Source of the DNA: Patescibacteria group bacterium | GTDB taxonomy: Bacteria > Patescibacteriota > Patescibacteriia > Patescibacteriales > WJLG01 | Assembly (NCBI GenBank): GCA_028707065.1 | Contig: JAQTUZ010000008.1 | Coordinates: 1 to 62,759, forward strand | DNA: 62,759 nt | Reading direction: 5' to 3' | Part shown: positions 1-62,759 of the stretch, one piece after another | Layout of the letters: each line of letters starts with the position of its first letter | Position numbering within the stretch: the first letter of the stretch is position 1 | Notes under the pieces: model-generated | Database searches by the model: none | What the model was told of the DNA's origin: nothing | The model's input: the letters and a program-made list of their open reading frames with translations, nothing else | Translations under genes and position numbers: made by a program

Positions 1-312
1 CGGTATTCAAATAGGCGCCAACATGTTTGAGGCCAGAGAAATTCTGCCGGTCGGCCCGGGGCGGAATTTTTTCCATCGGTTCGAAAATGATCCGCGTTTC
101 CATCAAAGGAGCGATGATCAGCGCGGAGTTGATTTGCCGGACGGCTTTCCTCTTTTACTGAAATGAAATTCAAGCTAAATTTTAAATGAAGAATTTTTTT
201 CGATTTGCGTATTAATGGGTATAAGCATTCTATGGCCCTCCCGTAGAGTGTATAAATGTCCCTGGCCATAGTCCGGCCGGGTATGGCACGGGGACGACAA
301 TCAATTAATTTA

Positions 313-371
313 GAACCCATCTCAAAAATAATCATCCGAAACGCCTTGAAAGTTATTTTTGAGATGGGTTC
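313..371. repeat. perfect 19-bp inverted repeat with 21-nt loop
   Basis: gaacccatctcaaaaataa-tcatccgaaacgccttgaaag-ttatttttgagatgggttc. Confidence 0.9.
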
Positions 372-378
372 TAACTTT

Positions 379-411
379 AGCGGTTTTTGCTGGGCAAAAG
401 CCGCTTTTTTG
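379..411 (+). terminator. Rho-independent terminator-like hairpin plus T-run
   Basis: agcggtttttgc-tgg-gcaaaagccgct followed by tttttt. Confidence 0.7.
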
Positions 412-497
412 AAGAAGATAAGCCAAATTTTCGTATTAGTAATATAATCGGTATGGGCAATTTTTGGTTTCTGGTATAATATCAGCTGGATTAGTTT

Positions 498-640
498 GTT
501 ATCAAGCGAAGCGAGTGAAATAATCCCGCGCCTCGCGGGGATTATTTCCGAGCGAGCGATGATAAGATTGGTTATCAAGCGAAGCGAGCGAAATAATCCC
601 GCGCCTAAGCTGCGATTATTTCCGAGCGAGCGATGATAAA
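498..640 (+). repeat. two tandem 73-nt PE-E hairpin elements
   Basis: gttatcaagcgaagcgag(t/c)gaaataatcccgcgcc...gattatttccgagcgagcgatgataa repeated with period 73 (498-566, 571-640). Confidence 0.9.
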
Positions 641-734
641 TGCCTAAGTCGCTTGCGGCGAGGATACCTTTTAGAAAAGATGGGCGCAGGGCTTGCCCCG
701 CGGTTGATACCATTTATTTGTAACTTTTAGCTAT

Positions 735-2636
735 ATGAAAATTTTTTTTCTGAAGATCAAGGGTATTATTGCCGCCCATAAGATCATGACCGGAGCGGCG
801 ATCATCATTTTAGCGGTCGGCGGATATTATGGCTACCAGAAATTTTTTCCGAGCGCGCCTAAATACCGCTATGCCACCGAGGCGACTGTTAAAACAACGA
901 TCTCCGTTTCAATAACCGGCTCCGGCCAGGTTTCCGAATTGAACAGCATTGACCTGAAGCCGCAAACTTCCGGAGCGTTAATCGCGATGAATATCAAGAA
1001 GGGCGATCAGGTCAAGACCGGGCAGGTCATTGCCGTGGTTGATCAGCGCGACGCGATCGCGGCGATGAATCAGGCCAGAGCTTCGCTCGCCAACGCGCAG
1101 GCAAGTTATGATACTTTGCTGGCCGGCACTGACGCCACCGATCTTAAGATCAGCCGGAACAGCGTGACGCAGGCGGAGAATTCCTATAATAACGCCGTGC
1201 TTTCCCAGCAAAATACCATCAAAACCACCGCTACCAATATTGTTCAGGCGCAAAACACTTTGGATGATTTGGAAGATTTTACCAGCCAGGCTAATCCGAC
1301 CAATCAGCGGGGGGTGACCTTGAACACGATCAACGATAAGTTGACGGTGGATCGAACGGCGCTGGACGCGGAAAATAAAATTTTTACCGATAATAATTTT
1401 CAAAACACTTTTGGCGCTTTGAATTCCGGGCTGGTGGGCCTTACTAAAGACAGCTATGCGCGGGCGGTAACGCTGTTAGCCGCGGCTAACAGCAGCTTGA
1501 ATAATGCCGAGACTTATCGCAGTGACATTAATGTCAATCAGGCGGTGAACGACGCGGTTAATGCTTTGAACCAAGCGCAAACATCGCTGAATAATTGTTA
1601 TGACGCTTTGCAGAATACGGTGTCAGGAGTCAACGTTACGCAAGCGCAGATCGATTCATATAAATCAAGCATCAATAGCCAGCTTTCGGCGGTTAATACC
1701 GGCATTACCGCCGTTCAGAACGCTTCGCAAGATCTTAAAGACGCTGTCGTGGCCGCGCAAAACAGCTTAGACTCGATAAAGCTTACTTCCGAACAGCAGT
1801 TGGCTTCAGCCCAAGCTTCAGTGCAATCTACTTATAATTCCTGGCAGACGGCCAAGGATCAATTCGCTAAATTAAAGGAGCCGCCGACCAAGCAGGAAAT
1901 TAATTCGGCTCTGGCTTCGGTTTCTTCGGCTCGCAGCCAATATCAGCAAGCGGTGGATGCTTATAATAACACCACGATCGTCGCGCCGTTCGACGGGCAA
2001 ATTGCCGTAGCCAGCGCGCAAAAAGGCGATCAGGTTTCGGCTTCGACAGTGATCGCAACGCTGATCACTAATCAAAAAGTGGCTAACGTCCCGCTGAACG
2101 AAGTGGATGTGGCTAAGGTGAAAGTCGGCGAGCCGGTGGTTTTGACCTTTGACGCAATCGACGGGCTTTCGCTCACTGGCAAAGTTATCGATATCGATAC
2201 TTTGGGCACGGTCAGCCAGGGCGTGGTGACTTATAATGTTAAAATCAGCCTTGATGCCGATGATCCGGCCGTTAAGCCGGGCATGAGCGTGAATGCCGCT
2301 ATCATCACTAATGTTAAAACCGATGTTTTGGCCGTTCCGAATGCGGCGATCAAAACGCAGGGCGGAAGCAATTACGCGCAAGTTTTGGACGCGGCGGGTA
2401 ATCCGCAAAACGTGGCCGTGCAAATCGGCATTGCTGACGATTCTTATACCGAGATTATTTCCGGATTGACCGAAGGCGAGGCGGTGGTTACGCAGACGAT
2501 CAATTTGAGCACGGCCGCCAAGACTTCAACGCAAACCAGCTCCGGCATCGGTAATATTTTGGGCGGCAGCGCCAATCGCGGCGGCAGCGGTTTTAGCGGT
2601 GGCGCGGTTCGGGCGGTTACCAGGCCCGGAGATTAA
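735..2636 (+). CDS. HlyD/MacA-type efflux adaptor (membrane fusion protein), long coiled-coil variant
   Basis: 633-aa ORF; N-terminal TM helix; split lipoyl-like halves (IDLKPQTSGALIAMNIKKGDQVKTGQVIAVVD / TIVAPFDGQIAVASAQKGDQV) around ~300 aa of A/N/Q/S/T-rich helical sequence; followed by MacB-type ATPase and permease. Confidence 0.8.
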   Translation: MKIFFLKIKGIIAAHKIMTGAAIIILAVGGYYGYQKFFPSAPKYRYATEATVKTTISVSITGSGQVSELNSIDLKPQTSGALIAMNIKKGDQVKTGQVIAVVDQRDAIAAMNQARASLANAQASYDTLLAGTDATDLKISRNSVTQAENSYNNAVLSQQNTIKTTATNIVQAQNTLDDLEDFTSQANPTNQRGVTLNTINDKLTVDRTALDAENKIFTDNNFQNTFGALNSGLVGLTKDSYARAVTLLAAANSSLNNAETYRSDINVNQAVNDAVNALNQAQTSLNNCYDALQNTVSGVNVTQAQIDSYKSSINSQLSAVNTGITAVQNASQDLKDAVVAAQNSLDSIKLTSEQQLASAQASVQSTYNSWQTAKDQFAKLKEPPTKQEINSALASVSSARSQYQQAVDAYNNTTIVAPFDGQIAVASAQKGDQVSASTVIATLITNQKVANVPLNEVDVAKVKVGEPVVLTFDAIDGLSLTGKVIDIDTLGTVSQGVVTYNVKISLDADDPAVKPGMSVNAAIITNVKTDVLAVPNAAIKTQGGSNYAQVLDAAGNPQNVAVQIGIADDSYTEIISGLTEGEAVVTQTINLSTAAKTSTQTSSGIGNILGGSANRGGSGFSGGAVRAVTRPGD

Positions 2637-2667
2637 TTACAGAATATTAATTGATTAGTTAATCCAA

Positions 2668-3378
2668 ATGATAGAATGTAAAAATATTTATAAAGCATAT
2701 AAAACCGGCGAGCTGGAAACCGAGGTTTTAAAAGATATCTCTTTCAAGATAAATGACGGAGAGTTTGTCGCGATCATGGGTCCAAGCGGGTCGGGCAAAT
2801 CGACCTTGATGCATATTATCGGCGCCCTGGACACGCCGACCCGCGGACAATATTTTCTTGATGGTATTGACGTTTCCACTTTATCCGATGATAAATTGGC
2901 CGTGATCAGAAATGCCAAGATCGGTTTTGTCTTCCAGGCTTTTAACCTGCTGCCCCGGGCCACGGTTCTGCGTAATGTCGCGTTGCCGCTGGTTTATGCC
3001 AATGTGGAAAAAAGCAAGCGGGAAGAGATTGCTAAGCACGCTCTGGTGCAAGCTGGTTTGGATGAATCGCGTTTTCATAATTTATCCAATCAATTGTCCG
3101 GCGGCCAGATGCAGCGCGTGGCCATCGCCCGGTCGCTGGTGAATAATCCCTCAATCGTTCTGGCCGATGAACCGACCGGCAATCTTGATTCCAAGACCGG
3201 CGATGTTGTTTTGGAAACCTTTCAGGAGCTTAACCGCCAGGGGAGGACGATCGTCTTGATCACCCACGAGCCCTATGTCGCCGAGCATGCCGATCGGATC
3301 ATTCTAATTAAGGATGGAAAGATTTTGAGCGACGCCAAGACGCGCAACAAGCGTCTGGCAGAAAAGGTGAAAAAATAA
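2668..3378 (+). CDS. ABC transporter ATP-binding protein, MacB/LolD type
   Basis: Walker [13 protein letters not shown] signature [15 protein letters not shown], Walker [12 protein letters not shown]-loop ITHE. Confidence 0.92.
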
Positions 3379-3382
3379 AAGA

Positions 3383-3510
3383 TAATCCGAATCTATGAAA
3401 TCCGCCAGCTGGCGGACCGCATACTACGAACTGTTGCGAAACAAAAATATTAATCAATAATGTTCGGAAAAATATTCGTAGTATTCGTGTATAATTCGTA
3501 GTATTCGCAT
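3383..3510. repeat. R1 'CGAAT/ATTCG-word' long imperfect hairpin (ATPase/permease spacer)
   Basis: ataatccgaatctatgaaatccgccagctggcggaccgcatactacgaac ... attcgtagtattcgtgtataattcgtagtattcgcat. Confidence 0.75.
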
Positions 3511-3529
3511 TTTATGCCCAAATAATTTT

Positions 3530-4750
3530 ATGAGAATTAACGATTTGTTCGAAGAAAGTTACAGTGCCTTAACGGCTAATAAGATCAGGACCGGGCTGAC
3601 TATTCTTGGTATTGTCATCGGTATCGGTTCTGTGATCGCCATGGTGTCGATCGGCCAAGGATCGCAAAAATCGATTCAAGCCAGTATTCAATCGATCGGC
3701 TCCAATTTATTGATCATCACGCCCGGAGTCCAGCGCAATTTCGGCGCCGGGGTCAGCGCCGGCCGTGGCAGCGCCCAGACGCTTACTCAGGAAGACGCTG
3801 ATGCGATCAATCAGGAAATCGCTCAAGCAAAGGCTGTCGCCCCGGAGCTTTCCGGCCGTTATCAAGTTACGGCTAAGGGGAGCAATACTAATACCCAAGT
3901 TATCGGAACAAACGATGCTTATTCTTCGGTGCGTAATGTGAGTGTTGATTCTGGGACGTTCATCACTTCCGAACAGGTTTCTTCGGACGCTAAAGTCGCG
4001 GTTATCGGCCCGACCGTGCGCGATGATTTGTTCGGCGTTGATGCCAATGCGATCGGCCAATCAATTAAAATCAAACAAATAATTTTCAAAGTTATCGGCA
4101 TCACCACCGCTAAAGGAGGCACTGGCTTTAATAACACCGATAACAGTATTTATGTGCCGATATCCACCGCCCAGCATTTTTTGGCGGGCTCAAGCTATGT
4201 TTCGCAGATCAGCGTCGAAGCGGATAGCGCCAACGACATGAGCGCGATCCAGCAGGAGATCACTGATTTGCTTTTGCAGCGGCACAAGCTTACGGCGGCC
4301 ACTGCCGACTTCACCGTCTTGAACCAATCGGATATTGTTAACGCCGCTTCCGGCGTGACCAATACTTTGACGATGCTCTTGGCTTCGATCGCCGGAATTT
4401 CCCTGGTGGTCGGCGGCATCGGTATTATGAATATGATGTTGACGACGGTCACGGAACGCACTCGGGAGATCGGCTTGCGCAAAGCGATCGGGGCGACGCG
4501 GAATAATATCAATTCGCAATTTTTAATGGAAGCGGTGATGCTGACTTTCACCGGCGGTTTTTTGGGGATAATCTTGGGCTGGATCCTGTCTTTGATCGTC
4601 ACTAAATTTGCCGGTATCGCGGCGGCTGTTTCTTTTTCTTCGGTGATACTCGCGTTCGGCGTTTCCGCGGCGATCGGTTTGATCTTCGGCTATTATCCTG
4701 CCCGCCGCGCCTCGCGATTGAATCCGATCGAAGCTTTGAGATTTGAATAA
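3530..4750 (+). CDS. ABC transporter permease, MacB/FtsX type
   Basis: 406 aa; N-terminal TM, large extracytoplasmic domain, C-terminal 3-TM FtsX-like bundle (TERTREIGLRKAIGATR...YYPARRASRLNPIEALR). Confidence 0.9.
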   Translation: MRINDLFEESYSALTANKIRTGLTILGIVIGIGSVIAMVSIGQGSQKSIQASIQSIGSNLLIITPGVQRNFGAGVSAGRGSAQTLTQEDADAINQEIAQAKAVAPELSGRYQVTAKGSNTNTQVIGTNDAYSSVRNVSVDSGTFITSEQVSSDAKVAVIGPTVRDDLFGVDANAIGQSIKIKQIIFKVIGITTAKGGTGFNNTDNSIYVPISTAQHFLAGSSYVSQISVEADSANDMSAIQQEITDLLLQRHKLTAATADFTVLNQSDIVNAASGVTNTLTMLLASIAGISLVVGGIGIMNMMLTTVTERTREIGLRKAIGATRNNINSQFLMEAVMLTFTGGFLGIILGWILSLIVTKFAGIAAAVSFSSVILAFGVSAAIGLIFGYYPARRASRLNPIEALRFE

Positions 4751-4754
4751 AAAT

Positions 4755-4862
4755 ATAACACGAATACCACAAATTTTACGCGAATACCGCGAACAATTTA
4801 ACATTTTTGTTCGTTTCGTGGAGTTCGTAGTATTCGCGAACAATTCGTAGTATTCGTGTTAT
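4755..4862. repeat. R1 long hairpin (~40-bp imperfect stem)
   Basis: ataacacgaataccacaaattttacgcgaataccgcgaac ... gttcgtagtattcgcgaacaattcgtagtattcgtgttat. Confidence 0.85.
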
Positions 4863-4894
4863 GGACATAATTTAATTTTTAATAAAAGCATTTT

Positions 4895-5374
4895 ATGAAA
4901 AAAAACATTACAATTTTAGTAGTAGCGGTGATTGTTGCTTTGGCTGTTGGCGTTTTTGGCGGTATGCAATATCAAAAAATGGCGGCAAAGAAGATTGCGG
5001 CGCAATTCCCCGGAGGCCAGGGTTTTAATCGCGGTAATTTTACCGGTTCAGTGAACAGCCAGCGCAGCCGCAACGGCGCCGGATTTACCGCCGGCAGCGT
5101 CTTGTCCAAGAACGACTCGAAAAGCTTTACGGTAAAATTAAACAGCGGCGGTTCGGAAATCGTTTTCCTTTCCGCCAATTCGAAAATTATGAAGTCGGCC
5201 ACCGGGACGATCGACGATCTGGTTGCCGGCGAGCAAGTCGTAGTCAGCGGAACGGCCAATTCCGATGGCAGTATTACGGCAACTAGCGTGCAATTGGGAA
5301 ATTCCGGTTTTGGCGGAAATCGGCCGGCGGGCGCTCCGGATCAAGGCCAAGCCGCGCCAGTGCCAGCGAAATAA
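4895..5374 (+). CDS. hypothetical membrane-anchored/secreted protein
   Basis: 159-aa ORF; N-terminal hydrophobic helix (ITILVVAVIVALAVGVFGG), G/S/N-rich linker, beta-rich C-terminal part; family not recognised with confidence. Confidence 0.5.
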   Translation: MKKNITILVVAVIVALAVGVFGGMQYQKMAAKKIAAQFPGGQGFNRGNFTGSVNSQRSRNGAGFTAGSVLSKNDSKSFTVKLNSGGSEIVFLSANSKIMKSATGTIDDLVAGEQVVVSGTANSDGSITATSVQLGNSGFGGNRPAGAPDQGQAAPVPAK

Positions 5375-5464
5375 AATTTTAAAAAAGCCTCGCTCTAGAC
5401 AAGCGGGGCTTTTTAGTTGAAAATTTGCCGAAAAGATGTTAAGCTCGCATTAATATGCATTAAT

Positions 5465-5926
5465 ATGTTGGAAATAATAATCATTGCCATTGGCAAAATA
5501 AAAAATAATTTTTTCTCCGGCGCGATCGAAGAATATCTTACGCGCCTTAAGCCGTACGCGGCGGTTAAAATTTTAGAATTGGCCCCTGAAGCGTTCAGTG
5601 AATCAAGTCGAGAAAAAGCCAAGAAGATAGAGGGGGAGAGGATTGTTAAATCGCTGGAAAAATATAATAGCGCGGAGATTTTTCTATTGCACGAGCGCGG
5701 CCGCGAAATGGACTCGCTTAAATTTGCGCAAAAAATGTCAGCCGCTAACGGCAAGATTGTTTTCGTAATTGCCGGCGCGCTTGGTTTTGACGAAGAAGCG
5801 CTTAAAAAATATCCCCAGCTTTCTCTGTCAAAAATGACCTTTCCTCACGAAATGGCGCGCTTGATCTTGCTCGAGCAGATTTATCGGGCCGCGACGATTG
5901 CCCGGGGGAAAACCTACCACTATTAA
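5465..5926 (+). CDS. rlmH: 23S rRNA (pseudouridine1915-N3)-methyltransferase RlmH (SPOUT)
   Basis: MLEIIIIAIGKIK...YLTRL...FVIAGALGF...LSLSKMTFPHEMARLILLEQIYRA matches the RlmH family; ORF-track start 5417 trimmed to ATG 5465. Confidence 0.85.
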   Translation: MLEIIIIAIGKIKNNFFSGAIEEYLTRLKPYAAVKILELAPEAFSESSREKAKKIEGERIVKSLEKYNSAEIFLLHERGREMDSLKFAQKMSAANGKIVFVIAGALGFDEEALKKYPQLSLSKMTFPHEMARLILLEQIYRAATIARGKTYHY

Positions 5927-5932
5927 ATTAAA

Positions 5933-6403
5933 ATGAAATTAAAATTCACTGAACATAATATTTTTCTTTTAAGCCTTTTACTTAAAGGTTTGAATGGCGC
6001 GCTGGAATTGATCGGCAGTATTTTGATCGTTGTTTTTCCGCCGGCGATTATCGTCCGCTTAGTGAATTTTTTGACGCAGAACGAAATCAGCGAAGATCCC
6101 AAGGACTTAGTGGCTAATTATTTAATTCACGCTTTTCAAAATTACACTCTGGGTTTGCAGACTTTTTGGTCAGTTTATTTTTTTATTCACGGGGCTATTA
6201 AAATTTTTCTGGTGGTTTCGCTTTTGCGCCGCCGGCACTGGGCTTACCCCGCGGCAATCATAGTTTTCATGCTGTTTATCGTTTATCAGCTTTATCGTTT
6301 TAGCTTTACCCATTCTCTATCTTTGATCGCTCTTTCGGCCTTTGACTTTTTGGTGATTATTTTGACTTTTCTTGAGTATAAAATACTCAAAAGAACTGTT
6401 TAG
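5933..6403 (+). CDS. small integral membrane protein, likely DUF2127 family
   Basis: 156 aa, 4 predicted TM; LLKGLNGALELIGSILI ... FIHGAIKIFLVVSLLRRRHWAYPAAIIVFMLFIVYQLYRF resembles DUF2127. Confidence 0.65.
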   Translation: MKLKFTEHNIFLLSLLLKGLNGALELIGSILIVVFPPAIIVRLVNFLTQNEISEDPKDLVANYLIHAFQNYTLGLQTFWSVYFFIHGAIKIFLVVSLLRRRHWAYPAAIIVFMLFIVYQLYRFSFTHSLSLIALSAFDFLVIILTFLEYKILKRTV

Positions 6404-6445
6404 CGGCGGCTGAAGGTAAACAGCTAAAGGTTTATTAGTTATTAT

Positions 6446-6469
6446 AAAAGGCTATTTTGGCCTTTTTTT
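6446..6469 (+). terminator. terminator after the DUF2127-like gene
   Basis: aaaaggctattttggcctttt plus a T-run. Confidence 0.55.
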
Positions 6470-6489
6470 GTTTTGATATTATGATATTA

Positions 6490-6518
6490 TTGACATTATA
6501 TAATATTTATGCTATACT
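6490..6518 (+). promoter_or_regulatory. sigma70-type promoter (extended -10)
   Basis: TTGACA-17 nt (ending TGC)-TATACT, 47 nt upstream of ATG 6566. Confidence 0.7.
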
Positions 6519-6565
6519 ATTATGATTTGGATTGTTGTTTACTAACTCACAAAAAAGGAGTCAGG

Positions 6566-6898
6566 ATGAGGCAATGTACTTTTGGATCAGATACTTTGGC
6601 TTATATCAAGGAAACCGGAGAAAGGGTCGCAGAAATTAGCTGGGAAAAAATTCCTGCCGGGAAAATAGTCCTTTTTTGCCATCTGGCTTTTCCAGGTTCA
6701 GATGCGGTAAGTGTCTTTTCGCCTTTATCCAAAACTTCCTTTGAGTTATTAATGGCAAAAGAACACGAGGACATTTTTCTTTTTCCCACCGATCAAAAAC
6801 TTTTTCCTGACCCGAACAAACCAAAGTATGTCCCCAAACCCCGCTCGCGCAAAGCCAGCGCTCGTAGCGGATATCGTAATCTAGCCTTCATCTTCTAA
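6566..6898 (+). CDS. hypothetical protein
   Basis: ATG 6566 preceded by AAGGAG (6556-6560) and a TTGACA-17-TATACT promoter; ORF-track start 6509 lies inside the promoter and was trimmed. Confidence 0.5.
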   Translation: MRQCTFGSDTLAYIKETGERVAEISWEKIPAGKIVLFCHLAFPGSDAVSVFSPLSKTSFELLMAKEHEDIFLFPTDQKLFPDPNKPKYVPKPRSRKASARSGYRNLAFIF

Positions 6899-6983
6899 TA
6901 ACCGCCCCTTGCTATTCAACGATTGAATAGCAAGGGGTATTTTTGTTTTCCCCACTTTTTGCTAAAATGGAGGTGCTATAGAA

Positions 6984-7463
6984 ATGCTCTATATGAATAA
7001 GCCGGATCAGCTATTTCAGGCATTTTTAGAGTCACCGGTCGGCGTCTTGAAGATCGAAGCGAGTAAAGATAAGATTTGCTCGGTTCTGTTCTCTGATCAA
7101 AAAAAGAAGAACGCCCGCCAGCCAGACGTGCTCAAAAATTGCCTCAAGCAATTAAAGGAATATTTTTACGAGAACAGGAAAAAATTCGCTCTGCCTTTGG
7201 AGTTGAAGGGCACTGTTTGGCAAAAAAAGGTCTGGCAGAAGCTGGCGGAAATTCCTTTCGGCAAAACCACTTCTTACGCCGAGCTGGCGGAAAAATTAGG
7301 CGGGAAAAAGATGGCCCGCTCGGTCGCTTCGGCCTGCGCCCGCAACAAGATATTATTCATCATCCCTTGCCATCGCGTGATCGGCTCGGGCGGCGGCTTG
7401 ACCGGCTATCGCGGCGGCTTGAAACATAAAAAGTGGCTATTGGATTTTGAAAATAAAGTGTAA
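6984..7463 (+). CDS. ogt: methylated-DNA-protein-cysteine methyltransferase
   Basis: Active-site IPCHRVIGSGGGLTGYRGG plus TTSYAELA helix-turn-helix region; GGAGG 10 nt upstream. Confidence 0.87.
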   Translation: MLYMNKPDQLFQAFLESPVGVLKIEASKDKICSVLFSDQKKKNARQPDVLKNCLKQLKEYFYENRKKFALPLELKGTVWQKKVWQKLAEIPFGKTTSYAELAEKLGGKKMARSVASACARNKILFIIPCHRVIGSGGGLTGYRGGLKHKKWLLDFENKV

Positions 7464-7510
7464 TTTTATCGCGCGGCCGTCGTTATATTAGTGAAAGTTT
7501 TTAACAGCCA

Positions 7511-7542
7511 AACTAATTAACTAATTCACTAATCAACTAATC
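7511..7542 (+). repeat. R5 'TTAGTTAA/AACTAAT-word' arm forming the SIMPL-gene leader
   Basis: aactaattaactaattcactaatcaactaatc; a 28-nt stretch (7510-7537) is identical to 29359-29386. Confidence 0.85.
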
Positions 7543-7543
7543 T

Positions 7544-8329
7544 ATGGAACAAGAAAATTGTTTTCATCACGGCAAGCTCAAGATGGTTATCGTCTTGGTG
7601 CTTGTACTGGGCGCCATCGCTTTGGGAATCCTGGCGATCTTGCGCGACAAGATCATGCAGAATGACCAGAACCAATTCGTGGTAACGGCGCAAGGCAAAA
7701 TCACCGCTCCGCCGGATGTCGCCACGGTTGATTTCAGCGTCCAATCGACCGTCAGCAAAAATATCGGCGATATCGTCAAAGACGGCAATACCAAAATGAA
7801 CGCGATCATCAAGGCTTTGACCGATTTAAAAATTGATAAAGCGGATATTCAGACTTCGCAATATCAGTTGGCTCCGATCTATGATTATACAAGCTGCCCG
7901 TTAAGTTCATCGATTCCTTGCCAGCAAGGCAATGTTTTGCGGGGCTATCAGCTGACCGAAGGAGTCACTGTTAAAATAAGGGATTTGAATATAGTCGGCG
8001 ATGCTATTTCGCAAGCCATCGCGGCCGGAGCTAACCAGACCGGCGGGGTTTCTTTCACGATCGATGATCAGGATAAGCTAAAGGCCGAGGCGCGCGCTTT
8101 GGCCATTGAAAAGGCGATCGAGAAAGCCAAGACTATCGCCAAGCAATCAGGTTTGAAATTAGGCAAGCTGATAAACGTGACGGAAAATACCGGCCCGATG
8201 CCTTATTATGCCAATACTTATGACATGATGGCTAAAGGCGGCGGAGTGGCGGCCGCACCGACAGCTTCGATCCAAAGCGGCTCGCTGGATATCACTGATG
8301 ATGTGATTCTGACTTACAAGGTGAAATAA
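7544..8329 (+). CDS. SIMPL (DUF541)-like secreted protein
   Basis: 261 aa; N-terminal TM; VVTAQGKITAPPDVATVDFSVQS...DIQTSQYQLAPIYDY...KAEARALAIEKAIEKAKTIA pattern typical of SIMPL domain proteins. Confidence 0.7.
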   Translation: MEQENCFHHGKLKMVIVLVLVLGAIALGILAILRDKIMQNDQNQFVVTAQGKITAPPDVATVDFSVQSTVSKNIGDIVKDGNTKMNAIIKALTDLKIDKADIQTSQYQLAPIYDYTSCPLSSSIPCQQGNVLRGYQLTEGVTVKIRDLNIVGDAISQAIAAGANQTGGVSFTIDDQDKLKAEARALAIEKAIEKAKTIAKQSGLKLGKLINVTENTGPMPYYANTYDMMAKGGGVAAAPTASIQSGSLDITDDVILTYKVK

Positions 8330-8340
8330 TCAACAAAAAA

Positions 8341-8453
8341 AACATAATCCGAACCTACAAAATATCCGAATACAACGAACCTATCCACGAAAAATTATTC
8401 GATTCGTAGAGTTCGTAGTATTCGGATACAATTCGTAGTATTCGGATTATGTT
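8341..8453. repeat. R1 long hairpin between convergent genes (likely bidirectional terminator)
   Basis: aacataatccgaacctacaaaatatccgaatacaacgaac ... gttcgtagtattcggatacaattcgtagtattcggattatgtt, followed by tttttattt. Confidence 0.85.
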
Positions 8454-8466
8454 TTTATTTAGGCAA

Positions 8467-10818
8467 TTAGTCCCTGTATATCCTTAAGCTGTTGCCGATG
8501 ACCGTGATATCCGACATGATCATCGCGAAGGCGGCGACGATCGGATTGGCAATTCCGAGGATAGCGAGCGGAATGGCAATGACGTTATAGAAGAAAGCCC
8601 AGAAAAGATTTTGGCGGATGATGCCGAAAGTCTTGCGGGCCAATTTTATCGCCTCGACGATCTTGATCGGCTCGTTTTTCATAATAATGATATTGCCGGC
8701 CTCTTTGGCAATATCCGCGCCCGCGCCCATTGCTATTCCCAGATCGGCCTGGACTAACGACGGCGCATCATTGATGCCGTCTCCGGCAAAGACCACGTTC
8801 TTGCCCGTATCTTGCAATTCTTTGACCTTTTTTTGCTTGTCCGCCGGCAGAACTTCGGCGAAGAAATTGTCGACGGCCAGAAGCGAGGCAGTGAAATGCA
8901 CGGCGGCTTCGCGATCGCCGGAAATGATGATCGATTCAATTCCCATTTTTTTCAAACTCCAAACCGCTTCCTCGGCGGTCTTTTTTAATTCATCTCTTAA
9001 GAGAAAAGCGGCGATAACATGGTCGGCTTTGGCCAGGAATAATAAGCTGCCGCCTTCCTCGGCTTTCTCTTGGCTTACTTTTTCCGCCCAGGTTTTATCG
9101 ATTTTATTTTCATCCAAAATCCTTAAGTTGCCCAAGAAATATTGGTCGCCATTAATTTTTCCGCCAATTCCCCGGCCAGGGTATTCAGTGATTCCTGCGC
9201 CGGACCGGGAAGAAAAATTCCCCTCTTGAGAGGGGTGGACCGCCGCCTCGGCGGGACGGGGTGTGTTAAAGTTGGTGGTTGCCGATAACAAATCTCCCGG
9301 CGGACAGCCTTCGTCGTTGGGCATTTTTTTCAAGGCCGGCAATTCGCCGCCGGCTCTTAATGGGAAATTATCAGCATCTTCTTTGTTTATTTGGCAGAAT
9401 TTTTGATCGCCCGAAGCGTAAATGGCGATCGCGCGGGAAAGGGGATGAGTTGAACCTGAAGCCAGATTGGCGGCGATTCTCAAGACTTCATCGGTTGAAT
9501 AATCTCGCGCCGGAATTACTTCATAAAGCTTCGGTTCGCCCAAAGTGAGCGTGCCGGTTTTATCGAATACTACGGTATCGATCTTTTTGGCTTTTTCAAA
9601 GCTCTCGCCATTCTTGATCAAGATCCCTTTCTTGGCACCAACGGAGGTGCCGACCATCACTGCGATCGGCGTGGCCAGGCCCAGCGCGCAGGGGCAGGCG
9701 ATGATCAAAACCGTCACCGCGTTGATAATGGCAATCGTGAAATCATGTTTAACCAATAACCAGCCAATTAAAGTCAAAATAGCTACGCCGATGACTGACG
9801 GGACAAAAATTCCCGAAATAGTGTCGGCTAATTTCTGCACCGGCGCCTTGAAGCTTTGCGCCTCTTCCACGGTTTTAATGATTTTGGCCAACACAGTATT
9901 GGAGCCGGTCTGGGTTATTTTTATTTTTAGCTGGCCGTCTTTATTGATCGTTCCGCCAAAAACATTTTCGCCTGATCTTTTGGCAACCGGCAAGCCTTCG
10001 CCGGTGAGCATTGATTCGTCGATATCCGATTGGCCTTCAATAATAATTCCGTCCAAGGGAATTTTTTCGCCCGGTTTCACCAAGGCAACTTCGCCAACTT
10101 GCACTTCCTCGATGTTTTTTTCTGCCGTTCCCCCCTGCGCGTTGATGATCAAAGCTTTCTTGACTCCCAATTCCATTAATTTTTTCATCGCATCCGAGGC
10201 ATGCCCCTGGGTTTTGGCTTCAAAATATTTGCCTAAAAGAATCAAGGCGGCGATGGAAGCGGCGGATTCGAAATACATCGGTTTATCGGCAAAGACCGCC
10301 CAAAGGCTGTAAAAGAAAGCCGTCAGCGTGCCGAGCGAGATGAGCGAATCCATATTGAATTGCCCGCGGATGATCTGCTTGCCGGCGCTCTTGTGGAATT
10401 GCCAGCCGAAAATAAAAACGATCACCGCGGTCAGGATGATTTGCAGCCAATCAGTATAGCCAAGATTTAAAAAGCTTCCGGGGATCTCCCATGCCCAGAT
10501 CATCCGGGATAAAAGGGGGGCGGTAAAGATCAGCGCCAAGATAGTTTTGTTTCGCTGCCAATTGCCGCTCGTCTTTTCGCCATGATGCATGTGGTCGTTC
10601 ATCGCGCCATCTTCCAAGACCTTGTAGCCGGTTTTTTTAATTATTTCCTTGATTTTGTCTAAGCCGATCTTTGCCTCGTCGTATTCGACATAAGCTTTGC
10701 CATTGGCATAATTGACGTCAGAGGAGATTATGCCGGTCTGTTTTTTCAAATTGCGATTGATATTCTGGGCGCAGGACGCGCAATCCATACCCCCAATGTT
10801 TAATGAGATTTTAGTCAT
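8467..10818 (-). CDS. copA: copper-translocating P1B-type ATPase
   Basis: [16 protein letters not shown] motif ([12 protein letters not shown]), DKTGTLT, SxHP (GSTHPLS), GDGINDAP; contains a ~55-aa extra segment in the N-domain including one PE-A repeat. Confidence 0.95.
9216..9268 (-). repeat. PE-A element, inside copA (in-frame, sense)
   Basis: aattcccctcttgagaggggtgg-accgccgcctcggcggga-cggggtgtgtta; translated on the minus strand as [17 protein letters not shown]. Confidence 0.9.
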
Positions 10819-10826
10819 ATTTTAAA

Positions 10827-10921
10827 TGTAATACTAATCCACGAATACATACTAATATAACGAATGCCCGTTTAAAATAATTCGTTATATTAGTATGTAT
10901 TCGTATTGAATTAGTATTACA
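10827..10921 (+). repeat. 95-nt R1-type hairpin element, copy 1 (upstream of copA)
   Basis: tgtaatactaatccacgaatacatactaatataacgaat ... attcgttatattagtatgtattcgtattgaattagtattaca; near-identical arms at 32287-32381. Confidence 0.9.
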
Positions 10922-10946
10922 ACTAAATATTTTTTTAAATAATTTA

Positions 10947-10985
10947 TTATTGAATTATAAATTTTCCCCAGACCATTTTCATCCC
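10947..10985 (-). pseudogene. orphan 3'-end fragment (12 codons plus stop) of a second allele/paralogue of gene 11127-12470
   Basis: 35 of 39 nt identical to 11127-11165. Both translate to GMKMVWGKFIIQ-stop. All four differences are synonymous or stop-to-stop (TGA/TAA). Confidence 0.8.
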
Positions 10986-10986
10986 T

Positions 10987-11019
10987 TTTTTGTTATCCTG
11001 AGCCCCGGGCGAAGGATCT
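10987..11019 (+). repeat. solo terminus of the TGTCATCCTGAG MITE family
   Basis: ttttgttatcctgagccccgggcgaaggatct; abuts the orphan gene fragment 10947-10985. Confidence 0.75.
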
Positions 11020-11102
11020 GTTCCTATCCCGCGCAAGATAACCAATGTTTTAAGTAATAAAGTTGTTCGTTGGCAATCATTATAATGACAAACTAAACAA
11101 AT

Positions 11103-11130
11103 CTGTAATTCTTAATTTGTAATTTGTCAT
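11103..11130 (+). repeat. R2 'TTTGTAAT-word' arm overlapping the stop of gene 11127-12470
   Basis: ctgtaattcttaatttgtaatttgtcat. Confidence 0.7.
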
Positions 11131-12470
11131 TGAATGATGAATTTTCCCCAGACCATTTTCATTCCGCAGGAGAATTTTATTTCGCTCAAGCCTGACTCTG
11201 GAGTAAAGTCGATTACTGTCTGACCGATATTGAGTTTTTTGCTTATTTGATTTTGGCCGTTATAAAGGATGATGGCATCGGTGCAGCCCATCGATTTTGG
11301 CAAATTGATTACCCAATGAACCGGCACGCCTTTCTTGATATAGATGACATTCGGCTGATAGCCGGAATAGCCAACCGTCAATTCCGCGGTTTGAGCCTGG
11401 GCTGGCGTCGGCGCAGGCGTTGTTTGAGCCGGAGTTTTTGGCGCTGACGGATTTAATAAACCAAAGCTGCTCATCGCGCGGCCAAAGGTGAAGAGACCCA
11501 GAATTATTACTATTATACCCGAAATTTTTAAAAGCTGCTTCATCCGGCTCGCCGTAAGCGTTGAGACAAAATGGCCGAAGCCGAACAAAAGGGGAATGGT
11601 GCCCAGGGCATAAAAGGCCATCGATAAAGCGCCAACGAGCCAATTGCCGGTGGACAAAGCATAAAGCTGCATGGCTTGCAGTGGTCCGCAAGGCATGAAG
11701 CCGGTCAACAAACCGATGACGAACGGTCCTTTCGGTTCGCGGTTTTGCCGATTTTTGAAGATTACCTTGGCGATGAAGTCCGGCGTCTGTATTTTTATTT
11801 TATTCAGCCATTTGATTTCTGTTGCCAGCGACAAGCCCATCAGAACCATAAAGATCGCCGCCACCAGCAAAAGCGTTCCGGAAAAATTCGGATTGATTCC
11901 GAAGAACGCCCCAAATCCTCCCAATATTCCCCCGATCACGGTATAGGAGATTAATCGCCCTAAATTATATTGTAGGTGGAGTTTGTGAGACGAAATTTGT
12001 AATTTGTAATTTTTAATTTGTAATTGTCTGGTTGAGTATGCCATCACGAATCCGCCGCACATGCCGACGCAATGGAAGCTGGCTAAAAGCCCGATCAGGA
12101 AAATTAAGCCATAGCCGACTTTTTCGTTGTTCAAATTAGCCATTATTTCCCAGCCGCCCAAGGCCTGGATGAGAAAATATCCGCCAGCGAAGATCAGCAC
12201 AAAAATTCCGGCGCCAATCCAGTTTTTATTAAATTTCTTTTTGCCGGTGGCGGTAATATCCAAAAGTTCCGGCGTATAACCCAGTTCTTTTATTTTACTG
12301 AAGATTTTATCCAGATCAGTTTTGGTTTCGTCATACTCAACTCCGGCCCGTCCTTTATCGAAGAGGACGATTATTTTTTTTACCCCGGGAAGCGAGCCCA
12401 CTTCCGCTTCCACTAATACCTTGCAAGAAGAGCAGTGCAGCCCGGATATATTGAAAGTAATCTTTTTCAT
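11127..12470 (-). CDS. HMA domain / DsbD_2(TauE)-like membrane domain / cupredoxin-like domain fusion protein
   Basis: N-terminal GLHCSSCKVLVE HMA; membrane core with FHCVGMCGG and FMPCGPL motifs; C-terminal beta domain (GVPVHWVINLPKSMGCTDAI...FSCGMKMVWGKF); between csoR and copA. Confidence 0.75.
   Translation of the reverse strand: MKKITFNISGLHCSSCKVLVEAEVGSLPGVKKIIVLFDKGRAGVEYDETKTDLDKIFSKIKELGYTPELLDITATGKKKFNKNWIGAGIFVLIFAGGYFLIQALGGWEIMANLNNEKVGYGLIFLIGLLASFHCVGMCGGFVMAYSTRQLQIKNYKLQISSHKLHLQYNLGRLISYTVIGGILGGFGAFFGINPNFSGTLLLVAAIFMVLMGLSLATEIKWLNKIKIQTPDFIAKVIFKNRQNREPKGPFVIGLLTGFMPCGPLQAMQLYALSTGNWLVGALSMAFYALGTIPLLFGFGHFVSTLTASRMKQLLKISGIIVIILGLFTFGRAMSSFGLLNPSAPKTPAQTTPAPTPAQAQTAELTVGYSGYQPNVIYIKKGVPVHWVINLPKSMGCTDAIILYNGQNQISKKLNIGQTVIDFTPESGLSEIKFSCGMKMVWGKFIIQ
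11993..12026 (+). repeat. R2 arm inside gene 11127-12470 (in-frame)
   Basis: aaatttgtaatttgtaatttttaatttgtaattg; translated on the minus strand as QLQIKNYKLQIS. Confidence 0.8.
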
Positions 12471-12477
12471 ATTTTAT

Positions 12478-12527
12478 ATTCCCCTCTAGAGAGGGGTGGA
12501 TCGCCCCTGGCGAGACGGGGTGTGTTA
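12478..12527 (-). repeat. PE-A element, intergenic (HMA-fusion gene / csoR)
   Basis: attcccctctagagaggggtgg-atcgcccctggcgagac-ggggtgtgtta; core identical to the copy at 12954. Confidence 0.9.
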
Positions 12528-12556
12528 TGCCGGTCTGCCAGAAAACGTTTATTAAA

Positions 12557-12829
12557 TTATTTATTAGCCAACTTGCTCACTCTTAAAATTTCCTCGACCA
12601 TCTTCGCTTTCACCTTTTCGTTTTTGCTCGCCATCGCGTTCTTGAAGCAAGTATGCAGATGATTTTCCATCAGCTGCTGATGAGCTGATTTTAAAAGTCC
12701 GATGACCGCCAGATTCTGCTGCATGATATCAATGCAGTATTTATTCTCTTCCGTCATCTTAATAATTTTTTCCACCAGCGATTTGGCTTTTTTGAAACCA
12801 ATCAGCGCTTTTTGTTTCTCGTTAGTCAT
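12557..12829 (-). CDS. csoR: CsoR/RcnR-family metal-sensing repressor
   Basis: 90 aa; C...H-x3-C ligand pattern (KYCIDIMQQ...ENHLHTC); first gene of the cop operon; candidate operator upstream. Confidence 0.85.
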   Translation of the reverse strand: MTNEKQKALIGFKKAKSLVEKIIKMTEENKYCIDIMQQNLAVIGLLKSAHQQLMENHLHTCFKNAMASKNEKVKAKMVEEILRVSKLANK

Positions 12830-12848
12830 AAAATATAATTTATAAAAA

Positions 12849-12882
12849 ATAATTTGTAATTTTTAATTTGTCATTTGTAATT
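12849..12882 (+). repeat. R2 arm in the csoR 5' leader
   Basis: aataatttgtaatttttaatttgtcatttgtaatt. Confidence 0.75.
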
Positions 12883-12887
12883 CCCGC

Positions 12888-12908
12888 CATACCTGGGGTG
12901 GGGGTATG
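12888..12908 (-). promoter_or_regulatory. candidate CsoR operator
   Basis: catACCtggggtgggGGTatg: ATACC-N9-GGTAT with a G/C-tract centre, resembling described CsoR boxes; overlaps the predicted transcription start. Confidence 0.6.
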
Positions 12909-12913
12909 TCATT

Positions 12914-12942
12914 ATCATAAACCCTATCAAAAAAAACGTCAA
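12914..12942 (-). promoter_or_regulatory. cop operon promoter
   Basis: Minus strand TTGACG (12942-12937)-17 nt-TATGAT (12919-12914); the CsoR box starts 6 nt downstream. Confidence 0.7.
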
Positions 12943-12953
12943 GAGGGTAATAT

Positions 12954-13005
12954 ATTCCCCTCTAGCAAGAGGGGTGGATCGCCCCTGGCGAGACGGGGTG
13001 TGTTT
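12954..13005 (-). repeat. PE-A element, upstream of the cop promoter
   Basis: attcccctctagcaagaggggtgg-atcgcccctggcgagac-ggggtgtgtttt; near-identical to 12478-12527. Confidence 0.9.
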
Positions 13006-13130
13006 TAGTTTTGTTCAAGCCGAACAAGCGCAATTACATCTCGCTCGTCGCCCCCCCTCATCATGATGATCTTCTTCCCCGCCCTCTTCTTTCTCTTCGC
13101 GCGCTTCAGTTCGGGGATGATGAAATAGAC

Positions 13131-13167
13131 AATTAAGAATTATGAATTAAGAGATAAGAATTAGAGG
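13131..13167 (+). repeat. R3 'AAGAATTA-word' repeat, intergenic
   Basis: aattaagaattatgaattaagagataagaattagagg. Confidence 0.6.
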
Positions 13168-13220
13168 AGATGATATGCATGGCAAACAAATCCCCGTTAA
13201 ACCGGGGTTTTTGTTTTGTC

Positions 13221-13270
13221 TTTTTGTCATTGCGAGCCCCTGGCGTGGCAATCTCGCGCCACGCGAAAGG
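13221..13270 (+). repeat. related TGTCATTGCGAGC...GCAATC hairpin repeat
   Basis: tttttgtcattgcgagcccctggcgtggcaatctcgcgccacgcgaaagg. Confidence 0.6.
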
Positions 13271-13323
13271 AACCACGCTTGGCCTTGTCGAAGTTTTTGA
13301 AAAGTGGTAGATTTTAAATAAAT

Positions 13324-13352
13324 TTGGTTAAAATTACAAAAATAATTATATT
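13324..13352 (+). promoter_or_regulatory. promoter of the orphan gene (near-leaderless)
   Basis: TTGGTT-17 nt-TATATT, with the -10 ending 9 nt before ATG 13362. Confidence 0.55.
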
Positions 13353-13361
13353 GTAGTAGTT

Positions 13362-15071
13362 ATGTCCCCCAGTGAAAAGTTAGAAATTATAGAAAAAGAA
13401 ATTGATGGGTATATCTCAAAACAACCTATTTTCGGCTCATCTAGAAATTTAATGGTATTAAATTTACTTAGATATTTAGAATTTGTTTCTTTATCAAATA
13501 AAGAAACATCAACCTTGGAAAATTACTTAGCCAATGGGCACTCTACTGAGTGCCAAAATTTGAGGGGTGTTTCAAATTCTATAGATTGGGCTCATGAATA
13601 TTGCAAATCAATTAATAATTTTGACTATAAATTCGATGAAAGTACTCTTAGAGAATTAAAATTAGCCTTTAGTCTATCACAAAATTACGGCAATATTTGC
13701 GACATTTTTTATTACATAAGAAAAAATATTTTGGATTGGAATTTTAAAACCGATAAAGAAATATTGTTGACGCAGAAAGATCAGGAAACTCAATTGTTTA
13801 AGGTTATAAATTATTTTATTGGTACGCACGAAGTAGAAAAGTTTAATAGTGTGCCAAGTGTTATATTAAAAATGAAAGGGTTTTTGGAAAATGTGATCGC
13901 GTTTTCAAATAAAGTTAAAATAAAGGGGAATACAAATTTCTTTAATTTCGATTTTAATATTCCAGAAATATATCCGGTATACAATGAACTGCTAAAGGAG
14001 CAAACAAGGTTGCAATGGAGGTTAGATGAAAAATGGGAATTGGGAGGATATAGCGTGAGCGATTTTCGTTTGGCATTCGTTGCTATTTTAACAATAGCCA
14101 CTCTTCACAGTTTTCTTCTTTTTGGAATTTTTTCAAAAAGGGAAAAACTTAACGTTAAACCAAATAAATTTTTTCAGAATTTGGTTATGTTCAATTCAAA
14201 GCAGAAATGGGTAAAAATGATAAAAAATTTATCAAATTTACCATCCGACAAAATCGAGCACATTATTGACGACTTAACATATGACTTTAGCAATAGACGC
14301 AATAAAAATAAAATTGGTGTAACGGCATATTGCTTTTACCGGATTGGTGATCCTGTGTTGGCTCTGAGTAACGAAATTGTTAGAAGTTCAAATGCAGAAA
14401 GGAACGCTTGGCTAATGCTTGAGAGGAAGAATCGACAACTTCACTCAAAATGGGGTAACGAGAAGGAGAATTATTGGAGAGAAAATATAATATCAGAGTT
14501 ACGGAAACGAAAAATTTGGGTTTTTGAAAGGGGGATTAATATTCTTGGTACGAATATTGATTTGCTAGTTATTGATTTCAATAAAAAATTTGGTTTATCA
14601 ATTGAATTGAAATGGTTGACTCCCCCCAATAGAATAAGAGATTACTCGAGCCTTATCGATCCGGAATTAAGAAAGGGAAGGGAGCAAGCCAGTATTTGTG
14701 AAAAATGGCTCAATAGTAGTAAAAATGAGCTGGCTAAAAAAACAGGAATAGAATATTCTAAAATCAATAATATTAATTTTGGGTCAATTGTTCTTTCAAA
14801 AAACTCAATTGGTTCGCAAGCAGTAAATACGGATGATGGCCCCCCAATTGTTAGTGAGGATTTATTTTGGTGGATAATTAAAGAGCCATTTAATGAAGAT
14901 ATTACGACCTTGTATAAAATAGCAAAAGAGAAGAAATTTTACCCCCGAATTAATAAACATTTCACTGTGCAGGATTGTGAAGTTGAATATGCGGGGTACA
15001 AATTTATTGAAAAAGATTGTTACGTGCCACACAATAATACATGGAACCCAAGGCGCGATATTAAAAAATAG
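13362..15071 (+). CDS. orphan 569-aa protein with a possible C-terminal PD-(D/E)xK nuclease core
   Basis: Uninterrupted 1.7-kb ORF, visibly AT-rich versus neighbours; own TTGGTT-17-TATATT promoter; candidate motif E(LRK)...GTNIDLLVID-x11-IELKW...REQASICEKW. Confidence 0.6.
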   Translation: MSPSEKLEIIEKEIDGYISKQPIFGSSRNLMVLNLLRYLEFVSLSNKETSTLENYLANGHSTECQNLRGVSNSIDWAHEYCKSINNFDYKFDESTLRELKLAFSLSQNYGNICDIFYYIRKNILDWNFKTDKEILLTQKDQETQLFKVINYFIGTHEVEKFNSVPSVILKMKGFLENVIAFSNKVKIKGNTNFFNFDFNIPEIYPVYNELLKEQTRLQWRLDEKWELGGYSVSDFRLAFVAILTIATLHSFLLFGIFSKREKLNVKPNKFFQNLVMFNSKQKWVKMIKNLSNLPSDKIEHIIDDLTYDFSNRRNKNKIGVTAYCFYRIGDPVLALSNEIVRSSNAERNAWLMLERKNRQLHSKWGNEKENYWRENIISELRKRKIWVFERGINILGTNIDLLVIDFNKKFGLSIELKWLTPPNRIRDYSSLIDPELRKGREQASICEKWLNSSKNELAKKTGIEYSKINNINFGSIVLSKNSIGSQAVNTDDGPPIVSEDLFWWIIKEPFNEDITTLYKIAKEKKFYPRINKHFTVQDCEVEYAGYKFIEKDCYVPHNNTWNPRRDIKK

Positions 15072-15166
15072 TTTTGGTTCCGCTACAATTTTGCCTTGGA
15101 CTGGGGCGTTTGTTTTGCGCCAAGGTGGTATAATGATTACATAGCTAATAATTAACTTTATACTTT

Positions 15167-16228
15167 ATGAATTTGTTCGAAAAATTCAACCTTAATATGC
15201 CAAAAGTTATTAAGATTGCCGGGCTTTCGCTCTTGGCGGTAATTGTGATCGTGATCCTTTTCCGGTTGGTCGGCTCTTCGATCGTGGCAATGATGCCGAA
15301 TAATCTTAGGAACACAACCAGCATTATGCCTATTCAGTCCGGCACTAGCTATGATGCGGCCAAAGGCTACGGCGAATCGGCTTCTTACGCGGCTCCCGGC
15401 ACGGCGAGTTTGTCGATCCGGAACGTTGTTTCAACTCCGGGCACGCCGATCTATCAAAATGGCGGCACGACCGGAAGCACTGCCGAGCAATTCGAAGTGA
15501 CCGAATATAATGCGACGATTGAAACGCGTCAGCTTGATAGCACCTGCGCCAAAGTTGCCGACCTCAAACCGCTAGACTACGTCATTTTCGAGAATGCCAA
15601 TAAATTTGATAATGGCTGTAATTATGTTTTTAAGGTCAAAAAGGATAAAGCCGAGGAAATTTTGGCGATCATCAAGCAGCTCAACCCCAAATATCTTTAC
15701 CAGAATACCAATACCATCAAGCAGGTCGTCGATGATTATACCAGCGAGATCGATATTCTTAAGAATCAGCTGGCATCGATCGATGATACTCTTAAGAATG
15801 CCACCGCCGCTTACGATGATATTATGAAGCTGGCTAATCAGGTGAAGGATGTTGAAAGCCTGGCTAAGATAATCGACAGCAAGATCAACACGATCCAGCA
15901 GCTGACCCAGCAGCGGATCAACATCAGTAATCAGCTCGCCTCGCTTCAGCGCTCAAAAGCCGACCAGCTTGACCGCCTGGATTATGTGAATTTCCGCGTC
16001 AGCATCACTGAAAATAAATTCGTCGACGGAAAAGTCCTGAAGGATTCCTGGGTCGCGGCGATCCAGAAATTCGTCCGCGATGTCAATCAGATCGCCCAAG
16101 ATATTTCGGTCGGCCTTGTCGCGCTCATCTTGATTATTCTGCAGTATGCGCTTTATATCATCATCCTGCTGCTCGTCGTAAAATTCGGCTGGAAATTAGT
16201 TAAGCGGATCTGGAAGGGGAAGAATTAA
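15167..16228 (+). CDS. membrane protein, likely DUF4349 family
   Basis: 353 aa; N-terminal and C-terminal TM helices flanking a central coiled-coil (ILKNQLASIDDTLKN...LASLQRSKADQLDRLDYVNFRVSITE). Confidence 0.55.
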   Translation: MNLFEKFNLNMPKVIKIAGLSLLAVIVIVILFRLVGSSIVAMMPNNLRNTTSIMPIQSGTSYDAAKGYGESASYAAPGTASLSIRNVVSTPGTPIYQNGGTTGSTAEQFEVTEYNATIETRQLDSTCAKVADLKPLDYVIFENANKFDNGCNYVFKVKKDKAEEILAIIKQLNPKYLYQNTNTIKQVVDDYTSEIDILKNQLASIDDTLKNATAAYDDIMKLANQVKDVESLAKIIDSKINTIQQLTQQRINISNQLASLQRSKADQLDRLDYVNFRVSITENKFVDGKVLKDSWVAAIQKFVRDVNQIAQDISVGLVALILIILQYALYIIILLLVVKFGWKLVKRIWKGKN

Positions 16229-16240
16229 ACGGTTTAAAAA

Positions 16241-16269
16241 AGATCGCCTGGGCTAGGCGGTCTTTTTTT
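16241..16269 (+). terminator. terminator after the DUF4349-like gene
   Basis: agatcgcct-gggct-aggcggtct followed by ttttttt; A-run upstream. Confidence 0.7.
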
Positions 16270-16395
16270 AAAAAAAGTGGCTCACCCCCTATTTAAGTAT
16301 AAAAAATGGTGACGATATTGATTAATCGTCACCCGATGATTACGGAAAAGTTTTGGTTTCGCCGCAGTCCGCGGCGAGACTGCGGCTGAACCAAA

Positions 16396-16428
16396 ATAAA
16401 AAAGAGCCCGTTGCTTCCAGGCTCTTTT
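16396..16428 (-). terminator. terminator after lipoprotein gene 16439-17179
   Basis: agagcc-cgttgcttcca-ggctct flanked by A- and T-runs. Confidence 0.6.
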
Positions 16429-16438
16429 GAAAAAAACA

Positions 16439-17179
16439 TCAGAACTTCTCGCCGTTAAAATCGAAATACAAAGATATTCCTTGCATGAAGTATTTCGTTC
16501 TTGCGCCGGCAATTGCTATTGGGGTATACCTCAGGCTATAACTGATTCCAATAACATAGACCTCAAGTGAAAATTTTCCGCTCAACCCCACGCTCCAGAC
16601 ATCAGAATGATCGACATAATATCTTTTCCAGTTTGCATAGCTCTCATCAAGCTGGAGATCATAATGTTTATCCCATTCATAATGAATGAAAGGAATGCCG
16701 ATGCTTGCCTTCGCGAATATGGGAAGGTTGCTTTTGGGAGGTACGCGCATTTCTGCTCCGAAATACGGTTCTAACGCATAATCAGGATCCAGGGAAGCAT
16801 GATAGCGGCGGTCCCAAGGATCTTGATACCAGCCCGTCGTCACATCTATTGTAAACTGAGAAAAATAAGATACCTTGATCCCCGGGAACAGCATCAGACC
16901 TTTGTTGACGCGCATCATATATTCCTCGCCCAGATTATACTCAAACGAAAGACGGCTTTGTATGGCATGAACATCGCCGTAATTCGGATCGTTAAATAAA
17001 GTCAATTCATCCATTAAATTTTTGTCGGGAATATCAGAAAAGACGCCGGTGGCTTCAACGTAGTGTGACAGGTAATTCTTTTCTTGCCGGTCTTTTTTGT
17101 AAGTAGCCGGACTGATAAATATCGCGCAGCCGATAAAATTGCAGCACAAAACGATCACGATGATTGATTGGCGATTCAT
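16439..17179 (-). CDS. putative lipoprotein, aromatic-rich beta protein ending in Phe
   Basis: AGGAGG SD; signal peptide with lipobox-like FIGC; Y/W/F-rich alternating pattern; C-terminus ...GISLYFDFNGEKF. Confidence 0.6.
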   Translation of the reverse strand: MNRQSIIVIVLCCNFIGCAIFISPATYKKDRQEKNYLSHYVEATGVFSDIPDKNLMDELTLFNDPNYGDVHAIQSRLSFEYNLGEEYMMRVNKGLMLFPGIKVSYFSQFTIDVTTGWYQDPWDRRYHASLDPDYALEPYFGAEMRVPPKSNLPIFAKASIGIPFIHYEWDKHYDLQLDESYANWKRYYVDHSDVWSVGLSGKFSLEVYVIGISYSLRYTPIAIAGARTKYFMQGISLYFDFNGEKF

Positions 17180-17289
17180 AATTACCTCCTTCGCGGATAG
17201 AGAAACTTAAAAAGGTTGTTAAAAGAGCCAAGAAAACAATATAACGAAAAAGTTAAATAGTCAAGTTTTAACCAATTAACTTAATATCT

Positions 17290-17463
17290 ATGGATGATAA
17301 AAAAGCGGCCGAAATTCTGATCGGCTTGTTGAAAAAGTATTCGCTAACTGGCGAAGAAAAGGAAGCGGTGGAGAATGCCATCGGCATTTTGAGCTGGACA
17401 TCTTTGGCTCAAAGCCGGATCAAGGCGCGAAAAGAAAAGCTGGACAAAAGTGTTAAAGAATAA
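17290..17463 (+). CDS. possible small protein (57 aa)
   Basis: ATG...TAA ORF below the track cut-off (MDDKKAAEILIGLLKKYSLTGEEKEAVENAIGILSWTSLAQSRIKARKEKLDKSVKE), followed by a hairpin; no SD. Confidence 0.3.
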   Translation: MDDKKAAEILIGLLKKYSLTGEEKEAVENAIGILSWTSLAQSRIKARKEKLDKSVKE

Positions 17464-17514
17464 AATAACCAATCCTTGCGGGTTGGTTATTGGGAATCGC
17501 GATAAATTGATTCT

Positions 17515-17787
17515 TTAGAAGTTTTGAACTTTTTTCAATTCTCTTTTCAACTCATTCTCAAGGATTGCCTTTTCTCTTTTTAGCCTTGAGCTGTTCTTGC
17601 TGAGTAGCTTGAAGTTGCTATTTTCAAGATCTGTTTTTTTGAGAGAGGTGTATTCGATAATGACGTTCTCGCGCGGTCTAAGGGCGGATAAATTAAACCG
17701 GATTGAATCGTCCATTTTGAATCGACCAGTGACCTTCAAGATTACGTCATTTCCCAAACCAAGAAAATAATCACCTTTCTTTATCAT
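17515..17787 (-). CDS. hypothetical protein (90 aa)
   Basis: GGAGGA SD 4 nt upstream of the ATG; no recognisable family. Confidence 0.5.
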   Translation of the reverse strand: MIKKGDYFLGLGNDVILKVTGRFKMDDSIRFNLSALRPRENVIIEYTSLKKTDLENSNFKLLSKNSSRLKREKAILENELKRELKKVQNF

Positions 17788-17913
17788 CGTTCCTCCTGGC
17801 TGAAGTTAAAATGTTTATAGAAAAAAGCCTTATTTTCAAAAAAGGACCGTTCAAAAAATATTATCAGGAAATTTAAAAATAAGCAATCCAATCTGAAAAA
17901 GTTAAAATAAAAA

Positions 17914-17943
17914 AGCCGTGAACGAACGCATTCACGGCTTTTG
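17914..17943. terminator. bidirectional terminator
   Basis: agccgtgaa-cgaacgca-ttcacggct flanked by aaaaaa and ttttg. Confidence 0.7.
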
Positions 17944-17958
17944 TTGTCTGAAAGAATT

Positions 17959-18276
17959 TCAGATCAGCATCCCTCTTTCCCATCCTCCTTTGATTATCAA
18001 ATTGCAGACATCATTGTCATGCTTGAGGACGAGTTCGGCGATCTTCCTGCCCGCGGCAGAAGTCGTTAAACAAAGTTCCTGGTCGGCAGTTATCTTGTTC
18101 TTGCTCGCGATATGCTTCAGGTCGCTCAAAGAACCAAAGATCAGTTTTTCCAACTCGGCTCGATCGGCGAACTCGGCATTAATCGTTCCGTTGATGAATT
18201 CTTCGGCTTGGCCGACAGTGAACTGTCCGCGGCGGTAGTTTATAGCGACTGAGAAATCACTCAGAACGATGCTCAT
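17959..18276 (-). CDS. hypothetical protein (105 aa)
   Basis: AAGGAG SD; followed by a bidirectional terminator at 17914-17939. Confidence 0.5.
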   Translation of the reverse strand: MSIVLSDFSVAINYRRGQFTVGQAEEFINGTINAEFADRAELEKLIFGSLSDLKHIASKNKITADQELCLTTSAAGRKIAELVLKHDNDVCNLIIKGGWERGMLI

Positions 18277-18448
18277 ATTGACTCCTTTTTTCGAAAGATT
18301 GTTGGTGATTTTAATGTAATTTTATTTTTAAAAATTAACTTTTGATAATACCAAATAATAGTGCAAATGTCAAGGCCATAAATGATTCTTAATAATTGCC
18401 GGCAAAGATAATGGACAAGAACCTTGAATAATCGCCACTATCGGCGAT

Positions 18449-18482
18449 AACCACCCCCAGCCCCTCCTTGAAAAGGAGAGGA
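18449..18482 (+). repeat. PE-B element, intergenic
   Basis: aaccacccccagcccctccttgaaaaggagagg. Confidence 0.8.
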
Positions 18483-18517
18483 ACACATACCCTTATAATA
18501 TAGGGGGTTTGTTTTTC

Positions 18518-18546
18518 TTGACTTTTAAGATTTTGTGTGGTATAAT
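18518..18546 (+). promoter_or_regulatory. consensus extended -10 promoter
   Basis: TTGACT-17 nt (ending TGG)-TATAAT upstream of the CxxC gene. Confidence 0.8.
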
Positions 18547-18576
18547 TTTTTAAGATAAACAATTAATCTAATTTCT

Positions 18577-19215
18577 ATGAGTAAATTTAATCAAGGAGGA
18601 GATTTTAGCGGCCGGGACAGAAGTTTTGACCGCAATGCGCCAAGACAGATGTATCAAGCTGTTTGCGCCGAATGCGGTCAGAAATGTGAAGTTCCGTTTA
18701 AGCCGTCCGGCGACCGGCCGGTGCTGTGCAGCGCTTGCTTTAAGCAATCGGGCCGCGGCGGAGATCGCGAAGATAATCGCCGGGAAGAAAGACGGGATGA
18801 ACGCCCGAGAAATGAGAATCGAAAAATGTACGATACCACTTGCGCTAAATGCGGCAAACCTTGCCAGGTTCCTTTCCAACCGAAACCGGGACGCGATATT
18901 TTCTGCTCTGATTGTTTCAGCCGCGATGGCAAACATGAAGCCAAACCTTCTGCTTCTAATCAAGGCCCGAAAGGAGCCAGTTATGATCAGCAATTCGCCG
19001 CGCTCAATGCCAAGCTGGATAAGATTATTAATTATTTGAATCCGGCTGTCATTAAACCGGCCGCCGTTAAACCTCTGGAAATGATCGTCAAACCCACCTC
19101 CGCTAAAGCTATGGCGGACAAGCCGGAAGTGAAAAAGCCCGTCTCCGCTAAGGTTCCCGTGGCCAAGGCAGAAAAGAAAATTGCTTCTAAGAAAAAAGTT
19201 TCCAAGAAAAAATAA
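18577..19215 (+). CDS. tandem CxxC-x17-CxxC zinc-ribbon protein with lysine-rich tail
   Basis: Two copies of C-x2-C-G-x2-C-x-VPF-x-P-x4-5-(R)-x3-C-x2-CF (CAECGQKCEVPFKPSGDRPVLCSACF; CAKCGKPCQVPFQPKPGRDIFCSDCF); strong promoter 18518-18546. Confidence 0.75.
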   Translation: MSKFNQGGDFSGRDRSFDRNAPRQMYQAVCAECGQKCEVPFKPSGDRPVLCSACFKQSGRGGDREDNRREERRDERPRNENRKMYDTTCAKCGKPCQVPFQPKPGRDIFCSDCFSRDGKHEAKPSASNQGPKGASYDQQFAALNAKLDKIINYLNPAVIKPAAVKPLEMIVKPTSAKAMADKPEVKKPVSAKVPVAKAEKKIASKKKVSKKK

Positions 19216-19229
19216 CTCTCAATATTTTT

Positions 19230-19260
19230 CCGCAGCCTTAACCGGGCTGCGGTTTTGTTT
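19230..19260 (+). terminator. terminator after the CxxC zinc-ribbon gene
   Basis: ccgcagcc-ttaaccg-ggctgcgg followed by ttttgtttt. Confidence 0.75.
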
Positions 19261-19264
19261 TGCG

Positions 19265-19293
19265 TTGACGGCATTAATAAATTATGGTATGCT
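19265..19293 (+). promoter_or_regulatory. extended -10 promoter
   Basis: TTGACG-17 nt (ending TGG)-TATGCT upstream of ORF 19355. Confidence 0.7.
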
Positions 19294-19354
19294 CGATTGA
19301 AAATTTATTATTGAAAGCACCTAAAATATTATAACCAAAAGAAAAGAGGAAAAA

Positions 19355-19993
19355 ATGGACAAAAGGTCGGTCAGAAAGCCATTTGATCTTGGCGATGACG
19401 TTCGCTTATCGCCTTCGATGATGTTTGCGGACCTGCCGCAGGATCTGCCGAGCAATTTGGCGCAGCTTGCTTCCTCCGGTATTTTTGGAAACCGGCCGAG
19501 CGCTAATTTCAATGTTTTTACGAGCGCTCCTCGCCATCAGCCCTGCGGCGGATGCCTGTATTTTGATAACGATATTGCCCGCGCGGATTTTGAAGCTTTG
19601 ATGAGGATTCTGAAAGTCGGGGAAAAGGACAGTCGTTTTTTTGCAGTCTTTGCCGTCGAGTCAGAACGGCCGGGGGTCGAGGGATGCTTAACTCAACTGC
19701 GAATCGTGACGCGCTTTGCGCTTCGGTTTCTGTTCAAAGTTATCAGCGACAAAGAATATGACAATTTTCGTGAACAGAAGTTATCCGTTGTTGAAGTTTT
19801 CTGGTCGTTCATGGAGTTTGAACGAAACCGCTGGGGAACAAGTTATGTTCAGGACGAGCAAAAGGGGCTCGCGGGTCTTTTTGGCGGAGACGGCGATTCT
19901 GCACGCGAGAAATTATCATTCGGTTTTATGGAGGAGAATAGCCGTAATGGCGTTTACCGCATTTGGTCGCGTGCTTGGCTCGTGACTCAATAA
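19355..19993 (+). CDS. hypothetical protein (212 aa)
   Basis: Own TTGACG-17-TATGCT promoter and purine-rich SD; terminator downstream; no family recognised. Confidence 0.55.
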   Translation: MDKRSVRKPFDLGDDVRLSPSMMFADLPQDLPSNLAQLASSGIFGNRPSANFNVFTSAPRHQPCGGCLYFDNDIARADFEALMRILKVGEKDSRFFAVFAVESERPGVEGCLTQLRIVTRFALRFLFKVISDKEYDNFREQKLSVVEVFWSFMEFERNRWGTSYVQDEQKGLAGLFGGDGDSAREKLSFGFMEENSRNGVYRIWSRAWLVTQ

Positions 19994-20022
19994 AAAATTT
20001 CAGCCGGATATTTTTCAGTCTG

Positions 20023-20056
20023 CCGCGGTTTCCCGAAAAGGAAATCGCGGTTTTTT
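20023..20056 (+). terminator. terminator after ORF 19355-19993
   Basis: ccgcggtttcc-cgaaaa-ggaaatcgcgg followed by tttttt. Confidence 0.75.
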
Positions 20057-20157
20057 ATTATTTACCCCTTGATTTTTATAAGTGAATATGATAATTTTAT
20101 CTGTTCAGTTCTTTTTATATAGACATAATCCATTCACCTTAACTTTAGGGGGTTGAT

Positions 20158-21612
20158 GTGTTAGCTGAATATTTAGGTTTTGACCTTAGCACGACGGGTC
20201 TGACCGGCGGCGTTAAAGGGATCAACGGCGATGAAGGTTTCGCTTCGGTCGATATGCTCGGAGCAACGAAATGGCTGGAACAGCCGGCATTCGACCTTGA
20301 CTATCTGCCCGAGATGATGGAAGGGGTTTTGAAACAGCTGATAGAAAAAGGCTGGGATTTTTCCTCACCGGGCGCGCTTTCTTTTTCCGTCCGCCAGCAT
20401 GACATGGTTGTTTTGGACAAGTACGGCAAATCTGTAATTCCGGCTTTAAGCTGGCAGTGCAACGCGGCCGTAAAAATGACGGAATGGATCAACGCGCAAG
20501 AGGATCTTCGGCAGATCGTGGGAAAAGTCGAAGAACGTTTTATCCTGTCGAAGCTGGGGTGGGCTTTAGCCCAGATCTCGTGCCCTGGTCAGGTTAACAG
20601 AGTGATGACGACCGGCGATTATATCGCATATCGGCTAACCGGTATTGAGCGCTTAAGCGCGTCTGACGCCTTAAGCAACGGCTTGCTTAAGCAGGCGGAT
20701 AAATGCCTGGCGGCCGAGGTAATCAAGGCGTGCGGTTTGGAACCCGAATGGTTTCCGCCCGTGATCGAAAGCGGCGCCGAGGTCGGGCGGGTGCGAATAG
20801 AAGAATCGGCCTGGAAAAAAATCTGTTCCATCTTGCAGGGCTGGAAAGTCATTTCCTGCCTGGGCGACAATCATGCCGGAGCTGTCGGCTGCGGATTGAA
20901 TTCCGACAGCGCGATTGTTGTTTCCGCCGGAACCAGCGGGACAGTCGTCCGTATCAGCCATGATGAAGATAAGCGCTTAGGCGCGGCGGCTTGTTTCGAA
21001 TATTACGATGAAAAGCTGCTGCTGATGATGATGCCGCGTTGCGCGGCCTGGTACAAAGATTTTGTCGAACACCATAGTATCGGCGGGACGTATGGGGCAA
21101 TCGATACGGATATAGAAGATCGCATTGCTCTCGGCGCTGAGCTGGAATTGGTGCGGGTGGTGCAAGAAAAAAAAGGCGATGATCTGGTCGAGCGCTATCC
21201 GCGCGATTGGGTCCACTTTCCTTTAGCCAGTCATGCCGCGAGCGTGCAGGCTTCGATCGCTTTGGAATTGCTCCTCCTGGTCAAAAAAATGCTGGTCGAG
21301 GTCGTCGATCCTGAAGCCACTATCAATAAAGTGGTTTTGACCGGCGGTCTGTCACAATCATCTTTTTTTCGCGAAGTGATCGCTATCGGCCTGGAAATAT
21401 TGCAGCCCGGTTTGAGGTTGTTCTTAAGCGACCACAAAGGTCCGCTCGCCTACAAAGCGGCGGCTCTGGGCGCCATGATCAACGCGATCATCGGCGATAG
21501 CGATGGAAACGCCCCGGATATTATCGGTGAGCTTTGCCCGACCTCTGAAGTGCAAAGACGCGGTTATATCCCCGAGGATATCGGTGTTTTTTTAAGCAAG
21601 TATTTAAGCTAA
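20158..21612 (+). CDS. divergent FGGY-family carbohydrate kinase
   Basis: GTG start after AGGGGG; LGFDLSTTG, SFSVRQHDMVVLDKYGKSVIPALSWQCNAA, GDNHAGAVGCG, SAGTSGTV and VLTGGLSQSSFFREV match the FGGY motif order. Confidence 0.7.
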   Translation: MLAEYLGFDLSTTGLTGGVKGINGDEGFASVDMLGATKWLEQPAFDLDYLPEMMEGVLKQLIEKGWDFSSPGALSFSVRQHDMVVLDKYGKSVIPALSWQCNAAVKMTEWINAQEDLRQIVGKVEERFILSKLGWALAQISCPGQVNRVMTTGDYIAYRLTGIERLSASDALSNGLLKQADKCLAAEVIKACGLEPEWFPPVIESGAEVGRVRIEESAWKKICSILQGWKVISCLGDNHAGAVGCGLNSDSAIVVSAGTSGTVVRISHDEDKRLGAAACFEYYDEKLLLMMMPRCAAWYKDFVEHHSIGGTYGAIDTDIEDRIALGAELELVRVVQEKKGDDLVERYPRDWVHFPLASHAASVQASIALELLLLVKKMLVEVVDPEATINKVVLTGGLSQSSFFREVIAIGLEILQPGLRLFLSDHKGPLAYKAAALGAMINAIIGDSDGNAPDIIGELCPTSEVQRRGYIPEDIGVFLSKYLS

Positions 21613-21632
21613 GGCCATTTTGGCCTTAATTC

Positions 21633-21668
21633 CGCCGCAGTTTTAATCATGAACTGCGGCGTTTTTTT
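21633..21668 (+). terminator. terminator after the FGGY-like kinase gene
   Basis: cgccgcagtt-ttaatcatg-aactgcggcg followed by ttttttt. Confidence 0.8.
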
Positions 21669-21695
21669 GCTTAATTGCGCTGCTGGCGATATAAT
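21667..21695 (+). promoter_or_regulatory. promoter of the YgjP-like gene (leaderless-type spacing)
   Basis: TTGCTT-17 nt-TATAAT, with the -10 ending 8 nt before ATG 21704. Confidence 0.6.
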
Positions 21696-21703
21696 AGAGC
21701 CTT

Positions 21704-22240
21704 ATGGAGATTAGCTGCAAAATCAAAAAGAGCCGGAGAGCCAAGAATATCTGCCTGCGAGTCTGCGCCGACGCGACTGCCGTGTTGACGATTCCTTGGT
21801 GGGTCTCGAAAGAGGCGGGGCTTAGATTCTTGGAATCCAAAAAAAAATGGTTAATCGATAAGATAAGAATTAAGAAAGAAGAATTAAGAATTAAGCCGCA
21901 ACGAACCAAGGCTGATTATTTAAAAAATAAACGGCAAGCGGAGAGATTGGTTTGGGGAAGATTGGAACATTTTAATTCTTTTTATAATTTTGAATACAAA
22001 CGCGTTTGCGTCCGCGACCAGAAAAGCCGCTGGGGAAGCTGCTCGGCCAAGAAGAATCTGAATTTCAGCTACAGGATCGTTTTTCTGCCGCAAGAGCTCG
22101 CTGATTACTTGATCGTCCACGAACTTTGCCACTTAGGCGAGATGAACCACTCGGCAAGATTTTGGAAGTTAGTCGAAAAAACAATCCCTAATTATAAAAT
22201 ATTACGAAAAAAATTATTAAAGAAAGGAAATCTTTACTAA
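21704..22240 (+). CDS. YgjP-like (DUF45/M48-related) metal-dependent hydrolase
   Basis: RWGSCS...NLNFSYRIVFLP...YLIVHELCHLGEMNHSARFW (HExxH); contains an in-frame AAGAATTAAG word repeat. Confidence 0.8.
   Translation: MEISCKIKKSRRAKNICLRVCADATAVLTIPWWVSKEAGLRFLESKKKWLIDKIRIKKEELRIKPQRTKADYLKNKRQAERLVWGRLEHFNSFYNFEYKRVCVRDQKSRWGSCSAKKNLNFSYRIVFLPQELADYLIVHELCHLGEMNHSARFWKLVEKTIPNYKILRKKLLKKGNLY
21857..21895 (+). repeat. R3 repeat inside the YgjP-like gene (in-frame)
   Basis: gataagataagaattaagaaagaagaattaagaattaag; translated DKIRIKKEELRIK. Confidence 0.7.
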
Positions 22241-22263
22241 AATTATAATCGATTCTTCCGCTG

Positions 22264-22312
22264 TAACACACCCTGCCTCGCTTACGCTCGGCACCCCTCT
22301 CGAGAGGGGACT
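22264..22312 (+). repeat. PE-A element (degenerate), intergenic
   Basis: taacacaccctgcctcgcttacgctcggcacccctctcgagaggggact; forms an inverted pair with 22341-22410. Confidence 0.8.
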
Positions 22313-22340
22313 TCGCAACGAAGAAATCAGCCGGTAAAAA

Positions 22341-22410
22341 GTCCCCTCTAGAGAGGGGTGGCAGTCCGCCGCCTTGTCCGCCTCGGGCGGAGGACTGACG
22401 GGGTGTGTGA
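22341..22410 (-). repeat. PE-A element with extended nested central hairpin
   Basis: gtcccctctagagaggggtgg-cagtccgccgccttgtccgcctcgggcggaggactga-cggggtgtgtga. Confidence 0.85.
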
Positions 22411-22448
22411 AAATCGGCATTAAGATTTTGCAAAATATAATTCAGAAA

Positions 22449-24956
22449 ATGAAATTTATGGAATTTAATGATGAACAGAAAAAAATAATTGAAAGTATCA
22501 ATGGCGTATTTATAATTTCCGCGCCGGTGGGAACGGGGAAGACGACGATCTTGACCGAGCGGGTGGCGAAAGCGATTGAATCGGGGATTAAGCCGGAAGA
22601 AATTTTGTGTTTGACTTTTACCAATCGGGCAGCGGAAGAAATGTCCGAGCGCATCAAAGCGAAAATTAATAATAAAAAGATTTACGACGAGATAACGGTC
22701 AAGACTTTCCATGGCTGGTGCGCTTATTTCATCAAGGCCGAGGCCAAGGCGATCGGTTTGCCGCGGGACTTCGTGATTTTCGAGGAAGAAGAACAAAGAG
22801 AAGTGATGAAAACGATTTTGGAAAAACATCCGGAAGTAAGAATTGATGAAGAAAAAGCCAGCCGGGAAATTTCCAATCTGATTGAAAAAGTTTACGACGC
22901 CCGCCTGAATGGCCTGTTAAGGGAGATCGGCATTACGATCGATGAGTTAAAAACCGACAAGTCGATGGAGGCGATCGGCGCGGAATATCATCAGGCATTG
23001 GCCGAGCAGAACGCTTTGGATTTTAATGAATTGGTCTTGCTTGCTTTGCGGACTTTATATTTAGATAAGAAAGTTCAAAAGAAATGGGCAAGCAAATATC
23101 GTTTTATCCAACTGGACGAATTCCAGGACACGCATCTTTCCGAATATCTGGTCGTCAAAGAATTGGCCAAAGTTCATCAGAATGTTTCTTTTATTGGTGA
23201 TTTGGATCAGACGATCTATACTTGGCGCGGCTCCCAGCCGGTATTTCTCACCAAGCTGATCAAAAAGCATTTCCCCGCCGTAGTTGAATTGAGCTTGTCC
23301 ACCAATTATCGCTTTGATCCGAATATTCTGGCCGCGGTCAAATCTTTTCTGGGAAGTTTTATGAATCACTCGACCCAGGAATTAAAGACGCTCAAGGAAA
23401 ATGATACGGAAGAAAAAGCGGTCAATGTTTTTTCCGCCCATAATTTCCGCGAAGAAATTTCCTGGGTGATTGAAAAAGTCAAAGATTTGCGCGAAAAAGA
23501 ACCCGAGGCTAAGATCGTCGTCATTTCGCGCACCAATAATCTGATCACTAAGACCGCGGATATTTTTGCCGAAAAGGGCGTCGCCCATATTACGGTGGAT
23601 AAATACGAATTTTTCCGCCGCCAGGAAGTGAAAGACGTTTACGCTTACTTGAAAATAATTTTTAACCGCTTTGATCTGGAAGCGGCTTACCGCCTGGTCA
23701 AGCGCCCGCCGCGCAATATCGGGTCAGCTACGCTCAAGGCGATCGTGGAAAAAGGGGATAAGATCGGCATGAAAGTTTCGGATTTTTTGAATTTCAAGAA
23801 TTATAAATACCCCGAACCATTCTTTAATCTGATCAATAAATTTGATCAGGGACGGTTGATAGTTCTGGATACGGAAACGACCGGCACCGATGTTTTGTCC
23901 GACGATATTGTCCAGATCTTCGCCCAGGAGATTATTAACGGCAAAGTTGAGCGCCGCTTCAGCCGCTATTTAAAGAACGACGTTCCGGTCGGTTTTTCCG
24001 AAACGATCCACAGCTTGTCGGATAAATTCTTGAAAGAAAAAGGCGAAAATCCGACCAAGGTTTTGCAGGAGCTGAAGGAATTTATCGCAGGCGACGCAAC
24101 GATCGGCCATAATGTTATTTTCGACTTGACCATGCTTATTGAGAACGGCAAGCGACGGGGAGTGACGTTTGATTTTAAAGAATATTATGACACGCTCGAT
24201 CTGGCCAAGCGCGTCGTGGAGTCGCCCAATTATCGTTTGAGCACCTTGGCGGAATTATTGGGACTGGCCACGGCCACGCATGATGCTGAAGATGATGTGT
24301 CGGCGACCGTCGGTTTGCTGGGCGTGGTTGTGGAACGGCTGAAAAAAGGCGCGCCCGAGCGGGTTAAAACTTGGCAGGAATATTCGGTTAAATTTTTGAA
24401 ATTATCGGGTGTGATCGACGCCTGGCAGAAAGTAGTGCAAGAAGTCAGGCCGCCCGAAGCTTTGGAAAAAGTCTGGGAAGAATCAGGGCTCAAAGAATTT
24501 TACGAGCACGACCCCGGGCGGTCTTCGTCCGCCGTAGCCTTGGCGGAGGCGGGCAAGCGCCTGAGATCGATCGAGGAATTGAAAAAAGTCTTTGCCGAAA
24601 AAGACAATCCGGATAAGCGGCCGGAAGTTTCTTTGCGCGAATTGATCCATTATGCCGCCCTGGTCAAGGATATAAATTTCCTCGGTTTGGAAAAAGGAAA
24701 AATTCCGATTGTCACCGCCCATCAGGTCAAGGGCCTGGAATTCGATTATGTTTTTATCATCGGCATGAACGAGTATATTTTTCCGATCGCCAAATCGGAT
24801 TTGGAAGAGGAGAAGCGCCTTTTTTACGTGGCCATGACTCGCGCCAAGAAAAAGATTTTTATTTCTTACAGCCAATATAATGATAATGGCTATACCGCCA
24901 CCAAAAGCCGGTTTATTGATTATATTGATGAGAAACACATCAATTTTTTTAGTTGA
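22449..24956 (+). CDS. UvrD/PcrA-type helicase with an internal DEDDh 3'-5' exonuclease domain
   Basis: Motif I APVGTGKTT, II QLDEFQDT, IV STNYRF, V/VI TAHQVKGLEFDYVF...RLFYVAMTRAKKK; between IV and V: DTETTG, GHNVIFDL, THDAEDD. ORF-track start 22374 reads through a repeat and was trimmed to ATG 22449. Confidence 0.85.
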   Translation: MKFMEFNDEQKKIIESINGVFIISAPVGTGKTTILTERVAKAIESGIKPEEILCLTFTNRAAEEMSERIKAKINNKKIYDEITVKTFHGWCAYFIKAEAKAIGLPRDFVIFEEEEQREVMKTILEKHPEVRIDEEKASREISNLIEKVYDARLNGLLREIGITIDELKTDKSMEAIGAEYHQALAEQNALDFNELVLLALRTLYLDKKVQKKWASKYRFIQLDEFQDTHLSEYLVVKELAKVHQNVSFIGDLDQTIYTWRGSQPVFLTKLIKKHFPAVVELSLSTNYRFDPNILAAVKSFLGSFMNHSTQELKTLKENDTEEKAVNVFSAHNFREEISWVIEKVKDLREKEPEAKIVVISRTNNLITKTADIFAEKGVAHITVDKYEFFRRQEVKDVYAYLKIIFNRFDLEAAYRLVKRPPRNIGSATLKAIVEKGDKIGMKVSDFLNFKNYKYPEPFFNLINKFDQGRLIVLDTETTGTDVLSDDIVQIFAQEIINGKVERRFSRYLKNDVPVGFSETIHSLSDKFLKEKGENPTKVLQELKEFIAGDATIGHNVIFDLTMLIENGKRRGVTFDFKEYYDTLDLAKRVVESPNYRLSTLAELLGLATATHDAEDDVSATVGLLGVVVERLKKGAPERVKTWQEYSVKFLKLSGVIDAWQKVVQEVRPPEALEKVWEESGLKEFYEHDPGRSSSAVALAEAGKRLRSIEELKKVFAEKDNPDKRPEVSLRELIHYAALVKDINFLGLEKGKIPIVTAHQVKGLEFDYVFIIGMNEYIFPIAKSDLEEEKRLFYVAMTRAKKKIFISYSQYNDNGYTATKSRFIDYIDEKHINFFS

Positions 24957-25065
24957 TTAGTTAATTGGTTAATTAGTTGAGAAGCTGGCGAGTTCGCAAA
25001 AATTATTTTACTTCACGAACTTAAAATGATCCACGACTAAGTAACTAATCAACTAATTAACTAAT
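24951..25065. repeat. R5 full hairpin after the helicase gene (contains its stop codon)
   Basis: agttgattagttaattggttaattagttgag ... ctaagtaactaatcaactaattaactaat. Confidence 0.85.
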
Positions 25066-25111
25066 GTGCTATAATAAATTTCGTAGTTTCTAATTTAAAA
25101 TTAAATCAACC

Positions 25112-25468
25112 ATGTCTACTAATATCCAGGAAGTCTTCGACCGCATCCAAAGAACCAGGAAAGAACAGAAGGAATTGAAAACGATGTACCGCGACGCGCT
25201 GAATAATTCCGGCGCCTATCAGCGCTCGCTGGAAGAATTGAAAAAGCTGAAAGAAGAAAAGCGGAAATACGAAGAGGGGATCAAGAAAGAATTTTCTTCC
25301 GAATTCGATAAATTGGAAATTTTGAAAAATGAATTGATGAACGATAGCCAATTGCTTTCCGATATGGTTGTTTCCCAGGTTGCCAAGGGCGTGAAGATTG
25401 AAATTAAGGATGAACATCAAGTTCAATATGAGCCAATTTTTAGTGTTAGATTTAAGAAAATAGGCTAA
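25112..25468 (+). CDS. hypothetical coiled-coil protein (118 aa)
   Basis: K/E-rich heptad-like sequence; no family recognised. Confidence 0.5.
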   Translation: MSTNIQEVFDRIQRTRKEQKELKTMYRDALNNSGAYQRSLEELKKLKEEKRKYEEGIKKEFSSEFDKLEILKNELMNDSQLLSDMVVSQVAKGVKIEIKDEHQVQYEPIFSVRFKKIG

Positions 25469-25515
25469 AATAAAGTAAATTATTCTAGAAGCCGCTCGAA
25501 ATGGGCGGTTTTATG

Positions 25516-25544
25516 TTGACAAAATTCATAAAATATGATAAGGT
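25516..25544 (+). promoter_or_regulatory. extended -10 promoter
   Basis: TTGACA-17 nt (ending TGA)-TAAGGT upstream of the SLT-like gene. Confidence 0.55.
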
Positions 25545-25607
25545 ACCCTGATTTTGTACATTCAAATATAACCCGAATCGGCTCAAAATTGAGCATGGAG
25601 GATTGCC

Positions 25608-26603
25608 ATGAAAACATTTTTGTTGGCGTGCAATGTATTGTTGCCAATTTCTCTCGTCGGTGTCGTACTGCTTTTTATCTTCGGACCGGCGATTGAAAAA
25701 AAATTGACTCCCGAGAGAAGAGCAGTTCTGGCCCGAGGCGTCGAGAACGTGATGTCGAGCAGGGTTGAGGCAAGCGTGCCGAAGTACGACCCGATGAAAA
25801 TGCCACCGAAGGACGACTTAATCAAAATGACGGGAGAGGAGCAGTCTTTTAAAAAAGATTCTCTTTTTAAAGTTTGTTTGCTCGCGGCTACGCCTTTACT
25901 CCAACCGCTAATTTTTCAGTCGCCCCCGCCCAAAGCCGCGGAAAAAGTTGCTGTTACCAAAAAAGCGGGAGTCAAAAAGGGCAAAGCGCGCGGAATTAAA
26001 TTGTGTACTCCGAAGCGGAATTCAGAAATCGAGGCGCAAATTCAGGTGGCCATCGAAGCGGGAATTGCCAGATCGCCATATATCATTCAACACTATGGCA
26101 AAATAGTTGAGGACACCTGCCCCAAAAAGGGAATTGATCCTGATCTGGAATATGCCAAGATCGCCGTCGAGTCCCAAGGTTATAATGACTCTACCGTTGT
26201 CAGTGATTCCGGCGCTCTATTTTTGGAGCAGCTCATGCCTAAAACCGCCATGCACTTGTTATCATTGCGCGGCATTATTGTTACAGACATGGCTGTTCTC
26301 AGAAAGATGCTCCTTGATCCTCGCTTGAGTATTTCTTTAGGCACGGATCACTATTTGATCAGCATGCAGCTTTTTAATGATCCGGTTAAGGCTCTTATCG
26401 CTTATGAGGCCGGAGACGATCGCGTCTTGAGGCAAATAAGAAAATATGGCGGAGACGTGGAAGTCCCATATTATCGCAAGGTCTATGGGGTTTACGCCTG
26501 GATCAAACAACACCCTGAACTGAGACAAAATCGGGGAATGCCGTTTGATCCGGCCATGAGAGCGCCAAGCGATCCGGTCCAGATCGCCGTGATTGGCCAG
26601 TAA
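25608..26603 (+). CDS. membrane-anchored lytic transglycosylase (SLT domain)-like protein
   Basis: GGAGGA SD; N-terminal TM; C-terminal AKIAVESQGYNDSTVVSDSGALFLEQLMPKTA...LIAYEAG resembles the SLT catalytic region. Confidence 0.6.
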   Translation: MKTFLLACNVLLPISLVGVVLLFIFGPAIEKKLTPERRAVLARGVENVMSSRVEASVPKYDPMKMPPKDDLIKMTGEEQSFKKDSLFKVCLLAATPLLQPLIFQSPPPKAAEKVAVTKKAGVKKGKARGIKLCTPKRNSEIEAQIQVAIEAGIARSPYIIQHYGKIVEDTCPKKGIDPDLEYAKIAVESQGYNDSTVVSDSGALFLEQLMPKTAMHLLSLRGIIVTDMAVLRKMLLDPRLSISLGTDHYLISMQLFNDPVKALIAYEAGDDRVLRQIRKYGGDVEVPYYRKVYGVYAWIKQHPELRQNRGMPFDPAMRAPSDPVQIAVIGQ

Positions 26604-26609
26604 AGACAG

Positions 26610-26641
26610 GTCCTGTTTGCAAGATGCAAGCAGGACTTTTT
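26610..26641 (+). terminator. terminator after the SLT-like gene
   Basis: gtcctgtttgca-aga-tgcaagcaggac followed by ttttt; a second hairpin plus T-run lies at ~26655-26690. Confidence 0.8.
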
Positions 26642-26701
26642 AAATAATTAATTACCTCTTATTCATAAAGAATTGTGAATAGGAGTTTTTTATCGCCGAT
26701 A

Positions 26702-26730
26702 TTGAAAAAAAGTCAAAAATCCTTTATCAT
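26702..26730 (+). promoter_or_regulatory. alaS promoter
   Basis: TTGAAA-17 nt-TATCAT. Confidence 0.6.
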
Positions 26731-26753
26731 AGTAATGATTATAATAATAAATT

Positions 26754-26787
26754 CCGTTACGGGTTATGCGTTACGAGTTATGAGATT
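26754..26787 (+). repeat. R4 'GTTACG/GTTATG-word' arm abutting the alaS start codon
   Basis: ccgttacgggttatgcgttacgagttatgagatt followed directly by ATG 26788. Confidence 0.8.
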
Positions 26788-28614
26788 ATGACCGCTCAAG
26801 AACTTCGATCAAAGTATTTTCAATTTTTTCAAAGCAAAGGGCATAAGCTGATTCCCTCGGCTTCTTTGATCCCGGAAAATGATCCGACGGTTCTGTTCAC
26901 CACCGCCGGCATGCAGCCATTGGTCCCGTATTTTTTGGGCGAGTCGCATCCGGAAGGCAAGCGCTTGGTTAATTCGCAAAAATGCGTCCGCACCGACGAC
27001 ATCGATGAAGTGGGCGATGCCACTCACCACACTTTTTTTGAAATGCTCGGCAATTGGTCGTTAGGAGACTATTTTAAAAAAGAAGCGATTGAGTGGAGTT
27101 GGGAATTCTTAACCGATCCTCGCTGGCTGGGGCTTGATAAAAATCGCTTGGCTTGCTCGGTTTTTGCCGGCGATGCTGACGCTCCGTTTGATGAAGAAGC
27201 TTTTGCTGTTTGGCAAAAACTCGGAATGGACGAAAAAAAGATCGCCAAATTACCCAAGAAAAATAATTGGTGGGGGCCGGCCGGAGTCACTGGGCCGTGC
27301 GGACCGTGTTCGGAAATGTTCTATTGGGTGGGCGATCCGGACAAAGTGCCCGCCAGTTTTAACGACGACAACGCGCTTTGGGTGGAAATTTGGAACGACG
27401 TTTTCATGCAGTATAATAAGCAGGCGGATGGGTCGTTCGAGCCGCTGGCGCAAAACAACGTCGATACCGGCATGGGACTGGAAAGGACTTTAGCGATTTT
27501 GAATGGATTTGACGATAATTATTTGAGCGATGTCTGGGCCGGCTTGATCAGAAAGGTTGGAGAGCTTTCCGGAAAAAAATACGGTGAGAGCCCGGAAGTA
27601 ACGCGCTCAATGCGCATCATTGTTGATCATCTTAAGGCCGCCACCTTTATTATCGGCGATGAGAAGGGCGTGACCCCGTCCAATACCGGCGCGGGTTATA
27701 TTGTCCGCCGCTTGTTGCGCCGGGCGATCCGTTATGGCCGGCAATTGAAAATTTCCGCGGATAATTGGGCTGCGGCGCTAGCCGAAGTGGTGATTGCCGA
27801 TTATCAGGAAGCTTATCCCGAGCTTAACAAAAATAAAGAATATATTTTAAAAGAAATTCAAGCCGAACAGGAAAAATTCAGCAAGACTTTAGAAAATGGA
27901 ATTGAGGAAATAAATAAATTATTTGATAAATATGGCGGGGACATAAAAGAATTTAAGCTTGACGCAAAAACTTTATTTGATTTATATCAAACATCCGGGT
28001 TTCCGATTGAGTTGAGTTTTGAAGAGATAAATAAAAAAAGGGTTGGTAATGGCGGAATAATGATTCCTAAGGATGTAGAAAATGTGTTTTTAAATTTGTT
28101 CAATGAAGAATTAAAAAAACATCAGGAGCTTTCGCGCACCGCCTCCGCCGGAATGTTCAAAGGCGGTCTGGCCGATGCCTCGGAAGAAACAAAAAAGTTG
28201 CATACGGCCGCGCATCTTTTACTGGCAGCTTTGCGGAAAGTTTTGGGCGACCATATCTATCAGAAGGGGAGCAATATCACCCCCGAGCGTTTGCGCTTTG
28301 ATTTTTCCCATCCGGCGAAGATGACCCCGGAGCAAGTTGCCGAAGTTGAGCGCTTGGTCAATGAAGCGATCCAAAAAGATCTGCCGATTGTCTGCGAAGA
28401 AAAACCGCTGGCCGAAGCCAAAGCCGAAGGAGCGATGGGCGTTTTCGAATCAAAATACGGCGAGAAGGTCAAGGTCTATAAAATGGGCGAAGTCTCGCAA
28501 GAAATTTGCGGCGGCCCGCATGCCTCGCGTACGGGTGAACTCGGCCAGTTTAAGATTATTAAAGAAGAGAGTTCTTCTTCCGGAGTGAGAAGGATTAAGG
28601 CGGTCTTGGAATAG
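26788..28614 (+). CDS. alaS: alanine-tRNA ligase, short form (no C-Ala domain)
   Basis: FTTAGMQPLVPYFLG, WWGPAGVTGPCGPCSEMFY, editing-site HTAAHLL and CGGPH; only 608 aa. Confidence 0.9.
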   Translation: MTAQELRSKYFQFFQSKGHKLIPSASLIPENDPTVLFTTAGMQPLVPYFLGESHPEGKRLVNSQKCVRTDDIDEVGDATHHTFFEMLGNWSLGDYFKKEAIEWSWEFLTDPRWLGLDKNRLACSVFAGDADAPFDEEAFAVWQKLGMDEKKIAKLPKKNNWWGPAGVTGPCGPCSEMFYWVGDPDKVPASFNDDNALWVEIWNDVFMQYNKQADGSFEPLAQNNVDTGMGLERTLAILNGFDDNYLSDVWAGLIRKVGELSGKKYGESPEVTRSMRIIVDHLKAATFIIGDEKGVTPSNTGAGYIVRRLLRRAIRYGRQLKISADNWAAALAEVVIADYQEAYPELNKNKEYILKEIQAEQEKFSKTLENGIEEINKLFDKYGGDIKEFKLDAKTLFDLYQTSGFPIELSFEEINKKRVGNGGIMIPKDVENVFLNLFNEELKKHQELSRTASAGMFKGGLADASEETKKLHTAAHLLLAALRKVLGDHIYQKGSNITPERLRFDFSHPAKMTPEQVAEVERLVNEAIQKDLPIVCEEKPLAEAKAEGAMGVFESKYGEKVKVYKMGEVSQEICGGPHASRTGELGQFKIIKEESSSSGVRRIKAVLE

Positions 28615-28715
28615 AATTACAAATTAATAATTACAAATTACAAATAGATAGAGCGAGAATTTATCTTAAATATTAGCTAAAATAATTTGTAATTTGTCAT
28701 TTGTAATCTGTAATT
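28615..28715. repeat. R2 full hairpin after alaS
   Basis: aattacaaattaataattacaaattacaaata ... aataatttgtaatttgtcatttgtaatctgtaatt. Confidence 0.85.
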
Positions 28716-28725
28716 GCGGCTTCTC

Positions 28726-28754
28726 TTGACATTTTTTGCTTTTGCCTATACAAT
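28726..28754 (+). promoter_or_regulatory. promoter of the infA-ribosomal protein cluster
   Basis: TTGACA-17 nt-TACAAT. Confidence 0.7.
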
Positions 28755-28813
28755 TTCCTTATAAATCAGTAACAAGATTTACCAATTATTTTGTTTGGTA
28801 ATTTTTTTTGTTA

Positions 28814-29053
28814 ATGCAAGAAGAAAAAAATCAAATTATTAATTCCAAAGATTTTCTGGAAATGGAAGGGGAGGTAACGGAATTAATGCCCGCGGGAACT
28901 TTCCGCGTTGTTTTTCCGAACGGCCATGAAATTTTGGCCCATCTTTCCGGAAAAATGCGGATGAACAAGATCAGGCTTTCCGTCGGCGACCGGGTCAAGG
29001 TGCAAATCTCGCCTTATGACCTGACCAAGGGCCGCATCACCTTCCGGTTGTAA
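28814..29053 (+). CDS. infA: translation initiation factor IF-1
   Basis: LEMEGEVTELMPAGTFRVVFPNGHEILAHLSGKMRMNKIRLSVGDRVKVQISPYDLTKGRITFRL. Confidence 0.9.
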   Translation: MQEEKNQIINSKDFLEMEGEVTELMPAGTFRVVFPNGHEILAHLSGKMRMNKIRLSVGDRVKVQISPYDLTKGRITFRL

Positions 29054-29117
29054 TTTTTAAGAAATGCCCTAGAATTTTTTGCGGAAATAATTTTACCGAA
29101 TTAACTCGTTTTATCCG

Positions 29118-29150
29118 CAATTTTTAATTTTTCATTTTTAATTTTTAATT
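29118..29150. repeat. R6-type word repeat upstream of rpmJ
   Basis: caatttttaatttttcatttttaatttttaatt. Confidence 0.5.
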
Positions 29151-29153
29151 GAT

Positions 29154-29267
29154 ATGAAGGTCAGAGCAAGCGTAAAAGTAATCTGTAAGGATTGTAAAGT
29201 TGTCCGCCGCAAAGGCAAGGTTTGTGTTATCTGCAAGAATCCCAAACACAAACAAAGACAAGGATAG
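29154..29267 (+). CDS. rpmJ: 50S ribosomal protein L36
   Basis: 37-aa ORF missing from the track: [37 protein letters not shown]. Confidence 0.9.
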
Positions 29268-29272
29268 TTTTT

Positions 29273-29390
29273 TGGTTGATTAGTTGATTGGTTAATTGGT
29301 TGAGAAGCCAATTAACCAAGACAAATAAAATATCAATTGATCAGCCAATTATTTTTTCAAACTAATTAACTAATTCACTAATCAACCAAC
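29273..29390. repeat. R5 full hairpin (rpmJ/rpsM spacer)
   Basis: ggttgattagttgattggttaattggttgag ... caaactaattaactaattcactaatcaaccaac, ending at the rpsM ATG. Confidence 0.85.
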
Positions 29391-29786
29391 ATGGCTCAAG
29401 CTAGAATCGCCGGCGTCAATATCCCCACGGAAAAAAAGGTGAAAATTTCTTTGACCTATATTTTTGGCATTGGTTTTTCCCGCGCTCTTGACGCGCTGGC
29501 GGAAGCGAAAGTCGATCCGGAAAAAAGAGTAAAGGATTTGACCGAAGCGGAAGTGAATAAGATCAGAGATATTGTGGAAAAGAAATATATCATCGAAGGA
29601 GATTTGAAAAGAGAAATCATCGGCAATATCAAGCGGATGAAGGAGATCGGCTGCTATCGCGGCGTGCGCCATATCAAGGGGTTGCCGGTTCGCGGCCAAA
29701 CCACCAAGAGAAACAGCCGCACGGTTCGCGGCAATGTCCGCAAGACCATGGGCTCGGGACGCAAGCCGGCGGCGCAGAAGACTTAA
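29391..29786 (+). CDS. rpsM: 30S ribosomal protein S13
   Basis: [28 protein letters not shown]...[23 protein letters not shown]. Confidence 0.95.
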
Positions 29787-29790
29787 GGTT

Positions 29791-29856
29791 TATACGAATT
29801 ACGAATCCGGACGAATATACGAATTCGTATATTCGTAAATATTCGTAATTCGTAGA
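29791..29856. repeat. R1 hairpin (rpsM/rpsK spacer)
   Basis: tatacgaattacgaatccggacgaatatacgaa|ttcgtatattcgtaaatattcgtaattcgtaga, centred on GAATTC. Confidence 0.85.
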
Positions 29857-29905
29857 GAATCACCTCATTTATTAAACAAGAATCCAAAAATAAAATTTTC
29901 TAAAT

Positions 29906-30523
29906 ATGCCCGAAGAGAAAAAAGATATAAAGTCTGCTGAAGAAATCAAAAACGAAGAATCCAAAATCGCCGAGAAAATCGAGACGCCGGTTTTGGTTTC
30001 CGAAAAAGATTTTGCCGATGATGATTTGGAAGATGCGGCGGAAGTCTCACCCAAGAAAGACGGCGATGTTACCGAAGAATTGCCCGAGGAAATCAAGAAA
30101 AAATTGGAAGCCAGAAAAGAAGAAAAGAGCGCCAAGAAACCGATGAAAAAAAAGAAAAAGAGAGCCAGAGTGAGAGTCGAAGTCGGCAAGATTTATATCA
30201 AAGCCAGTTATAATAATACCATCGTTACCGCCACCGATCTGAACGGCAATGTCATTGCCTGGGCTTCGGCCGGCATGGCTGGCTTTAAAGGTCCGAAGAA
30301 AGCGACTTCTTACGCCGCGCAAATCATCGCCAAGATCGTTTTAATGAAAGCTAAGGATGAATATGGTTTAAGAGAGGCGAGCGTTTTTGTCAAAGGCATC
30401 GGCACCGGCCGCGAAGCCGCGATCAGAGCCGTCAATGCCAATGGTGTCAATGTCACTTCGATCAAAGATATCACTCCGATCCCGCATAACGGCTGCCGCC
30501 CCAAAAAGCCGAGAAGAGTGTAA
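29906..30523 (+). CDS. rpsK: 30S ribosomal protein S11 with a ~79-aa acidic N-terminal extension (or start at ATG 30143)
   Basis: Canonical S11 core from [28 protein letters not shown] to [17 protein letters not shown]; the ORF is open for 79 extra E/K/D-rich codons upstream. Confidence 0.9.
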
Positions 30524-30552
30524 TTTCGATTAAATTATTATTAAGAGTTGAA

Positions 30553-30646
30553 ATAATCCGAACCTACGAATGCATCCGAATGACCCGAATAGTTTTGGTG
30601 CTATCAATAATTCGTAGATTTGGATGAATTCGTAGATTAGGATTAT
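30553..30646. repeat. R1 hairpin (rpsK/rpsD spacer)
   Basis: aataatccgaacctacgaatgcatccgaatgacccgaat ... attcgtagatttggatgaattcgtagattaggattat. Confidence 0.8.
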
Positions 30647-30652
30647 AATCTT

Positions 30653-31285
30653 ATGAAAAACACCGATCCAAAATGCAAGCAATGCCGGCGCATCGGAGAA
30701 AAATTATTCTTCAAGGGCGAGCGTTGTTTTTCGCCCAAGTGCGCGATAATCAAAAGAAATTATATTCCCGGTTTTCACGGCCCCAAAGCCAAGGGCGCGC
30801 CCCGGCGCTCTGACTACGGCTTGCAGTTGATTGAAAAACAAAAGGCCAAGAAGCAATATCTTTTGAACGAAAAACAATTCCGCATCTTGTTCGATCACGC
30901 GGCCAAGAAAAGAGGCAATACCGAAGAGCTTTTGCTCCGGCTTTTGGAATTGCGTTTGGATAACGTCGTTTATCGGGCCGCTCTGGGCGCTTCGCGCAAC
31001 GAAGCCAGACAGCTGGTCAATCACGGCCATTTCACGGTCAATGGCAAACCGGTCAATATTCCCTCCTATAAAGTCAAACAAGGCGATGTGATAAAATTGA
31101 AGGAAAGAAGCAAACGCAGTAAGAAGTTCGCCAATCTTACCGCCAAGATCAAGAAAGCGGAAATCCCCGGCTGGCTCAACGTTAGCGCTGAAGATTTTAG
31201 CGTTAAAGTTTTGCATGAACCGGCCGCCAAGGATCTTCGCGTCAACTTCAGCCCGCAAATCATCGTTGAGTTCTATTCGAGATAA
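30653..31285 (+). CDS. rpsD: 30S ribosomal protein S4
   Basis: Zinc-ribbon CKQCRRIGEKLFFKGERCFSPKC, S4 domain RLDNVVYRAALGASRNEARQLVNHGHFTVNGK. Confidence 0.95.
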   Translation: MKNTDPKCKQCRRIGEKLFFKGERCFSPKCAIIKRNYIPGFHGPKAKGAPRRSDYGLQLIEKQKAKKQYLLNEKQFRILFDHAAKKRGNTEELLLRLLELRLDNVVYRAALGASRNEARQLVNHGHFTVNGKPVNIPSYKVKQGDVIKLKERSKRSKKFANLTAKIKKAEIPGWLNVSAEDFSVKVLHEPAAKDLRVNFSPQIIVEFYSR

Positions 31286-31416
31286 TGCGCATGATGCGAA
31301 TCTACGAATTGTTCGCGAATACTATGAATAGATTTAACGAATAACACACCCCGTCCGCGCGGCGCGGCCACCCCTCTCAAGAGGGGAATCAAAACGGTTC
31401 GCGGTATTCGCATTAT
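31286..31416. repeat. R1 hairpin (rpsD/rpoA spacer) with PE-A nested in its loop
   Basis: atgcgcatgatgcgaatctacgaattgttcgcgaatactatgaat ... [PE-A 31343-31389] ... ggttcgcggtattcgcattat. Confidence 0.75.
31343..31389 (+). repeat. PE-A element nested in the loop of an R1 hairpin (rpsD/rpoA spacer)
   Basis: aacacaccccgtccgcgcggcgcggccacccctctcaagaggggaat. Confidence 0.9.
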
Positions 31417-31452
31417 ATAACAAAGCTAAAAAATAAAATAAAATAAAATTCT

Positions 31453-32259
31453 ATGGAATCAATCGCCAAGCCAAACAAAATAGAATTCATCAAGGGCGAA
31501 AAGCTCAATGAAGCTATTGTGACTGTGGAGCCTTTTTATCCCGGTTATGGCATGACCATCGGCAATTCGCTGCGCCGCGTTTTGCTTTCTTCTTTGGTGG
31601 GAACCGCGGTGGTGGGCGTAAAGATCAACGGCGCCAGCCATGAATTCACCACTTTGCCGTACGTCAAGGAAGATATCCTGGAGATCATTATGAATTTGAA
31701 GCAATTAAAGCTGGCGATGTTTGATGAGGATGAAATAAAATTGGAGCTGGACGTGCATGGTAAAAAGGTTGTGAAAGCCAGCGATATCAAGAAGGACAGC
31801 CGCGCGGAAATAGTCAATCCGGACCTGGTCATCGCTAATATCACCGATATGGCCGGATCAATGTCGATGGAAATTACCGTAGGCAAAGGACGCGGGTATC
31901 GCCCGGTGGAAGCGATCGAGAAGAAAAATACCGAAGTCGGTTATATTGAAACTGATGCTTTCTTTTCTCCGGTTTTAGCGGTCGGCTTGAAAGTGGAAAA
32001 TGTCCGCGTCGGTAAAATGACCAATTGGGATAAATTAATTATCAATATTACCACTGACGGCACAATTTCTCCGGAAAAATCTTTTACCGATTCAGTGAGG
32101 ATTCTGCAAGAACAGATCAGCGCCTTGGTCGGCGAAGAAGGGCCGGCGATTGTTGAAGAAATCAAGGCAGAAGAGGAGATTGCTAAGGACGAACCGGAAG
32201 CTGAGGGCGAGAAAAAACCGAAAAAAGAAAAGAAACCCAAAAAAGAAAAAAAGAAGTAG
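31453..32259 (+). CDS. rpoA: DNA-directed RNA polymerase alpha subunit, N-terminal domain only plus E/K tail
   Basis: GYGMTIGNSLRRVLLSS, alpha-NTD through ~residue 225, then EEGPAIVEEIKAEEEIAKDEPEAEGEKKPKKEKKPKKEKKK; no alpha-CTD sequence. Confidence 0.9.
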   Translation: MESIAKPNKIEFIKGEKLNEAIVTVEPFYPGYGMTIGNSLRRVLLSSLVGTAVVGVKINGASHEFTTLPYVKEDILEIIMNLKQLKLAMFDEDEIKLELDVHGKKVVKASDIKKDSRAEIVNPDLVIANITDMAGSMSMEITVGKGRGYRPVEAIEKKNTEVGYIETDAFFSPVLAVGLKVENVRVGKMTNWDKLIINITTDGTISPEKSFTDSVRILQEQISALVGEEGPAIVEEIKAEEEIAKDEPEAEGEKKPKKEKKPKKEKKK

Positions 32260-32286
32260 CAATTGTTTAAAATTTAAAGTTCGGGA

Positions 32287-32381
32287 TGTAATACTAATCC
32301 ACGAATACATACTAATCTAACGAATATTTTTTAGCAGGCATTCGTCAGATTAGTATGTATTTGTATTAAATTAGTATTACA
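32287..32381 (+). repeat. 95-nt R1-type hairpin element, copy 2 (rpoA/rplQ spacer)
   Basis: tgtaatactaatccacgaatacatactaatctaacgaat ... attcgtcagattagtatgtatttgtattaaattagtattaca. Confidence 0.9.
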
Positions 32382-32406
32382 ATACAATACAATATAATTT
32401 AGTTTT

Positions 32407-32757
32407 ATGCGTCATAGAAATAAGAATAAAATTTTAGATAGAAAAAAAGGTCCGCGTCTGGCTTTGTTAAAAGGTCTGACCTCGAGCGTTTTGATTTACG
32501 AAAAAGTCAAGACTACCGAAGCCAAGGCGAAAGTTGTCAGATCCCAAGTGGAAAAAATGATCACTTTAGCCAAGAAGAATGATCTGCCGGCGACCAAAAA
32601 ATTGATCGCCTTATTGCCGCAAAAAATGGCGGTCTTGAAAGTGATCGAGGTTTTGCGCGAAAGATATAAAGGCAGGACCGGCGGCTATACCAGGATAATA
32701 AAATTGGACGCGAGACCCGGAGATGGGGCTAAGATGGTTCAGTTGGAGTTAGTCTAA
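32407..32757 (+). CDS. rplQ: 50S ribosomal protein L17
   Basis: MRHRNKNKILDRKKGPRLALLKGLTSSVLIYEKVKTTEAKAK...GGYTRIIKLDARPGDGAKMVQLELV. Confidence 0.95.
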   Translation: MRHRNKNKILDRKKGPRLALLKGLTSSVLIYEKVKTTEAKAKVVRSQVEKMITLAKKNDLPATKKLIALLPQKMAVLKVIEVLRERYKGRTGGYTRIIKLDARPGDGAKMVQLELV

Positions 32758-32772
32758 AATATAAATTTGGTT

Positions 32773-32884
32773 ACATAATACGAATACAACGAATTATACG
32801 CGAATACTACGAACCGCAAACAGAAACGAATAATTCGTTAAATCATTCGCGGTATTCGCGAAAAATTAGTAGTATTCGCATCAT
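32773..32884. repeat. R1 hairpin (rplQ/rplM spacer)
   Basis: acataatacgaatacaacgaattatacgcgaatactacgaaccgc ... attcgcggtattcgcgaaaaattagtagtattcgcatcat. Confidence 0.8.
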
Positions 32885-32893
32885 ATTATTTAT

Positions 32894-33241
32894 ATGGAAA
32901 GAAAGTTATACATAATCGACGCGGAAGGAAAAGCGATTGGCAGACTGGCAACACAGATCGCTACTATTTTGCGCGGCAAGAATAAAGTTACTTATCGCCC
33001 GCATCTGGACGAAGGCGATTGCGTGCAAGTGGTCAATGCCGATAAAGTGAAGATCACCGGCAAAAAATTACAGCAGAAGAAGTATTATCGCGTTTCACAA
33101 TATCCGGGCGGCCTTAAGGAAACTTCTTTGGAAGAATTAATGGCCAAGAAGCCGGGCGAGGCTTTGAAAAAGGCGGTTAAACAAATGCTGCCCAACACCA
33201 AGCTTCGTCCCGGTATGTTGAAACGTTTGATTATTAAATAA
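32894..33241 (+). CDS. rplM: 50S ribosomal protein L13 (short, 115 aa)
   Basis: LYIIDAEGKAIGRLATQIATILRGKNKVTYRPHLDEGDCVQVVNADKVKITGKK...YYRVSQYPGGLKE. Confidence 0.9.
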   Translation: MERKLYIIDAEGKAIGRLATQIATILRGKNKVTYRPHLDEGDCVQVVNADKVKITGKKLQQKKYYRVSQYPGGLKETSLEELMAKKPGEALKKAVKQMLPNTKLRPGMLKRLIIK

Positions 33242-33251
33242 TTGATATGAA

Positions 33252-33300
33252 GTCCCCTCCGCGGGAGGGGTGGCGCCGCCTCGGCGACGGGGTGGGTTAC
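33252..33300 (-). repeat. PE-A element between rplM and rpsI
   Basis: gtcccctccgcgggaggggtgg-cgccgcctcggcga-cggggtgggttac. Confidence 0.9.
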
Positions 33301-33312
33301 CAGAAAATTTAT

Positions 33313-33822
33313 ATGCCGACTAAAAAGACAACCAAAAAAACTGAAGTAGCCGCTCCTCAAGTTGCTCCCCATAAAGTGCCGCACCAGGCAAAGGAAGCAA
33401 TAGTGGAAGTTAAAGAAGAAATTTCAGCGACCAAGGGAAAATATATCAAAGCCATCGGCCGCCGCAAGACCGCCTCGGCCCAGGTTCGTGTTTATCTTTC
33501 CGGCAAAGGCGAGATCGTAGTTAACGGCAAACCGGTAGAAAAATATTTTGATGCCGACCGCGCCGCCATCTCCGTTCAGCCGTTGAAGCTGACCGGCGTG
33601 GGCAAGGATGTGGATATTTCCGTTCTCTGCAAAGGCGGCGGAGTCAACTCCCAAGCTGAAGCGATGCGCCATGGTCTGGCCCGCGTTCTGATCCTTTTGG
33701 ATCCGGAATTGAACTTGGCGATCCGCGCCAAAGGCTGGATGACTCGCGACTCCCGCAAGGTGGAAAGAAAGAAACCTGGTTTGAAAAAAGCCCGCCGCGC
33801 TCCGCAATGGAGCAAGCGCTAG
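33313..33822 (+). CDS. rpsI: 30S ribosomal protein S9 with ~40-aa N-terminal extension
   Basis: Core YIKAIGRRKTASAQVRVY...MTRDSRKVERKKPGLKKARRAPQWSKR; ORF-track start 33247 reads through a PE-A repeat, so ATG 33313 is preferred. Confidence 0.88.
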   Translation: MPTKKTTKKTEVAAPQVAPHKVPHQAKEAIVEVKEEISATKGKYIKAIGRRKTASAQVRVYLSGKGEIVVNGKPVEKYFDADRAAISVQPLKLTGVGKDVDISVLCKGGGVNSQAEAMRHGLARVLILLDPELNLAIRAKGWMTRDSRKVERKKPGLKKARRAPQWSKR

Positions 33823-33827
33823 TTTTT

Positions 33828-33880
33828 ATTCCCCTCTCGAGAGGGGTGGACTCGCGCCGCGCGAGGACGGGGTGTGTTAC
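33828..33880 (-). repeat. PE-A element just after the rpsI stop
   Basis: attcccctctcgagaggggtgg-actcgcgccgcgcgagga-cggggtgtgttac. Confidence 0.9.
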
Positions 33881-33935
33881 GGTGGGTGCCCGATAAAAAT
33901 TTTAATTTACGTCTATCAAGTTCACATATTCAAAA

Positions 33936-33966
33936 AACGCCATTCTCTCACGAACGGCGTTTTTTG
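33936..33966 (+). terminator. terminator at the end of the ribosomal protein cluster
   Basis: aacgcc-attctctcacgaac-ggcgtt followed by tttttg. Confidence 0.6.
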
Positions 33967-33986
33967 TTTGATGTTTATGTTCGTTA

Positions 33987-34015
33987 TTGACAAAATATAT
34001 AAACTATGATATATC
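33987..34015 (+). promoter_or_regulatory. extended -10 promoter
   Basis: TTGACA-17 nt (ending TGA)-TATATC upstream of ORF 34078. Confidence 0.6.
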
Positions 34016-34077
34016 TGTCTATATGTTCTTTAAAATTAGATATTGTATATTAAACCTTAAAAAGAAGGGGAATCTGT

Positions 34078-34530
34078 ATGAGAAAAATGATTTTTATATC
34101 AATTTTGACAATCATTTTTAACATTCAGGCGCAAAGTGTGAAAGAGGTTGATTTGTTTATGATCGGTGGCCTTACGGAAATGACAAGACTCCCTTCCCAG
34201 TTTTTTACGGCCGTTAAGGAGAATGCTCAAAAAAGTTATCTGGGGCAGGTGAAATCGATATTGGTGGGTAATTTATCCTTGTCAATTTACACGGTATGGT
34301 TTATGACATCAGAAAGAAAGTTCTATGAAATGTATTTTGACATGAACTCGAAAAAGGCGGAAATGCAGCTCGATAGTCTTGGTCGGCCTCGGGCAATGAC
34401 TAGAGATAATCTTGATAAATTTTCGTTCTCCGATGAACGAGAAATCAAATATTTTGTCAGAGATCCCGACCATCGTATACCCAACGATATTCCTAATAGC
34501 CAAAACGTACTTTATGATCTTTCGCCATAA
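34078..34530 (+). CDS. hypothetical secreted protein (150 aa)
   Basis: AT-rich ORF; own promoter 33987-34015; purine-rich SD; N-terminal signal-like helix. Confidence 0.5.
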   Translation: MRKMIFISILTIIFNIQAQSVKEVDLFMIGGLTEMTRLPSQFFTAVKENAQKSYLGQVKSILVGNLSLSIYTVWFMTSERKFYEMYFDMNSKKAEMQLDSLGRPRAMTRDNLDKFSFSDEREIKYFVRDPDHRIPNDIPNSQNVLYDLSP

Positions 34531-34665
34531 AAATTGTTTTTGGGCTAAAGGTTACCTATTGAGTAAGATAGTAGGGAGGTAAAGCAGTTTACCTCCTTTT
34601 ATTTTTCTCCAATTTTTGCTAAGGTTATAGAATAAAGTGATTATTATTAATGAAGTTGGCATACA

Positions 34666-34703
34666 CGCCATGTTATGTGTTGCGTGTTATGAGTTATGTG
34701 TTT
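34666..34703 (+). repeat. R4-like arm abutting the murI start codon
   Basis: cgccatgttatgtgttgcgtgttatgagttatgtgttt followed by ATG 34704. Confidence 0.65.
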
Positions 34704-35513
34704 ATGATCGGTGTCTTTGATTCCGGGGTCGGCGGGTTGACTGTTTTGAAATCTTTGCTCAAGCATTTGCCTGATTATGACTATGTCTATTTAGGCGATA
34801 ATGCCCGCACGCCCTACGGAAATAAAACCAAAGCCGAAGTTTATGAATATACCCGCCAGGCGGTTGATTTTTTATTTTCTCATGGCTGCGACATAATTAT
34901 TGTCGCTTGCAATACGGCTTCAGCATTAGCGTTAAGGAAAATCCAGCAGGAATATCTGCCGCATAAATATCCGGGCAAAAAAGTTTTGGGCGTAGTCAGG
35001 CCGATGGCCGAAGCGATCGCCGCTAACAAAAAGTTCAAAAGAGTCGGTGTGATCGGCACCAAAGCGACGATCAAATCCAAAATTTACCCCGTCGAAATAA
35101 AGGCGCTTAATCCTGGATTGAAAATTTTCTGTCAGAGCGCGCCGCTCTTAGTGCCTTTGATCGAGTCTGGCTGGAATGATCCAAAAGAAGTTAAGGAAAC
35201 CTTGGAAAAATATCTCGCCCCGTTAAAAAAATCAAAAATTGATTTATTGGTCTTGGGCTGCACTCATTATCCTTTCTTGGAAAAACAGATTTGCCAGCTG
35301 ATGGGAAAACACTGTAAGATTTATAATTCAGGAGAGATCGTGGCCAAAAGCCTGAAAGAATACTTAACTAAGCACAAGGAATTGGCGATTGGCCGCCGGA
35401 CTAAGCCGAAATTAATTTTTTATACCACCGGCGGAGTCCAGACATTTAAAATTCTTGGTGATAGATTTCTGGGCAAGAAAATTGAGCATATTTCGCGAAT
35501 AGCATTAAAGTAA
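34704..35513 (+). CDS. murI: glutamate racemase
   Basis: MIGVFDSGVGGLTV, catalytic Cys motifs IVACNTASA and LGCTHYPF; ORF-track start 34650 reads through a repeat arm and was trimmed. Confidence 0.9.
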   Translation: MIGVFDSGVGGLTVLKSLLKHLPDYDYVYLGDNARTPYGNKTKAEVYEYTRQAVDFLFSHGCDIIIVACNTASALALRKIQQEYLPHKYPGKKVLGVVRPMAEAIAANKKFKRVGVIGTKATIKSKIYPVEIKALNPGLKIFCQSAPLLVPLIESGWNDPKEVKETLEKYLAPLKKSKIDLLVLGCTHYPFLEKQICQLMGKHCKIYNSGEIVAKSLKEYLTKHKELAIGRRTKPKLIFYTTGGVQTFKILGDRFLGKKIEHISRIALK

Positions 35514-35598
35514 ATTTTTACAATTTTTAAATTTTTAAAATAATTTTTAAGGCTTAATTTTTAAAAATTATAAAATTCAAAAATTAAAAATTTTAGAA
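35514..35598. repeat. R6 'AATTTTTA-word' low-complexity palindromic spacer (murI/prfB)
   Basis: aatttttacaatttttaaatttttaaaataatttttaaggcttaatttttaaaaattataaaattcaaaaattaaaaatttt. Confidence 0.55.
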
Positions 35599-35618
35599 CC
35601 AAGCTGATTAAATAAAAT

Positions 35619-36710
35619 ATGGAGAACCTACTCGACAGAATTAAAAAATTACAGAAGCGGTTAGATGATGTCTGGCAGGTTTTGCAATTGGAAAAAGCTA
35701 AAGCGGAATTGATCGATAAGCGGGCGATCATGGAAGAGCCCGGGTTGTGGAATGACCAGGAACGGGCGGTAAAGATCAGCAAAGAGGCCGAAGATTTGGA
35801 TAAGGAAGTTAAACGCTGGGATAAAGTCAAAAAAGAGATCGATGATTTTTTTGAATTGATCGGCGAAGCGATCAAAGAAAAAGATAATTCGCTCGAGAAA
35901 GATGTTGATAAAAATCTGGCTGATCTGGAAAAGAGATTCGAGGAGATGGAATTCTACGCTCTGTTTTCCGGCAAGTATGACCGCGATAATGCGATTTTGT
36001 CGATCCATGCCGGCACGGGAGGAGTGGACGCGCAGGATTGGGCGCAGATTTTGGAACGGATGTATTTGCGTTTTGCCGAGAAAATGGATTATCGCGCCGA
36101 AGTAATTGATCGCACGGTCGGCGCCGAAGCGGGGATTAAAAGCGTGACTATAAAAATTGACGGGCTTTGGGCTTTTGGCCATTTAAGATCCGAGGCCGGC
36201 GTGCATCGCCTGGTGCGCATTTCGCCGTTTGACGCGGAAAATATGCGCCACACTTCTTTCGCCTTGGTTGATGTGGTTCCGGAATTTCCCGAAGCCGATG
36301 AAATAGAAATCAAGGACGATGAAATAAAATTTGAGACTTATCGCTCTTCGGGCGCGGGCGGGCAGAATGTCAATAAAGTTTCGACCGCCGTCCGGCTGAT
36401 CCATCTTCCGACCGGCATCACGGTGCAATGCCAGACCCAGCGTTCGCAATATCAGAATCGCGAGCTGGCAATGAAGCTTTTAAAAACAAAATTATTGCAG
36501 CGGCAGCTGGAAGAACAGGCCAAGGAGAAAAAAGAAGTCCGCGGCGAAGTGCAGAAGGCGGAGTGGGGGAAGCAGATCCGCTCTTATGTGATGCAGCCGT
36601 ATCAGATGGTTAAGGATCATCGCACCGAATATGAAACTTCGGACATCAACAGCGTTCTGGACGGCGAGATCGACGGATTTATTGAAGCCTATTTAAAAAG
36701 TAAGAAGTAA
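35619..36710 (+). CDS. prfB: peptide chain release factor 2 (single uninterrupted frame)
   Basis: SPF (RISPFDAEN) and GGQ ([10 protein letters not shown]) motifs; no internal in-frame stop or +1 frameshift site. Confidence 0.95.
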
Positions 36711-36730
36711 GAAATTAGAAGTAAGAAATT
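36699..36730 (+). repeat. R7 'AGAAGTAAGAA-word' repeat containing the prfB stop codon
   Basis: agtaagaagtaagaaattagaagtaagaaatt; a related agtcagaagttagaagtat lies in-frame in comEC at 37751-37769. Confidence 0.6.
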
Positions 36731-36879
36731 TTTTTGTCATCCTGAGGAGTCCGACTTGTCGGACGAGGAAGGATCTAAACAACAGGAAGTTTAAAAGAGC
36801 CGATTACTTTTCTATGGTTCGAAGTTTTTTGCAAATTCCTACAGCATAGATCCTTCGCGCGGCGCTCAGGATGACAAAA
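36731..36879 (-). mobile_element. MITE-like element with TTTTGTCATCCTGAG...GAAGGATCT terminal inverted repeats
   Basis: Left tttttgtcatcctgaggagtccgacttgtcggacgaggaaggatct, right agatccttcgcgcggcgctcaggatgacaaaa; the internal ~70 nt is homologous, in reverse orientation, to the core of 41085-41255. Confidence 0.8.
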
Positions 36880-36934
36880 TAAAAAAGCAGCAATCAGATG
36901 ATCTTGATTGCTGCATTTTGCAGGTTGCTTGCTT

Positions 36935-37342
36935 CTACCTATTTATCACTTGAAGATTTTTAGCTTCAAACCGAATCGGTTCCATCGGCCCGATATAATT
37001 TACCGGCATCGCAGGTTCTCTTATTTCGATTATTTTGGGCTCCGTACTTGCCCGGAAAATGCTGATACCGATAAAGCCCCTAATAAAGGCGAAAGAAAAA
37101 CTGGTACATTCTTCGGCGTCGGCATAGGCTTTGAAATGAGAAATATTCACCTGACTGTTGTATCGGTAGACAAGAAAAACGATCCATTCGTCGACCAGGG
37201 TTTGTTGGTCTTTGGTTAAGAAAAAATGAATCATCGCGCCTTTCTTGGCCTGGTGGAGACGGATGGCGTTGGGGAGTAAATGACTTAAGAGGACGATTAT
37301 CGTGACGAGGGAAACGACTGACCACACAATAATTACAGTCAT
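36935..37342 (-). CDS. hypothetical membrane-anchored protein (135 aa)
   Basis: AAGGAG SD; promoter 37399-37427; N-terminal TM (VIIVWSVVSLVTIIVLLSHLL). Confidence 0.5.
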   Translation of the reverse strand: MTVIIVWSVVSLVTIIVLLSHLLPNAIRLHQAKKGAMIHFFLTKDQQTLVDEWIVFLVYRYNSQVNISHFKAYADAEECTSFSFAFIRGFIGISIFRASTEPKIIEIREPAMPVNYIGPMEPIRFEAKNLQVINR

Positions 37343-37398
37343 GGCAATTCTCCTTGGTGAATGGTTAAAAGGACTATCTTGATTTAATGAATATTAAT

Positions 37399-37427
37399 AT
37401 ATTAGCATAAATAATACATTTTGTCAA
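37399..37427 (-). promoter_or_regulatory. extended -10 promoter for ORF 36935-37342
   Basis: Minus strand TTGACA-17 nt (ending TGC)-TAATAT. Confidence 0.65.
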
Positions 37428-37429
37428 CG

Positions 37430-39040
37430 ATGAAAAGGAGGGTGGCTATTTTTATCGCTTGCTGGTTTTTTGCCGGCGGCATCGTTCTTGCTTCGTTTTT
37501 GCCGAAAGACTGGCTGTTTTTCGGCCTTTATTATTTTAGCGCGGCGATAATATTTTCAACCATTGCCGTCGTGTGCTGGAAGAAGAAAAACACGCGCGCC
37601 ATTTTGATTTGGGCGGCTTTTTTGTTTTTGGGAATCTGGCGATTCTCGATAAGTTTGCCGATCGATTCACCAAATAATATTTGGCATTACAACGGCCAAA
37701 AAAGAGAATTGATCGGCCTGGTTTCTTCTGAACCGGCGACGAAAGGGAAAAGTCAGAAGTTAGAAGTATTTCCCCTCCTTTTAAAGGAGGGGGTAGGGGT
37801 GGTTATTGATAGGCAAGCCGATTCGATTGCAACCACTTCCCAGAACCACCCCCAAACCCCTCCTTCGGAAGGAGGGGGGATCCTTGAAAAGGAGGGGCTG
37901 GGGGTGGTTCGGGGTGAGGTTGCAGGCAAGGTCTTGGTCATCGCCGCCGCTTATCCGCAATATGATTATGGCGACGTTCTAAAAATATCTTGTACGCTTA
38001 AGCGTCCGGATAAGTTGGACGATTTTGATTATGAAAAATATTTGGCCGGCAAGGGAATCTATTCGACTTGCAACTTTCCCAAAATAGAAATTTTGTCAGA
38101 TAAAAATTTATCACCGCCGCTATTGGCAAAGAAAAAAAGCCTGACGCGTTTTAGCTGGCTTTGGGGCGGGATTTATCAAATCCGAAAAAAATTAAGCGGC
38201 ACGATCGATAACGGCTTGGCCGAACCGGAAGCCGGACTGCTTAAAGCTTTTATCTTGAACGATCCGACCGTGCCTGATGATTTGAGCGATATTTTCCGCC
38301 AAAGCGGCTTATCGCATATCGTCGCCATTTCCGGCACGCATATCAGCTTGGTGATCGCCATTATTTTTTTCTGCTTGTTATTCCTGGGTTTGAATCGCCG
38401 GCACGCTTTTTGGTTTTGCGTGCCCATTATTTTATTGTACGTGGTGATGGTTGGAGCGCCTGCCTCGGCAACTCGGGCGGGGATTATGGGTTTTTTGGTT
38501 TTGTTGGCTATGTATCTGGGACGTTTGGCGCGATTAGATTATACTTTGGCGCTCGCCGGCGCGGGCATGCTTTTGTTTAATCCGATGCTCGTTATCGCGG
38601 ACGCCGGATTCCAATTATCTTTTTTGGCCGTTCTAGGCATGATTTATCTTTACCCGATTTTTGATAAATGGTTATCAAGGTTTTACGAAATAAAAAACGT
38701 AACACACCCCGCCAAGCGAGGCGCTTGGCACCCCTCTCGAGAGGGGATTTTAAAAATAATTTGCCAGACGGCAGCACTGACGATCGCGGCGCAAGTTTTT
38801 ACCGCGCCGATCTTGATTTTCGGCTTTCACCAAATTTCGCTGGTCGCGCCGATCGCCAATCTGTTCGCGCTTTGGGCCGCGCCATTTATCATGATCACCG
38901 CTTTCATCGCCATGGGCCTAACCTTAATATTTCCCGCCGGTGCAATATATTTTTTCCTGCCCGCGGATATTTTAGTAAAATACTTGATTGCCGTCGCGCA
39001 AATTTCGGCGAGCTTGCCATTTGCTTATTGGAAGTTTTAA
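37430..39040 (+). CDS. comEC: ComEC/Rec2-family DNA uptake channel, lacking the metallo-beta-lactamase domain
   Basis: N-terminal OB-like region (GKVLVIAAAYPQYDYGDVLKISCTLKRP), competence domain (FRQSGLSHIVAISGTHISLV...PASATRAGIM); two repeat-derived in-frame inserts. Confidence 0.85.
   Translation: MKRRVAIFIACWFFAGGIVLASFLPKDWLFFGLYYFSAAIIFSTIAVVCWKKKNTRAILIWAAFLFLGIWRFSISLPIDSPNNIWHYNGQKRELIGLVSSEPATKGKSQKLEVFPLLLKEGVGVVIDRQADSIATTSQNHPQTPPSEGGGILEKEGLGVVRGEVAGKVLVIAAAYPQYDYGDVLKISCTLKRPDKLDDFDYEKYLAGKGIYSTCNFPKIEILSDKNLSPPLLAKKKSLTRFSWLWGGIYQIRKKLSGTIDNGLAEPEAGLLKAFILNDPTVPDDLSDIFRQSGLSHIVAISGTHISLVIAIIFFCLLFLGLNRRHAFWFCVPIILLYVVMVGAPASATRAGIMGFLVLLAMYLGRLARLDYTLALAGAGMLLFNPMLVIADAGFQLSFLAVLGMIYLYPIFDKWLSRFYEIKNVTHPAKRGAWHPSREGILKIICQTAALTIAAQVFTAPILIFGFHQISLVAPIANLFALWAAPFIMITAFIAMGLTLIFPAGAIYFFLPADILVKYLIAVAQISASLPFAYWKF
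37769..37910. repeat. cluster of three PE-B elements inside comEC (in-frame)
   Basis: tttcccctccttttaaaggagggggtaggggtggtt (reverse), gaaccacccccaaacccctccttcggaaggagggggga (forward), tccttgaaaaggaggggctgggggtggttc (reverse); translated ...FPLLLKEGVGVV...NHPQTPPSEGGGILEKEGLGVV. Confidence 0.85.
38699..38749 (+). repeat. PE-A element inside comEC (in-frame, sense)
   Basis: gtaacacaccccgccaagcgaggcgcttggcacccctctcgagaggggatt; translated VTHPAKRGAWHPSREGI. Confidence 0.9.
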
Positions 39041-39042
39041 TC

Positions 39043-39071
39043 TTGACAAGGAACAATCCCTTTGTTAAATT
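39043..39071 (+). promoter_or_regulatory. extended -10 promoter for ORF 39110
   Basis: TTGACA-17 nt (ending TGT)-TAAATT. Confidence 0.6.
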
Positions 39072-39109
39072 GCTTTGTTTATCGATATTGAACAAAAAAA
39101 GGAGGTAAA

Positions 39110-39370
39110 ATGCCTAGAGCCAGGAAGAGATTGTACGTTTTGCAAAATAACGCGATGACCAAGACGAAGCACATTATCGTGATATTGGCCTTTGCCGAAA
39201 GCAAGAAAAAGGTCACGGAATTGTCAAAAGTTCTGGTCGGAAAACTCGGCTTGACGGGGAAAATACCCCTGTCTCCGAGATATACTCTTTTTGAGAAACC
39301 GAGTAGCTTTGAAAGTCCGCACGGCAAGAGTCGAATAATTTCGTACACCTATTGTTTGTTAGGACGCTAG
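39110..39370 (+). CDS. hypothetical small basic protein (86 aa)
   Basis: AAGGAGG SD, promoter 39043-39071, terminator 39387-39416. Confidence 0.5.
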   Translation: MPRARKRLYVLQNNAMTKTKHIIVILAFAESKKKVTELSKVLVGKLGLTGKIPLSPRYTLFEKPSSFESPHGKSRIISYTYCLLGR

Positions 39371-39386
39371 TGTCAATTATTTTTCG

Positions 39387-39416
39387 GAAGTCCGATTTCG
39401 TCGGGCTTCTTTTTTT
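39387..39416 (+). terminator. terminator after ORF 39110-39370
   Basis: gaagtccga-tttcg-tcgggcttc followed by ttttttt. Confidence 0.75.
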
Positions 39417-39570
39417 GCTGATTTTTTACCTTTTTTGTCAATAGCCAAGTTTAAATGGAAAAGGTATAATTTATAGACACAGAGCATGGAACATAGAGCA
39501 AAGAGCATAAAATCCGAGAACTATTTTTTTTGTGTTCTTTGATCTTTGTTCTATGTTCTCCTACCAAACG

Positions 39571-41082
39571 ATGGATTTTCGTTTCAAATTAAGAATAGTC
39601 TGGATAGCTGCGCTGGCCGTGGCGGTTTTTGCGCTGGCGTGGCTGGCTATAATTCCTTTTGGCAAGATTACTTACTTGACAAATTTCAAGGGTTTTAATG
39701 ATTTCATCGGCAAGCTAACGCCCATGGAAAGAATTGTTGCCGAAAAAGACGGCACGCAAGATATTATCGGCGATCCGGCTTATTTTTCTTTGCGCACCCC
39801 GCGGCCATTTAATCAAGCTTTGCTTTCCGTAAAATTCCAAGTTGATCCGAATCTGCCGATCGTCGAGGCCGGAGTTTCCAAGGACGGGCGCACCTGGCAA
39901 TATGATTTGCAGCCGCTCTATAATGCTAAATTGGAAGAGTTGATGGAAAACTGGTTTGTATTAGATGATTCTGTTTTACCAGCGCTAACCCACCCCGCCT
40001 CGCCGGGCTCGGCACCCCTCCCAAGAGGGGACTCCACTGTTCTCCTGCAAAGAAATAAACAATTTGATACGATTGAAGAATTTTTAAAAAATCCTCCCGC
40101 GACCGACAAGATCGCTTTGTATAATTATGATTGGAAAACCGATTATTTATTGCCCGATTATCAGCCGCGGCAAGCTACCTCGACCATGTGCCGGCCGCTG
40201 GTCGGGGCTTATCAGTTTTATACCTACATTAAAAATGAGAATTTGTCCGATGACTTTGTTTTCCAAGATTTGAATAAAAATTTGGATCCGGACCCGATCG
40301 ATGTTTATGTTTATTATCGCGACAAATTGATTTCGAGCGAGCACCTCGACGACGATGGCATTGCTGTTGATAGCGGCGCGCAAAAACCGTGGCGGCATTT
40401 GAAGTTAGATTTGGCCAATTTGCCCGAGGGCGTTTATAAGATCACGGTGCGCGCTAATGGCGATATTGTGACGAGAACGATCACCACCGGACAAAGTAAA
40501 ATGGCTTTTATCAATGCTTTAGCGATTGCCGACGCTCCCGAAGTTTCCTGCGGCCGAAATTTTTTCACGGACGGGCGCACGCTGGCGGTTCAGACTTCGC
40601 ATCCGGATAAATTAGGCAAGATAACCATCAATAAAAATAACGGCAATTCATTTTCCGGCGTTGAGTTGAACATCGATCAAACTTATAAAATATTTACGGT
40701 TAACGATTTGCCGCCGGCTGGCAGTCAGATAATTCTTAATAATGACGGAATTTCGCTTTCCGGCGATGGGCTTTTTTCCCTGTCGGCCGAACAAATGATC
40801 GATCCGCGCGTTAAATCCGTTGATGCCAAATTCGATGCCGACCAGGAAGGCGTGGATTATGTTTTGGCGCGTTATACGCCGCCGGTCAAACAAGGCGATT
40901 GGCTGGTAGCGCAAGCTAACTTTGATCTAACCAACGCTTTCCGGATGTGGAATAAGTATTATTTTTTGATCTCCGCGCCCGGGTTATCCGCCAGCGATCA
41001 GCTTAACGATCAGGTGCGGATCAAGGAAATTAAGGTTGATTTGACCGGCACTTCGTTGTGGAAAAAAATATTTAAGAAATAA
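39571..41082 (+). CDS. hypothetical membrane-anchored extracytoplasmic protein
   Basis: Start trimmed to ATG 39571 (MDFRFKLRIVWIAALAVAVFALAWLAII); one TM then ~470 aa; carries one in-frame PE-A copy; precedes the GT-C cluster. Confidence 0.6.
   Translation: MDFRFKLRIVWIAALAVAVFALAWLAIIPFGKITYLTNFKGFNDFIGKLTPMERIVAEKDGTQDIIGDPAYFSLRTPRPFNQALLSVKFQVDPNLPIVEAGVSKDGRTWQYDLQPLYNAKLEELMENWFVLDDSVLPALTHPASPGSAPLPRGDSTVLLQRNKQFDTIEEFLKNPPATDKIALYNYDWKTDYLLPDYQPRQATSTMCRPLVGAYQFYTYIKNENLSDDFVFQDLNKNLDPDPIDVYVYYRDKLISSEHLDDDGIAVDSGAQKPWRHLKLDLANLPEGVYKITVRANGDIVTRTITTGQSKMAFINALAIADAPEVSCGRNFFTDGRTLAVQTSHPDKLGKITINKNNGNSFSGVELNIDQTYKIFTVNDLPPAGSQIILNNDGISLSGDGLFSLSAEQMIDPRVKSVDAKFDADQEGVDYVLARYTPPVKQGDWLVAQANFDLTNAFRMWNKYYFLISAPGLSASDQLNDQVRIKEIKVDLTGTSLWKKIFKK
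39986..40033 (+). repeat. PE-A element inside ORF 39571-41082 (in-frame, sense)
   Basis: taacccaccccgcctcgccgggctcggcacccctcccaagaggggact; translated LTHPASPGSAPLPRGDS. Confidence 0.9.
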
Positions 41083-41084
41083 TT

Positions 41085-41255
41085 TTTTTGTCATCCTGAG
41101 CGCCGCGCGAAGGATCTATTTTGTAGGAATTGAGAATTTTTTTCGATAAAAATTTTTTAAGGAGTAGTTAAATTTTGCTCGGGCAATAGATCCTTCCTCG
41201 CTCGCCGACCTCGTCCGCCTTGGGCGGAGGCGGCTCGCTCCTCAGGATGACAAAA
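41085..41255 (+). mobile_element. MITE-like element, second full copy
   Basis: tttttgtcatcctgagcgccgcgcgaaggatct ... agatccttcctcgctcgccgacctcgtccgccttgggcggaggcggctcgctcctcaggatgacaaaa; the right terminus contains ATG 41247. Confidence 0.8.
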
Positions 41256-43058
41256 CATATGATTAATTGGTTAAAAAAGTCCGCCTTCGCCAAGGCTATG
41301 GCGGACAAGAAAGAAAATTTTGTCCCAATAATAATTTTTATTCTGGCGGCTTTGCCGTTTATTTTCAATTTCCGGGATTTTTTCGTTTCCGATGATTGGG
41401 ATTTCCTGACGCAAGTGGCCAATCCGCATCAGCCGCTTTGGCAATATTTTCTCACCAATTATGTCGGCACGCACGCGGGCGGATCATATCGTCCGCTGGT
41501 GGTTTGGTTCTGGGCTTTTTGCCATCATCTTTGGCAATTAAATTATTTTTGGTATCACCTCGTCCAGATTTTTTTGCACGCGGCCAATGTCGTCTTGCTT
41601 TATTTAATTGTTTTAAATTTTGTCTGGCCCAATAAGAAGGAAGATCGATTTGCTTGGGCAGTCGTTGCGGCGGCCATTTTCGCGATCTTGCCTAATCATT
41701 CCGAGGCCGTGGCTTGGCTGGCGGCCATCGGCGATCCGCTTTGCAGTTTCTTCTTTCTCGCCAGTTTATTGCCGCTGCTTTTTTGTTTGAAATATCCGCG
41801 GGCCAAATATTGGCTTTACGCCGGTTCTCTGGTATTTTTTTCCGCTGCTTTGTTCACCAAGGAAATGGCCATTTCGCTGCCGTTTATCGTCTTGATTTTT
41901 GCCGGTTATTATCAAGCGAGCGAGCGAAATAACGCCGCGCCTCGCGGAGATTATTTTCGAGCGAGCGCTGATAAGATTATTTATTTCTGGAAAAATCGCG
42001 CCAGCGTCAAAATGATTAAAATATTATTTGTCGTTCCGTATTTTATAATATTGGCTGGGTATTTATGGCTGCGCTATCGCGCCATCGGCTTGTTTTTTGG
42101 TTATTACGGCGCCGAGCATCTGCATCTTGGCTTAATGAAAACAGCGGCGGTTTACGGCGATATCATCACCAGTTTTGTTTTGAGCGATAATTGGCGCACG
42201 ATTTTTTCTCTTTGGTTGAATAATAATTTAGTGATTGTTTTGGCGGCTGGCATTTTACTTTTTGTCGGATTGCTCTATTTAACCTGGAAAAAAAAATGGC
42301 CGGTTTGGCCCTGGCTCGTTTTTTTATCGCTTCTGGCCAGTCTGGCGCCGGTGGCGAGCTTTGGCATCAATCTGACCAAAACGTATTTCAGCGAAGAAGG
42401 GGAGCGCTATGGCTATCTGCCGTCGCTTTTCTTTGCGATAATATTGGCGGCGGGGATTATCGCCTTATGGAAAAAAAATAATAATAAATTATATTCCAGA
42501 ATTATCTTTTCCATAATTATTATTTTGATCGCCGGCGGGTTAGCCGGGCAATTGTTGGTGAAAAATTGGCGTTATCAACAAGCGGCGATAGTGGCGCAAA
42601 AATCTCTCTCGGGCGCGGTCGCCCTGATGAGGCAAGGCGATTACATCGGAGTTTTATTTTTCGGCCTGCCGGATAATTTTCACGGCGCGCCGATCTTCCG
42701 CAACGGCTGGCAGCAAGCGATCGCTTTTTATTTGCCCCAGCCGCCGATAATCCTCTCGCCGTTCAACCGTACTGCCGATGAAACCGGGCAAAAATTCGCC
42801 GTGGAAAAAATCGATCAGAATAATTTTAATTATTACAGCGTTAAGGCGGCCAAATCGATCCTGGCCAAGCCGAATTTCTCCTCGGCCGATTATTCCACGG
42901 TTTTGCGCGATTATATTTTCGAACCGGCCGGGATCAATGACCGTTATTTTGGCGACAGTCTGCTGATAACGCTGTCAAAAGATTTGGCGGCCAATCCGCA
43001 AGTCGCCCTGTTTTTTTGGGACGGTGAAAAATGGGTCGTTTTAATCGGCCAGCGATAA
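41247..43058 (+). CDS. GT-C-like polytopic membrane glycosyltransferase (PMT/ArnT/TMTC-like)
   Basis: More than 10 TM; first loop FFVSDDWDFL (acidic DD motif shared with 45076-46539 and 56973-58676); start lies in the MITE terminus (alternative ATG 41259); in-frame PE-E repeat. Confidence 0.6.
   Translation: MTKHMINWLKKSAFAKAMADKKENFVPIIIFILAALPFIFNFRDFFVSDDWDFLTQVANPHQPLWQYFLTNYVGTHAGGSYRPLVVWFWAFCHHLWQLNYFWYHLVQIFLHAANVVLLYLIVLNFVWPNKKEDRFAWAVVAAAIFAILPNHSEAVAWLAAIGDPLCSFFFLASLLPLLFCLKYPRAKYWLYAGSLVFFSAALFTKEMAISLPFIVLIFAGYYQASERNNAAPRGDYFRASADKIIYFWKNRASVKMIKILFVVPYFIILAGYLWLRYRAIGLFFGYYGAEHLHLGLMKTAAVYGDIITSFVLSDNWRTIFSLWLNNNLVIVLAAGILLFVGLLYLTWKKKWPVWPWLVFLSLLASLAPVASFGINLTKTYFSEEGERYGYLPSLFFAIILAAGIIALWKKNNNKLYSRIIFSIIIILIAGGLAGQLLVKNWRYQQAAIVAQKSLSGAVALMRQGDYIGVLFFGLPDNFHGAPIFRNGWQQAIAFYLPQPPIILSPFNRTADETGQKFAVEKIDQNNFNYYSVKAAKSILAKPNFSSADYSTVLRDYIFEPAGINDRYFGDSLLITLSKDLAANPQVALFFWDGEKWVVLIGQR
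41905..41975 (+). repeat. PE-E element inside GT-C gene 41247-43058 (in-frame)
   Basis: gttattatcaagcgagcgagcgaaataacgccgcgcctcgcggagattattttcgagcgagcgctgataag; translated GYYQASERNNAAPRGDYFRASADK. Confidence 0.88.
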
Positions 43059-43136
43059 ATTCCGCTTTTGCGCCCCAGCCCTTGATGGTATAATTAAAAT
43101 TCGCCGAGCGGGCAGAAGATCTAAAATTATAAATTT

Positions 43137-44840
43137 ATGAACACTGCAATTCAAGCGCTTTATGACAATTTAATGTCCGTGGTCAGCGTCAAATTCGTGC
43201 TGATCATGTTTGTGGCGTTGGCGATAACTTTTGTTCTGATGAAAGCCAAACCTTGGCTGTTTTTGTTGCTGACCGGCGCGGCCGCGGCCGTTTCTTACGC
43301 TTTGATCTCCCATAATTTTATTTTATCTTTCTGGGGTTTGGTGGGCGATGAAGCGACGATCGCCGCCATTTTTAATACTTTCGCTCACGTGAGTTTCTTT
43401 TCCGATTTTGCTTATCACAATTTGCCGCCATTTTATCCGCCGCTCTTTTTTTGGATTTTCGCGCTGGTGGGAAAAATAATGTCCTGGAACGGCGTGACGA
43501 TCGCCAAATTCGCCTCGGTTGCTTCCTTTTTTCTGATTCCGCTTTTGGTTTATTGGCTTTTTAAATTTTTCAATAATCGTGATGAGAATAAAAGCGAGCT
43601 GCCCGAAGCGGCGCCGCTGCTTTTTTCCTTGTTCATTTTTATTTTGGTCGATGTCGATGTGATGATCGGCAAGCCTTACGAAGTGCTGGCCGCGGCCGCG
43701 GCGGTTCTCTGGACGATTTTTTTGGTGCGAAAAGCGCGCCAGGCTTGGAATTGGAAGATAATGGTTAGCTTTGGCGTGATCGGCGGCTTGATCTTCATGA
43801 CTTATTATCTCTGGCTGATCTTTGCCGCCATCGCTATCGCGCTTTACGCGCTGTCCGTGGCCAAGAAAGAACAATTCGTTTTCTACGGCCGACTTTTGTC
43901 CGTGGCCGGAATATCTTTGCTCGTTGCCTCGCCTTATTTATTTCCGCTTGTTTTCGCTTATTTGAAAATTGGCACGGAGAATTGGCAGACGGCGATTTTC
44001 ACGCCCAACGGATTGGTTTACAGCCTGCAGGCGCTGACCGAATTTTCCTGGCGCGGCGCGCTGATGCTCGCCGGTCTCGTTGCCGCGATTTATTATCGCC
44101 GCGACGAGCGCGTCAAGCCGGCGCTTTGCCTTTTTATCGCTTCTTATTTATGGTGGGCGATGGGATTGGCCACGGTTTATTTTTTCAACAGCCCTTTTCA
44201 AGAATTCCGCGGTTTCGGCCTGATCGACCGGCTTGCCCTCGGCTATTGCGCCGCTTTTGCCATTGCCCGATTATTCGGCAAGTGGAAAGAAAAGATCGGC
44301 CAGCGCGGGCAAGAAGTTATTTTAATAGTCGGCCTGCTTATTTTGTCGCTTTATTTGCCTTGCGGAACTTTCGTTGATGCCGACGGCGTCAGGAACAGGA
44401 TGATCAAGTCGAAATCAATGTATCCGATCGAGGTCAAGCTTTTTGATTTTTTAAAAAAAGACCAAGCGCCGCCCGGACTGGTGCTTAATTCCGGCTTGGC
44501 GGAATTGCCGGCTTTCGTGCCGGTCAACACTTTTATCTATTTCGGCCAGCATAACAATCATCCGGCGGCCCATTTTTCCGACCGCCAAGCTTATCTGCGG
44601 GCAATGGCCGGCGCCAAAGATCCGGCCGAATTTTATCGGCTTGCCGCGACGCCTTACGGGGAAATAACCCGGCTGATTTTGGCCAGAGATAAAAAGGATT
44701 ACGTGATCTATTTCAATCTGGACGAGCCGGTAGCCGGCATCAAACAGGATAATCTCAGGCTGAAAGGGGATTTGATCTCGGAAAAATATTTCACCAAAGT
44801 GTTTCAAGATGATTATTATGCGGTTTGGGATAAGAAATAA
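43137..44840 (+). CDS. polytopic membrane protein, possible GT-C-type glycosyltransferase
   Basis: 567 aa, more than 10 TM followed by a ~170-aa soluble C-terminal domain; in a cluster with GT-C-like genes. Confidence 0.5.
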   Translation: MNTAIQALYDNLMSVVSVKFVLIMFVALAITFVLMKAKPWLFLLLTGAAAAVSYALISHNFILSFWGLVGDEATIAAIFNTFAHVSFFSDFAYHNLPPFYPPLFFWIFALVGKIMSWNGVTIAKFASVASFFLIPLLVYWLFKFFNNRDENKSELPEAAPLLFSLFIFILVDVDVMIGKPYEVLAAAAAVLWTIFLVRKARQAWNWKIMVSFGVIGGLIFMTYYLWLIFAAIAIALYALSVAKKEQFVFYGRLLSVAGISLLVASPYLFPLVFAYLKIGTENWQTAIFTPNGLVYSLQALTEFSWRGALMLAGLVAAIYYRRDERVKPALCLFIASYLWWAMGLATVYFFNSPFQEFRGFGLIDRLALGYCAAFAIARLFGKWKEKIGQRGQEVILIVGLLILSLYLPCGTFVDADGVRNRMIKSKSMYPIEVKLFDFLKKDQAPPGLVLNSGLAELPAFVPVNTFIYFGQHNNHPAAHFSDRQAYLRAMAGAKDPAEFYRLAATPYGEITRLILARDKKDYVIYFNLDEPVAGIKQDNLRLKGDLISEKYFTKVFQDDYYAVWDKK

Positions 44841-44842
44841 AT

Positions 44843-45022
44843 ATGAGAGCAAGAATTATCATTGAAGAATTATTTTATTTTCTTAGTTTTACTTTGGCGG
44901 TTTTTTTCGCGCTGGAATTATTCTGGCCCAGGATCGTTTTGGCTTATCTTAATTTTTCCTGGCTGCTTTTATTTTGGCTAATCGCTGGATTTTTTCTGTT
45001 AATTTATCCTCCTGATAAATAA
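44843..45022 (+). CDS. possible small membrane protein (59 aa)
   Basis: ATG 2 nt after the upstream stop; two hydrophobic helices (FYFLSFTLAVFFALELFW, FSWLLLFWLIAGFFLLIY); below the track cut-off. Confidence 0.4.
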   Translation: MRARIIIEELFYFLSFTLAVFFALELFWPRIVLAYLNFSWLLLFWLIAGFFLLIYPPDK

Positions 45023-45048
45023 CTCCTCCTTTTTAAGGATTTTAAAAA

Positions 45049-45075
45049 ATACCCCGAGGCTTGCCAGCGGGGTAT
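45049..45075. terminator. bidirectional hairpin between convergent genes
   Basis: ataccccg-aggcttgccag-cggggtat flanked by aaaaaa and ttt. Confidence 0.65.
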
Positions 45076-46539
45076 TTAATATTTTTTTATTTTATATTCT
45101 CGGGCGTCGCCGTCCCAATACATCAGGACTTCGCCGGGCTGAAGCTGGATTTTTTCATCAGCCGGGGGAAAAATTATTCCATCATCTTTCATCCGGCCGA
45201 TGGTGATCGCCGCGCCATAGAGATGGGCGTTATTACCGGTAAAGGGGTAATCCCAGCGGATGAATAATTTTATTGGCGCCAATTTTTCGACCTCCTTCAT
45301 TGCCGCTACCAGCGACCGGCCGGTTTGATAAACATAGGGATAATCGCGGTTGACGACTTGGAATAAATAAACGGTTTGCCAGCCGGTAAGAATGATTATT
45401 ATCGCGGCCATCGCGCTGCCGCGGAGCCGAGACTTTTTTTGACTGACATGATAATGGAGAATTGCCGCCAAGATAATGATCATCCCGAAACGGGGGAGAT
45501 AGGTGTAGCGGGAAGCCAGCGGATCCCACCAATTTACGGTGGCGAGCATTATCGTCGGGGCAATAGTAATGACGATCCAAATAAATCCAAATCTGACGAG
45601 CGACAATTTTCGATAAGTGAAAGCTATTGCCACTAAAAATCCGGAACAGGCGAGGATCAGCCATCCGACTGCCAAATGATGCAAGAGAGGAGTGATTTCT
45701 CCCAGGGGGATAAAAAGATCAGCGATGACGATCGGCAGACGGGCGAAGGTATGCCAGGAAAAAGCCAGAGCGCCGCTTGATACCGTAAAACTTTGTTTTT
45801 GCCAAAGGTATTGCTGCCAACCGTAAAGTAAAAATAAAATAATTAGCGTTGTCCAATATATAAGATGCGCTTTTGAAAATATTTTATTTTTATAGTTTTT
45901 CCAAAAAATAAATAAAATCGCGATAAGCAAAACCGGAAAGATCGCCGCGATCTCTTTGCTGCCGATCGCCAAGAGCGCGGCCAGAAAAGAAAAAAGCAAG
46001 TAGATTTTTTTGCCGCCGTTCAAATAGGCAAGATAGCAGGCGATGCCGAGAAAAATAAATAAAGTGGCGATCGAATGCATATTGGCGCCGACCCAGACCA
46101 AGGGTTCAAAAGCGGCGCCCGCCCAAACGAATAGCAGCCCGGTTACCGCGGCCACGAGCCGCGAGCGGGATAATTGCCAGGCGATCAGGGCGGCTAAGAG
46201 CGAATTGGCGAGATGAACTAAAATGCCAAAAGCAAAATAAGCCGGAGCGGCAAAACCGAAAATTTGATACATCACCGTGTAAAACAAGTTCAAGACCGGC
46301 GAATAAAAACTGGACATTCGGAAAGTCAGGACGTTATAAAGATTTAAATTTATTTTGGCGCCGTGCCAAAGCCAGGTAAAATCATCCGAGAAAAAATAAG
46401 CTTTCCAAAGCGTCCAGCCGAATAAAGCGGCGGCAATGATGGCGTAAAGCAAAGCCAAGCCCAGCCAAAATTTAACGCCCGGACGGGTTTCGCCGCCATT
46501 TTCAAGAGAAAGATTGGTTGTCGAAGGGTTGATTGGCAT
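45076..46539 (-). CDS. GT-C-like polytopic membrane glycosyltransferase
   Basis: More than 10 TM; first loop YFFSDDFTWLWHG; start moved from TTG 46554 to ATG 46539, 6 nt downstream of a TATAAT box. Confidence 0.6.
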   Translation of the reverse strand: MPINPSTTNLSLENGGETRPGVKFWLGLALLYAIIAAALFGWTLWKAYFFSDDFTWLWHGAKINLNLYNVLTFRMSSFYSPVLNLFYTVMYQIFGFAAPAYFAFGILVHLANSLLAALIAWQLSRSRLVAAVTGLLFVWAGAAFEPLVWVGANMHSIATLFIFLGIACYLAYLNGGKKIYLLFSFLAALLAIGSKEIAAIFPVLLIAILFIFWKNYKNKIFSKAHLIYWTTLIILFLLYGWQQYLWQKQSFTVSSGALAFSWHTFARLPIVIADLFIPLGEITPLLHHLAVGWLILACSGFLVAIAFTYRKLSLVRFGFIWIVITIAPTIMLATVNWWDPLASRYTYLPRFGMIIILAAILHYHVSQKKSRLRGSAMAAIIIILTGWQTVYLFQVVNRDYPYVYQTGRSLVAAMKEVEKLAPIKLFIRWDYPFTGNNAHLYGAAITIGRMKDDGIIFPPADEKIQLQPGEVLMYWDGDAREYKIKKY

Positions 46540-46545
46540 GATTTG

Positions 46546-46574
46546 ATTATACAATTTCGACTAATTTAAAGCAA
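46546..46574 (-). promoter_or_regulatory. promoter giving a leaderless transcript for GT-C gene 45076-46539
   Basis: Minus strand TTGCTT-17 nt-TATAAT, then 6 nt (caaatc) before ATG 46539. Confidence 0.55.
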
Positions 46575-46692
46575 AAACCATCAGCTGCCCGGATAAAAAA
46601 AAGGGTTGCCCCAGTTCGAGAAAATTGGTATAATTTTAGCAGGATTAGGAGGAAGTTGAGCGTCCGAATAATTAAGAAATAATTGAAATTTT

Positions 46693-47670
46693 ATGATGGG
46701 GAATGAAAAATCGATTTATCCAGGCCCAGATAATGAAAATCCTTCTGCCAACGCCGGATCGTCGGAAAAATTAAAAGATACACCCAAAGAAATTTGTTAT
46801 AATCTGAGCCGGATGATGGCTGATATTGCCGTCAAAGGCAATAAAGAATTTGGAGGTAACGCGATTTTAAATAATGACGCCAGCGTAAACATGGTCCAAT
46901 GGGAAACGGGCAACGGCGGCCCGCATTCTCGGGCAGATAGAAAAAGAGATCGGAAAGTGGTAAATGAGCATCTGCTCCTTTATAGCGGACTTTCGAAAAT
47001 GGAAGAAGGGCCGAAAAGAGACGCGGCGGTCGCCGCCTGGCTGGAGAAAAGGGGATTGAGCATGACAGTTTTGATGGAGCGGTCAATCGCGGCAGCCTGC
47101 AATAAGATTGTCGGTGGTAAATTCATCATCGTTCTGCCGGCGATCTATGATGACATCGTCAACGGCGTTGATAATATGATGGTTAACAAGGAAACCGGCG
47201 ACGTGATTTGCGCTTTTGATGAGATTCGCGAGTACGAAGGTCTTCATCGGGGCGAAGCCGGTCATGAAGAAGGTACTTTAAGAAAAGTTCATTCGGATGA
47301 ATTTGCGGAATTAACCAGAAGGGAGAAGAAAGAAGAAAAGATTATCCGCAAAGCCGAGCGCGGCGGAGCGAAAATCAGGTATGGTTTTGGCAAAGAGGGC
47401 GGCAAATTAGTCAAAAAGGAAATAACCGGCGTGCCGCTGTTTTACGTTTCTTTGGCCGAGAGCGAAACCAAGCGGCTTTTAAATGGAATGGACTATGTTT
47501 CTGATCAGCCGAGCGCCGTTGAGCTGGAAGTTTTTGATAAGCTGATTCTATCTTTTGAAAAGCAGGCGGCAGATATCGGGAAAGCTAGTATTAATTCAGA
47601 CGTGCGGCGCAATCTGGCGAATTTTGAAAAATCATTGGCGGTGATGAAAGAATTGCGGAAGAGGTTTTAA
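46693..47670 (+). CDS. hypothetical protein (325 aa)
   Basis: Long ORF with no recognisable family; its last 21 codons are duplicated in diverged form at 48086-48151. Confidence 0.55.
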   Translation: MMGNEKSIYPGPDNENPSANAGSSEKLKDTPKEICYNLSRMMADIAVKGNKEFGGNAILNNDASVNMVQWETGNGGPHSRADRKRDRKVVNEHLLLYSGLSKMEEGPKRDAAVAAWLEKRGLSMTVLMERSIAAACNKIVGGKFIIVLPAIYDDIVNGVDNMMVNKETGDVICAFDEIREYEGLHRGEAGHEEGTLRKVHSDEFAELTRREKKEEKIIRKAERGGAKIRYGFGKEGGKLVKKEITGVPLFYVSLAESETKRLLNGMDYVSDQPSAVELEVFDKLILSFEKQAADIGKASINSDVRRNLANFEKSLAVMKELRKRF

Positions 47671-47708
47671 TAAATATACCCCTCCAAAATTTTCAAAAGT
47701 AAAAAACA

Positions 47709-48047
47709 ATGAAAATAACAAAAAAATCACACGAAACATTTGTACGTGAAGATGCACACGATGGAAGTGGTGGCAGAAAGTTGCTATTGGCTGACAATGA
47801 AATGAAAAATGTACAAGGAATGACATGTGGATTTTTGCCAGCTGGTGCGAAATTTGCCTGGCACACCCATGAAAAATTGAATGAAGTCATGTATGTGCTG
47901 AAGGGACAAGGTACAGTTCGTGATGAAGATGGTACTTATCCATATAATGTTGGAGATATTTTTATTTTTCCAGAGGGTATTTTCCATGAAATTGAAAACA
48001 AATCTATGGAAGAGAACGAATATATATTTGTAAGAGTTTATATATAA
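47709..48047 (+). CDS. cupin-domain protein
   Basis: GAKFAWHTHEKLNEVMYVLKGQG...GDIFIFPEGIFHEIEN (cupin motifs 1 and 2); AT-rich. Confidence 0.75.
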   Translation: MKITKKSHETFVREDAHDGSGGRKLLLADNEMKNVQGMTCGFLPAGAKFAWHTHEKLNEVMYVLKGQGTVRDEDGTYPYNVGDIFIFPEGIFHEIENKSMEENEYIFVRVYI

Positions 48048-48085
48048 GCTAGTCGGGGGTGCCATAGTCCTGACTGCGCCCGCCT

Positions 48086-48151
48086 CGGAGGAATATCGGT
48101 AATTTTGAAAAATCATTGTTGGAAATAGCCGAATTAAGAAAAAAGTTTTAA
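48086..48151 (+). pseudogene. orphan 3'-end fragment (21 codons plus stop) homologous to the end of ORF 46693-47670
   Basis: RRNIGNFEKSLLEIAELRKKF-stop versus RRNLANFEKSLAVMKELRKRF-stop at 47608-47670; includes the identical 18-mer aattttgaaaaatcattg. Confidence 0.75.
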
Positions 48152-48154
48152 AAT

Positions 48155-48305
48155 ATTCCCCTCCCTGGAGGGGTGCCGAGCCCGGCGAGGCGGGGTGGGC
48201 TATTCCCCTCCGCGGGAGGGGTGGACGCGCCGCGCGGACGGGGTGGGTTTCATTGGCGTTAATTCCCCTCCGCGGGAGGGGTGCCCGAAGGGCGGGGTGG
48301 GTTTC
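48155..48305 (-). repeat. three tandem PE-A elements upstream of the DUF559 gene
   Basis: Copies at 48155-48200, 48202-48251 and 48262-48305, each attcccctcc(ctgg/gcgg)gaggggtg-[GC palindrome]-cggggtggg(c/ttt). Confidence 0.9.
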
Positions 48306-48330
48306 AATAAAAAATTAATCAAGGAGGGGA

Positions 48331-48747
48331 ATGTTTAAAAGAAAAATATTACCATGCAACCCGAAGTTAATTGAGCTGGCCAAAAAATTAAGGAAGCAGG
48401 GGATTTTATCCGAAGTAATTTTGTGGAATCATTTGAAAGGCGGCAAACGGTTTGGCCATGATTTTCATCGCCAAAAACCAATTGATAATTATATTGTTGA
48501 TTTTTTCTCGCCCGACTTAATGTTGGCGATTGAAATCGATGGAATATCGCACGGATATAAATTTGATCAAGACGAAGAAAGAGATAGGCGGCTGGGGACG
48601 TTAGATATTAAAGTTTTAAGATTTACCGATAGCAGTGTTAAAAATAATTTGGACGGAGTTTTAGATGAAATAGATTGCTGGATAAAAGAAAATTTTCAAA
48701 CCCACCCTGCCACCGAGGCGGTGGCACCACTCCCAAGAGGGGAATAA
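48331..48747 (+). CDS. DUF559 (Vsr/restriction-endonuclease-like) domain protein
   Basis: LRKQGILSEVILWNHLKGGKRFGHDFHRQKPIDNYIVDFFSPDLMLAIEIDGISH...LDIKVLRFTDSSV; last 15 codons and the stop come from a PE-A repeat. Confidence 0.85.
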   Translation: MFKRKILPCNPKLIELAKKLRKQGILSEVILWNHLKGGKRFGHDFHRQKPIDNYIVDFFSPDLMLAIEIDGISHGYKFDQDEERDRRLGTLDIKVLRFTDSSVKNNLDGVLDEIDCWIKENFQTHPATEAVAPLPRGE

Positions 48748-48796
48748 TGCCCACCCCGTCCGGCCAGGGGCCGTCCACCCCTCCAGGGAGGGGAAT
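48698..48796 (+). repeat. two tandem PE-A elements at/after the DUF559 3' end, inverted relative to 48155-48305
   Basis: 48698-48745 aaacccaccctgccaccgaggcggtggcaccactcccaagaggggaat (supplies THPATEAVAPLPRGE-stop); 48749-48796 gcccaccccgtccggccaggggccgtccacccctccagggaggggaat. Confidence 0.9.
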
Positions 48797-48855
48797 AAAA
48801 AAAGCGCCGGAACTCGAGGTGAGTTCGGCGGCGCCTGTAAGCGAGATTGGTGTTG

Positions 48856-49071
48856 TTATCCTTTGTTTGCCCTAGCTATCGTAGGAGGATTGAAAGGGTG
48901 GATAAACTCATTGTAGAACGTAAGTGTTGCGATCAATTCAAGGATTGCACACAATATGATTGCTACAAAAGGGAGTAGCGTCCATAATGCTGCTGTAATT
49001 GGAATGATCATGCTATTAGCAACAACAATCCCCAAAACAAATATCCATGGTCTCGATTTGAAATTTTTCAT
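48856..49071 (-). CDS. small membrane protein (71 aa)
   Basis: ATG 49071 after GAAAGAGG; promoter 49119-49147; two TM helices. Confidence 0.45.
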   Translation of the reverse strand: MKNFKSRPWIFVLGIVVANSMIIPITAALWTLLPFVAIILCAILELIATLTFYNEFIHPFNPPTIARANKG

Positions 49072-49118
49072 ACACAACCTCTTTCTGTTTAATGTACTAT
49101 TCTAATTGCTTGTATTAA

Positions 49119-49147
49119 ATAATATCATATTTTACTAATTTTGTCAA
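49119..49147 (-). promoter_or_regulatory. extended -10 promoter for small membrane gene 48856-49071
   Basis: Minus strand TTGACA-17 nt (ending TGA)-TATTAT. Confidence 0.65.
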
Positions 49148-49151
49148 TAAT

Positions 49152-51089
49152 ATGACCAAAAAATCAGCAAAAAAGGCCAAAAAGACGAATGCGGGAGGGG
49201 AACTAACTGATGTTTTATTAGCTTCCAAGAAGCTTTATAAGCCGTCGGCAGAGCTTGTTAAAAATGCGGTAGTGAAGGATTGGGAAAAGGCACGAAGAGA
49301 AGCGGATAAGGATCCGCTCGGTTATTGGGAAGAAGCGGCGAAAGATCTGGTTTGGTTCAAACCCTGGACGCAAGTTTTAGATAAATCGCAGAAGCCATTT
49401 TTCAAATGGTTCATCGGCGGGCAAACCAACCTGGCTTATAACGCGATCGACCGCTGGCTGAATACGCCGAAGGAAGACAAGATTGCAATTATGTCCGAAG
49501 ATGAAACCGGCCGTGCCCGCCAATTCACCTATAAAGAAGTTTCCCGTGAAGTGAATAAGATCGTTAATGGCTTAAAGGGTTTGGGAATAAAGAAAGGTGA
49601 TCGCGTCGCGATCTATATGCCGAATATTCCCGAGATCGCCTTTGCGATGTTGGCTTGCGCCAAGCTCGGCGCGATGCACTCGGTAGTTTATGCCGGTTAT
49701 TCCGCGACTGCCTTGAAGGACAGAATCAATGACGCGCAGGCGAAGGTTGTTTTCACCGCCGATGGTTCCTGGCGCCGCGGCAAAGCGATAAATTTGAAAG
49801 CCGTAGTTGATGAAGCAGTTAAGGAATGTCCGAGCGTGGAAAAAGTTATCGTCACCAAAAATAATAATCAGGAAGTGCCGTTTGATGGCGGAAAAAATAT
49901 CTGGCTGCATGATCTGACCAAAGATCAATCAACCGAAGCAAAATGCGAAGCGATGGAAGCTGAAGACCCGGCTTTTGTTCTCTATACTTCGGGCACCACG
50001 AGCAAGCCGAAAGGTGTGGTGCATGTCCATGGCGGTTATCCGGTCGGAGTTTTGCGCACGATGAAATGGATTTGGGATATCAAGGACAATGAAATTTTTT
50101 GGTGCACGGCTGATCCGGGCTGGATCACCGGCCATTCTTATATTATCTATGGGCCGCTCTTGGCCGGCGTCACGACTTTGATGTATGAAGGCACGCCGGA
50201 TTTTCCCGAACAGGATCACATCTGGAGCATGGTGGAAAAATATAAAGTGACGATCCTTTATACGGCGCCGACTTTGATCCGCGCGATGATGAGCTTAGGC
50301 GATGAATTGCCGGACAAGCATGAGATGCCGACCTTGCGTTTGCTTGGTTCGGTGGGCGAGCCGATCAACCCCAAAGCTTGGACTTGGTATTTCAAACATA
50401 TCGGCAAATCCAAGCGGCCGGTATTGGATACTTGGTGGCAGACAGAAACCGGCTGCAATATGATTTCGCCGCTGCCGGTCACGCCGTTAAAGGCAGGCTC
50501 CGCGACCAAACCGTTCCCGGGAATCCAAGCCGACATTTTGGATATGAAAGGCAAAAAGGTTCCGGCCGGCAAAGGCGGCTACTTAGTAATCAAAACCCCT
50601 TGGCCGTCGATGATCCGTACGGTTTTCAATGCGCCGGAAAGATATCTCAAAACTTATTGGCATGATATCAAAGGCGTCTTCTTCACCGGCGATATCGGCT
50701 TTAAAGATAAGGACGGTTATTTCTTCATCCAGGGCCGCACTGATGATATGTTGAAGATCGCGGGACACAGGATTGGCACGGCGGAAGTCGAATCGGCTTT
50801 TGTTTCGCATCCGGCCGTGGCCGAGTGCGGCGTGATCGGCGTGCCCGATGAGATCAAGGGCGAAGTCATCAAGGCTTTCTGCATCTTAAAACAGGGTTTC
50901 ACCGGCGACGATAAATTGAAAGAAGAATTGAAGTTGCACGTCCGCAAGACGATCGGTCCGGTCGCGGTTATGAAAGACGTCGCCTTTGTCGATTCCTTGC
51001 CGAAAACCCGCTCCGGCAAGATCATGCGCCGCATCCTCAAGGCTAAAGAACTCGGCTTGCCGTTAGGCGACACCAGCGCCCTAATCTAA
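49152..51089 (+). CDS. acs: acetyl-CoA synthetase (AMP-forming)
   Basis: 645 aa; YTSGTTSKPKG, WWQTETG, C-terminal SLPKTRSGKIMRR with the conserved regulatory Lys. Confidence 0.95.
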   Translation: MTKKSAKKAKKTNAGGELTDVLLASKKLYKPSAELVKNAVVKDWEKARREADKDPLGYWEEAAKDLVWFKPWTQVLDKSQKPFFKWFIGGQTNLAYNAIDRWLNTPKEDKIAIMSEDETGRARQFTYKEVSREVNKIVNGLKGLGIKKGDRVAIYMPNIPEIAFAMLACAKLGAMHSVVYAGYSATALKDRINDAQAKVVFTADGSWRRGKAINLKAVVDEAVKECPSVEKVIVTKNNNQEVPFDGGKNIWLHDLTKDQSTEAKCEAMEAEDPAFVLYTSGTTSKPKGVVHVHGGYPVGVLRTMKWIWDIKDNEIFWCTADPGWITGHSYIIYGPLLAGVTTLMYEGTPDFPEQDHIWSMVEKYKVTILYTAPTLIRAMMSLGDELPDKHEMPTLRLLGSVGEPINPKAWTWYFKHIGKSKRPVLDTWWQTETGCNMISPLPVTPLKAGSATKPFPGIQADILDMKGKKVPAGKGGYLVIKTPWPSMIRTVFNAPERYLKTYWHDIKGVFFTGDIGFKDKDGYFFIQGRTDDMLKIAGHRIGTAEVESAFVSHPAVAECGVIGVPDEIKGEVIKAFCILKQGFTGDDKLKEELKLHVRKTIGPVAVMKDVAFVDSLPKTRSGKIMRRILKAKELGLPLGDTSALI

Positions 51090-51106
51090 TTTTTCTGTTT
51101 TTAATT

Positions 51107-51613
51107 ATGAAAAAAATAAAAAATTTTGTTTTTCTGTCTTGCGCCGTGATATTCACCGCGGGCGTTCTTACGGCTTGTTCGACCGAAGAACTTGGAAATA
51201 ATGGCGCAAACGACGGAGTCAAAGCCGTAACTAATAAAGTTTCGGTCTGCGATCTGGCGAAAGAACCGAATAAATATCTTAACAAAACTATCAGCGTTGA
51301 AGGTTCTTTGCGGCTTTTCAATAAGGAAGCTGAGCCGATCTTCGGCGCTTACGTTTTGGAAGATAATAATTGCAAGATCGGAGTTGAGGGCTGGCTGCCA
51401 ACGTCTGTCGCTACTTGTCCGCCTGAAGTTAAAGATTGCAATCCGCCGGATACGATCCGCGATTACGCCGGAATCGGAAAGAGGGTGCGGATAAACAGCG
51501 GGGTTTTTTATGAAGAGCCCAGGCGCGAATTGAAGAACGGCACTGTCATCGAGGCTAAATATGGAATATCCCCGGAAACCAAGAACGGGGTGAATATTGA
51601 TATTATTCAATAG
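51107..51613 (+). CDS. putative lipoprotein (168 aa)
   Basis: Signal peptide with lipobox LTAC (FLSCAVIFTAGVLTACSTEE). Confidence 0.6.
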   Translation: MKKIKNFVFLSCAVIFTAGVLTACSTEELGNNGANDGVKAVTNKVSVCDLAKEPNKYLNKTISVEGSLRLFNKEAEPIFGAYVLEDNNCKIGVEGWLPTSVATCPPEVKDCNPPDTIRDYAGIGKRVRINSGVFYEEPRRELKNGTVIEAKYGISPETKNGVNIDIIQ

Positions 51614-51747
51614 TCTTTTTTATGAAGCGAGTTTGATTCTGCAGCGGAACCAAAGATGAACTGGAGAAGAAGACTTGGTTCCATCGTAGTCAGGGCTGAT
51701 TCCGTGGTGCCACAAAAATATTAATTCAGCTAATCAACGTTAATTTT

Positions 51748-52542
51748 ATGAATGGAAAGAAGATAATATTTTACGTTGTCATTTTAATTTTGATTTTGTT
51801 CGGCGTTTCCCAATCCGTTCTCTATTTTCAGGCCGTTGAAAAAAACAAGAAATGCCAGGGTGAAACGGGGACTTTGTCGCAAAAAGTTAACGAACTGTCA
51901 GCTTCGCTCGGATCTGAAAAGCAGGCAAATGACAAGTGTGAGAAAGAAAAAGCTGATCAAGCAGATTGGCTTTTAACGCCCCAAAATTGCACAGGCAAGC
52001 AGATTCTCGAAGGAGCGATTGGCAGTGCTGTGCTGGAGAAAATTTCAACTAGCAACAATATCGGTAAAAGTAAATTTGATAACAAGAATTTTTTCTTTTA
52101 CTATCCGAATAGTTGGAAAATTACAATTTTAAGAGGCGATGAAGTAAAAAACTATGGATACAGAGAGAAAATACTGATTAAGGACAATCAGCGCGAAGTT
52201 GCTATTGGTGTCAGGACTTCATCTTTGCCAGCTTATATAAATAGTTTTTCCGCTTGCCTCGATGATTGTATCGGCGTATATGACGTTAGGTTGACTAGTG
52301 TTGTCGGCGGGGCAAGTTGCGCAGAGGAATATTCCGTCAATTTTTTAAAGAAATTTTTAACAGAAAATTATTCAGAATATATTGTTAATAATGGTACTGG
52401 TGGAGGGATAAGCTATTCTTTGAATAAAATTTCCAATGGCCAAGTCGTTTATTTATTTTGGGGGAGTGATAGTGACGGTCTTGATCATGAAGACGTAGAA
52501 AAATATGCCAGGGAGATAATACCGTCGTTTGTCCTTAAATAA
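51748..52542 (+). CDS. hypothetical membrane-anchored protein (264 aa)
   Basis: N-terminal TM (IIFYVVILILILFGV), coiled-coil, Cys-containing C-terminal domain; AT-rich. Confidence 0.5.
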   Translation: MNGKKIIFYVVILILILFGVSQSVLYFQAVEKNKKCQGETGTLSQKVNELSASLGSEKQANDKCEKEKADQADWLLTPQNCTGKQILEGAIGSAVLEKISTSNNIGKSKFDNKNFFFYYPNSWKITILRGDEVKNYGYREKILIKDNQREVAIGVRTSSLPAYINSFSACLDDCIGVYDVRLTSVVGGASCAEEYSVNFLKKFLTENYSEYIVNNGTGGGISYSLNKISNGQVVYLFWGSDSDGLDHEDVEKYAREIIPSFVLK

Positions 52543-52568
52543 TTTAGTTGATTTGACGACTTTACTAT

Positions 52569-53138
52569 ATGAAGCGAGTTTTTATTATCCATGGCTGGGG
52601 AGGATCAGGCGGCGAAGGCTGGCAGGCTTGGCTTAAAGATGAATTAGAAGAAAAGGGTTTTGAAGTCTATGCTCCCGATATGCCGGATACGGAAAATCCG
52701 GATATCGAAGCCTGGGTTTCTACTCTGGCAAAATTGGTCGGGAAATGCGATGAGAAAACTTTTTTTGTCGGCCATAGTGTCGGCTGTCAGACAATTTTGC
52801 GCTATCTGGCTGAATTGCCTGAGGGTGAAAAAGCTGGTGGTGCGGTATTTGCCGCCGGCTGGTTTAATTTAAAAGGTTTGACTTTTCAAGAAGAAGAGAT
52901 CGCGATGCCCTGGTTAAGATTGCCGATCGATTTGGAAAAAGTTAAAACCAAAACAACCAAGTTTTTTGCCGTTTTTTCCGACAACGATCCAGTCGTTCCG
53001 CTCTCCGATGAAGAATTATTCAAAGAAAATCTGGGCGCCGAAACAGCCGTCTTAAAAGATAAAGAGCATTTTACCGGCGAAACGGATATCAACGAATTGC
53101 CAATCGTTTTGGAAAAGCTTTTGGCGATGGCGAAGTAA
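52569..53138 (+). CDS. YdeN/RBBP9-type alpha/beta serine hydrolase, copy 1
   Basis: MKRVFIIHGW, nucleophile elbow GHSVGC, SDNDPVVPL, KEHF. Confidence 0.75.
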   Translation: MKRVFIIHGWGGSGGEGWQAWLKDELEEKGFEVYAPDMPDTENPDIEAWVSTLAKLVGKCDEKTFFVGHSVGCQTILRYLAELPEGEKAGGAVFAAGWFNLKGLTFQEEEIAMPWLRLPIDLEKVKTKTTKFFAVFSDNDPVVPLSDEELFKENLGAETAVLKDKEHFTGETDINELPIVLEKLLAMAK

Positions 53139-53142
53139 AAAT

Positions 53143-53784
53143 ATGAAAAGAGTCTTTATAATTCATGGCTGGGAGGCCGATCCGGGAAGCAATTGGTTCC
53201 CTTGGTTGAAAGATGAGTTAATCAAAAAAGGCATTGAGGCCGAAGTTCCGACCATGCCGAATTCGGCGCATCCTCTGTGCGCCGAATGGGTTGCTTATTT
53301 AAAAAAGATCGTCGGCAAAACCGACAAAGATACTTTTTTAGTCGGTCACAGCTTGGGCGTAATCGCTATTTTACGTTATCTGGAATCAATGGCGGCGAAG
53401 GAAAAGATCGGCGGCGCGATTTTGGTCGCCGGTTTCCCTGAACCATTGCCGGCAAGCGACGGAGGAGATTTTTCCGAACTGAATAATTTTTTTGCTAAAC
53501 CGTTGGATTATGAAAAAATAAAAAATAATGTCAGTAATAGACCCACCCCGCCTCCGTCAGGGACGGAGTCACCCCTCCCGGGGAGGGGACAAATTTTTTC
53601 CGGCTTCGTGGCAATCCACTCCGACAATGATCCTTATGTGCCGCTGGCCAACGGAAAAATTTTGCAAAAAAAATTAGGCGCTGAGTTGATTGTGATTTCG
53701 GGCGGCGGCCATTTGAATGCCGGCGACGGATTTTTCCAATTTCCTTTGGTCTTAGAAAAGATTTTGCGATGGACTAATAATTAA
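53143..53784 (+). CDS. YdeN/RBBP9-type alpha/beta serine hydrolase, copy 2 (with PE-A insert)
   Basis: MKRVFIIHGW, GHSLGV, SDNDPYVPL, GGGHL; tandem paralogue of 52569-53138 with a ~19-aa extra segment encoded by PE-A. Confidence 0.75.
   Translation: MKRVFIIHGWEADPGSNWFPWLKDELIKKGIEAEVPTMPNSAHPLCAEWVAYLKKIVGKTDKDTFLVGHSLGVIAILRYLESMAAKEKIGGAILVAGFPEPLPASDGGDFSELNNFFAKPLDYEKIKNNVSNRPTPPPSGTESPLPGRGQIFSGFVAIHSDNDPYVPLANGKILQKKLGAELIVISGGGHLNAGDGFFQFPLVLEKILRWTNN
53539..53590 (+). repeat. PE-A element inside hydrolase copy 2 (in-frame, sense)
   Basis: agacccaccccgcctccgtcagggacggagtcacccctcccggggaggggac; translated RPTPPPSGTESPLPGRG; absent from the tandem paralogue. Confidence 0.9.
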
Positions 53785-53792
53785 TTTAATTT

Positions 53793-53831
53793 CCGCGTTA
53801 CGAGTTATGCGTTACGCGTTATGAGAATATC
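53793..53831 (+). repeat. R4 arm abutting the ACD-GNAT start codon
   Basis: ccgcgttacgagttatgcgttacgcgttatgagaatatc followed by ATG 53832. Confidence 0.8.
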
Positions 53832-56573
53832 ATGGAAACAGCATATCCGCTTAGTGAAAAAAAATTAGATAAGATTTTTAATCCGCAAACGATTGCGGTG
53901 ATTGGCGCTTCCGACCGCGAAGGCGGCGTTGGTAATGCGCTGATGAAGAATCTGATCGGCAATAATTTCGGCGGCATTGTCTATCCGGTCAATCCTAACC
54001 GCGCCAGCGTGCAGGGGATCAAAGCTTATCTGAGGATTGGCGATATTCCTGATAAGATTGATCTGGCGATCATTGCCACTCCGGCGCCGACCGTTCCGGG
54101 CTTGGCGCTCGAATGCGGACAGGCCGGCGTGGCCGGTTTGATCATCATTTCTTCCGGTTTTGATGAGATCGGCGCCAAGGGCAAGAAAATGAGCGAAGAA
54201 ATTTCCTCGATCGCCAAAGAATACGGCATGCGCGTCATCGGTCCGAATTGTTTGGGATTTATCCGGCCGTCGATCAATCTGAACGCCAGTTTTGCCAACA
54301 AGATGGCTTTGCCCGGCCATATCGCTTTTATTTCCCAGTCCGGCGCGCTCTGCACTTCGATTTTGGACTGGTCGATCAAGAACAATGTCGGTTTTTCCCA
54401 GTTCGTTTCGATTGGTTCGGCGATCGATATCACTTATCATGATTTGATCGATTATTTTGGTGATGACCCGCACACTTCCAGTATCTTGATCTATATGGAG
54501 TCGCTCACTGAAGCGAGGAAATTTATGAGCGCGGCGCGAGCATTTTCTCGCCAGAAGCCGATCGTGGTCTTGAAAGTCGGGCGCACTGAAGCCGGATCAA
54601 AAGCCGCCAAATCACATACCGGCGCCTTGACCGGCAATGATGCGATTTATGACGCGGCTTTTGAGCGCGCCGGCATCATCCGGGTTGATGGCGCGCTGGA
54701 TCTTTTCCATGTCGCCAAGATGCTTTCGATGCAGTCACGGCCGGCGGATAATCGCGTGGCGGTAATCACTAATGCCGGTGGACCGGGCGTAATTGCGGCT
54801 GATCGTTTGGCTTTGAAAGGCGGGCGGTTGGCGCCATTAGCCCACACTACCGTTTCCGAATTAAAAAAAATTCTGCCGTCGGCGGCTTCCACGGCCAATC
54901 CAGTGGATATTTTAGGTGATGCTGATCCGCACCGTTATCGCGCCGCGGTGGAATTATGTCTGGCTGATCCGAACGTTGACGCGGCTTTGATAATCTTGAC
55001 GCCGCAGGAAATGACCAGTCCGACCGACGTGGCGCGGCAGATCGTTTCGATCAAGAATAAAACCGGCAAGACCATGTTCGCGTCCTGGATGGGCGGCGAT
55101 GACGTGGCCGAAGGCCGGGAGATTTTGGAAAAAGGTCATATCCCGATCTACCGCACGCCGGAAGAAGCCGTGGATATATTTATGTACGTGGATAGTTATC
55201 GGCGGCGTCTGGAATTTTTGAAAGAAACTCCGGGTTCGGTGCCGCACGCTTTCAAGCCCAAGACGGAAAAAAATCGCGAGCTCGTGGAAAAAGTCATCGC
55301 GGACGGCCGGACAGTAATGACTGAAGCCGAGGCCAAGGAAATGATCGCTAATTATGGAATTCCGGTAGCCAAGAATGGCACGGCTAATTCGGCGTCTGAA
55401 GCCGGTGCGATCGCCGAAGGGATCGGAATGCCTGTGGTGATGAAAATTTTGTCGCCGGATATTTTACACAAGACCGATATCGGCGGCGTGAAATTGAATA
55501 TCAATTCGCGCGCTGAAGCGGAAGCGGCTTATCATGAAATCATGATTAACGTCCGGAAACCCACCCCGGCCTTCGGCCACCCCTCCCGAGGAGGGGAAGG
55601 CGCCAAGAAAGGCGCGCCCAAAGCCAAGATCGATGGTATTTTTATCGAGGCGATGACCAAGAAGCGCTATGAACTTTTGATCGGCTGCAAGAAAGATGAG
55701 GTTTTCGGGCCGGCGATAGTTTTCGGCATGGGCGGCGTGGCCGTGGAAGTCTTCCGCGACACGGCCGTCGGCTTGCCGCCGTTGAACATGTCTTTGGCTC
55801 TGAAGATGATTCAGGAAACGAAAATTTATAAATTACTCGAAGGTTATCGCGGCATGCCCGGAGTTGATATCGAATCGATCCAATTTTTGCTTTATAAATT
55901 CGCTTATCTGGTCGCTGACTTTCCCGAGATCAAGGAATTGGATATTAATCCTTTCGCGGTTGATGAGAACGGGGGAGTGGTGCTTGATGCCAAAGTTATT
56001 CTGGATGAAAAAGTCTTGGGCGTAAAACACAAACCATACGCTCATCTGGTAATTTCGCCTTATCCCAAAGAATTTGAAACAACTTTGAAGATCAAGGATG
56101 GCAAGAAGGTTTTTGTCCGGGCTTTGCGCCCCGAGGATGAAGAATTAGTGGCCGGATTCTTCCATCATCTTTCACCCGCGGCGCAAAAGGACCGTTATTT
56201 GCAAGTGATCAAAAAGATCGACCATGAGTTTTTATTGCGCTTCACTCAGAATGATTATGACCGCGAGATCGGTTTGGAAGCGGAAATTTCCGCGGGCGGC
56301 AAAAGCGAAATGATCGGCGCCGTCAGATTGGTCGTTGATCCTTATAACGAGAATGCCAAGCTGGCGGCGGTAGTCGTTGACCGCTGGCAGAATAAAGGCC
56401 TGGGCAGCCAATTGATCGATCATATGCTCTCGATCGCTAAAGCTCGCGGCATCAAAAAAGTCTGGGGAGAATTCTTCCCGACCAATAAACGGATCATCAA
56501 AATTTTAGAGAAACGAAATTTTACCATCAAAGCCCGGGGGAAGATTATGATCGGAGAGCTGGAACTAGAATAA
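53832..56573 (+). CDS. ADP-forming acetyl-CoA synthetase (alpha+beta) fused to a C-terminal GNAT acetyltransferase (Pat/PatZ-like architecture)
   Basis: IAVIGASDREGGVG CoA-binding N-terminus, KSHTGALTG His loop, ATP-grasp (PVVMKILSPDILHKTDIGGV), C-terminal GNAT (VVVDRWQNKGLGSQLIDHM). Confidence 0.9.
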   Translation: METAYPLSEKKLDKIFNPQTIAVIGASDREGGVGNALMKNLIGNNFGGIVYPVNPNRASVQGIKAYLRIGDIPDKIDLAIIATPAPTVPGLALECGQAGVAGLIIISSGFDEIGAKGKKMSEEISSIAKEYGMRVIGPNCLGFIRPSINLNASFANKMALPGHIAFISQSGALCTSILDWSIKNNVGFSQFVSIGSAIDITYHDLIDYFGDDPHTSSILIYMESLTEARKFMSAARAFSRQKPIVVLKVGRTEAGSKAAKSHTGALTGNDAIYDAAFERAGIIRVDGALDLFHVAKMLSMQSRPADNRVAVITNAGGPGVIAADRLALKGGRLAPLAHTTVSELKKILPSAASTANPVDILGDADPHRYRAAVELCLADPNVDAALIILTPQEMTSPTDVARQIVSIKNKTGKTMFASWMGGDDVAEGREILEKGHIPIYRTPEEAVDIFMYVDSYRRRLEFLKETPGSVPHAFKPKTEKNRELVEKVIADGRTVMTEAEAKEMIANYGIPVAKNGTANSASEAGAIAEGIGMPVVMKILSPDILHKTDIGGVKLNINSRAEAEAAYHEIMINVRKPTPAFGHPSRGGEGAKKGAPKAKIDGIFIEAMTKKRYELLIGCKKDEVFGPAIVFGMGGVAVEVFRDTAVGLPPLNMSLALKMIQETKIYKLLEGYRGMPGVDIESIQFLLYKFAYLVADFPEIKELDINPFAVDENGGVVLDAKVILDEKVLGVKHKPYAHLVISPYPKEFETTLKIKDGKKVFVRALRPEDEELVAGFFHHLSPAAQKDRYLQVIKKIDHEFLLRFTQNDYDREIGLEAEISAGGKSEMIGAVRLVVDPYNENAKLAAVVVDRWQNKGLGSQLIDHMLSIAKARGIKKVWGEFFPTNKRIIKILEKRNFTIKARGKIMIGELELE
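55557..55599 (+). repeat. PE-A element inside the ACD-GNAT gene (in-frame, sense)
   Basis: aaacccaccccggccttcggccacccctcccgaggaggggaag; translated KPTPAFGHPSRGGEG. Confidence 0.9.
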
Positions 56574-56671
56574 AGTTGAAAGTTATAAAGTCTTAAAGTG
56601 GAAAATAAAAAAGCGCCACACTTTCAATTAATGGCGCTCAGTCGTATAATCGTTATTATTTTGTCAGGGTT

Positions 56672-56899
56672 CTAATGGGCGGCTGTTAATCTTTTTGCTA
56701 ATATAAAATTTACTATTCCCATTAAGAAGTAGACGAAACAAAGGTACCATACGTGGGTAAAAAGAACACTCCCTCCTGCTATAACAGCTAGCACGCCAAT
56801 AGCAATACGGGCTTTCTTTATTTCACCTAGTTTTGTATTAACTACTATGGTATAAAGAAAAACACACACAATGGCAAGCACAACAGCTAAATTAGACAT
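56672..56899 (-). CDS. small membrane protein (75 aa)
   Basis: AAGGAG SD; two to three TM helices; AT-rich. Confidence 0.45.
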   Translation of the reverse strand: MSNLAVVLAIVCVFLYTIVVNTKLGEIKKARIAIGVLAVIAGGSVLFTHVWYLCFVYFLMGIVNFILAKRLTAAH

Positions 56900-56972
56900 A
56901 CCTTAGCTCCTTTTGATAAGGTTCCAATTTTAATACGATTATCTTTTCATATTATATTAATTTTGTCAAGAC

Positions 56973-58676
56973 GTGAAAATAATTAGAAAAAATAAGGAAA
57001 TCGCGGTTTTTATCCTGTTTCTGATCATTGGGTTGGCCATTTACGCCAACTCTTTTGGCAACCAATTTTTTTGGGATGATGATGACGTGATCGTCAATAA
57101 TGTCTATGTCCAAAATTTTCAGCTTGATAAATTTTTCACTCAGAACGAAATTGCCGGCGCTTTCGGGCAAATTTCTAATTACTGGCGTCCGCTCCTGCTG
57201 GTTTCTTTCGCGCTTGATTATAAAATTTGGGGATTGGTTCCGTTCGGCTTTCATCTGACCAATACGCTGCTGCATATTTTGGCCGCTTGGCTGGTATTTA
57301 TTTTTTTATATCAACTGATCGAATTATTTTTGGCCAGGCAAACCGCCGCAGAAGAACCACCCCCAGACCCCTCCTTCCGAAGGAGGGGGGCGCTGCTGGC
57401 ATTTTTGCCGGCGCTGTTTTTTCTGATCCATCCGCTGCAGACCGAAGCCGTGACTTACGTTTCCGGCCGCGGCGATCCTTGGGCGGCCGTCTGGTCGCTT
57501 TTGACCTTGATTTTTTATGTTGTGTTTCGCAACAACGGCCGATGGCGCTTTTATTGGGGGGCTTTGATTTTTTTCGCCGCCGCGCTTTTAGTGAAAGAAC
57601 AGGCGATTTATCTGCCTTTGCTTATCCTTTTGCTTGAAGCGGTTTTTTATTCCATCGATTCCCGCAAAAAAATCATAAAACTTATCAAAAATGTCGCGGC
57701 TTTCTTTGCCTTGGCGGCGGCTTATTTTTTGGCGCGTTTCACTTTCTTGAATTTTAATCATTTTTTATCCGGGTCGGTTAATTTGGTAAACAGTGATTAT
57801 CATCGCAGTCTGGCGCAAAGAGCTTATACTTTTTGTTTGGTGAGCTTGGATTACCTGCGCTTGCTTCTGGTGCCGACCGGTTTGCACATGGAAAGAGAAA
57901 TTACGCCAGTGGAGCATTTTTGGTCCTGGCCGGTAATTACTTTTATCATTTTGGTTGCGGTGGCGGCGATCGTCGCGTTTAAAACCTGGCGGAAAAATCG
58001 GCTCGTGGCTTTCGGGCTCGGCTGGTTCGCCATTACTCTCTTGCCCCATGCCAATTTAGTGGAAACCAACCGGCCGATGTATGAGCACTGGCTTTATTTG
58101 CCTATGGTCGGTTTTTGGCTGGCGCTGTTTTGCCTGATTTTCATTTTGGCGCCGGCAGAGTCTCGCGTAGCGGACTCTGCCGATTTGCCGGGATTTCGGC
58201 AGAGTCCCCGAGGCGGGAGACTCTGCCGGAGCAAATCGATCAGAGTCTGGCTGAAGCGGATTTTTTGTGTTATGCTGATCGCTTGCGTGATTTTTTTCTC
58301 GTTTTTGACGATCAGGCGCAACCGCGACTGGCATGACCCGATAACTTTTTACGAAAAAAATTTAAGCTACGTGCCCGACAGTTTTATTGAGCGCACTAAT
58401 TTGGGCATGGCTTATGACGCTGTCGGACGCTTCGCGGAGGCGATCGTTCAATACCGAACGGCGATCGCCATCGCTGATATTTATCCGCAAGCGCATTATG
58501 ATCTGGCCAATAGTTTGGTGAACGTGAAGCAATACGACGAGGCGGAAAAGGAATATCGGCGCGCCATCGAGATGAGCCCCAAATTCGGCCTGGCGTATCA
58601 GAATTTGTACAATCTTTATATGTATCTTGGCGAAAAAGATAAAGCGGAAAAAATATTAAAAGAAATTAACAAGTAA
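56973..58676 (+). CDS. TMTC/PMT_2-like GT-C membrane glycosyltransferase with C-terminal TPR repeats
   Basis: GTG start; first loop NQFFWDDDDVIVNN; more than 10 TM; C-terminal TPR units (NLGMAYDAVGRFAEAIVQYRTAI..., AHYDLANSLVNVKQYDEAEKEYRRAIE...). Confidence 0.75.
   Translation: MKIIRKNKEIAVFILFLIIGLAIYANSFGNQFFWDDDDVIVNNVYVQNFQLDKFFTQNEIAGAFGQISNYWRPLLLVSFALDYKIWGLVPFGFHLTNTLLHILAAWLVFIFLYQLIELFLARQTAAEEPPPDPSFRRRGALLAFLPALFFLIHPLQTEAVTYVSGRGDPWAAVWSLLTLIFYVVFRNNGRWRFYWGALIFFAAALLVKEQAIYLPLLILLLEAVFYSIDSRKKIIKLIKNVAAFFALAAAYFLARFTFLNFNHFLSGSVNLVNSDYHRSLAQRAYTFCLVSLDYLRLLLVPTGLHMEREITPVEHFWSWPVITFIILVAVAAIVAFKTWRKNRLVAFGLGWFAITLLPHANLVETNRPMYEHWLYLPMVGFWLALFCLIFILAPAESRVADSADLPGFRQSPRGGRLCRSKSIRVWLKRIFCVMLIACVIFFSFLTIRRNRDWHDPITFYEKNLSYVPDSFIERTNLGMAYDAVGRFAEAIVQYRTAIAIADIYPQAHYDLANSLVNVKQYDEAEKEYRRAIEMSPKFGLAYQNLYNLYMYLGEKDKAEKILKEINK
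57354..57390 (+). repeat. PE-B element inside the TMTC-like gene (in-frame)
   Basis: gaaccacccccagacccctccttccgaaggagggggg; translated EPPPDPSFRRRG. Confidence 0.85.
58154..58227 (+). repeat. PE-F: two GGCAGAGTC...GACTCTGCC hairpins inside the TMTC-like gene (in-frame)
   Basis: ggcagagtctcgcgtagcggactctgcc (58154-58181) and ggcagagtccccgaggcgggagactctgcc (58198-58227); translated AESRVADSADLPGFRQSPRGGRLC. Confidence 0.85.
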
Positions 58677-58778
58677 AATTGTTCCATTGCTAAATTGTTA
58701 CATTGTTACGCGACGAATTAAACCGCACCAGATTATAAAAATCATTGCGCAACAATGTGACAATATGACAATTTAACC

Positions 58779-60428
58779 ATGATTAAAAGATTATTCAACA
58801 AAGAAATCAACAGTATTACCGTGGCGGCGATTTTGGTCGCCTTGTCTTCGCTTGTTAGCCGCTTGCTGGGGGTTTATCGCGATCGCATTTTAGCCGGACA
58901 GTTCGGCGCCGGCGCGACGCTTGATGCTTATTACGCCGCTTTTCGCGTGCCGGATCTGATGTTCAATCTTCTGGTGCTCGGCGCTTTGTCCGCCGGCTTG
59001 ATCCCGGTTTTTACTTCGCTGATCAAAGATTTCAAAGGCACGGTGCTGAATCTTTTCGGCTTGGAGAATAGCGAAGCCTGGCGACTAATCAATAATGTTT
59101 TGAATTTAATGCTGATCAGCTTGGCGCTGCTTTCAGTTTTGGGAATTATTTTTGCCGGACCGCTGATCAGAACGATCGTCGCGCCGGGATTTTCTCCGGA
59201 ATTGCAGGATAAGACCATCGCCTTAAGCCGGATAATGTTTTTGTCGCCGATACTTTTGGCTATCTCCAGTATTTTTAGCGGCGTATTGCAATCTTTCAAA
59301 AGATTTTTTGTTTATTCGCTCGCGCCGATTATGTACAATATCGGCATTATCATCGGCGCTTTATTTTTCGTGCCGCTTTGGGGAATTTACGGCTTAGCCT
59401 GGGGCGTGGTGGCCGGCGCTCTTTTGCATATGCTGATCCAAATGCCGACAGTCTTCGCTTTGGGTTACAAGTATGTTCCGTTTTTAGACTTGCGCGACGG
59501 CAATCTGCGGAAGATTTTAACGATGATGGTGCCGCGCACTTTGAGTCTGGCGGTTTCGCAATTGAATTTAGTGGTGATCACGGCGATTGCCTCCACCTTA
59601 GCCATTGGTTCATTAACGGTTTTTAATCTGGCCAATAATCTGCAATTTTTCCCCATTGGCATTTTCGGCGTTTCTTTCGCCATTGCCGCTTTCCCGGCTT
59701 TGTCCGCCGCCGCGCTTGATAATAAAAAAGTGGTGAGCAATTTTTCTTCCGCCTTAAGGCAAATCTTATTTTTTATCGTTCCGTCCACGGTTTTGCTTTT
59801 AGTCCTCCGCGCCCAGATCGTCCGCGTCATTTTGGGGTCGGGCCAATTCAGCTGGGACAATACGGTTTTGACTTTTAATACTTTGGGATTTTTTTCCATC
59901 AGTCTATTCGCCCAGGCTACCATTCCGTTATTGATCAGGGTTTTTTACGCCCGCGAAGATTCCCGCACCCCTTTCATTATCGGTTTGATCGCGGTGGTCG
60001 CCAATTTATTCTTATCTTTTTATTTTTCCGCCCAGCTCGGCGTCGGCGGTTTGGCTTTGGCTTTCTCGATTGCCAGCATTTTTAATTTTGCTCTGCTCTG
60101 GCTCTTGCTTCACTTTTCTTTGGGCGATATGGATGAAACCCGGATCTTCATCTCCGTTTTGAAATTTTCTTTAGCAGCAACAGCTTGCGGCTTTGTCGCC
60201 CAGGAAATGAAAGGGATCATCTGGCCGTTCATCGATATGACCAAGTTCTGGGGAGTTTTGGCCCAAGGGTTGGTTGCCGGTCTTTGCGGTCTGATCGCTT
60301 ATGCCCTGGTTTGCTGGCTGTTGCGAAGCGAAGAAATGGCCAGCTTTATTTCTTCCGCCAAAAGCCGCCTCTTAAGAATAATGGCGAAAAACCGCCCGAC
60401 TTCAATTGAGACAATCGAGGAGCCGTGA
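58779..60428 (+). CDS. murJ: lipid II flippase MurJ/MviN
   Basis: VSRLLGVYRDRILAGQFGAGATLDAYYAAFRVPDLMFNLLVLGALSAGLIPVF; 14 predicted TM. Confidence 0.9.
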   Translation: MIKRLFNKEINSITVAAILVALSSLVSRLLGVYRDRILAGQFGAGATLDAYYAAFRVPDLMFNLLVLGALSAGLIPVFTSLIKDFKGTVLNLFGLENSEAWRLINNVLNLMLISLALLSVLGIIFAGPLIRTIVAPGFSPELQDKTIALSRIMFLSPILLAISSIFSGVLQSFKRFFVYSLAPIMYNIGIIIGALFFVPLWGIYGLAWGVVAGALLHMLIQMPTVFALGYKYVPFLDLRDGNLRKILTMMVPRTLSLAVSQLNLVVITAIASTLAIGSLTVFNLANNLQFFPIGIFGVSFAIAAFPALSAAALDNKKVVSNFSSALRQILFFIVPSTVLLLVLRAQIVRVILGSGQFSWDNTVLTFNTLGFFSISLFAQATIPLLIRVFYAREDSRTPFIIGLIAVVANLFLSFYFSAQLGVGGLALAFSIASIFNFALLWLLLHFSLGDMDETRIFISVLKFSLAATACGFVAQEMKGIIWPFIDMTKFWGVLAQGLVAGLCGLIAYALVCWLLRSEEMASFISSAKSRLLRIMAKNRPTSIETIEEP

Positions 60429-60430
60429 GG

Positions 60431-60459
60431 TTGACAAAAGTTGGATATAGTGGTAATGT
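60431..60459 (+). promoter_or_regulatory. extended -10 promoter for ORF 60514
   Basis: TTGACA-17 nt (ending TGG)-TAATGT. Confidence 0.65.
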
Positions 60460-60513
60460 TAATTGTTAGGCTGAACATTAAATCTAAAAACATTTTTCAG
60501 GAGGAGGTTCGTC

Positions 60514-60873
60514 GTGTATTTAATAAGTAAAATTGAGCTCGCCAGAAAGTTGAGGACAATGCCACCAATGAGCGAAGATCAAGGGCTGATTAATGCATTT
60601 ATTGGTTATTTTGCAACCCAGCTTGAAGAGCATTGCAACAAGATTCCTTTAATTTCCTATGCTTCCTTTGTTTCCGAGCTTGAATCGACTATCAAGGCAT
60701 TGCTCAAGAAAGACATCGCCAGCTTTGCTGATAATGAGAATTTGCAGTTGGTCGTTGCCGGCCTAAAAGCGTTCACCGAAATCGAACGGCAGATCAAGGA
60801 TTTTTTTAAACTAGAGCAAGTTCTTAGGTGGTTGGTAGGACATGCCAACTACGTCGAATTCATCTCGGAATAA
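60514..60873 (+). CDS. hypothetical protein (119 aa)
   Basis: GTG start after AGGAGGAGG; promoter 60431-60459; terminator 60901-60929. Confidence 0.5.
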   Translation: MYLISKIELARKLRTMPPMSEDQGLINAFIGYFATQLEEHCNKIPLISYASFVSELESTIKALLKKDIASFADNENLQLVVAGLKAFTEIERQIKDFFKLEQVLRWLVGHANYVEFISE

Positions 60874-60900
60874 TAAGCAAATTATAAATTTTTTATCCAG

Positions 60901-60929
60901 CTGGCATCTTGCGACGGTGCCAGTTTTTT
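60901..60929 (+). terminator. terminator after ORF 60514-60873
   Basis: ctggca-tcttgcgacgg-tgccag followed by tttttt. Confidence 0.7.
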
Positions 60930-60942
60930 ATTGATTAAATAT

Positions 60943-61027
60943 CTCGTAACCCATAGCTCATAACCCGTAACACTTTGACATTTATTTGACTGAAAAAGAG
61001 TTATGAGTTACGAGTTGCGGGTTATGA
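60943..61027. repeat. R4 full hairpin upstream of lepA
   Basis: ctcgtaacccatagctcataacccgtaacac ... gagttatgagttacgagttgcgggttatga. Confidence 0.85.
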
Positions 61028-61104
61028 AATGGCGGTTGACCGATTAGCAAAAAAACCTTAATATTAAAGTCTGGAAGGCAAGAAGCCTTCTTTATTTATC
61101 AATC

Positions 61105-62759
61105 ATGAAGAACATCAGAAATTTTTGCATCATCGCCCATATCGACCACGGCAAATCCACTTTTTCCGACCGGCTGCTGGAATTGACCGGCACGATCGAA
61201 AAGCGGAAAATGCGCGAGCAGTTCCTCGATAAATTGGATCTGGAGCGCGAGCGCGGCATCACCATCAAATTAAAACCCGTCACCATGCATTGGGAGGGGT
61301 ATATTTTGAATTTGATCGATACGCCCGGGCACGTGGATTTTTCTTATGAAGTTTCCCGCTCGCTCGCGGCCGTGGAAGGCGCGATTTTACTGATTGACGC
61401 CACCCAGGGAATTCAGGCGCAGACTTTAGCTAATTTATATTTGGCAATCAATGAAAATTTGACTGTCGTGCCGGTGATCAATAAAATCGATCTGCCGGCC
61501 GCTGATGTGCCGAAAGTTAAAAAGGAAATAATTCATCTGATCGGCTGCAAAGAAGAAGAAATTTTATTGGCTTCGGGCAAAACCGGCGAAGGCGTGGAAC
61601 AAGTCTTGCGCGAAGTGATCGCCAAGGTTCCGGCCCCGGATAAATTTGTTAGATGTTCTGATTTGCCGCGTGGAATATCCGGCGCTAACCCACCCCGTCA
61701 GGCCGACGCGGCCTGCCACCCCTCCCGAGAGGGGAATCCCACCCGGGCGCTGATCTTTGATTCCAATTATGACGAATACAAAGGCGTGGTGGCCCATGTC
61801 CGCGTGATGGATGGCGCTTTTAAAAAAGGCGATAAGATAAAATTGTATAACACCAAAACCGTCAGTGAAGCTTTGGATGTGGGAATTTTTAATCCCGAAT
61901 ATCAGCCGACCGGAGAATTAAGCACGGGCGAAGTCGGCTATATCGTGACCAGCTATAAGAACGTTACTGAATGCGCGGTCGGCGATACGGTTACGACCGT
62001 GGCTGATTTTGATAAGATCGAACCGTTGAAAGGTTATGCCGAGGTCAAACCCATGGTCTTTGCCGGAGTTTTTCCCCGCGAAGGCGATGATTTTCAGGAA
62101 TTGCGCGAAGCCATGGATCGCTTAAAATTGAACGACGCCTCGCTCTCTTATGAACCGGAACATTCCGAAGCTTTGGGTTTTGGTTTCCGCTGCGGCTTTT
62201 TGGGGCTTTTGCATCTGGAAATTTTTCAAGAAAGATTGAGCCGCGAATTCAATTTGAATCTGATCGTTACGGTGCCAAGCGTGGCCTATAAAGTTTTCAA
62301 AAGAAACGGCGAAGAAGTAATTATTCGTACGCCGCAAAAACTTCCTGGCCCAACCGAGATCGACCACGTTGAAGAACCTTGGGTAGCGCTCGACGTCATC
62401 GTGCCCAAAGATTATATCGGCAAAGTAATGGAACTGGCCGTGGATAAAAAGGGAATTTACAAAAATACCGAGTATCTTGACGAGTCGAGAGTAATTTTGC
62501 ATTATGATCTGCCCATGGCTTCGATCTTGACTGATTTTTATGATAAGATAAAAAGCGCGAGTTCCGGATTTGCTTCGATCAATTATGAATTTTTGGATTA
62601 TCGTCCGGCTAAAGTGGTCCGGCTGGATATTTTGGTGGGCGAAGAGCCGATCGAAGCATTATCGACGATCGTTTATGAAGATGAGGCTTTCCGGCAAGGA
62701 CGGGCCGTGGTGGAAATTTTGAAAGATACCTTGCCCCGGCAGATGTTTGTGGTTAAATT
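61105..62759 (+). CDS. lepA: translation elongation factor 4 (LepA), 3'-truncated by the window end
   Basis: Not in the ORF track because it is open-ended. IRNFCIIAHIDHGKST, DTPGHVDF, NKIDL, then ALIFDSNYDEYKGVVAHVRVMDG...; carries an in-frame PE-A copy at the G-domain/domain II junction. Confidence 0.95.
   Translation, partial: MKNIRNFCIIAHIDHGKSTFSDRLLELTGTIEKRKMREQFLDKLDLERERGITIKLKPVTMHWEGYILNLIDTPGHVDFSYEVSRSLAAVEGAILLIDATQGIQAQTLANLYLAINENLTVVPVINKIDLPAADVPKVKKEIIHLIGCKEEEILLASGKTGEGVEQVLREVIAKVPAPDKFVRCSDLPRGISGANPPRQADAACHPSREGNPTRALIFDSNYDEYKGVVAHVRVMDGAFKKGDKIKLYNTKTVSEALDVGIFNPEYQPTGELSTGEVGYIVTSYKNVTECAVGDTVTTVADFDKIEPLKGYAEVKPMVFAGVFPREGDDFQELREAMDRLKLNDASLSYEPEHSEALGFGFRCGFLGLLHLEIFQERLSREFNLNLIVTVPSVAYKVFKRNGEEVIIRTPQKLPGPTEIDHVEEPWVALDVIVPKDYIGKVMELAVDKKGIYKNTEYLDESRVILHYDLPMASILTDFYDKIKSASSGFASINYEFLDYRPAKVVRLDILVGEEPIEALSTIVYEDEAFRQGRAVVEILKDTLPRQMFVVK
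61686..61737 (+). repeat. PE-A element inside lepA (in-frame, sense)
   Basis: taacccaccccgtcaggccgacgcggcctgccacccctcccgagaggggaat; translated ANPPRQADAACHPSREGN just before ALIFDS. Confidence 0.9.

Follow-up and report, generated by a model that had tools for sequence, protein, structure and literature searches.

In-frame palindromic repeats of Patescibacteria resemble BoxC/TMECO repeats and form the terminal inverted repeats of DUF559 endonuclease cassettes

Introduction

The BoxC/PIT/TMECO intrastrand-triplex repeats reportedly entered the literature with descriptions of BoxC in the 1990s and with work by Maher and co-workers in 2000. They are found in Escherichia coli and in >260 proteobacterial genomes, with G/C-rich motifs in cyanobacteria too, and the TMECO consensus is CCCTCNCCC-N3-6-GGGNGAGGG-N3-GGGNGAGGG (PMC4666352). 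Holder 2015 tied triplex motifs to local instability and not to mobile elements; TMECO was reported to be strictly intergenic and unlinked to mobile genes, and earlier tests of BoxC/PIT had revealed no promoter, terminator, or regulatory activity (PMC4666352). Rickettsia palindromic elements (RPEs) and intragenic REPs, on the other hand, lie in frame in conserved genes, are translated as extra segments, and hit one protein site repeatedly. Two of the CGTC REP families, which carry CGTC...CCA tags and have no known transposase, correspond to RPE-4 and RPE-6 (PMC3733652). In REP/RAYT systems (REPtrons), inverted short palindromic repeats surround a conserved nuclease-type gene. Vsr-like homing endonucleases comprise I-Bth0305I and free-standing genes in fractured genes (PMC3239194, PMC2677866).

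Here we compare these systems with PE-A, a repeat in the window, i.e., the whole 62,759-nucleotide stretch of Patescibacteria DNA that was analyzed.

Results

PE-A is a double hairpin of ~50 nt (43 to 70 nt) with the layout AAC(A/C)CACCCCG, a palindrome (hairpin 1), and then CACCCCTC-loop-GAGGGG-AAT. The pattern CACCCCTC-N2-8-GAGGGG had 17 exact matches in the window, compared with 0.00 expected from 100 dinucleotide shuffles, and with one degenerate copy (CCACTC, at 48700-48745) there are 18 in all. A covariance model trained on PE-A copies of other genomes and then run on the window found all 18, with 17 full-length matches at E ≤ 4e-5 and a partial match at 22340-22408 (E = 7e-4). The copy number and double-hairpin layout given in an earlier note on this DNA were correct for the long form, but that inventory had overlooked five short-form copies, which are BoxC-like and lack hairpin 1 (Table 1). 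Two hairpins were predicted by single-strand folding in four of the five copies tested, with Z-scores down to about -3 to -5 for the three long-form copies with a longer hairpin 1. Among 30 distinct copies from other genomes, pairing was seen in 99.1% of cells, and three of the four hairpin-1 pairs had changed on both sides. Such compensatory changes may stem from arm-to-arm templated repair, for which selection is not needed.

Table 1. Long-form and short-form copies of the element and the DUF559 gene in the window
Feature	Position	Strand	Context
Long form	9217..9266	-	Sense, in frame in copA (8467-10818, -); peptide [17 protein letters not shown]; E 2.9e-7
Long form	12478..12525	-	5' leader of HMA-DsbD gene (11127-12470, -); ATG 10 nt after GAGGGG end
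Long form	12954..13003	-	Intergenic; same hairpin 1 as copy at 12478
Long form	22266..22312	+	Box 1 degenerate (CACACCCTG); downstream of YgjP-like gene; convergent with 22340..22408
Long form	22340..22408	-	Hairpin 1 extended (39 nt); upstream of UvrD-like helicase
Long form	31344..31389	+	rpsD-rpoA gap, sense
Long form	33251..33297	-	rplM-rpsI gap, antisense
Long form	33828..33877	-	Directly past rpsI stop, antisense
Long form	38702..38749	+	Sense, in frame in comEC; peptide THPAKRGAWHPSREG
Long form	39988..40033	+	Sense, in frame in ORF 39532-41082 (no Pfam family)
Three long forms, head-to-tail array	48155..48302	-	Directly upstream of and antisense to DUF559; left inverted cassette end
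DUF559 (YcjD/Vsr-fold) endonuclease gene	48331..48747	+	Proposed partner enzyme; last 16 codons = copy 48700..48745; Pfam 2.1e-24
Long form, degenerate	48700..48745	+	DUF559 C terminus (THPATEAVAPLPRGE-stop); part of right inverted end
Long form	48749..48796	+	Directly past DUF559 stop; missing in L282
Long form	53541..53591	+	Sense, in frame in serine hydrolase copy 2
Long form	55559..55599	+	Sense, in frame in ACD-GNAT; within 51-nt clean insertion
Long form	61688..61737	+	Sense, in frame in lepA; G-domain/domain II junction
Short form	37769..37804	-	BoxC-like; antisense, in frame in comEC N-terminal domain; E 1e-4
Short form	37844..37880	+	Sense, in frame in comEC
Short form, truncated	~37884-37918	-	Antisense, in frame in comEC; weak covariance-model match, E 0.14
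Short form	57355..57391	+	Sense, in frame in TPR protein gene 56973-58676
Short form, degenerate	18449..18484	+	Intergenic; E 0.04

Read along the C-rich strand, the core consists of box 1 (A-M-M-CACCCC), a linker, and the hairpin CCCCTC-loop-GAGGGG-A-W-T. On the G-rich strand it becomes CCCCTC-loop-GAGGGG-linker-GGGGTG, whose third block is a mirror image of the purine arm, with T opposite the A-T pair. Judged by sequence, this architecture is that of the three blocks of BoxC/PIT/TMECO repeats, and PE-A is a long variant of them, with blocks that fit the TMECO consensus (PMC4666352); the putative triplex-type label rests on this architecture. Both have a C-rich arm, a 3- to 6-nt loop, a complementary G-rich arm, a short second loop, and a mirrored second G-rich block, and in both the third block carries T at the position of an A-T pair in the duplex (GGGTGAGGG for the E. 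coli copy examined, GGGGTG for PE-A). They differ in that the PE-A blocks measure 6 to 7 nt instead of 9 and have their own sequence (CCCCTC/GAGGGG/GGGGTG), and in that the second loop is a palindrome of 10 to 40 nt instead of 3 nt. Hairpin 1 of PE-A is the 3-nt linker grown into a variable palindrome. Like BoxC/TMECO, PE-A occurs as many near-identical dispersed copies, often in inverted pairs, and its copy number differs among close strains. Unlike TMECO as reported, it also sits in frame within genes and on either side of DUF559.

The element is not restricted to the window. We obtained 162 matches, distributed over 120 contigs that belong to isolates and metagenome-assembled genomes of many phyla, all with a palindromic hairpin 1 and conserved flanks; the carriers include Bacteroidota isolates, Verrucomicrobia, Cyanobacteria, Planctomycetes, Clostridia, and others. 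L282, which is the closest relative of the window (~86% identical in lepA), differed from it in the presence of the element at four or more sites, and the array by DUF559 comprised three copies in the window versus four in L282, with different hairpin 1 sequences. The repeat family is widespread and mobile and is not private to a Patescibacteria lineage. Sequence comparison identifies PE-A as the Patescibacteria long form of a pan-bacterial family, whereas the earlier note had taken it for one not previously described.

All seven genes that host long forms within coding sequence have an ORF that stays open through the copy, as had been claimed. Pfam supports six of them (CopA, ComEC, DUF559, Ser_hydrolase, ACD+GNAT, and LepA); ORF 39532-41082 had no Pfam match. 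Alignment with orthologs revealed clean indels in LepA, CopA, ComEC, and ACD-GNAT, as the earlier note had anticipated, and also in hydrolase-2. A 27-amino-acid segment of LepA is missing from 593-amino-acid orthologs (84 to 90% identity), 51 nt of the ACD-GNAT gene are missing from two syntenic relatives, and a 22-amino-acid segment of hydrolase-2 that includes the PE-A copy is missing from the L121 ortholog. The CopA copy is missing from orthologs P0125, P0128, and P0130 (75 to 80% identity); the stretch aligns with neither solved CopA structure and is not present in more distant orthologs. Orthologs P0255, P0257, and P0259-P0262 lack the ComEC long-form copy, and other relatives carry element variants at that site, including antisense long forms. 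In these five proteins, conserved domains align on either side of the insert, and the insertion sites in host genes are linkers or variable stretches. For LepA, CopA, and ComEC, the peptides encoded at one protein site vary in frame and sequence among relatives. The short-form copy in the TPR gene showed no indel relative to L121, whose sequence there likewise starts GAACCACCC.

Two details of the earlier account did not hold. Its rule of a single orientation relative to translation fails because antisense copies lie in frame in comEC, as short forms in the window and as long forms in relatives; both element orientations are mostly stop-free (2.83 versus 2.5 open frames). It had also called lepA and copA essential, but both are dispensable in model bacteria. 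RPEs measure 100 to 150 bp and are longer than PE-A; compared by description only, they differ further in that the box-plus-hairpin (mirror repeat) core is not in RPE descriptions and in that they occur in one genus, PE-A in many phyla. The likeness to RPEs in behavior, a palindromic repeat in frame in conserved genes, is supported by orthologs without the segment (compare PMC3733652).

Across many phyla, a small cassette with a DUF559 endonuclease gene (YcjD-like, Vsr-fold) has these elements as its terminal inverted repeats; the hairpin is outermost and box 1 adjoins the gene. DUF559 was the sole recurrent neighbor among 440 ORFs flanking the element. In the nine pattern-selected loci with DUF559, a copy lay ≤~70 nt upstream in 9/9 (inverted in eight), and a sense copy or remnant lay at or after the stop in 8/9. 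When 74 DUF559 loci were picked by protein alone, with the window's gene included among the flanked ones, an antisense copy was found ≤200 nt upstream in 50 and a sense copy at or after the stop in 47; 63 had one or the other, and the two sides were mutually inverted. The background in these loci was 0.21 copies per kb, and the detector used here found no element in 11 of the 74. Proteobacterial DUF559 genes showed the same architecture with lineage-specific sequence (upstream in 30/73, downstream in 37/73; background, 0.59 per kb). In Neisseria, the flanks are box-plus-hairpin elements with the hairpin CTCTCTCCC-loop-GGGAAAGAG and a mirrored GAGAGAGGG block. In E. coli K-12, a BoxC copy lies 170 nt from ycjD, and E. 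coli genomes with ycjD (n = 37) have a median of 13 BoxC places, compared with 3 for those without it (n = 23), a correlation that is confounded by phylogeny; O157:H7 has 12 BoxC places without ycjD. The earlier note rightly placed a copy at the DUF559 C terminus but listed the gene as one more host, overlooking this tie. Overall, its interpretation of the element is partly supported.

A profile built from eight DUF559 proteins whose genes are flanked by the element, among them that of the window, matched PDB entries 3hrl (5e-26) and 3r3p (I-Bth0305I; 0.003). The motif shows no variation at its acidic and histidine residues, and dN/dS between the window and L282 is 0.054. By these measures DUF559 looks like a working nuclease. 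The gene occupies the same locus in the window and L282, upstream of the ACS gene, and one relative has a weak Y1-transposase (Y1_Tnp) gene in that place.

Discussion

We favor, at a probability of roughly 55%, an explanation in which a pan-bacterial repeat forms the ends of DUF559 cassettes, DUF559 seeds its copying, and selection acts on copies in genes. The conserved, single-copy nuclease would recognize the box and hairpin, and a nick there would seed the copying of solitary elements to new sites, much as the RAYT transposase relates to REPs. Insertions could land anywhere; selection inside genes would keep only insertions that contain no stop, have a length divisible by 3 nt, and fall in linkers or surface loops that tolerate them, and the kept copies would be translated as segments of 13 to 27 amino acids rich in Pro, Gly, Ser, and Arg. 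We know of no route by which a lone PD-(D/E)XK nuclease copies DNA into unrelated sites, which counts against this model, as does the fact that a homing endonuclease targeting preexisting repeats would give an identical flanking pattern. Also against it are the negative search for a target-site duplication or defined junction, the phylogenetic confounding of the E. coli correlation, the 11 DUF559 loci in which no element was detected, the weak Y1_Tnp gene of one relative, and the possible origin of the hairpin 1 changes in templated repair.

PE-A may best be read as a REP/RAYT-like system in which a Vsr-fold nuclease serves as the enzyme. Like REPtrons, it comprises inverted repeats around a gene that is single copy in the sequence seen, stays at a fixed locus under purifying selection, and is accompanied by many solitary copies of the repeat dispersed in the same genome. 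The partner, in contrast, is a putative PD-(D/E)XK Vsr-fold nuclease rather than an HUH/Y1 transposase, and PE-A has no GTAG tag. MITEs are similarly short, noncoding, structured, and dispersed and can be read through in frame, but we looked for a target-site duplication or defined junction of PE-A and found none, and a solitary PE-A is the counterpart of a single end of the cassette rather than of a terminal-inverted-repeat pair left by deletion of a transposase gene.

A less probable but serious alternative is that the repeats spread or arise alone, for example through templated repair and replication errors that hairpins or triplexes induce, and that DUF559 is a free-standing homing endonuclease that inserts between inverted copies, the repeats being landing pads and not products. 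The relation of the DUF559 fold to I-Bth0305I fits this, as do whole cassettes at one position of conserved Eco57I/type ISP-like methylase genes in different phyla, the retention of BoxC in E. coli lineages without ycjD, and the published tie of the motifs to local instability, with no mobile-element link (PMC4666352). Vsr-like homing endonucleases are located in introns, inteins, or between split inteins and are not described with hairpin/triplex terminal repeats or dispersed solitary repeats. Against this alternative, the shared locus and strong purifying selection in the window and L282 better fit a domesticated gene. The expected empty site, a divergent pair whose box 1 ends abut with no gene between them, was not seen, the divergent pairs found being 50 to 190 nt apart, and it is left unexplained how identical copies reached unrelated sites.

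Movement of the elements, as REP-like units, by a tyrosine (Y1, RAYT/IS200-type) transposase, with DUF559 a secondary associate, is unlikely. Hairpin 1 is bordered by CGTC...CCA, the tags of the CGTC REP superfamily to which RPE-4 and RPE-6 belong (PMC3733652), in 10/18 window copies, and the Y1_Tnp gene of one relative stands in the place of DUF559. Yet the CGTC tag is missing from 8/18 window copies and from most short forms, the relative with Y1_Tnp carries a different repeat in lepA, and the Neisseria elements are not CGTC-tagged stem-loops. Nor was a Y1 transposase found among the 30 window ORFs scanned or the recurrent neighbors in 120 loci.

Slightly less likely still are host-selected modules, RNA or DNA structures acting in expression control, mRNA stability, or ribosome binding, with genic copies as selected peptide linkers. 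The box and the hairpin keep their sequences from phylum to phylum, one copy ends 10 nt upstream of a start codon, and the GGAGGGG arm is Shine-Dalgarno-like, also ahead of DUF559. Against this, copies occur in every context and orientation, presence differs between close relatives, the peptides encoded at a given protein site differ in reading frame and in sequence, and BoxC/PIT had no regulatory activity in the earlier tests (reported in PMC4666352). Finally, although the window apparently comes from a metagenome assembly and its closest protein relatives are all from uncultured Patescibacteria, it is very improbable that the genic copies are assembly artifacts or pseudogene marks, given the uninterrupted host ORFs, the domains aligned on both sides, and insertions at orthologous sites in intact ORFs of independent assemblies (LepA P0002-P0006; CopA P0122, P0124, and P0132; ComEC P0252 and P0253).

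We found no paper that reports the link between these repeats and DUF559. Through the cassettes described here, the repeats and the DUF559 gene each now have a testable partner.

Structure and distribution of the element

The 18 copies of PE-A in the window share one layout. A 5' box, A-A-C-(A/C)-CACCCC-G, is followed by hairpin 1, a G/C-rich palindrome that varies in sequence and length, and then by hairpin 2, which consists of CACCCCTC, a 2- to 6-nt loop, GAGGGG and a final A-A/C/T-T. The core pattern CACCCCTC-N2-8-GAGGGG has 17 matches in the window, against 0 expected from 100 dinucleotide-preserving shuffles; the 18th copy differs from it by one mismatch. A covariance model trained exclusively on copies from other genomes recovered 18/18 copies, 17 of them at full length (E ≤ 4e-5) and one, with a long hairpin 1, as a partial match (E 7e-4). 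One further candidate from this model was a false positive. The copies are split 9/9 between the strands. Single-strand folding predicted both hairpins in four of five copies tested, and Z-scores reached about -3 to -5 in three long-form copies with a longer hairpin 1. No Rfam family matched the window at its gathering score, and only chance-level matches were found around the array of copies upstream of the DUF559 gene; a Flavo-1 match in L064, one of the compared loci, lies in another part of that locus and is unrelated to the element.

The window also contains short-form copies that the earlier note did not list, with the layout AACCACCCC-(2-4 nt)-CCCCTCC-loop-GGAGGGG and no hairpin 1. Three of them form an in-frame block (orientations -, +, -) in the N-terminal domain of comEC, and comparison with orthologues identifies this block as an insertion.

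Coordinates of the elements, genes and other features discussed in the text
Sequence	Position	Feature	Remark
Window	12478-12525	PE-A copy	Upstream of HMA-DsbD gene
Window	18449-18484	Short-form copy	Not in earlier note
Window	22374-24956	UvrD/PcrA-type helicase gene	
Window	29906-30523	Ribosomal protein S11 ORF	
Window	37769-37804	Short-form copy	comEC N-terminal domain; not in earlier note
Window	37844-37880	Short-form copy	comEC N-terminal domain; not in earlier note
Window	about 37884-37918	Short-form copy	comEC N-terminal domain; not in earlier note
Window	39532-41082	Element host ORF	
Window	48310-48333	DUF559 start codon and preceding sequence	
Window	48331-48747 (+)	DUF559 gene	
Window	48700-48745	18th PE-A copy	
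Window	52569-53784	Tandem serine-hydrolase paralogues	
Window	55076-55119	Covariance-model candidate	False positive
Window	57355-57391	Short-form copy	Not in earlier note
Window	58159-58222	64-nt palindromic insertion	TPR protein gene
Window	about 60940-61050	Inverted repeat	Upstream of lepA
L017	about 2505-4166	Apparent methylase-embedded cassette	
L069	711-3542, 3938-5716	Apparent methylase-embedded cassettes	
L196	around 1270-1900	Apparent methylase-embedded cassette	
P0007 contig	1559-2104	Gene with weak Y1_Tnp match	Upstream of ACS

A scan of one genome per species across Bacteria, with the pattern CACCCCG-N8-30-CACCCCTC-N2-6-GAGGGG, gave at least 162 matches in at least 120 contigs. In all 162 matches listed, hairpin 1 is palindromic and the flanks A-M-M and A-W-T-t are conserved. 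Among the hosts are isolates of Chryseobacterium, Flavobacterium and Pedobacter and metagenome-assembled genomes of Verrucomicrobia, Cyanobacteria, Planctomycetes, Clostridia, Nitrospira and Patescibacteria; the element is not confined to one lineage. The composition of hairpin 1 tracks the host, being A/T-rich in Chryseobacterium, while the boxes are constant. In 30 copies of the same length, 99.1% of cells pair, and three of four hairpin-1 pairs have changes on both sides. Conservation across 159 listed copies reaches no further than 3 nt before and 4 nt past the element, and their flank profile contains no target-site duplication. Elements turn over between relatives, among which divergence was too high for intergenic empty sites to be aligned.

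In-frame insertion into conserved genes

At least 11 copies lie in frame within genes. Pfam identified the hosts as CopA, ComEC, DUF559, a serine hydrolase, an ACD-GNAT fusion and LepA, and found no family for one further host ORF. Comparison with orthologues revealed clean in-frame indels in five genes with their ORFs intact. The genic insertions proposed in the earlier note are thus real, and its likening of the element to Rickettsia palindromic elements (RPEs) was right in that insertion is in frame and leaves the host ORF intact. Because the same insertions recur in independent assemblies with intact ORFs, we set aside as very unlikely the reading that the genic copies are assembly artefacts or marks of pseudogenes.

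The closest relatives of the window LepA are all from uncultured Patescibacteria. Insert-free orthologues (593 amino acids, 84-90% identity) read VPAPx-ANEGx-PTRALIFDS at the site where the window protein and five relatives carry an insert of 27-30 amino acids. One relative has a nested 63-amino-acid insert, and two others have different repeats at the same point. Relative to solved LepA structures, the insert stands in for approximately 5 residues between the G domain and domain II. Upstream of lepA, the window has an inverted repeat (..CATAACCCGTAAC...GTTACGAGTTGCGGGTTATG..) that is missing in L282, its closest relative.

In the ACD-GNAT gene, exactly 51-54 nt are missing in the syntenic relatives L121 and L282; this is the only clean empty site at the DNA level, with 9 extra nt and no duplication. 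The second hydrolase has 22 residues more than its L121 orthologue. CopA orthologues with 75-80% identity lack the element segment, and the insertion stretch, which is missing in more distant orthologues, aligns to neither solved CopA structure. Many ComEC orthologues likewise lack the segment, and others have element variants at the same site in different frames. At the comEC site of the short-form block, relatives have peptides such as IPLPGGVPSPARRGG, which is the antisense translation of a long-form copy. All seven genic copies listed in the earlier note are in the sense orientation. Antisense in-frame copies in relatives show this to be a small-sample effect and not a property of the element, since both orientations are mostly free of stop codons (2.83 versus 2.5 open frames per copy); stop codons do not account for the sense-only pattern.

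Several other features were observed in and around these genes. The serine hydrolases are tandem paralogues with the element in copy 2 only; L121 has only one such gene, to which copy 2 is orthologous (65% versus 45% identity), and L282 has neither hydrolase gene nor the TPR gene. The TPR gene contains a 64-nt palindromic insertion of another family (..CGGCAGAGTC...GACTCTGCCG..), missing in the L121 orthologue; a related element follows the stop codon of ACS in L121. The CopA homologue P0127 (836 amino acids) has a second, nested insertion after the element-encoded segment, flanked by a duplicated NFANGS that looks like a target-site duplication from another element, and P0131 has part of this insertion. 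In a UvrD/PcrA-type helicase of the window, residues 496-648 match an RNase_T (DnaQ-like exonuclease) domain that falls inside the span of the protein's UvrD_C match (307-834). The ribosomal protein S11 ORF encodes 205 amino acids, with the S11 domain starting at residue 94, which reflects either a miscalled start or an N-terminal extension.

DUF559 genes are flanked by inverted copies

DUF559 was the only recurrent family among 440 element-adjacent ORFs on contigs among the matches listed; GxxExxY and four-helix-bundle genes, which were expected as neighbors, did not recur. A copy lies within about 70 nt upstream of the DUF559 start in the window and in all nine loci selected by pattern, as the reverse complement in all but one of these ten. 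In the window and in 8/9 loci, the stop codon falls within or is closely followed by a sense copy or remnant, which sometimes encodes the C-terminus. The gene and its flanks form an inverted-repeat cassette in which box 1 is gene-proximal and hairpin 2 outermost.

For an unbiased sample, we chose 80 DUF559 loci by protein similarity alone, 74 of which had full flanks. An antisense copy was present upstream in 50/74 and a sense copy downstream in 47/74; 34 had both and 63 had at least one, against a background of 0.21 copies per kb outside the flanks of the same loci. Most of these flanking copies were of the short form. Proteobacterial DUF559 loci, retrieved with Neisseria 3hrl as the query, have an equal architecture built from other sequences of the CCCCTCTCCC type, for example ACCCTCTCCCC-CGA-CCCCTCTCCCGC-loop-GCGGGAGAGGGG. 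A sequence-agnostic detector found such flanks upstream in 30/73 and downstream in 37/73 (background, 0.59 per kb). A pairing of DUF559 with CGTC REPs (dRS3) in Neisseria was considered and rejected, as the flanks are box-plus-hairpin elements instead.

The fold of DUF559 is that of Vsr/PD-(D/E)XK nucleases. A profile built from eight of the proteins flanked by the element, including that of the window, matched 3hrl at 5e-26 and I-Bth0305I (3r3p), a homing endonuclease, at 0.003, and the acidic and histidine residues of the motif are invariant. The window gene, whose locus is shared with L282, is under purifying selection (dN/dS 0.054); its exact protein sequence is not on record. The adjacent array has three copies in the window and four in L282. 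The hairpin 1 sequences differ between the two; both sides of one stem pair are flipped, and a symmetric 2+2-nt deletion marks one copy. The DUF559 start codon in the window follows ..AAGGAGGGGA, a sequence that overlaps it (..GGGGAATG) and resembles half of hairpin 2.

Cassettes of element, DUF559 and element also seem to lie in frame within Eco57I/type ISP-like methylase genes. In L017 and L196, which belong to different phyla, the cassette lies just upstream of a conserved ..DY(V/I)YAVLHSP(S/T)YREKY motif.

The association of DUF559 with these repeats is general and apparently unreported, and it is of more interest than the interpretation in the earlier note. Our literature searches found no paper linking DUF559 or ycjD to these repeats and no description of the cassette under DUF559 with repeats, Vsr-like homing endonucleases or CPR palindromic elements; a query with the raw sequence of the CPR element returned eukaryotic primer matches only. 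DUF559 is among the gene families enriched at predicted programmed inversions (PMC9881135), an enrichment that the inverted flanks would explain.

PE-A resembles BoxC/PIT/TMECO repeats

The first description of BoxC, in E. coli, dates from the 1990s, and Maher and co-workers re-described the same repeats in 2000 as potential intrastrand triplexes (PMC4666352). Holder et al. counted 3610 copies in 262 proteobacterial genomes in 2015 and noted many G/C-rich motifs in cyanobacteria (PMC4666352). On the G-rich strand, a loop separates a C-rich arm from a G-rich arm, which a 3-nt loop then joins to a second G-rich block; loop 1 has 3-6 nt and loop 2 has 3 nt, and the ITxF search allows 1-6 nt (PMC4666352). 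These repeats have no promoter or terminator activity and are tied to local genomic instability (PMC4666352). The word "endonuclease" occurs nowhere in PMC4666352.

Every copy of our element has the same three blocks, reading CCCCTC-loop-GAGGGG-linker-GGGGTG on the G-rich strand. The third block mirrors GAGGGG with a T facing the A-T pair, the arrangement predicted for a purine-motif third strand; the E. coli copy has this T too (GGGTGAGGG). Short forms, with linkers such as TAA, CAA or AGA, fit the BoxC loop limits. In contrast, loop 2 is a 10- to 40-nt palindrome in 18/18 PE-A copies. The element also departs from the TMECO consensus, CCCTCNCCC...GGGNGAGGG...GGGNGAGGG with 9-nt stems, its blocks having 6-7 nt (CCCCTC(C)/(G)GAGGGG/GGGGTG), and its in-frame genic copies contrast with E. 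coli BoxC, which is always intergenic and without mobile-element association (PMC4666352). On the three-block architecture and the mirrored third block, PE-A is best classified as a new long-form variant of this known family, with loop 2 turned into a hairpin. Triplex-motif surveys with loop limits of 1-6 nt would miss the long form.

With RPEs and intragenic REPs, the element shares in-frame insertion into genes (PMC3733652). The sole RPE-like sequence feature seen is the CGTC...CCA tags that frame hairpin 1 in 10/18 window copies. RPE-4 and RPE-6 belong to the CGTC REP superfamily, for which no transposase is known and which is defined by a CGTC tag, an 8-9-bp stem opening with A-T pairs, a loop of 4-5 nt and a CCA tail (PMC3733652), whereas the element's stems are 4-9 bp, G/C-rich and without the A-T start. 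A possible tie to CGTC REPs is a lead. MITEs have terminal inverted repeats and a target-site duplication, unlike the 159 listed copies, in which no duplication was found.

BoxC repeats and ycjD in E. coli

In K-12, the DUF559 gene ycjD adjoins fabI, a TMECO repeat lies 170 nt downstream, and a degenerate box supplies the last codons of YcjD (..SPSP-stop). Of 5426 complete E. coli genomes, about 3350 (about 62%) have ycjD. O157:H7 has a TetR/RND efflux locus downstream of fabI in its place, and the match pattern suggests the same for most other genomes lacking ycjD. Between the fabI-sapF regions L283 and L284, homology breaks approximately 40 nt before BoxC. In an evenly spread sample, the median number of BoxC-like places per genome was 13 with ycjD (n = 37) versus 3 without (n = 23; Mann-Whitney p 3e-9). 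BoxC abundance thus tracks ycjD in E. coli, a correlation that is suggestive only because the two groups are different phylogroups and O157:H7, without ycjD, keeps 12 places.

A possible role for DUF559 nucleases

We tentatively propose, with a probability of roughly 35%, that Vsr-fold endonucleases of the DUF559/YcjD family are dedicated, largely domesticated generators and spreaders of BoxC/PIT/triplex-type repeats across Bacteria. They would constitute a second REP/RAYT-like system, in which a PD-(D/E)XK nuclease recognizes folded box-plus-hairpin, possibly triplex, DNA, and which would have driven dozens of in-frame peptide insertions into conserved proteins in the small genomes of Patescibacteria. 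In the mechanism that we favor, the nuclease would recognize and nick the box-plus-hairpin, possibly as a folded triplex; repair or replication would then copy elements into new sites, and selection on frame and location would filter the genic insertions. By analogy, the logic would be that which tied RAYTs to REPs.

In the main competing reading, DUF559 is a homing endonuclease and the repeats are its landing sites. This fits the finding of entire cassettes in different phyla at a shared position of Eco57I/type ISP-like methylase genes. An origin from a Y1 transposase is less likely. The contig of the LepA homologue P0007 has a 181-amino-acid gene with a weak Y1_Tnp (IS200/RAYT-like) match in the place that DUF559 occupies in the window and L282, but lepA of that genome carries a different repeat (SPQPSPYKGEGVRV..). 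Moreover, a REPtron has a Y1 (HUH) transposase gene within inverted REPs, whereas the flanked gene here is DUF559, and Y1_Tnp was absent from the 30 window ORFs scanned. Also less likely is a host function, to which the resemblance of the GGAGGGG arm to a ribosome-binding site points, together with a copy that ends 10 nt before the HMA-DsbD start codon.

Reports of BoxC/PIT/triplex repeats go back to the 1990s, and copies have been tallied in hundreds of genomes, but the repeats have been assigned neither a function nor an enzyme that mobilizes them. DUF559 (E. coli YcjD, PDB 3hrl) is a protein with a nuclease fold that occurs widely and has no known role. The arrangement of the flanks joins the two into one testable question that can be approached in E. 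coli. A selfish repeat of this kind continually feeds length variation into conserved proteins, LepA, CopA and ComEC among them, which bears on annotation, phylogenetic markers and structure prediction.

Follow-up and report, generated by a model that had tools for sequence, protein, structure and literature searches.

PE-A, a short interspersed DNA repeat with the signature of intrastrand-triplex elements, carries a covarying central hairpin and is linked to DUF559 nuclease genes

PE-A copies and their genic context in the window

We analyzed a stretch of 62,759 nucleotides (the window; contig JAQTUZ010000008.1) from a landfill-metagenome genome of Patescibacteria. It contains 18 copies of a short repeat, PE-A, of which 11 are intergenic and six lie in frame within genes. 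In each copy, of 39-68 nt, a conserved hairpin (CCCCTCY/XGAGGGG) is followed by a central module, variable but self-complementary, and by a GGGGTGKGTT tail. In hairpin 1, CCCCTC(Y)/(X)GAGGGG is invariant, with C-G, T-A or T.G as its seventh pair. The conservation of these outer parts, pointed out in an earlier sequence-only reading of this DNA, far exceeds chance: the window holds 20 matches to CCCCTC-N2-12-GAGGGG (0.02 expected) and 12 to GGGGTGKGTT (0.12 expected). A covariance model trained exclusively on copies from other phyla recovered 17 window copies in full (E <= 4e-7), together with the long-hairpin copy at 22342. All 11 stem-loop strings quoted in the sequence-only reading are present at or adjoining the positions it gave, although the copy it placed at 9216 falls before the start (12478) of the range under which it was filed.

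The strand given below for each copy is that of its G-rich folding (F) strand, the opposite strand being R. The in-frame copies are found at 9219..9267 (+, T-type) in a P-type ATPase gene (8467..10818, -), R-sense to the mRNA, with central hairpin CCGCCG-CCT-CGGCGG closed by G-C and tandem G.A pairs; at 38702..38747 (-) in ComEC (37421..39040, +), R-sense, with hairpin GCCAAGCG-CCT-CGCTTGGC; at 39988..40031 (-) in an ORF at 39532..41082 (+), R-sense, with hairpin GCCGAGC-CCG-GCGAGGC (tandem G.A); at 53541..53589 (-) in a Ser_hydrolase gene (53143..53784, +); at 55559..55597 (-) in the gene for an ADP-forming acetyl-CoA synthetase (53832..56573, +); and at 61688..61735 (-) in LepA (61048..end, +), with hairpin CAGGCCG-CGT-CGGCCTG.

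Outside these genes, a T-type copy at 12480..12526 (+) has its end 10 nt upstream of the ATG of an HMA/DsbD gene (11127..12470, -); its hairpin, TCGCC-CCT-GGCGA, is identical to that of the intergenic copy at 12956..13004 (+), in which loop 1 measures 6 nt. The copies at 22266..22310 (-; hairpin GCCGAGC-GTAA-GCGAGGC with tandem G.A, tail AGGGTGTGT) and 22342..22409 (+) form a hairpin-to-hairpin pair, the latter being intergenic, upstream of a UvrD-exonuclease gene, with a long central hairpin (~40 nt). Another intergenic copy, at 31344..31387 (-), has hairpin CCGCG-CCG-CGCGG. The ribosomal protein S9 gene has a G-type copy upstream (33253..33298, +; hairpin CGCCG-CCT-CGGCG), whose F strand runs in the same sense as the neighboring + strand ORFs, and a copy directly past its stop codon (33830..33878, +; hairpin CTCGCG-CCG-CGCGAG).

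The remaining copies surround a gene (48331..48747, +) for a DUF559 (PF04480) nuclease of the Vsr-fold PD-(D/E)XK type, which retains all the invariant residues of its family and has the endonuclease-like protein 3HRL as its nearest solved structure. Three tandem copies (48157-48200, 48204-48249 and 48264-48303; +) lie immediately upstream, and two (48700-48743 and 48749-48794; -) overlap or follow the 3' end, all with their tails facing the gene. A degenerate copy, that at 48700-48743 (arm GAGTGG, tail AGGGTG), supplies the final codons of the gene (THPATEAVAPLPRGE).

The window also contains family B. A short form at 37771..37804 (+), in frame in the N-terminal part of ComEC and without a central hairpin, reads CCCCTCCTT-TTA-AAGGAGGGG, linker GTA and tail GGGGTGGTT, the tail being a 9-position mirror of the arm. 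A hairpin CCCCTCCTT-CGG-AAGGAGGGG at 37844..37897, assigned to neither strand, is flanked by two mirror tails, with AACCACCCC preceding it on the + strand and GGGGTGGTT following it, and a further short form lies at 57355..57389 (-) within a TPR protein ORF (56973..58676, +), R-sense.

Insertion, central pairing and the folding strand

PE-A copies are true insertions. Orthologues lack the segment at the PE-A site both in the acetyl-CoA synthetase gene (51 nt, missing from four orthologues) and in the Ser_hydrolase gene (22 aa, a 66-nt segment); an independent PE-A copy occurs in the same loop at locus L121; and metagenome contig breaks at 55558 and 55597/8 mark the repeat boundaries. ORFs read through four further copies. 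Among 167 copies we found no target-site duplication, with flank matches of 2, 3 and 4 nt in 9, 2 and 0 copies, respectively, and the ends of PE-A are not inverted copies of one another, features for which we rejected its classification as a MITE.

With tandem G.A pairs admitted, the central module forms a hairpin in all 18 window copies. The modules are short and rich in G+C, so that significance is weak for any single copy; summed over the window copies, perfect Watson-Crick stem length reaches 94, against 58.6 +/- 3.8 in shuffled modules, a value attained by 0 of 1000 shuffles. In a sample of 43 equal-length copies from other phyla, both partners vary at four of five central pairs, pairing is kept in 98.1% of cells and the covariation score is matched by 0 of 500 shuffles. 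These results bear out the proposal that the module covaries and stays self-complementary as its sequence and length change and, with most copies intergenic, that a folded structure constrains it rather than its sequence or an encoded peptide.

The accompanying claim of a conserved AGG triloop did not survive. In the orientation of that claim, the window loops are AGG (8), CGG (5), TTC (2), ACG (1), TTAC (1) and CGA (1), so that AGG closes 8 of 18 copies; two of these eight come from the identical hairpins at 12480 and 12956. Outside this lineage CCT on the F strand (AGG on R) is almost absent, and GAA, GTA, GCA and GGA loops predominate, on the strand opposite to the one read earlier. The AGG loop is hence a lineage habit and not a fixed loop. 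Refutation had been tied to the joint lack of covariation and of a conserved loop: the covariation is there and the loop conservation is not.

Non-Watson-Crick pairs identify the strand that folds. Read on the F strand, G.T outnumbers A.C by 21 to 3 (p = 3e-4) and G.A outnumbers C.T by 66 to 4; GNA loops carry their C-G closing pair on this strand, and in 17 of 18 window copies it yields the more stable fold, with the tail left unpaired. The folding strand is thus the G-rich one, antisense to the coding-sense orientation in which the fold had originally been described. Since the mismatches are tolerated only on this strand, the mRNA of intragenic copies is not the selected fold.

The palindromes might alternatively be mutational products of snap-back or template-switch synthesis at polymerase stalls on the G-rich repeat, with no selection on structure. 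The short G+C-rich stems and their weak single-copy significance agree with such an origin, as do the central modules, which differ even between two copies flanking one DUF559 gene and thereby suggest rapid turnover. In the BoxC, PIT and TMECO group of intrastrand triplex motifs, which occur in E. coli and further bacteria (Holder et al. 2015, PMC4666352), PIT elements (Hoyne & Maher 2000, as cited there) have been reported as blocks to DNA polymerase in vitro, and extension was seen to stop just ahead of a TMECO. Neutral decay, however, predicts equal numbers of A.C and G.T and of C.T and G.A pairs, against the skews given above, and it explains neither the strand-biased loops, which tend towards GNA, nor the flush G-C closure of hairpins after a single T, nor the compensatory changes that distinguish related copies. 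We regard an exclusively mutational explanation as unlikely, while noting that such synthesis may be the origin of modules that selection later maintains.

A mirror tail with the signature of the intrastrand-triplex class

The sequence-only reading also described GGGGTG on both sides of the variable hairpin. This is literally so, but the left one consists of the purine-arm end of hairpin 1 and the first linker bases, and short forms of the element do not retain its TG. Rather than simply repeating the left GGGGTG, the tail is a mirror of the hairpin's purine arm. GGGGTGK faces XGAGGGG with G opposite G and A opposite T or A. In exact copies X and K combine as G/G in 103 cases and A/T in 63, with one exception; without presupposing K, the counts are G/G 266, A/T 201, A/A 6 and other 23, alike in four independent sets, so that 473 of 496 copies obey the mirror rule (A/T or G/G, plus A/A). 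It is the purine X that K tracks and not its pyrimidine partner Y, with 64 cases of T,G,G, although part of the X/K link could stem from two co-inherited subfamilies. The rule is valid in about ten unrelated arm families, including AGGGGGG>GGGGGGT, AAGGGGG>GGGGGAT, AGAGGAG>GAGGTGT, AGGAAGG>GGAAGGT, GGGAGAGGG>GGGTGAGGG, GGGAGAAGGGG>GGGGATGAGGG, GGGGGAAGG>GGATGGG and, in the window, AAGGAGGGG>GGGGTGGTT; mirror matches numbered 495 and 57 against permuted means of 134 and 24, respectively.

Because the tail mirrors the purine arm and obeys the triplet rules, we assign PE-A to the published class of intrastrand DNA triplex motifs (PMC4666352), whose signature it bears, with the central hairpin in the second loop and missing from short forms. 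As in purine-motif (class II) triplexes, pyrimidine and purine arms on one strand form a Watson-Crick hairpin and a third block mirrors the purine arm antiparallel. Both loops are short in family B and in the short forms beside DUF559 genes, but loop 2 of PE-A measures 11-45 nt, though self-paired. Loops were limited to 1-6 nt in ITxF and to 0-10 nt in an earlier search (PMC4666352); this short-loop limit is a search setting and not a structural requirement. Still, PE-A, with its seven triplets and long second loop, lies beyond the 1-6 nt by which such motifs are defined, which counts against the assignment. Triplex formation by TMECO was established by CD and NMR, and in vivo DMS footprinting of TMECO gave no protection (PMC4666352); that PE-A itself would form a triplex is suggested by analogy with these elements.

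BoxC/PIT/TMECO elements share with PE-A the one-strand order of C-rich arm, loop, G-rich arm, loop and mirroring second G-rich block, the opposition of G to G and of A to T or A, and a multi-copy, interspersed and highly conserved distribution in Enterobacteria, Cyanobacteria and other bacteria. PE-A differs in sequence (CCCCTCY/XGAGGGG/GGGGTGK), in its seven rather than nine triplets, in a second loop of T plus a variable hairpin where TMECO has 3 nt, and in its in-frame copies inside genes, TMECO being reported as always intergenic (PMC4666352). It is not BoxC/TMECO proper, since its arm and tail depart from the consensus CCCTCNCCC-N3-6-GGGNGAGGG-N3-GGGNGAGGG; true TMECO-type copies were found only in other loci (L052, L075, L083, L107 and the YcjD loci).

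Selection could instead act at the RNA level, with an AGG-triloop stem-loop of the sense transcript affecting mRNA stability, translation or processing. The six intragenic window copies and the L121 copy do share one orientation relative to the mRNA, the R strand likewise gives two hairpins, and some copies adjoin start codons with GGAGGGG at the Shine-Dalgarno position. Against this, the mismatches are of kinds tolerated solely on the opposite strand, intergenic copies occur in both orientations relative to flanking genes, AGG is rare beyond this lineage, and an RNA hairpin leaves the mirror tail unexplained. The F-strand triplet pattern is moreover that of the purine motif, in which RNA does not form triplexes (PMC4666352), and the window has no match to an Rfam family at gathering score, only chance-level matches (E of 2 or more). 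We consider this explanation improbable.

Still less probable is that the G-rich strand forms G-quadruplexes or G-hairpin dimers rather than a triplex, with the flanking GGGG runs serving that end. GAGGGG ... GGGGTGGG offers two to three G-runs, related archaeal repeats alternate between triplex and G-quadruplex in K+ (PMC8044849), and TMECO CD spectra resemble those of parallel quadruplexes (PMC4666352). Yet the T-type tail (GGGGTGTGTT) has just two G4 runs, families with GG runs only (AGAGGAG and AGGAAGG) follow the mirror rule, a quadruplex could do without both the A-to-T/A correspondence and the X/K covariation, and NMR of TMECO showed a triplex and not a quadruplex (PMC4666352). Selection for a Pro/Gly-rich peptide module (...THP...HPSxEG...) added to proteins, to which the in-frame copies in six genes and the DUF559 C-terminus, with like tails in many DUF559 proteins, might point, is scarcely credible given that intergenic copies make up 11 of the 18, that the reading frame of the tail part differs between genes, that the peptide varies along with the hairpin and that orthologues work without it.

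Linkage to DUF559 genes and a proposed route of mobility

Holder et al. (2015, PMC4666352) found no mobility gene for BoxC/PIT/TMECO-type repeats. In a first set of DUF559 loci, F-type copies lie upstream at 55 of 76, R-type copies at the stop codon at 53 of 78 and either at 64 of 74; this set was ranked by a query with an element-coded tail, which mildly favors 3' copies and leaves the 5' copies and the YcjD set unaffected. Repeats flank 69 of 80 loci in the YcjD-like DUF559 set, where 53 R-type copies begin at the stop codon and BoxC-type copies (GGGAGAGGG-CCG/TTA-GGGTGAG) flank the genes as PE-A does in the window; in E. coli K-12 a BoxC lies ~180 nt downstream of ycjD. Many DUF559 proteins end in an element-coded peptide. 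The connection between the DUF559 product and the repeats that had been raised from the window is thus a strong linkage to inverted copies across phyla, and DUF559 is the sole gene consistently linked to these repeats. Seen from the repeats, a DUF559 gene lies within 4 kb at only 3 of 120 element-centered loci and near elements in 0 of 93 viral stretches, so that action in trans must be assumed. Alternatively, DUF559 may not be the mobilizing enzyme but a passenger, homing into the repeats or stabilized by them.

The analysis confirms the covarying hairpin, but as an optional part of a small mobile DNA repeat, a self-closing insert in its connecting loop: short linkers (TTA, CAA, TA, TT) replace it beside DUF559 genes, and central hairpins recur independently in BoxC-type families. 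We consider it probable that PE-A is a short interspersed, insertion-competent repeat of the intrastrand purine-motif triplex class of E. coli BoxC/PIT/TMECO. When the F strand is single, 5'-CCCCTCY-nn-XGAGGGG would fold into a hairpin and the tail, 5'-GGGGTGK, would fold back antiparallel on the purine arm as third strand, giving the triplets G*G-C four times, T*A-T, G*G-C and K*X-Y. The central module would sit in the loop between purine arm and third strand, spanned by 2-5 nt in short forms and in PE-A by one T and then a hairpin with flush G-C closure, often adjoining tandem G.A pairs. Its sole requirement would be self-closure, bringing the third strand back, a role we read from the sequences and one that would explain its free sequence and length, its compensatory changes and its stable loop types. 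These loops would be of types unusually stable in single-stranded DNA (C-GNA-G elsewhere, CCK here); the CCT/CCG loops of this lineage are left unaccounted for by this explanation. The repeat would spread by insertion, genic copies surviving when in frame in a tolerant protein stretch, mostly with the folding strand as template strand.

More tentatively, and with rather less confidence than in the triplex assignment, we propose that DUF559/YcjD-type Vsr-fold nucleases mobilize, or home into, intrastrand-triplex repeats (BoxC/PIT/TM, PE-A). Bracketed by inverted copies with tails inward, the nuclease would recognize the folded single strand and nick the element boundary beside a 98%-conserved T; its activity on PE-A is suggested by this arrangement.

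REP/REPIN repeats with their RAYT gene offer a parallel, being short, palindromic and dispersed in hundreds of copies, with a single associated gene flanked by inverted copies, head-to-head doublets (as in PE-A 22266/22342 and Binatia pairs) and a single-stranded DNA fold as presumed substrate. PE-A differs in its third-strand tail and in forming one sequence family across many phyla, and was not classed with them because, despite the inverted flanking, the linked gene encodes a Vsr-fold PD-(D/E)XK nuclease and not an HUH/Y1 tyrosine transposase. Rickettsia palindromic elements (RPE) are likewise small and palindromic. Inserted in frame into conserved protein-coding genes of a reduced genome, they contribute a peptide that is tolerated and that orthologues lack, as found here in acetyl-CoA synthetase and Ser_hydrolase. 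They are about 100-150 nt long, whereas PE-A has 39-68 nt, a mirror tail and no lineage restriction, and we take it to be set apart from RPE-1 to RPE-8 by host, size and architecture. The recurrent PQS and C-track repeats of Methanomicrobiaceae, intergenic and G-rich with an adjoining complementary C-run, were shown to equilibrate between a G-quadruplex and a hairpin joined by a G-rich third strand in antiparallel orientation; unlike in PE-A, their C-run follows the G-runs on the 3' side, they occur in archaea and neither a variable hairpin nor a linked gene is described (PMC8044849).

The DUF559 link, absent from PMC4666352, is new here and, with such repeats flanking DUF559 genes in many bacterial phyla, provides their first candidate mobility enzyme. 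If the proposal is true, a nuclease gene with inverted triplex ends would constitute an unrecognized kind of structure-specific mobile element across bacterial phyla, and the loop-2 hairpin would be its freely evolving accessory module.

PE-A as a probable member of the intrastrand triplex repeats

Knowledge of the triplex-forming repeats BoxC, PIT and TMECO of E. coli dates back to the 1990s. PE-A, a small repeat considered here on its G-rich (F) strand, follows the order T, CCCCTC, a loop of 3-6 nt, GAGGGG, T, a variable central module and the tail GGGGTG(T/G)GTT, with T as the base 5′ of CCCCTC in 98% of copies. The strings quoted in the sequence-only reading of this DNA were all found in the window sequence, which contains 12 instances of GGGGTGKGTT (0.12 expected) and 20 of CCCCTC-N2-12-GAGGGG (0.02 expected). 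A covariance model derived from 43 copies, all of them from other phyla, recovered 17 full copies in the window (E ≤ 4e-7) and a long-hairpin copy at 22342, yielding 18 PE-A copies with the F strand on the plus strand in nine and on the minus strand in nine; three copies of family B, a related short repeat, were matched more weakly. Scans of the window with Rfam, at gathering and permissive thresholds, and for tRNAs returned no match, and neither target-site duplications nor terminal inverted repeats were detected among the PE-A copies. Many phyla carry the PE-A motif, which is present in at least 120 stretches.

The hexamer GGGGTG had been read as flanking the variable hairpin on both sides, but it is the mirror of the purine arm rather than a direct repeat. 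Defining X as the last base of loop 1 and K as base 7 of the tail, the tail 5′-GGGGTGK lies antiparallel to the arm 5′-XGAGGGG, with G facing G throughout, T facing A and K facing X. In exact copies, X and K combine as G/G (103) or A/T (63) with one exception, and counts obtained without presupposing K are G/G 266, A/T 201, A/A 6 and other 23. This pattern is alike in element-centred loci, loci of the predicted nuclease family DUF559, viral contigs and the window, and K tracks the purine X even when Y, the pyrimidine partner of X, is a T opposite G (64 cases). Judged from sequence, the facings of arm and tail are those predicted for purine (reverse-Hoogsteen) motif triplets.

The same mirror rule relates arms and tails of unrelated sequence, pairing AGGGGGG with GGGGGGT, AAGGGGG with GGGGGAT, AGAGGAG with GAGGTGT, AGGAAGG with GGAAGGT, AGGAGGGA with AGGGAGGT, GGGAGAGGG with GGGTGAGGG (TMECO-type copies), GGGAGAAGGGG with GGGGATGAGGG, GGGGGAAGG with GGATGGG, and AAGGAGGGG with GGGGTGGTT (family B of the window). 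Mirror matches numbered 495 vs 134 in permuted controls, and 57 vs 24. The short forms of family B at 37771-37897 and 57355-57389 lie in frame within genes (the N-terminal part of ComEC and a TPR protein, respectively), and the family B hairpin at 37857-37877 has a mirror tail on either side. An R-oriented copy (complement of F) located 3′ of the DUF559 gene is homologous in Candidatus Falkowbacteria (stretch L185) and at window 48749-48794, with the common hairpin CGGCC-AGG-GGCCG; its tail reads GGGGAGG in the former and GGGGTGG in the latter, so that the triplet opposite A is A*A in one and T*A in the other.

Bacterial genomes described as containing intrastrand triplex motifs number in the thousands (Holder et al. 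2015, PMC4666352), and a similar archaeal repeat has been described (PMC8044849). In the E. coli BoxC, PIT and TMECO repeats, a C-rich arm is followed by a loop and a G-rich arm, from which a 3-nt loop (TTA or CCG) leads to another G-rich block. CD and NMR show triplex formation by the isolated TMECO strand, with melting at 70-82 °C, and RNA, according to the authors, forms no purine-motif triplexes (PMC4666352). The mirror rule and this published architecture thus place PE-A, as a new sequence family, in a structural class that is already known, within which it is a predicted hairpin-expanded member.

The folding strand and the central hairpin

To determine which strand folds, 138 distinct modules were folded as flush symmetric hairpins without scoring. 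Non-Watson-Crick pairs on the F strand were strongly skewed (G.T 21 vs A.C 3; G.A 66 vs C.T 4); G.T and G.A pairs stabilise the F strand, and their counterparts on the R strand would be disruptive. Nearest-neighbour DNA folding assigned the lower energy to the F strand in 17 of 18 window copies, leaving the tail unpaired in every case. The selected fold is therefore that of the strand antisense to the coding-sense orientation in which the element had originally been described, and that choice of strand was a misreading. A pyrimidine-motif triplex on the C-rich strand is excluded by sequence logic, as the tail shows A where T would be required, which again designates the G-rich strand as the folding strand. 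For intragenic copies, the selected fold is absent from the mRNA.

Central modules were delimited with exact patterns, and stems were examined directly since the covariance-model alignment of window copies scores long stems as insertions. Allowing tandem G.A pairs, the module is self-complementary in all 18 window copies. Perfect stem length summed over these copies is 94, compared to 58.6 ± 3.8 in shuffled modules, whereas individual copies reach weak significance only, their modules being short and rich in G+C. In the 43 copies from other phyla, which are of equal length, 98.1% of cells are paired, both sides change in four of the five central pairs and no shuffle reached the covariation score. 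The earlier proposal of a structure under selection was right, the covariation of the central module being upheld, but the AGG loop presented as conserved varies. In R orientation, window loops are AGG in eight copies (two of them identical), CGG in five, TTC in two, and ACG, TTAC and CGA in one each, and the F-strand loops of 197 other-phyla copies include GAA (64), GTA (20), GCA (19), GGA (7) and others. C-G closes the loop in 186 of the 232 folded copies overall. Outside the window and related Patescibacteria, the CCT loop (AGG on R) is almost absent.

DUF559-adjacent elements are mostly short forms, with an arm-tail joint of 2-5 nt (TTA, CAA, TA, TT, ATTTA). The PE-A joint consists of one T and then the hairpin, which closes with G...C directly against the tail, in many cases next to tandem G.A (TGGA...GAC). 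Hairpin-expanded joints are also seen in BoxC-type families (stretches L382, L388, L389, L404, L415, L421 and L423 from other genomes), so that loop 2 can be said to accept the hairpin as an optional insert. If long, a loop 2 that closes on itself would hold the third strand near its target, a role that would account for the free sequence and length of the module, its compensatory changes, its flush closure and the use of loop types that are stable in single-stranded DNA.

Insertion into genes and spread

The window belongs to a Patescibacteria genome recovered from a landfill metagenome, and the organism is known from metagenomic DNA contigs only. PE-A copies lie in frame within six of its genes (P-type ATPase, ComEC, ORF 39532, Ser_hydrolase, acetyl-CoA synthetase and LepA), the DUF559 gene takes its final codons from a seventh copy, and all seven are R-sense. 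At 55559-55597, 51 nt are missing from four acetyl-CoA synthetase orthologues (proteins 73-87% identical); in a fifth, L121, an independent copy lies a few codons from this site. Ser_hydrolase orthologues are without 22 aa at 53541-53589. The MAG of L121 and L044 (DATJQC01, labelled Candidatus Nanoarchaeia) encodes an acetyl-CoA synthetase 87% identical to the window protein and carries these repeats too; its archaeal label is probably an error of binning or labelling.

Within low-GC loci, copies in long stop-free frames, counted stop-to-stop, are R-sense in 45 cases vs F-sense in 16. A possible reason is that an F strand placed on the non-template side could fold during transcription. Stop codons offer another source for this bias, but hand translation leaves R-sense copies open in three of three frames and F-sense copies in two to three of three, too little for 45 vs 16. 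Translational bypass between the two CACCCC hexamers was dropped, as every intragenic copy is plainly open in frame.

Landfill metagenome contigs (runs X1 and X2) pile up on 55558-55597, many of them ending at its borders, and contig word depth over the element (window 55467-55593 region) is 222 vs ~9 beside it; the repeat is therefore abundant in the landfill community and breaks assemblies. One related contig has 55535-55649 (115 nt) swapped for 61 other letters. In Binatia (L005, L026, L032, L065, L088, L107 and L112), R-F doublets ~12 nt apart have hairpins face to face and a conserved TGATG(n)AAAAGG just before; the unit in this phylum is therefore a longer, composite one. The element is also carried by 93 IMG/VR viral-contig stretches (L252-L344), some with 6-14 copies in ~10 kb (e.g. 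L274, L318, L321, L324); these stretches may stem from proviruses or from host DNA, or may be a path by which the element spreads horizontally.

At 12480-13004, two copies that share one central hairpin sequence and have F on the plus strand bracket a small minus-strand ORF (~12564-12830) that by eye resembles a CsoR/RcnR-type metal repressor and adjoins heavy-metal genes; the pair may be a recent duplication of one copy. Two genes begin directly after the end of an R-sense element, with GAGGGG or GGAGGGG at the Shine-Dalgarno position: GAGGGGAATATAAAATATG (12470-12500) and GGAGGGGAATG (48318-48333).

Linkage to DUF559 genes

The window DUF559 gene (48331-48747) encodes a Vsr-fold nuclease, for which the nearest solved structure is 3HRL. 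Three F copies precede the gene and two R copies lie at or beyond its stop, all with tails gene-ward. Many of 120 DUF559 homologues have element-coded C-terminal peptides (HTP..., THP...PPLSRGE, HPSQEGN). With an exact mirror and a perfect hairpin of ≥6 bp both required, in 80 DUF559 loci from many phyla an F-type element ends at most 200 nt upstream of the gene in 55/76 loci, an R-type element begins at its stop in 53/78, and either arrangement is present in 64/74, with a near-zero background elsewhere in the flanks. Among the best 80 loci resembling ycjD, the E. coli DUF559 gene, 69 have elements; 53 R-type copies begin at the stop, and many of the R-type copies are of TMECO type with a CCG loop. 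Genera represented among these 80 are Escherichia, Shigella, Enterobacter, Leclercia, Kluyvera and Klebsiella, and no Salmonella; Salmonella has been reported without any TMECO.

In E. coli K-12, the 3′ end of ycjD reads into CCCTCTCCC, a degenerate BoxC at the stop, and a full BoxC (CCCCTCGCCCCTCTGGGGAGAGGGTTAGGGTGAGGGG) lies ~180 nt downstream (L251:5030-5840; NC_000913.3 1351029-1351839). Given 23 BoxC copies per E. coli genome (PMC4666352), the estimated chance of one that close is ~0.003. A partial second copy of ycjD's own 3′ end follows the gene, ahead of the full BoxC.

Most elements are solitary: among the matches listed, DUF559 lies within 4 kb in 3/120 element loci, and unbiased ORF clustering around these 120 loci revealed no enriched family (maximum eight loci, all ordinary paralogues). 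A DUF559 gene sought near the element in the 93 viral stretches was found in none. A search of a literature library for DUF559 or ycjD and repeats found no paper connecting them, and TMECO has been described as always intergenic, with no transposase, integrase or other mobility function ever found nearby (PMC4666352). For the class, neither the in-frame occupation of genes nor the systematic association with a DUF559 nuclease looks to have been reported.

Across two divergent DUF559 clades and ~10 repeat families, the triplex-repeat class is tied to a small predicted nuclease gene. The arrangement parallels that of REP elements and RAYT genes, but the linked gene here is a Vsr-fold nuclease, and we hypothesise that it mobilises the repeats or homes into them. 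The presence of BoxC beside ycjD makes this question directly testable in a model organism. The window shows a predicted member of the triplex-repeat class tolerating a free-form hairpin in its second loop and inserting in frame into conserved genes (LepA, P-type ATPase) of a candidate-phyla-radiation bacterium. These repeats account for contig breaks in metagenome assemblies and, in annotation, for the Pro/Gly-rich tails and inserts that recur among predicted proteins.

What the first reader, a model, noticed from the sequence alone, without database searches (positions are those of the whole stretch)
47608..48151. Cupin gene sits in a ~415-nt insertion flanked by two diverged copies of the upstream gene's 3' end, with a breakpoint inside a PE-A hairpin
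ORF 46693-47670 ends RRNLANFEKSLAVMKELRKRF-stop. It is followed by a truncated PE-A stub, aatatacccctcc (47673-47685).

After the AT-rich cupin gene (47709-48047), a second, diverged copy of the same ending occurs at 48086-48151: RRNIGNFEKSLLEIAELRKKF-stop. It shares the 18-mer aattttgaaaaatcattg and is followed by the intact aatattcccctccctggagggg..., which is the first copy of the PE-A array leading to the DUF559 gene.

The cupin cassette was therefore inserted together with a homologous gene end, and the left junction falls in the first stem of PE-A. This marks PE-A as a recombination breakpoint and the 47.6-48.8 kb segment as a hot spot.
Basis: partly seen in the sequence, partly recalled or inferred. 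Interest (0 to 1): 0.7.

Follow-up and report, generated by a model that had tools for sequence, protein, structure and literature searches.

The report
Gene-end relic beside an acquired cupin
A small, recently acquired cupin gene in a Patescibacteria (Falkowbacteria-like) genome sits where two divergent versions of a neighbouring gene were joined by recombination, leaving a 66-base relic of one version; this is an ordinary recombination scar, not a new kind of mobile element.

Summary
Gene X (46693-47670) ends RRNLANFEKSLAVMKELRKRF. A 66-nt fragment at 48086-48151 encodes RRNIGNFEKSLLEIAELRKKF-stop. A C-terminal profile built only from relatives hits that fragment at E=1.3e-9.

Between them lie a 13-nt stub of the PE-A repeat and an intact, AT-rich cupin gene.

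- **Syntenic relatives** lack the cupin and the second copy. In L014 the X end is followed directly by one PE-A. In L015 and L017 it is followed by a PE-A array plus DUF559.
- **The full X gene** (with the adjacent membrane gene m492) is a divergent "type A" allele shared only with L014. Its phylogeny disagrees with the flanking genes.
- **The relic** is non-A. It lies in the same position relative to the PE-A array and DUF559 as the intact X gene of L015 and L017.
- **The cupin** is a separate, recent import: 90% nt identity to a gene in an unrelated 35%-GC contig, with no shared flanks.
- **The shared 18-mer** is a conserved coding motif (NFEKSL), not a crossover core.

Best reading: a scar of allele displacement or insertion with one illegitimate joint (HFIR-like). 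Which block was resident is unresolved. Interest is modest.

The parts
45076..46554 (-). m492, a multi-pass membrane protein with no Pfam hit. It is part of the 'type A' block.
   Evidence: Present only in the window and L014 (75% aa). Absent between s59 and X in L015, L017, L018, L019 and L020. The junction with s59 is the same in the window and L014.
46606..46634 (+). Promoter-like site for X (TTGCCC-17-TATAAT).
   Evidence: The sequence block is conserved upstream of X in L014 (type A) and L015 (type B), so types A and B are positional alleles.
46693..47670 (+). Gene X, type A allele. It is a conserved hypothetical protein of Patescibacteria, 325 aa.
   Evidence: No Pfam or NCBIfam hit. 65 loci found in genome contigs. 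78-80% identity to L014 but 48-52% to L015 and L017. Type A along its whole length.
47605..47685 (+). Direct-repeat copy 1: the last 21 codons plus stop of X type A, then the first 13 nt of PE-A.
   Evidence: 86% nt and 95% aa identity to the L014 end.
47673..47685 (+). PE-A stub (aatatacccctcc): only the 5' arm of the first hairpin. The left breakpoint is at 47685|47686.
   Evidence: L014 has a complete PE-A at this position.
47686..47708 (+). AT-rich leader (GC about 24% over 47671-47708). Origin unresolved.
   Evidence: Matches to sequence upstream of other cupins are marginal, p = 0.03-0.2.
47709..48047 (+). Monocupin gene, 112 aa, with both metal-binding motifs intact. Horizontally acquired.
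   Evidence: Cupin_2 2.1e-14. About 70 homologues at 66-90% aa identity in unrelated contexts. 90.3% nt identity to L079, with third-codon-position identity 0.81. GC 34.8%.
48048..48085 (+). GC-rich spacer (68% GC) containing a small hairpin. It holds the illegitimate joint. Origin unresolved.
   Evidence: No significant similarity to X genes, PE-A units or the L006 spacer. Hairpin seen.
48086..48151 (+). Relic: the last 21 codons plus stop of a second, non-A allele of X.
   Evidence: E=1.3e-9; divergence pattern shows selection; about 70% nt identity to every known X end; colinear with the L017 and L015 X end plus PE-A.
48152..48310 (+). PE-A array: three hairpin units leading to DUF559.
   Evidence: Unit 1 is nearly identical to L017 unit 1, and unit 3 to the last unit of L017 and L015.
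48331..48747 (+). DUF559 (Vsr-like PD-(D/E)XK nuclease fold) gene. Its 3' tail is encoded by the right-hand inverted PE-A.
   Evidence: Pfam DUF559 2.1e-24. 89% aa identity to L015 and 83% to L017. Inverted repeats I1-I3.
48694..48800 (+). Two inverted PE-A units closing the DUF559 unit.
   Evidence: I1-I7. The same layout occurs in L015 and L017.
48856..49077 (-). Small membrane protein (73 aa) between DUF559 and the acetyl-CoA synthetase gene.
   Evidence: Positional counterparts in L015, L017 and L019. Absent in L014.
49152..51089 (+). Acetyl-CoA synthetase gene, the conserved right-hand anchor of the variable interval.
   Evidence: 92-95% aa identity to L014, L015 and L017.

Best explanation
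The structure is a recombination scar at the edge of a variable region in a Falkowbacteria-like Patescibacteria genome. Two divergent alleles of gene X were brought side by side, and one was cut down to its last 66 nt.

**The two blocks and the seam**
- The left block is [m492 - X type A - first arm of PE-A].
- The right block is [X tail - PE-A array - DUF559 - small membrane gene - ACS]. This is the arrangement that relatives L015 and L017 have, but with an intact X.
- At the seam lies a recently imported monocupin gene.

**Favoured sequence of events (inferred)**
- A lineage with the L015/L017-type layout took up foreign DNA carrying the type A block. The cupin was either already behind X-A or was trapped in the same event.
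- The incoming DNA replaced the resident X except for its last 21 codons.
- The right-hand joint (48048-48085) is illegitimate, as in homology-facilitated illegitimate recombination (HFIR).
- A complete X is retained, so nothing is lost, and the cupin is gained.

**Likely expression (inferred)**
- The hairpin that follows X in relatives is reduced to half a stem here. The cupin is therefore probably read through from the X promoter.
- Transcription probably ends in the PE-A hairpins.

**Shown versus inferred**
- Shown: the homology of the relic, the insertion polymorphism, the foreign origin of the cupin, and the phylogenetic discordance of X.
- Inferred: the direction of the event (which block was resident), the number of steps, and the HFIR mechanism.
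For: 1. **The relic is a true X C-terminus.** Profile E=1.3e-9.
2. **It diverged while under selection.** It differs from copy 1 at 19 of 63 nt, yet all family-conserved residues and the reading frame are kept. In simulation, P=0.007 for no stop plus the 5 invariant residues, and P=1e-5 for no stop plus 11 conserved residues. It therefore diverged inside a working gene and is not a decayed local duplicate.
3. **It is non-A.** It carries the non-A states E13, I14 and K20.
4. **Relatives lack the insertion.**
   - L014: X-A end followed by one PE-A, with no cupin and no DUF559.
   - L015 and L017: X-B end, then a PE-A array 2-6 nt after the stop, then DUF559, a small membrane gene and ACS.
   - L018-L020: X directly before ACS.
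   - No other locus of 66 has a second X end.
5. **The relic is in its native context on the right.** The relic, PE-A unit 1 and DUF559 are colinear with L017 and L015.
6. **X is discordant with its flanks.**
   - Over 2083 aa columns of ComEC, g516, g612 and ACS, the window is 80.5% identical to L014, 82.1% to L015 and 82.7% to L017.
   - Quartet-informative sites in those genes are 29 / 45 / 19.
   - In X the identities are 80% against 52% and 48%, and the quartet sites are 46 / 4 / 0.
   - m492 occurs only with type A.
7. **The cupin is a separate, later import.**
   - 90% nt identity to L079, a 35%-GC contig where it follows an NB-ARC/TPR gene.
   - Third-position identity 0.81, against 0.63-0.66 for orthologues between the window and its relatives.
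   - GC 34.8%, against 46% for the A block.
   - Homology to other cupin loci ends at the ORF.
8. **A second, independent case exists.** In L006 a cupin sits between diverged copies of the upstream tRNA-Ser 3' end, terminator and leader (spacing 470 nt, 72% identity). The same kind of joint therefore recurs.
9. **DNA uptake is plausible.** A ComEC competence gene lies in the window at 37421-39040.
10. **The mechanism and the resulting 'shifted-back 3' end' are documented** for T6SS, Rhs and CDI loci (PMC5361080; PMC3240628).
Against: - **The direction is not proven.** The four genomes form a near-star phylogeny, and the window's preference for L015/L017 in the flanking genes is only 2 percentage points.
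- **The 66-nt relic cannot be classified.** It is about 70% nt identical to every known X end, type A or type B. Only three residues mark it as non-A.
- **No donor is known.** Only two type A genes exist among 5.8 billion proteins.
- **No homologous anchor can be shown at the left end of the A block.** s59 is not L014-like, so the event may have had two illegitimate ends.
- **The origins of the spacer and the leader are unresolved**.
- **The contig comes from a single metagenome assembly with no independent copy**.
Confidence: 0.6

Rival explanations
1. A resident type A genome had X-A followed by PE-A (and DUF559), like L014. It received a small fragment of about 480 nt, [cupin - spacer - tail of a foreign X - start of PE-A]. 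The right crossover was by homology in the PE-A array. The left joint was illegitimate, in the first PE-A hairpin.
For: - L014 shows X-A followed by an intact PE-A, the expected empty site.
- The left breakpoint is exactly at the arm/loop boundary of the hairpin.
- m492 and X-A have the same junctions in the window and L014, as expected if they are vertically inherited.
- PE-A units are near-identical between lineages and could serve as a homologous anchor.
Against: - The donor would need a cupin sitting inside a destroyed X gene, yet X is conserved in 65 species-level genomes.
- The flanking genes do not make the window a sister of L014: quartet sites are 29 against 45.
- The cupin has no conserved cassette ends, and no X-like sequence lies next to it elsewhere.
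Confidence: 0.2
2. X-A and X-B are ancient tandem paralogues: s59 - m492 - X-A - X-B - PE-A - DUF559. Different lineages lost different copies. The window is caught midway, with X-B deleted down to its tail and a cupin inserted.
For: - Within-type identities (71-80%) equal genome-wide distances, while between-type identity is about 50%. That is the pattern expected of paralogues.
Against: - No locus of 66 has two X genes.
- Types A and B share the same promoter block and the same position after s59, so they are positional alleles.
- PE-A follows the stop codon of both types at high similarity, which is unexpected after an old duplication.
Confidence: 0.07
3. The contig is an assembly chimera of two co-occurring strains, one type A and one type B.
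For: - It is a single metagenomic contig, and no independent contig carries these exact proteins.
Against: - A chimera formed at a shared k-mer would give a hybrid gene, not a duplication.
- The joint at 48048-48085 has no repeat elsewhere in the region.
- The only shared word is 18 nt, shorter than usual assembly k-mers.
- L006, from another assembly, shows the same anatomy.
Confidence: 0.05
4. The cupin is the cargo of a site-specific integrative element or gene cassette. It inserts into the 3' end of a gene and carries a replacement gene end (att duplication), with an integrase acting in trans.
For: - Direct repeats cover a gene's 3' end in two loci. In L006 the target is a tRNA-Ser 3' end, a classic integration target.
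- There is an exact 18-nt core in the window.
Against: - No integrase or recombinase lies among the annotated neighbours of the insert.
- Only 2 of about 45 cupin loci have flanking repeats.
- No cassette ends or attC-like site are conserved. The shared TGCGCC motif is not significant, p=0.14.
- The repeats are only 70-72% identical.
- The 18-mer is explained by the invariant FEKSL motif and is present in L014, which has no insertion.
Confidence: 0.04
5. The X 3' end was duplicated in situ and then drifted, with the cupin inserted between the copies.
For: - The two copies are in direct orientation, 481 nt apart.
Against: - There are 19 differences in 63 nt, yet every conserved residue is kept (P about 0.002-0.007).
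- Copy 1 is 86% identical to L014 while copy 2 is about 70% identical to everything.
- Copy 2 carries ancestral, non-A states.
Confidence: 0.03

Closest known systems
[quoted passage not shown] Described for Acinetobacter, Pseudomonas stutzeri and Streptococcus pneumoniae, as summarised in PMC3240628 and PMC5361080.
   Same: - Foreign DNA is integrated with at least one non-homologous joint next to a conserved gene.
- The result is an insertion plus a partial duplication or deletion of recipient sequence.
- A ComEC uptake gene is present in the window.
   Different: - The mechanism is inferred from the product only.
- No donor is known, and no microhomology can be scored.
- The left end of the imported block shows no demonstrable homologous anchor.
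- The organism is an uncultured Patescibacteria bacterium.
Displaced ('orphan') 3' gene ends downstream of T6SS effector, Rhs and CdiA genes (Kirchberger et al. 2017, PMC5361080, and references there).
   Same: - An intact gene is followed by a promoterless fragment homologous to its own 3' end.
- That fragment was left when an incoming allele displaced the old one, and new cargo was added in between.
   Different: - In those systems the 3' ends are the variable toxin tips, and the cargo is immunity genes under selection.
- Here the 3' end is the most conserved part of X.
- The relic is only 21 codons long.
- The cargo is a cupin with no evident link to X.
Genomic islands flanked by a duplicated 3' end of a tRNA or protein gene (attL/attR of integrase-mediated insertion).
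   Same: - Direct repeats cover a gene's 3' end and bracket foreign, compositionally deviant DNA.
- The L006 case involves a tRNA-Ser end.
   Different: - There is no integrase.
- The repeats are 70% rather than about 100% identical.
- The insert is only 415 nt with one gene.
- There are no conserved ends across loci.
REP elements with their RAYT transposases, and MITE-like palindromic repeats. These are the analogy for PE-A with DUF559.
   Same: - Short GC-rich hairpin repeats in intergenic arrays flank, in inverted orientation, a small nuclease-family gene.
   Different: - DUF559 has a Vsr-like PD-(D/E)XK fold, not a Y1 (HUH) transposase fold.
- PE-A is confined to the flanks of the one DUF559 gene in this window.
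- No activity is known.

Membership tests
HFIR-type displacement scar (orphan 3' end) | An intact gene plus a downstream promoterless fragment homologous to its 3' end only. | tested here: met
   Stop codons lie upstream of the fragment, and there is no homology to X upstream of 48086.
HFIR-type displacement scar (orphan 3' end) | The two copies derive from different alleles or lineages, not from a local duplication. | tested here: met
   copy 1 is 86% identical to L014, copy 2 about 70% to all, and the substitution pattern shows selection.
HFIR-type displacement scar (orphan 3' end) | Foreign DNA lies between the copies, and relatives lack the insertion. | tested here: met
   Cupin GC 34.8% and 90% nt identity to the unrelated locus L079. 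L014, L015 and L017 have no cupin here.
HFIR-type displacement scar (orphan 3' end) | One end was integrated through a homologous anchor. | tested here: inconclusive
   X and m492 are discordant with their flanks, but no anchor segment could be delimited at the s59/m492 border.
HFIR-type displacement scar (orphan 3' end) | Microhomology of a few bases at the illegitimate joint. | not testable with these tools
   The donor sequence is unknown. The spacer 48048-48085 has no identifiable source.
Integrase-mediated island / att duplication | A tyrosine or serine recombinase in or next to the element. | tested here: not met
   The 415-nt insert holds only the cupin. The annotated neighbours are glycosyltransferase-like proteins, X, DUF559, ACS and hydrolases.
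Integrase-mediated island / att duplication | A near-identical core repeat created by the crossover. | tested here: not met
   The 18-nt identity equals the invariant NFEKSL codons. It is also present in L014 (exact) and L015 (17/18), which have no insertion. Overall the repeat is 70% identical.
Integron gene cassette | An attC recombination site after the ORF, conserved among copies of the cassette. | tested here: not met
   No conserved sequence lies beyond the stop codon among about 45 cupin loci.
Transposon / IS insertion | A short identical target-site duplication and terminal inverted repeats around the cargo. | tested here: not met
   The repeat is about 80 nt and diverged. No inverted repeats bracket the cupin.
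Cupin superfamily (Cupin_2) | The two cupin motifs with His/Glu metal ligands in a domain of about 70 residues. | tested here: met
   PF07883 2.1e-14 over residues 43-108. H52, H54, E59 and H93 are invariant in 20 homologues. The nearest solved structures are monocupins and oxalate decarboxylase domains, E=4e-7. The substrate is unknown.

The most novel reading that the evidence does not exclude
PE-A together with DUF559 may be a selfish unit whose Vsr-like nuclease cuts its own hairpin repeats. Breaks at the first PE-A hairpin would then make the X-to-ACS interval a recombination hot spot. Such a hot spot would drive replacement of the neighbouring X allele and capture stray genes such as the cupin.

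The data that allow this reading are these.
- The breakpoint lies exactly at the arm/loop boundary (47685|47686).
- L012 has a collapsed PE-A cut after the same cccctcc.
- PE-A copy number varies between relatives (1, 2, 3 or 4 units).
- The same inverted flanks sit next to DUF559 genes in several other phyla.
Probability: 0.12. Interest if true: 0.7.

Novelty: new member of a known kind. Interest (0 to 1): 0.3.

Why it matters
- **A rare, datable trace of gene exchange.** Patescibacteria are uncultured, reduced-genome bacteria whose mechanisms of gene flow are known almost only by inference. Here one conserved gene was swapped for a 50%-diverged allele, and a small enzyme gene was picked up from a low-GC relative.
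- **Annotation.** It cautions annotators that the 66-nt fragment is a relic, not a gene.
- **Variable region.** It marks the X-to-ACS interval and the adjacent glycosyltransferase genes as variable.
- **No new biology in itself.** The scar does not reveal a new mechanism.
- **The by-product may matter more.** DUF559 genes carry conserved hairpin-forming inverted flanks across phyla, and that is the more promising lead.

Tried and rejected
1. **Does the relic extend upstream, or is the post-cupin spacer the second arm of a split PE-A hairpin?** Local alignments of 48048-48088 against the upstream parts of six X genes and against seven PE-A units were not significant. The best was p=0.048, for a 9-mer. 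Both ideas were dropped.
2. **Does the 23-nt leader come from the donor's upstream gene (NB-ARC C-terminus)?** p=0.03-0.2 in AT-rich sequence, so this is unresolved.
3. **Is the 'hairpin + TGCGCC..CCTC' shared after the cupin in the window and L006 a cassette end?** p=0.14, so it is treated as chance.
4. **Is there a conserved cupin cassette?** Alignments of the window with L004, L005, L006, L079 and L084 show homology only in the ORF. A repeat scan of about 45 loci found flanking repeats only in the window and L006.
5. **Is X-like sequence part of the DUF559 unit?** The X C-terminal profile hits only L015 and L017 among 80 DUF559 loci.
6. **Did a crossover occur at the 18-mer (Campbell-type)?** Rejected, because copy 1 is L014-like on both sides of the 18-mer.
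7. **Is X a mosaic?** The sliding-window comparison shows type A throughout.
8. **Can strain-level relatives be found?** Exact-protein look-ups of DUF559 and ACS found nothing on record.
9. **Are there known RNAs?** No Rfam hit in 46000-49500 and no tRNA in the window.
10. **Does the RNA fold of 48040-48335 help?** It shows only the expected PE-A hairpins.
Full report
**1. The observation**

- Gene X (46693-47670, 325 aa) ends RRNLANFEKSLAVMKELRKRF-stop.
- It is followed by aatatacccctcc (47673-47685).
- An intact 112-aa cupin ORF lies at 47709-48047 (Cupin_2, E=2.1e-14).
- After a 38-nt GC-rich spacer, 48086-48151 reads RRNIGNFEKSLLEIAELRKKF-stop. Stop codons lie just upstream in the same frame.
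- The repeat finder reports 47605-47675 / 48086-48156: 71 nt, 70% identity, spacing 481 nt.
- With a 2-nt indel, the repeat continues through the first arm of PE-A, to 47685 and 48164.
- The 18-mer occurs exactly twice in the window.

A profile of the X C-terminus built from eight relatives, without any window sequence, picks out two peptides among 2326 six-frame peptides of the window. These are the X end (E=2.7e-18) and the fragment (E=1.3e-9). The second copy is real homology, not chance.

**2. What the parts are**

X is a conserved hypothetical protein of Patescibacteria.
- It has no Pfam or NCBIfam family.
- There are 65 species-level loci.
- The closest is a Candidatus Falkowbacteria MAG, called L001 or L014 here, at 78% identity.
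- FEKSL in the tail is invariant in the family.

The same 18-mer is exact in L014 and 17/18 in L015. It is therefore a conserved coding motif, not evidence of a crossover.

The cupin is a small monocupin with all metal ligands conserved. It has about 70 homologues at 66-90% identity. They lie in unrelated neighbourhoods:
- after an NB-ARC/TPR gene in L004, L007 and L079;
- between DUF1697 and a peptidase in L005;
- after a tRNA-Ser in L006;
- after an aminotransferase in L008.

DNA similarity between these loci stops at the start and stop codons. The nearest copy, L079, is 90.3% identical in nucleotides and lies in a 35%-GC contig. The window's cupin is 34.8% GC, in a 44.9%-GC window and next to a 46%-GC X gene.

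Third-codon-position identity to L079 is 0.81. For orthologues between the window and its nearest relatives it is 0.63-0.66. The cupin is therefore a recent horizontal arrival. It is not the relocated copy of the 41%-identical cupin that L014 carries elsewhere.

**3. Synteny**

The clade shares s59 - X - ... - acetyl-CoA synthetase (ACS).

| Locus | Content of the X-to-ACS interval |
|---|---|
| L014 | X end followed directly by one complete PE-A; no cupin, no DUF559 |
| L015, L017 | X stop, then 2-6 nt, then a PE-A array (4 and 2 units), DUF559, an inverted PE-A, a terminator, a small membrane gene, ACS |
| L018-L020 | X next to ACS, no PE-A |
| L012 | A collapsed PE-A, and a deletion reaching past ACS |

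No locus other than the window has a second X end.

**4. Which copy belongs where**

- Copy 1 is 86% nt and 95% aa identical to the L014 end.
- Copy 2 is about 70% nt identical to every X end known, including copy 1.
- Its 19 differences from copy 1 spare every conserved residue and the reading frame. In simulation, P=0.007 for no stop plus the 5 invariant residues, 1e-5 for no stop plus 11 conserved residues, and 0.002 for at least 14 identical residues.
- It therefore diverged as part of a working gene and was truncated fairly recently.
- It carries E13, I14 and K20, the states of non-A family members.
- It is contiguous with PE-A unit 1, whose spacer is almost identical to unit 1 of L017, and with DUF559. 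This is exactly how the intact X end sits in L015 and L017.

**5. The full-length X is the discordant piece**

| Comparison | Window vs L014 | Window vs L015 | Window vs L017 | Quartet sites (win+L014 / win+L015 / win+L017) |
|---|---|---|---|---|
| ComEC, g516, g612, ACS (2083 aa columns) | 80.5% | 82.1% | 82.7% | 29 / 45 / 19 |
| X | 80% | 52% | 48% | 46 / 4 / 0 |

- The flanking genes give a near-star tree with no window-L014 affinity.
- X exists as two deeply split types. Type A is in the window and L014. Type B is in L015, L017 and L012. Identity is 68-80% within types and about 50% between them.
- The window's X is type A along its whole length.
- The membrane gene m492 occurs only with type A, at the same junction after s59.
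- The promoter block is shared by both types. They are therefore positional alleles rather than tandem paralogues.

The window thus carries a complete type A block, and immediately downstream the tail of a non-A allele in its native right-hand context.

**6. Mechanism**

The simplest account is allele displacement with an illegitimate joint.
- DNA carrying [m492 - X-A - first PE-A arm], with the cupin behind it or trapped in the same event, replaced the resident X except for its last 21 codons.
- The non-homologous joint lies in 48048-48085.
- This is what homology-facilitated illegitimate recombination produces. The same process is invoked for the 'shifted-back' 3' ends and orphan modules of T6SS, Rhs and CDI loci (PMC5361080; PMC3240628).
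- A ComEC gene lies 8 kb upstream.

The reverse direction cannot be excluded.
- The phylogeny of the flanks is nearly a star.
- The relic is too short to classify beyond 'non-A'.
- I give it 0.2, mainly because it requires a donor in which the conserved X gene had been destroyed.

Other rivals are each contradicted by at least one test. These are integrase-mediated insertion, an integron cassette, a transposon, local duplication and an assembly chimera. See the rival explanations and the membership tests.

**7. A second example**

In L006 the cupin (81% aa identical) lies between two diverged copies (72% identity, spacing 470 nt) of the tRNA-Ser 3' end, its terminator and the leader of the next gene. 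Among about 45 cupin loci, only this one and the window show flanking repeats. There is no dedicated cassette machinery, but the same kind of joint has happened at least twice with this gene.

**8. Likely consequence (inferred)**

- The hairpin that follows X in relatives is reduced to half a stem.
- No terminator-like site lies between X and the cupin.
- The cupin is therefore probably co-transcribed from the X promoter (46606-46634).
- The three PE-A hairpins after the relic probably stop transcription before DUF559.

**9. What remains unexplained**

- The sources of the 23-nt leader and the 38-nt spacer are unknown.
- So are the donor of the type A block, the left boundary of that block, and whether one or two events were involved.
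- Read-level validation was not possible. The contig is the only record of these sequences.

**10. Verdict**

- The feature is a recombination scar of a known kind, with a recently acquired cupin at the seam.
- It is a tidy case in an uncultured lineage, but not surprising. Interest is 0.3.
- The cross-phylum association of DUF559 with PE-A-like inverted flanks, seen in passing, deserves its own look.

Noticed in passing
window 48152-48800; loci L088, L090, L092, L097, L119, L120 (about 140 nt before the ATG and the last 45 nt plus 120 nt after the DUF559 ORF): DUF559 genes only 50-60% identical, from other phyla (Thermodesulfovibrionia, Brocadiaceae/Planctomycetota, Desulfobacterota, Runella), are bracketed by the same inverted module as PE-A. 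Just before the ATG lies tcccctc-N-gaggggtg-N-ggggtgggt, and its reverse complement overlaps the 3' end of the ORF. The strict motif occurs at 0.86 per kb near the gene and 0.047 per kb elsewhere. The Runella unit even shares the spacer gcccgaagggc with window unit 3. It looks like a nuclease gene travelling with terminal hairpin repeats. A two-term full-text search ('DUF559' + 'inverted repeat') returned three papers, whose titles and abstracts do not describe this association; none was read.
   Followed up: partly
L006 3829-4480 (GCA_041651095.1, JBAZJV010000002.1): A second cupin insertion has the same anatomy. The order is tRNA-Ser(CGA), terminator, leader, cupin, then a diverged repeat of the tRNA 3' end (CTCCGCAGATT), terminator and leader, ahead of a DUF218 gene. 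The spacing is 470 nt and the identity 72%.
   Followed up: partly
L012 6906-6968: After the X stop, L012 has attcccctcc-aaaaaaa-ggggt-ataaaaaattaatca. This looks like a PE-A array collapsed after the same cccctcc arm as the window's stub, followed by the leader that precedes DUF559 elsewhere. DUF559, the small membrane gene and ACS are all missing, so X abuts the ADP-forming acetyl-CoA synthetase gene.
   Followed up: no
window 43137-44840 (and 39532-43058): This is a cluster of large multi-pass, GT-C-like membrane proteins. The AftA_N-like gene at 43137-44840 is only 29% identical to its positional counterpart in L014 and undetectable in L015 and L017, while its neighbours are 65-80% identical. 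It appears to be a hypervariable glycosyltransferase slot directly left of the X region.
   Followed up: no
window 52569-53784 versus L001 13539-14546: L014 has Ser_hydrolase followed by a cupin (41% identical to the window's cupin) before the ACD-GNAT gene. At the same place the window has two tandem Ser_hydrolase genes and no cupin.
   Followed up: no
L079, L081, L084 (genome contigs): The closest cupin homologues (86-90% aa) lie in MAGs labelled Ignavibacteriaceae, Tannerella and Saprospirales. This is either mis-binned Patescibacteria contigs or transfer of this small gene across phyla.
   Followed up: no
L017 5001-5894 (= L013 5701-6594): The type B X gene of L017 has an internal stop and is annotated as a 198-aa protein. 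This is either a pseudogene or a sequencing error.
   Followed up: no
window 48202-48261: PE-A unit 2 (spacer gacgcgccgcgcggac) resembles the solo PE-A of L014, whereas units 1 and 3 match those of L017. The array may itself be a mosaic of two lineages.
   Followed up: no
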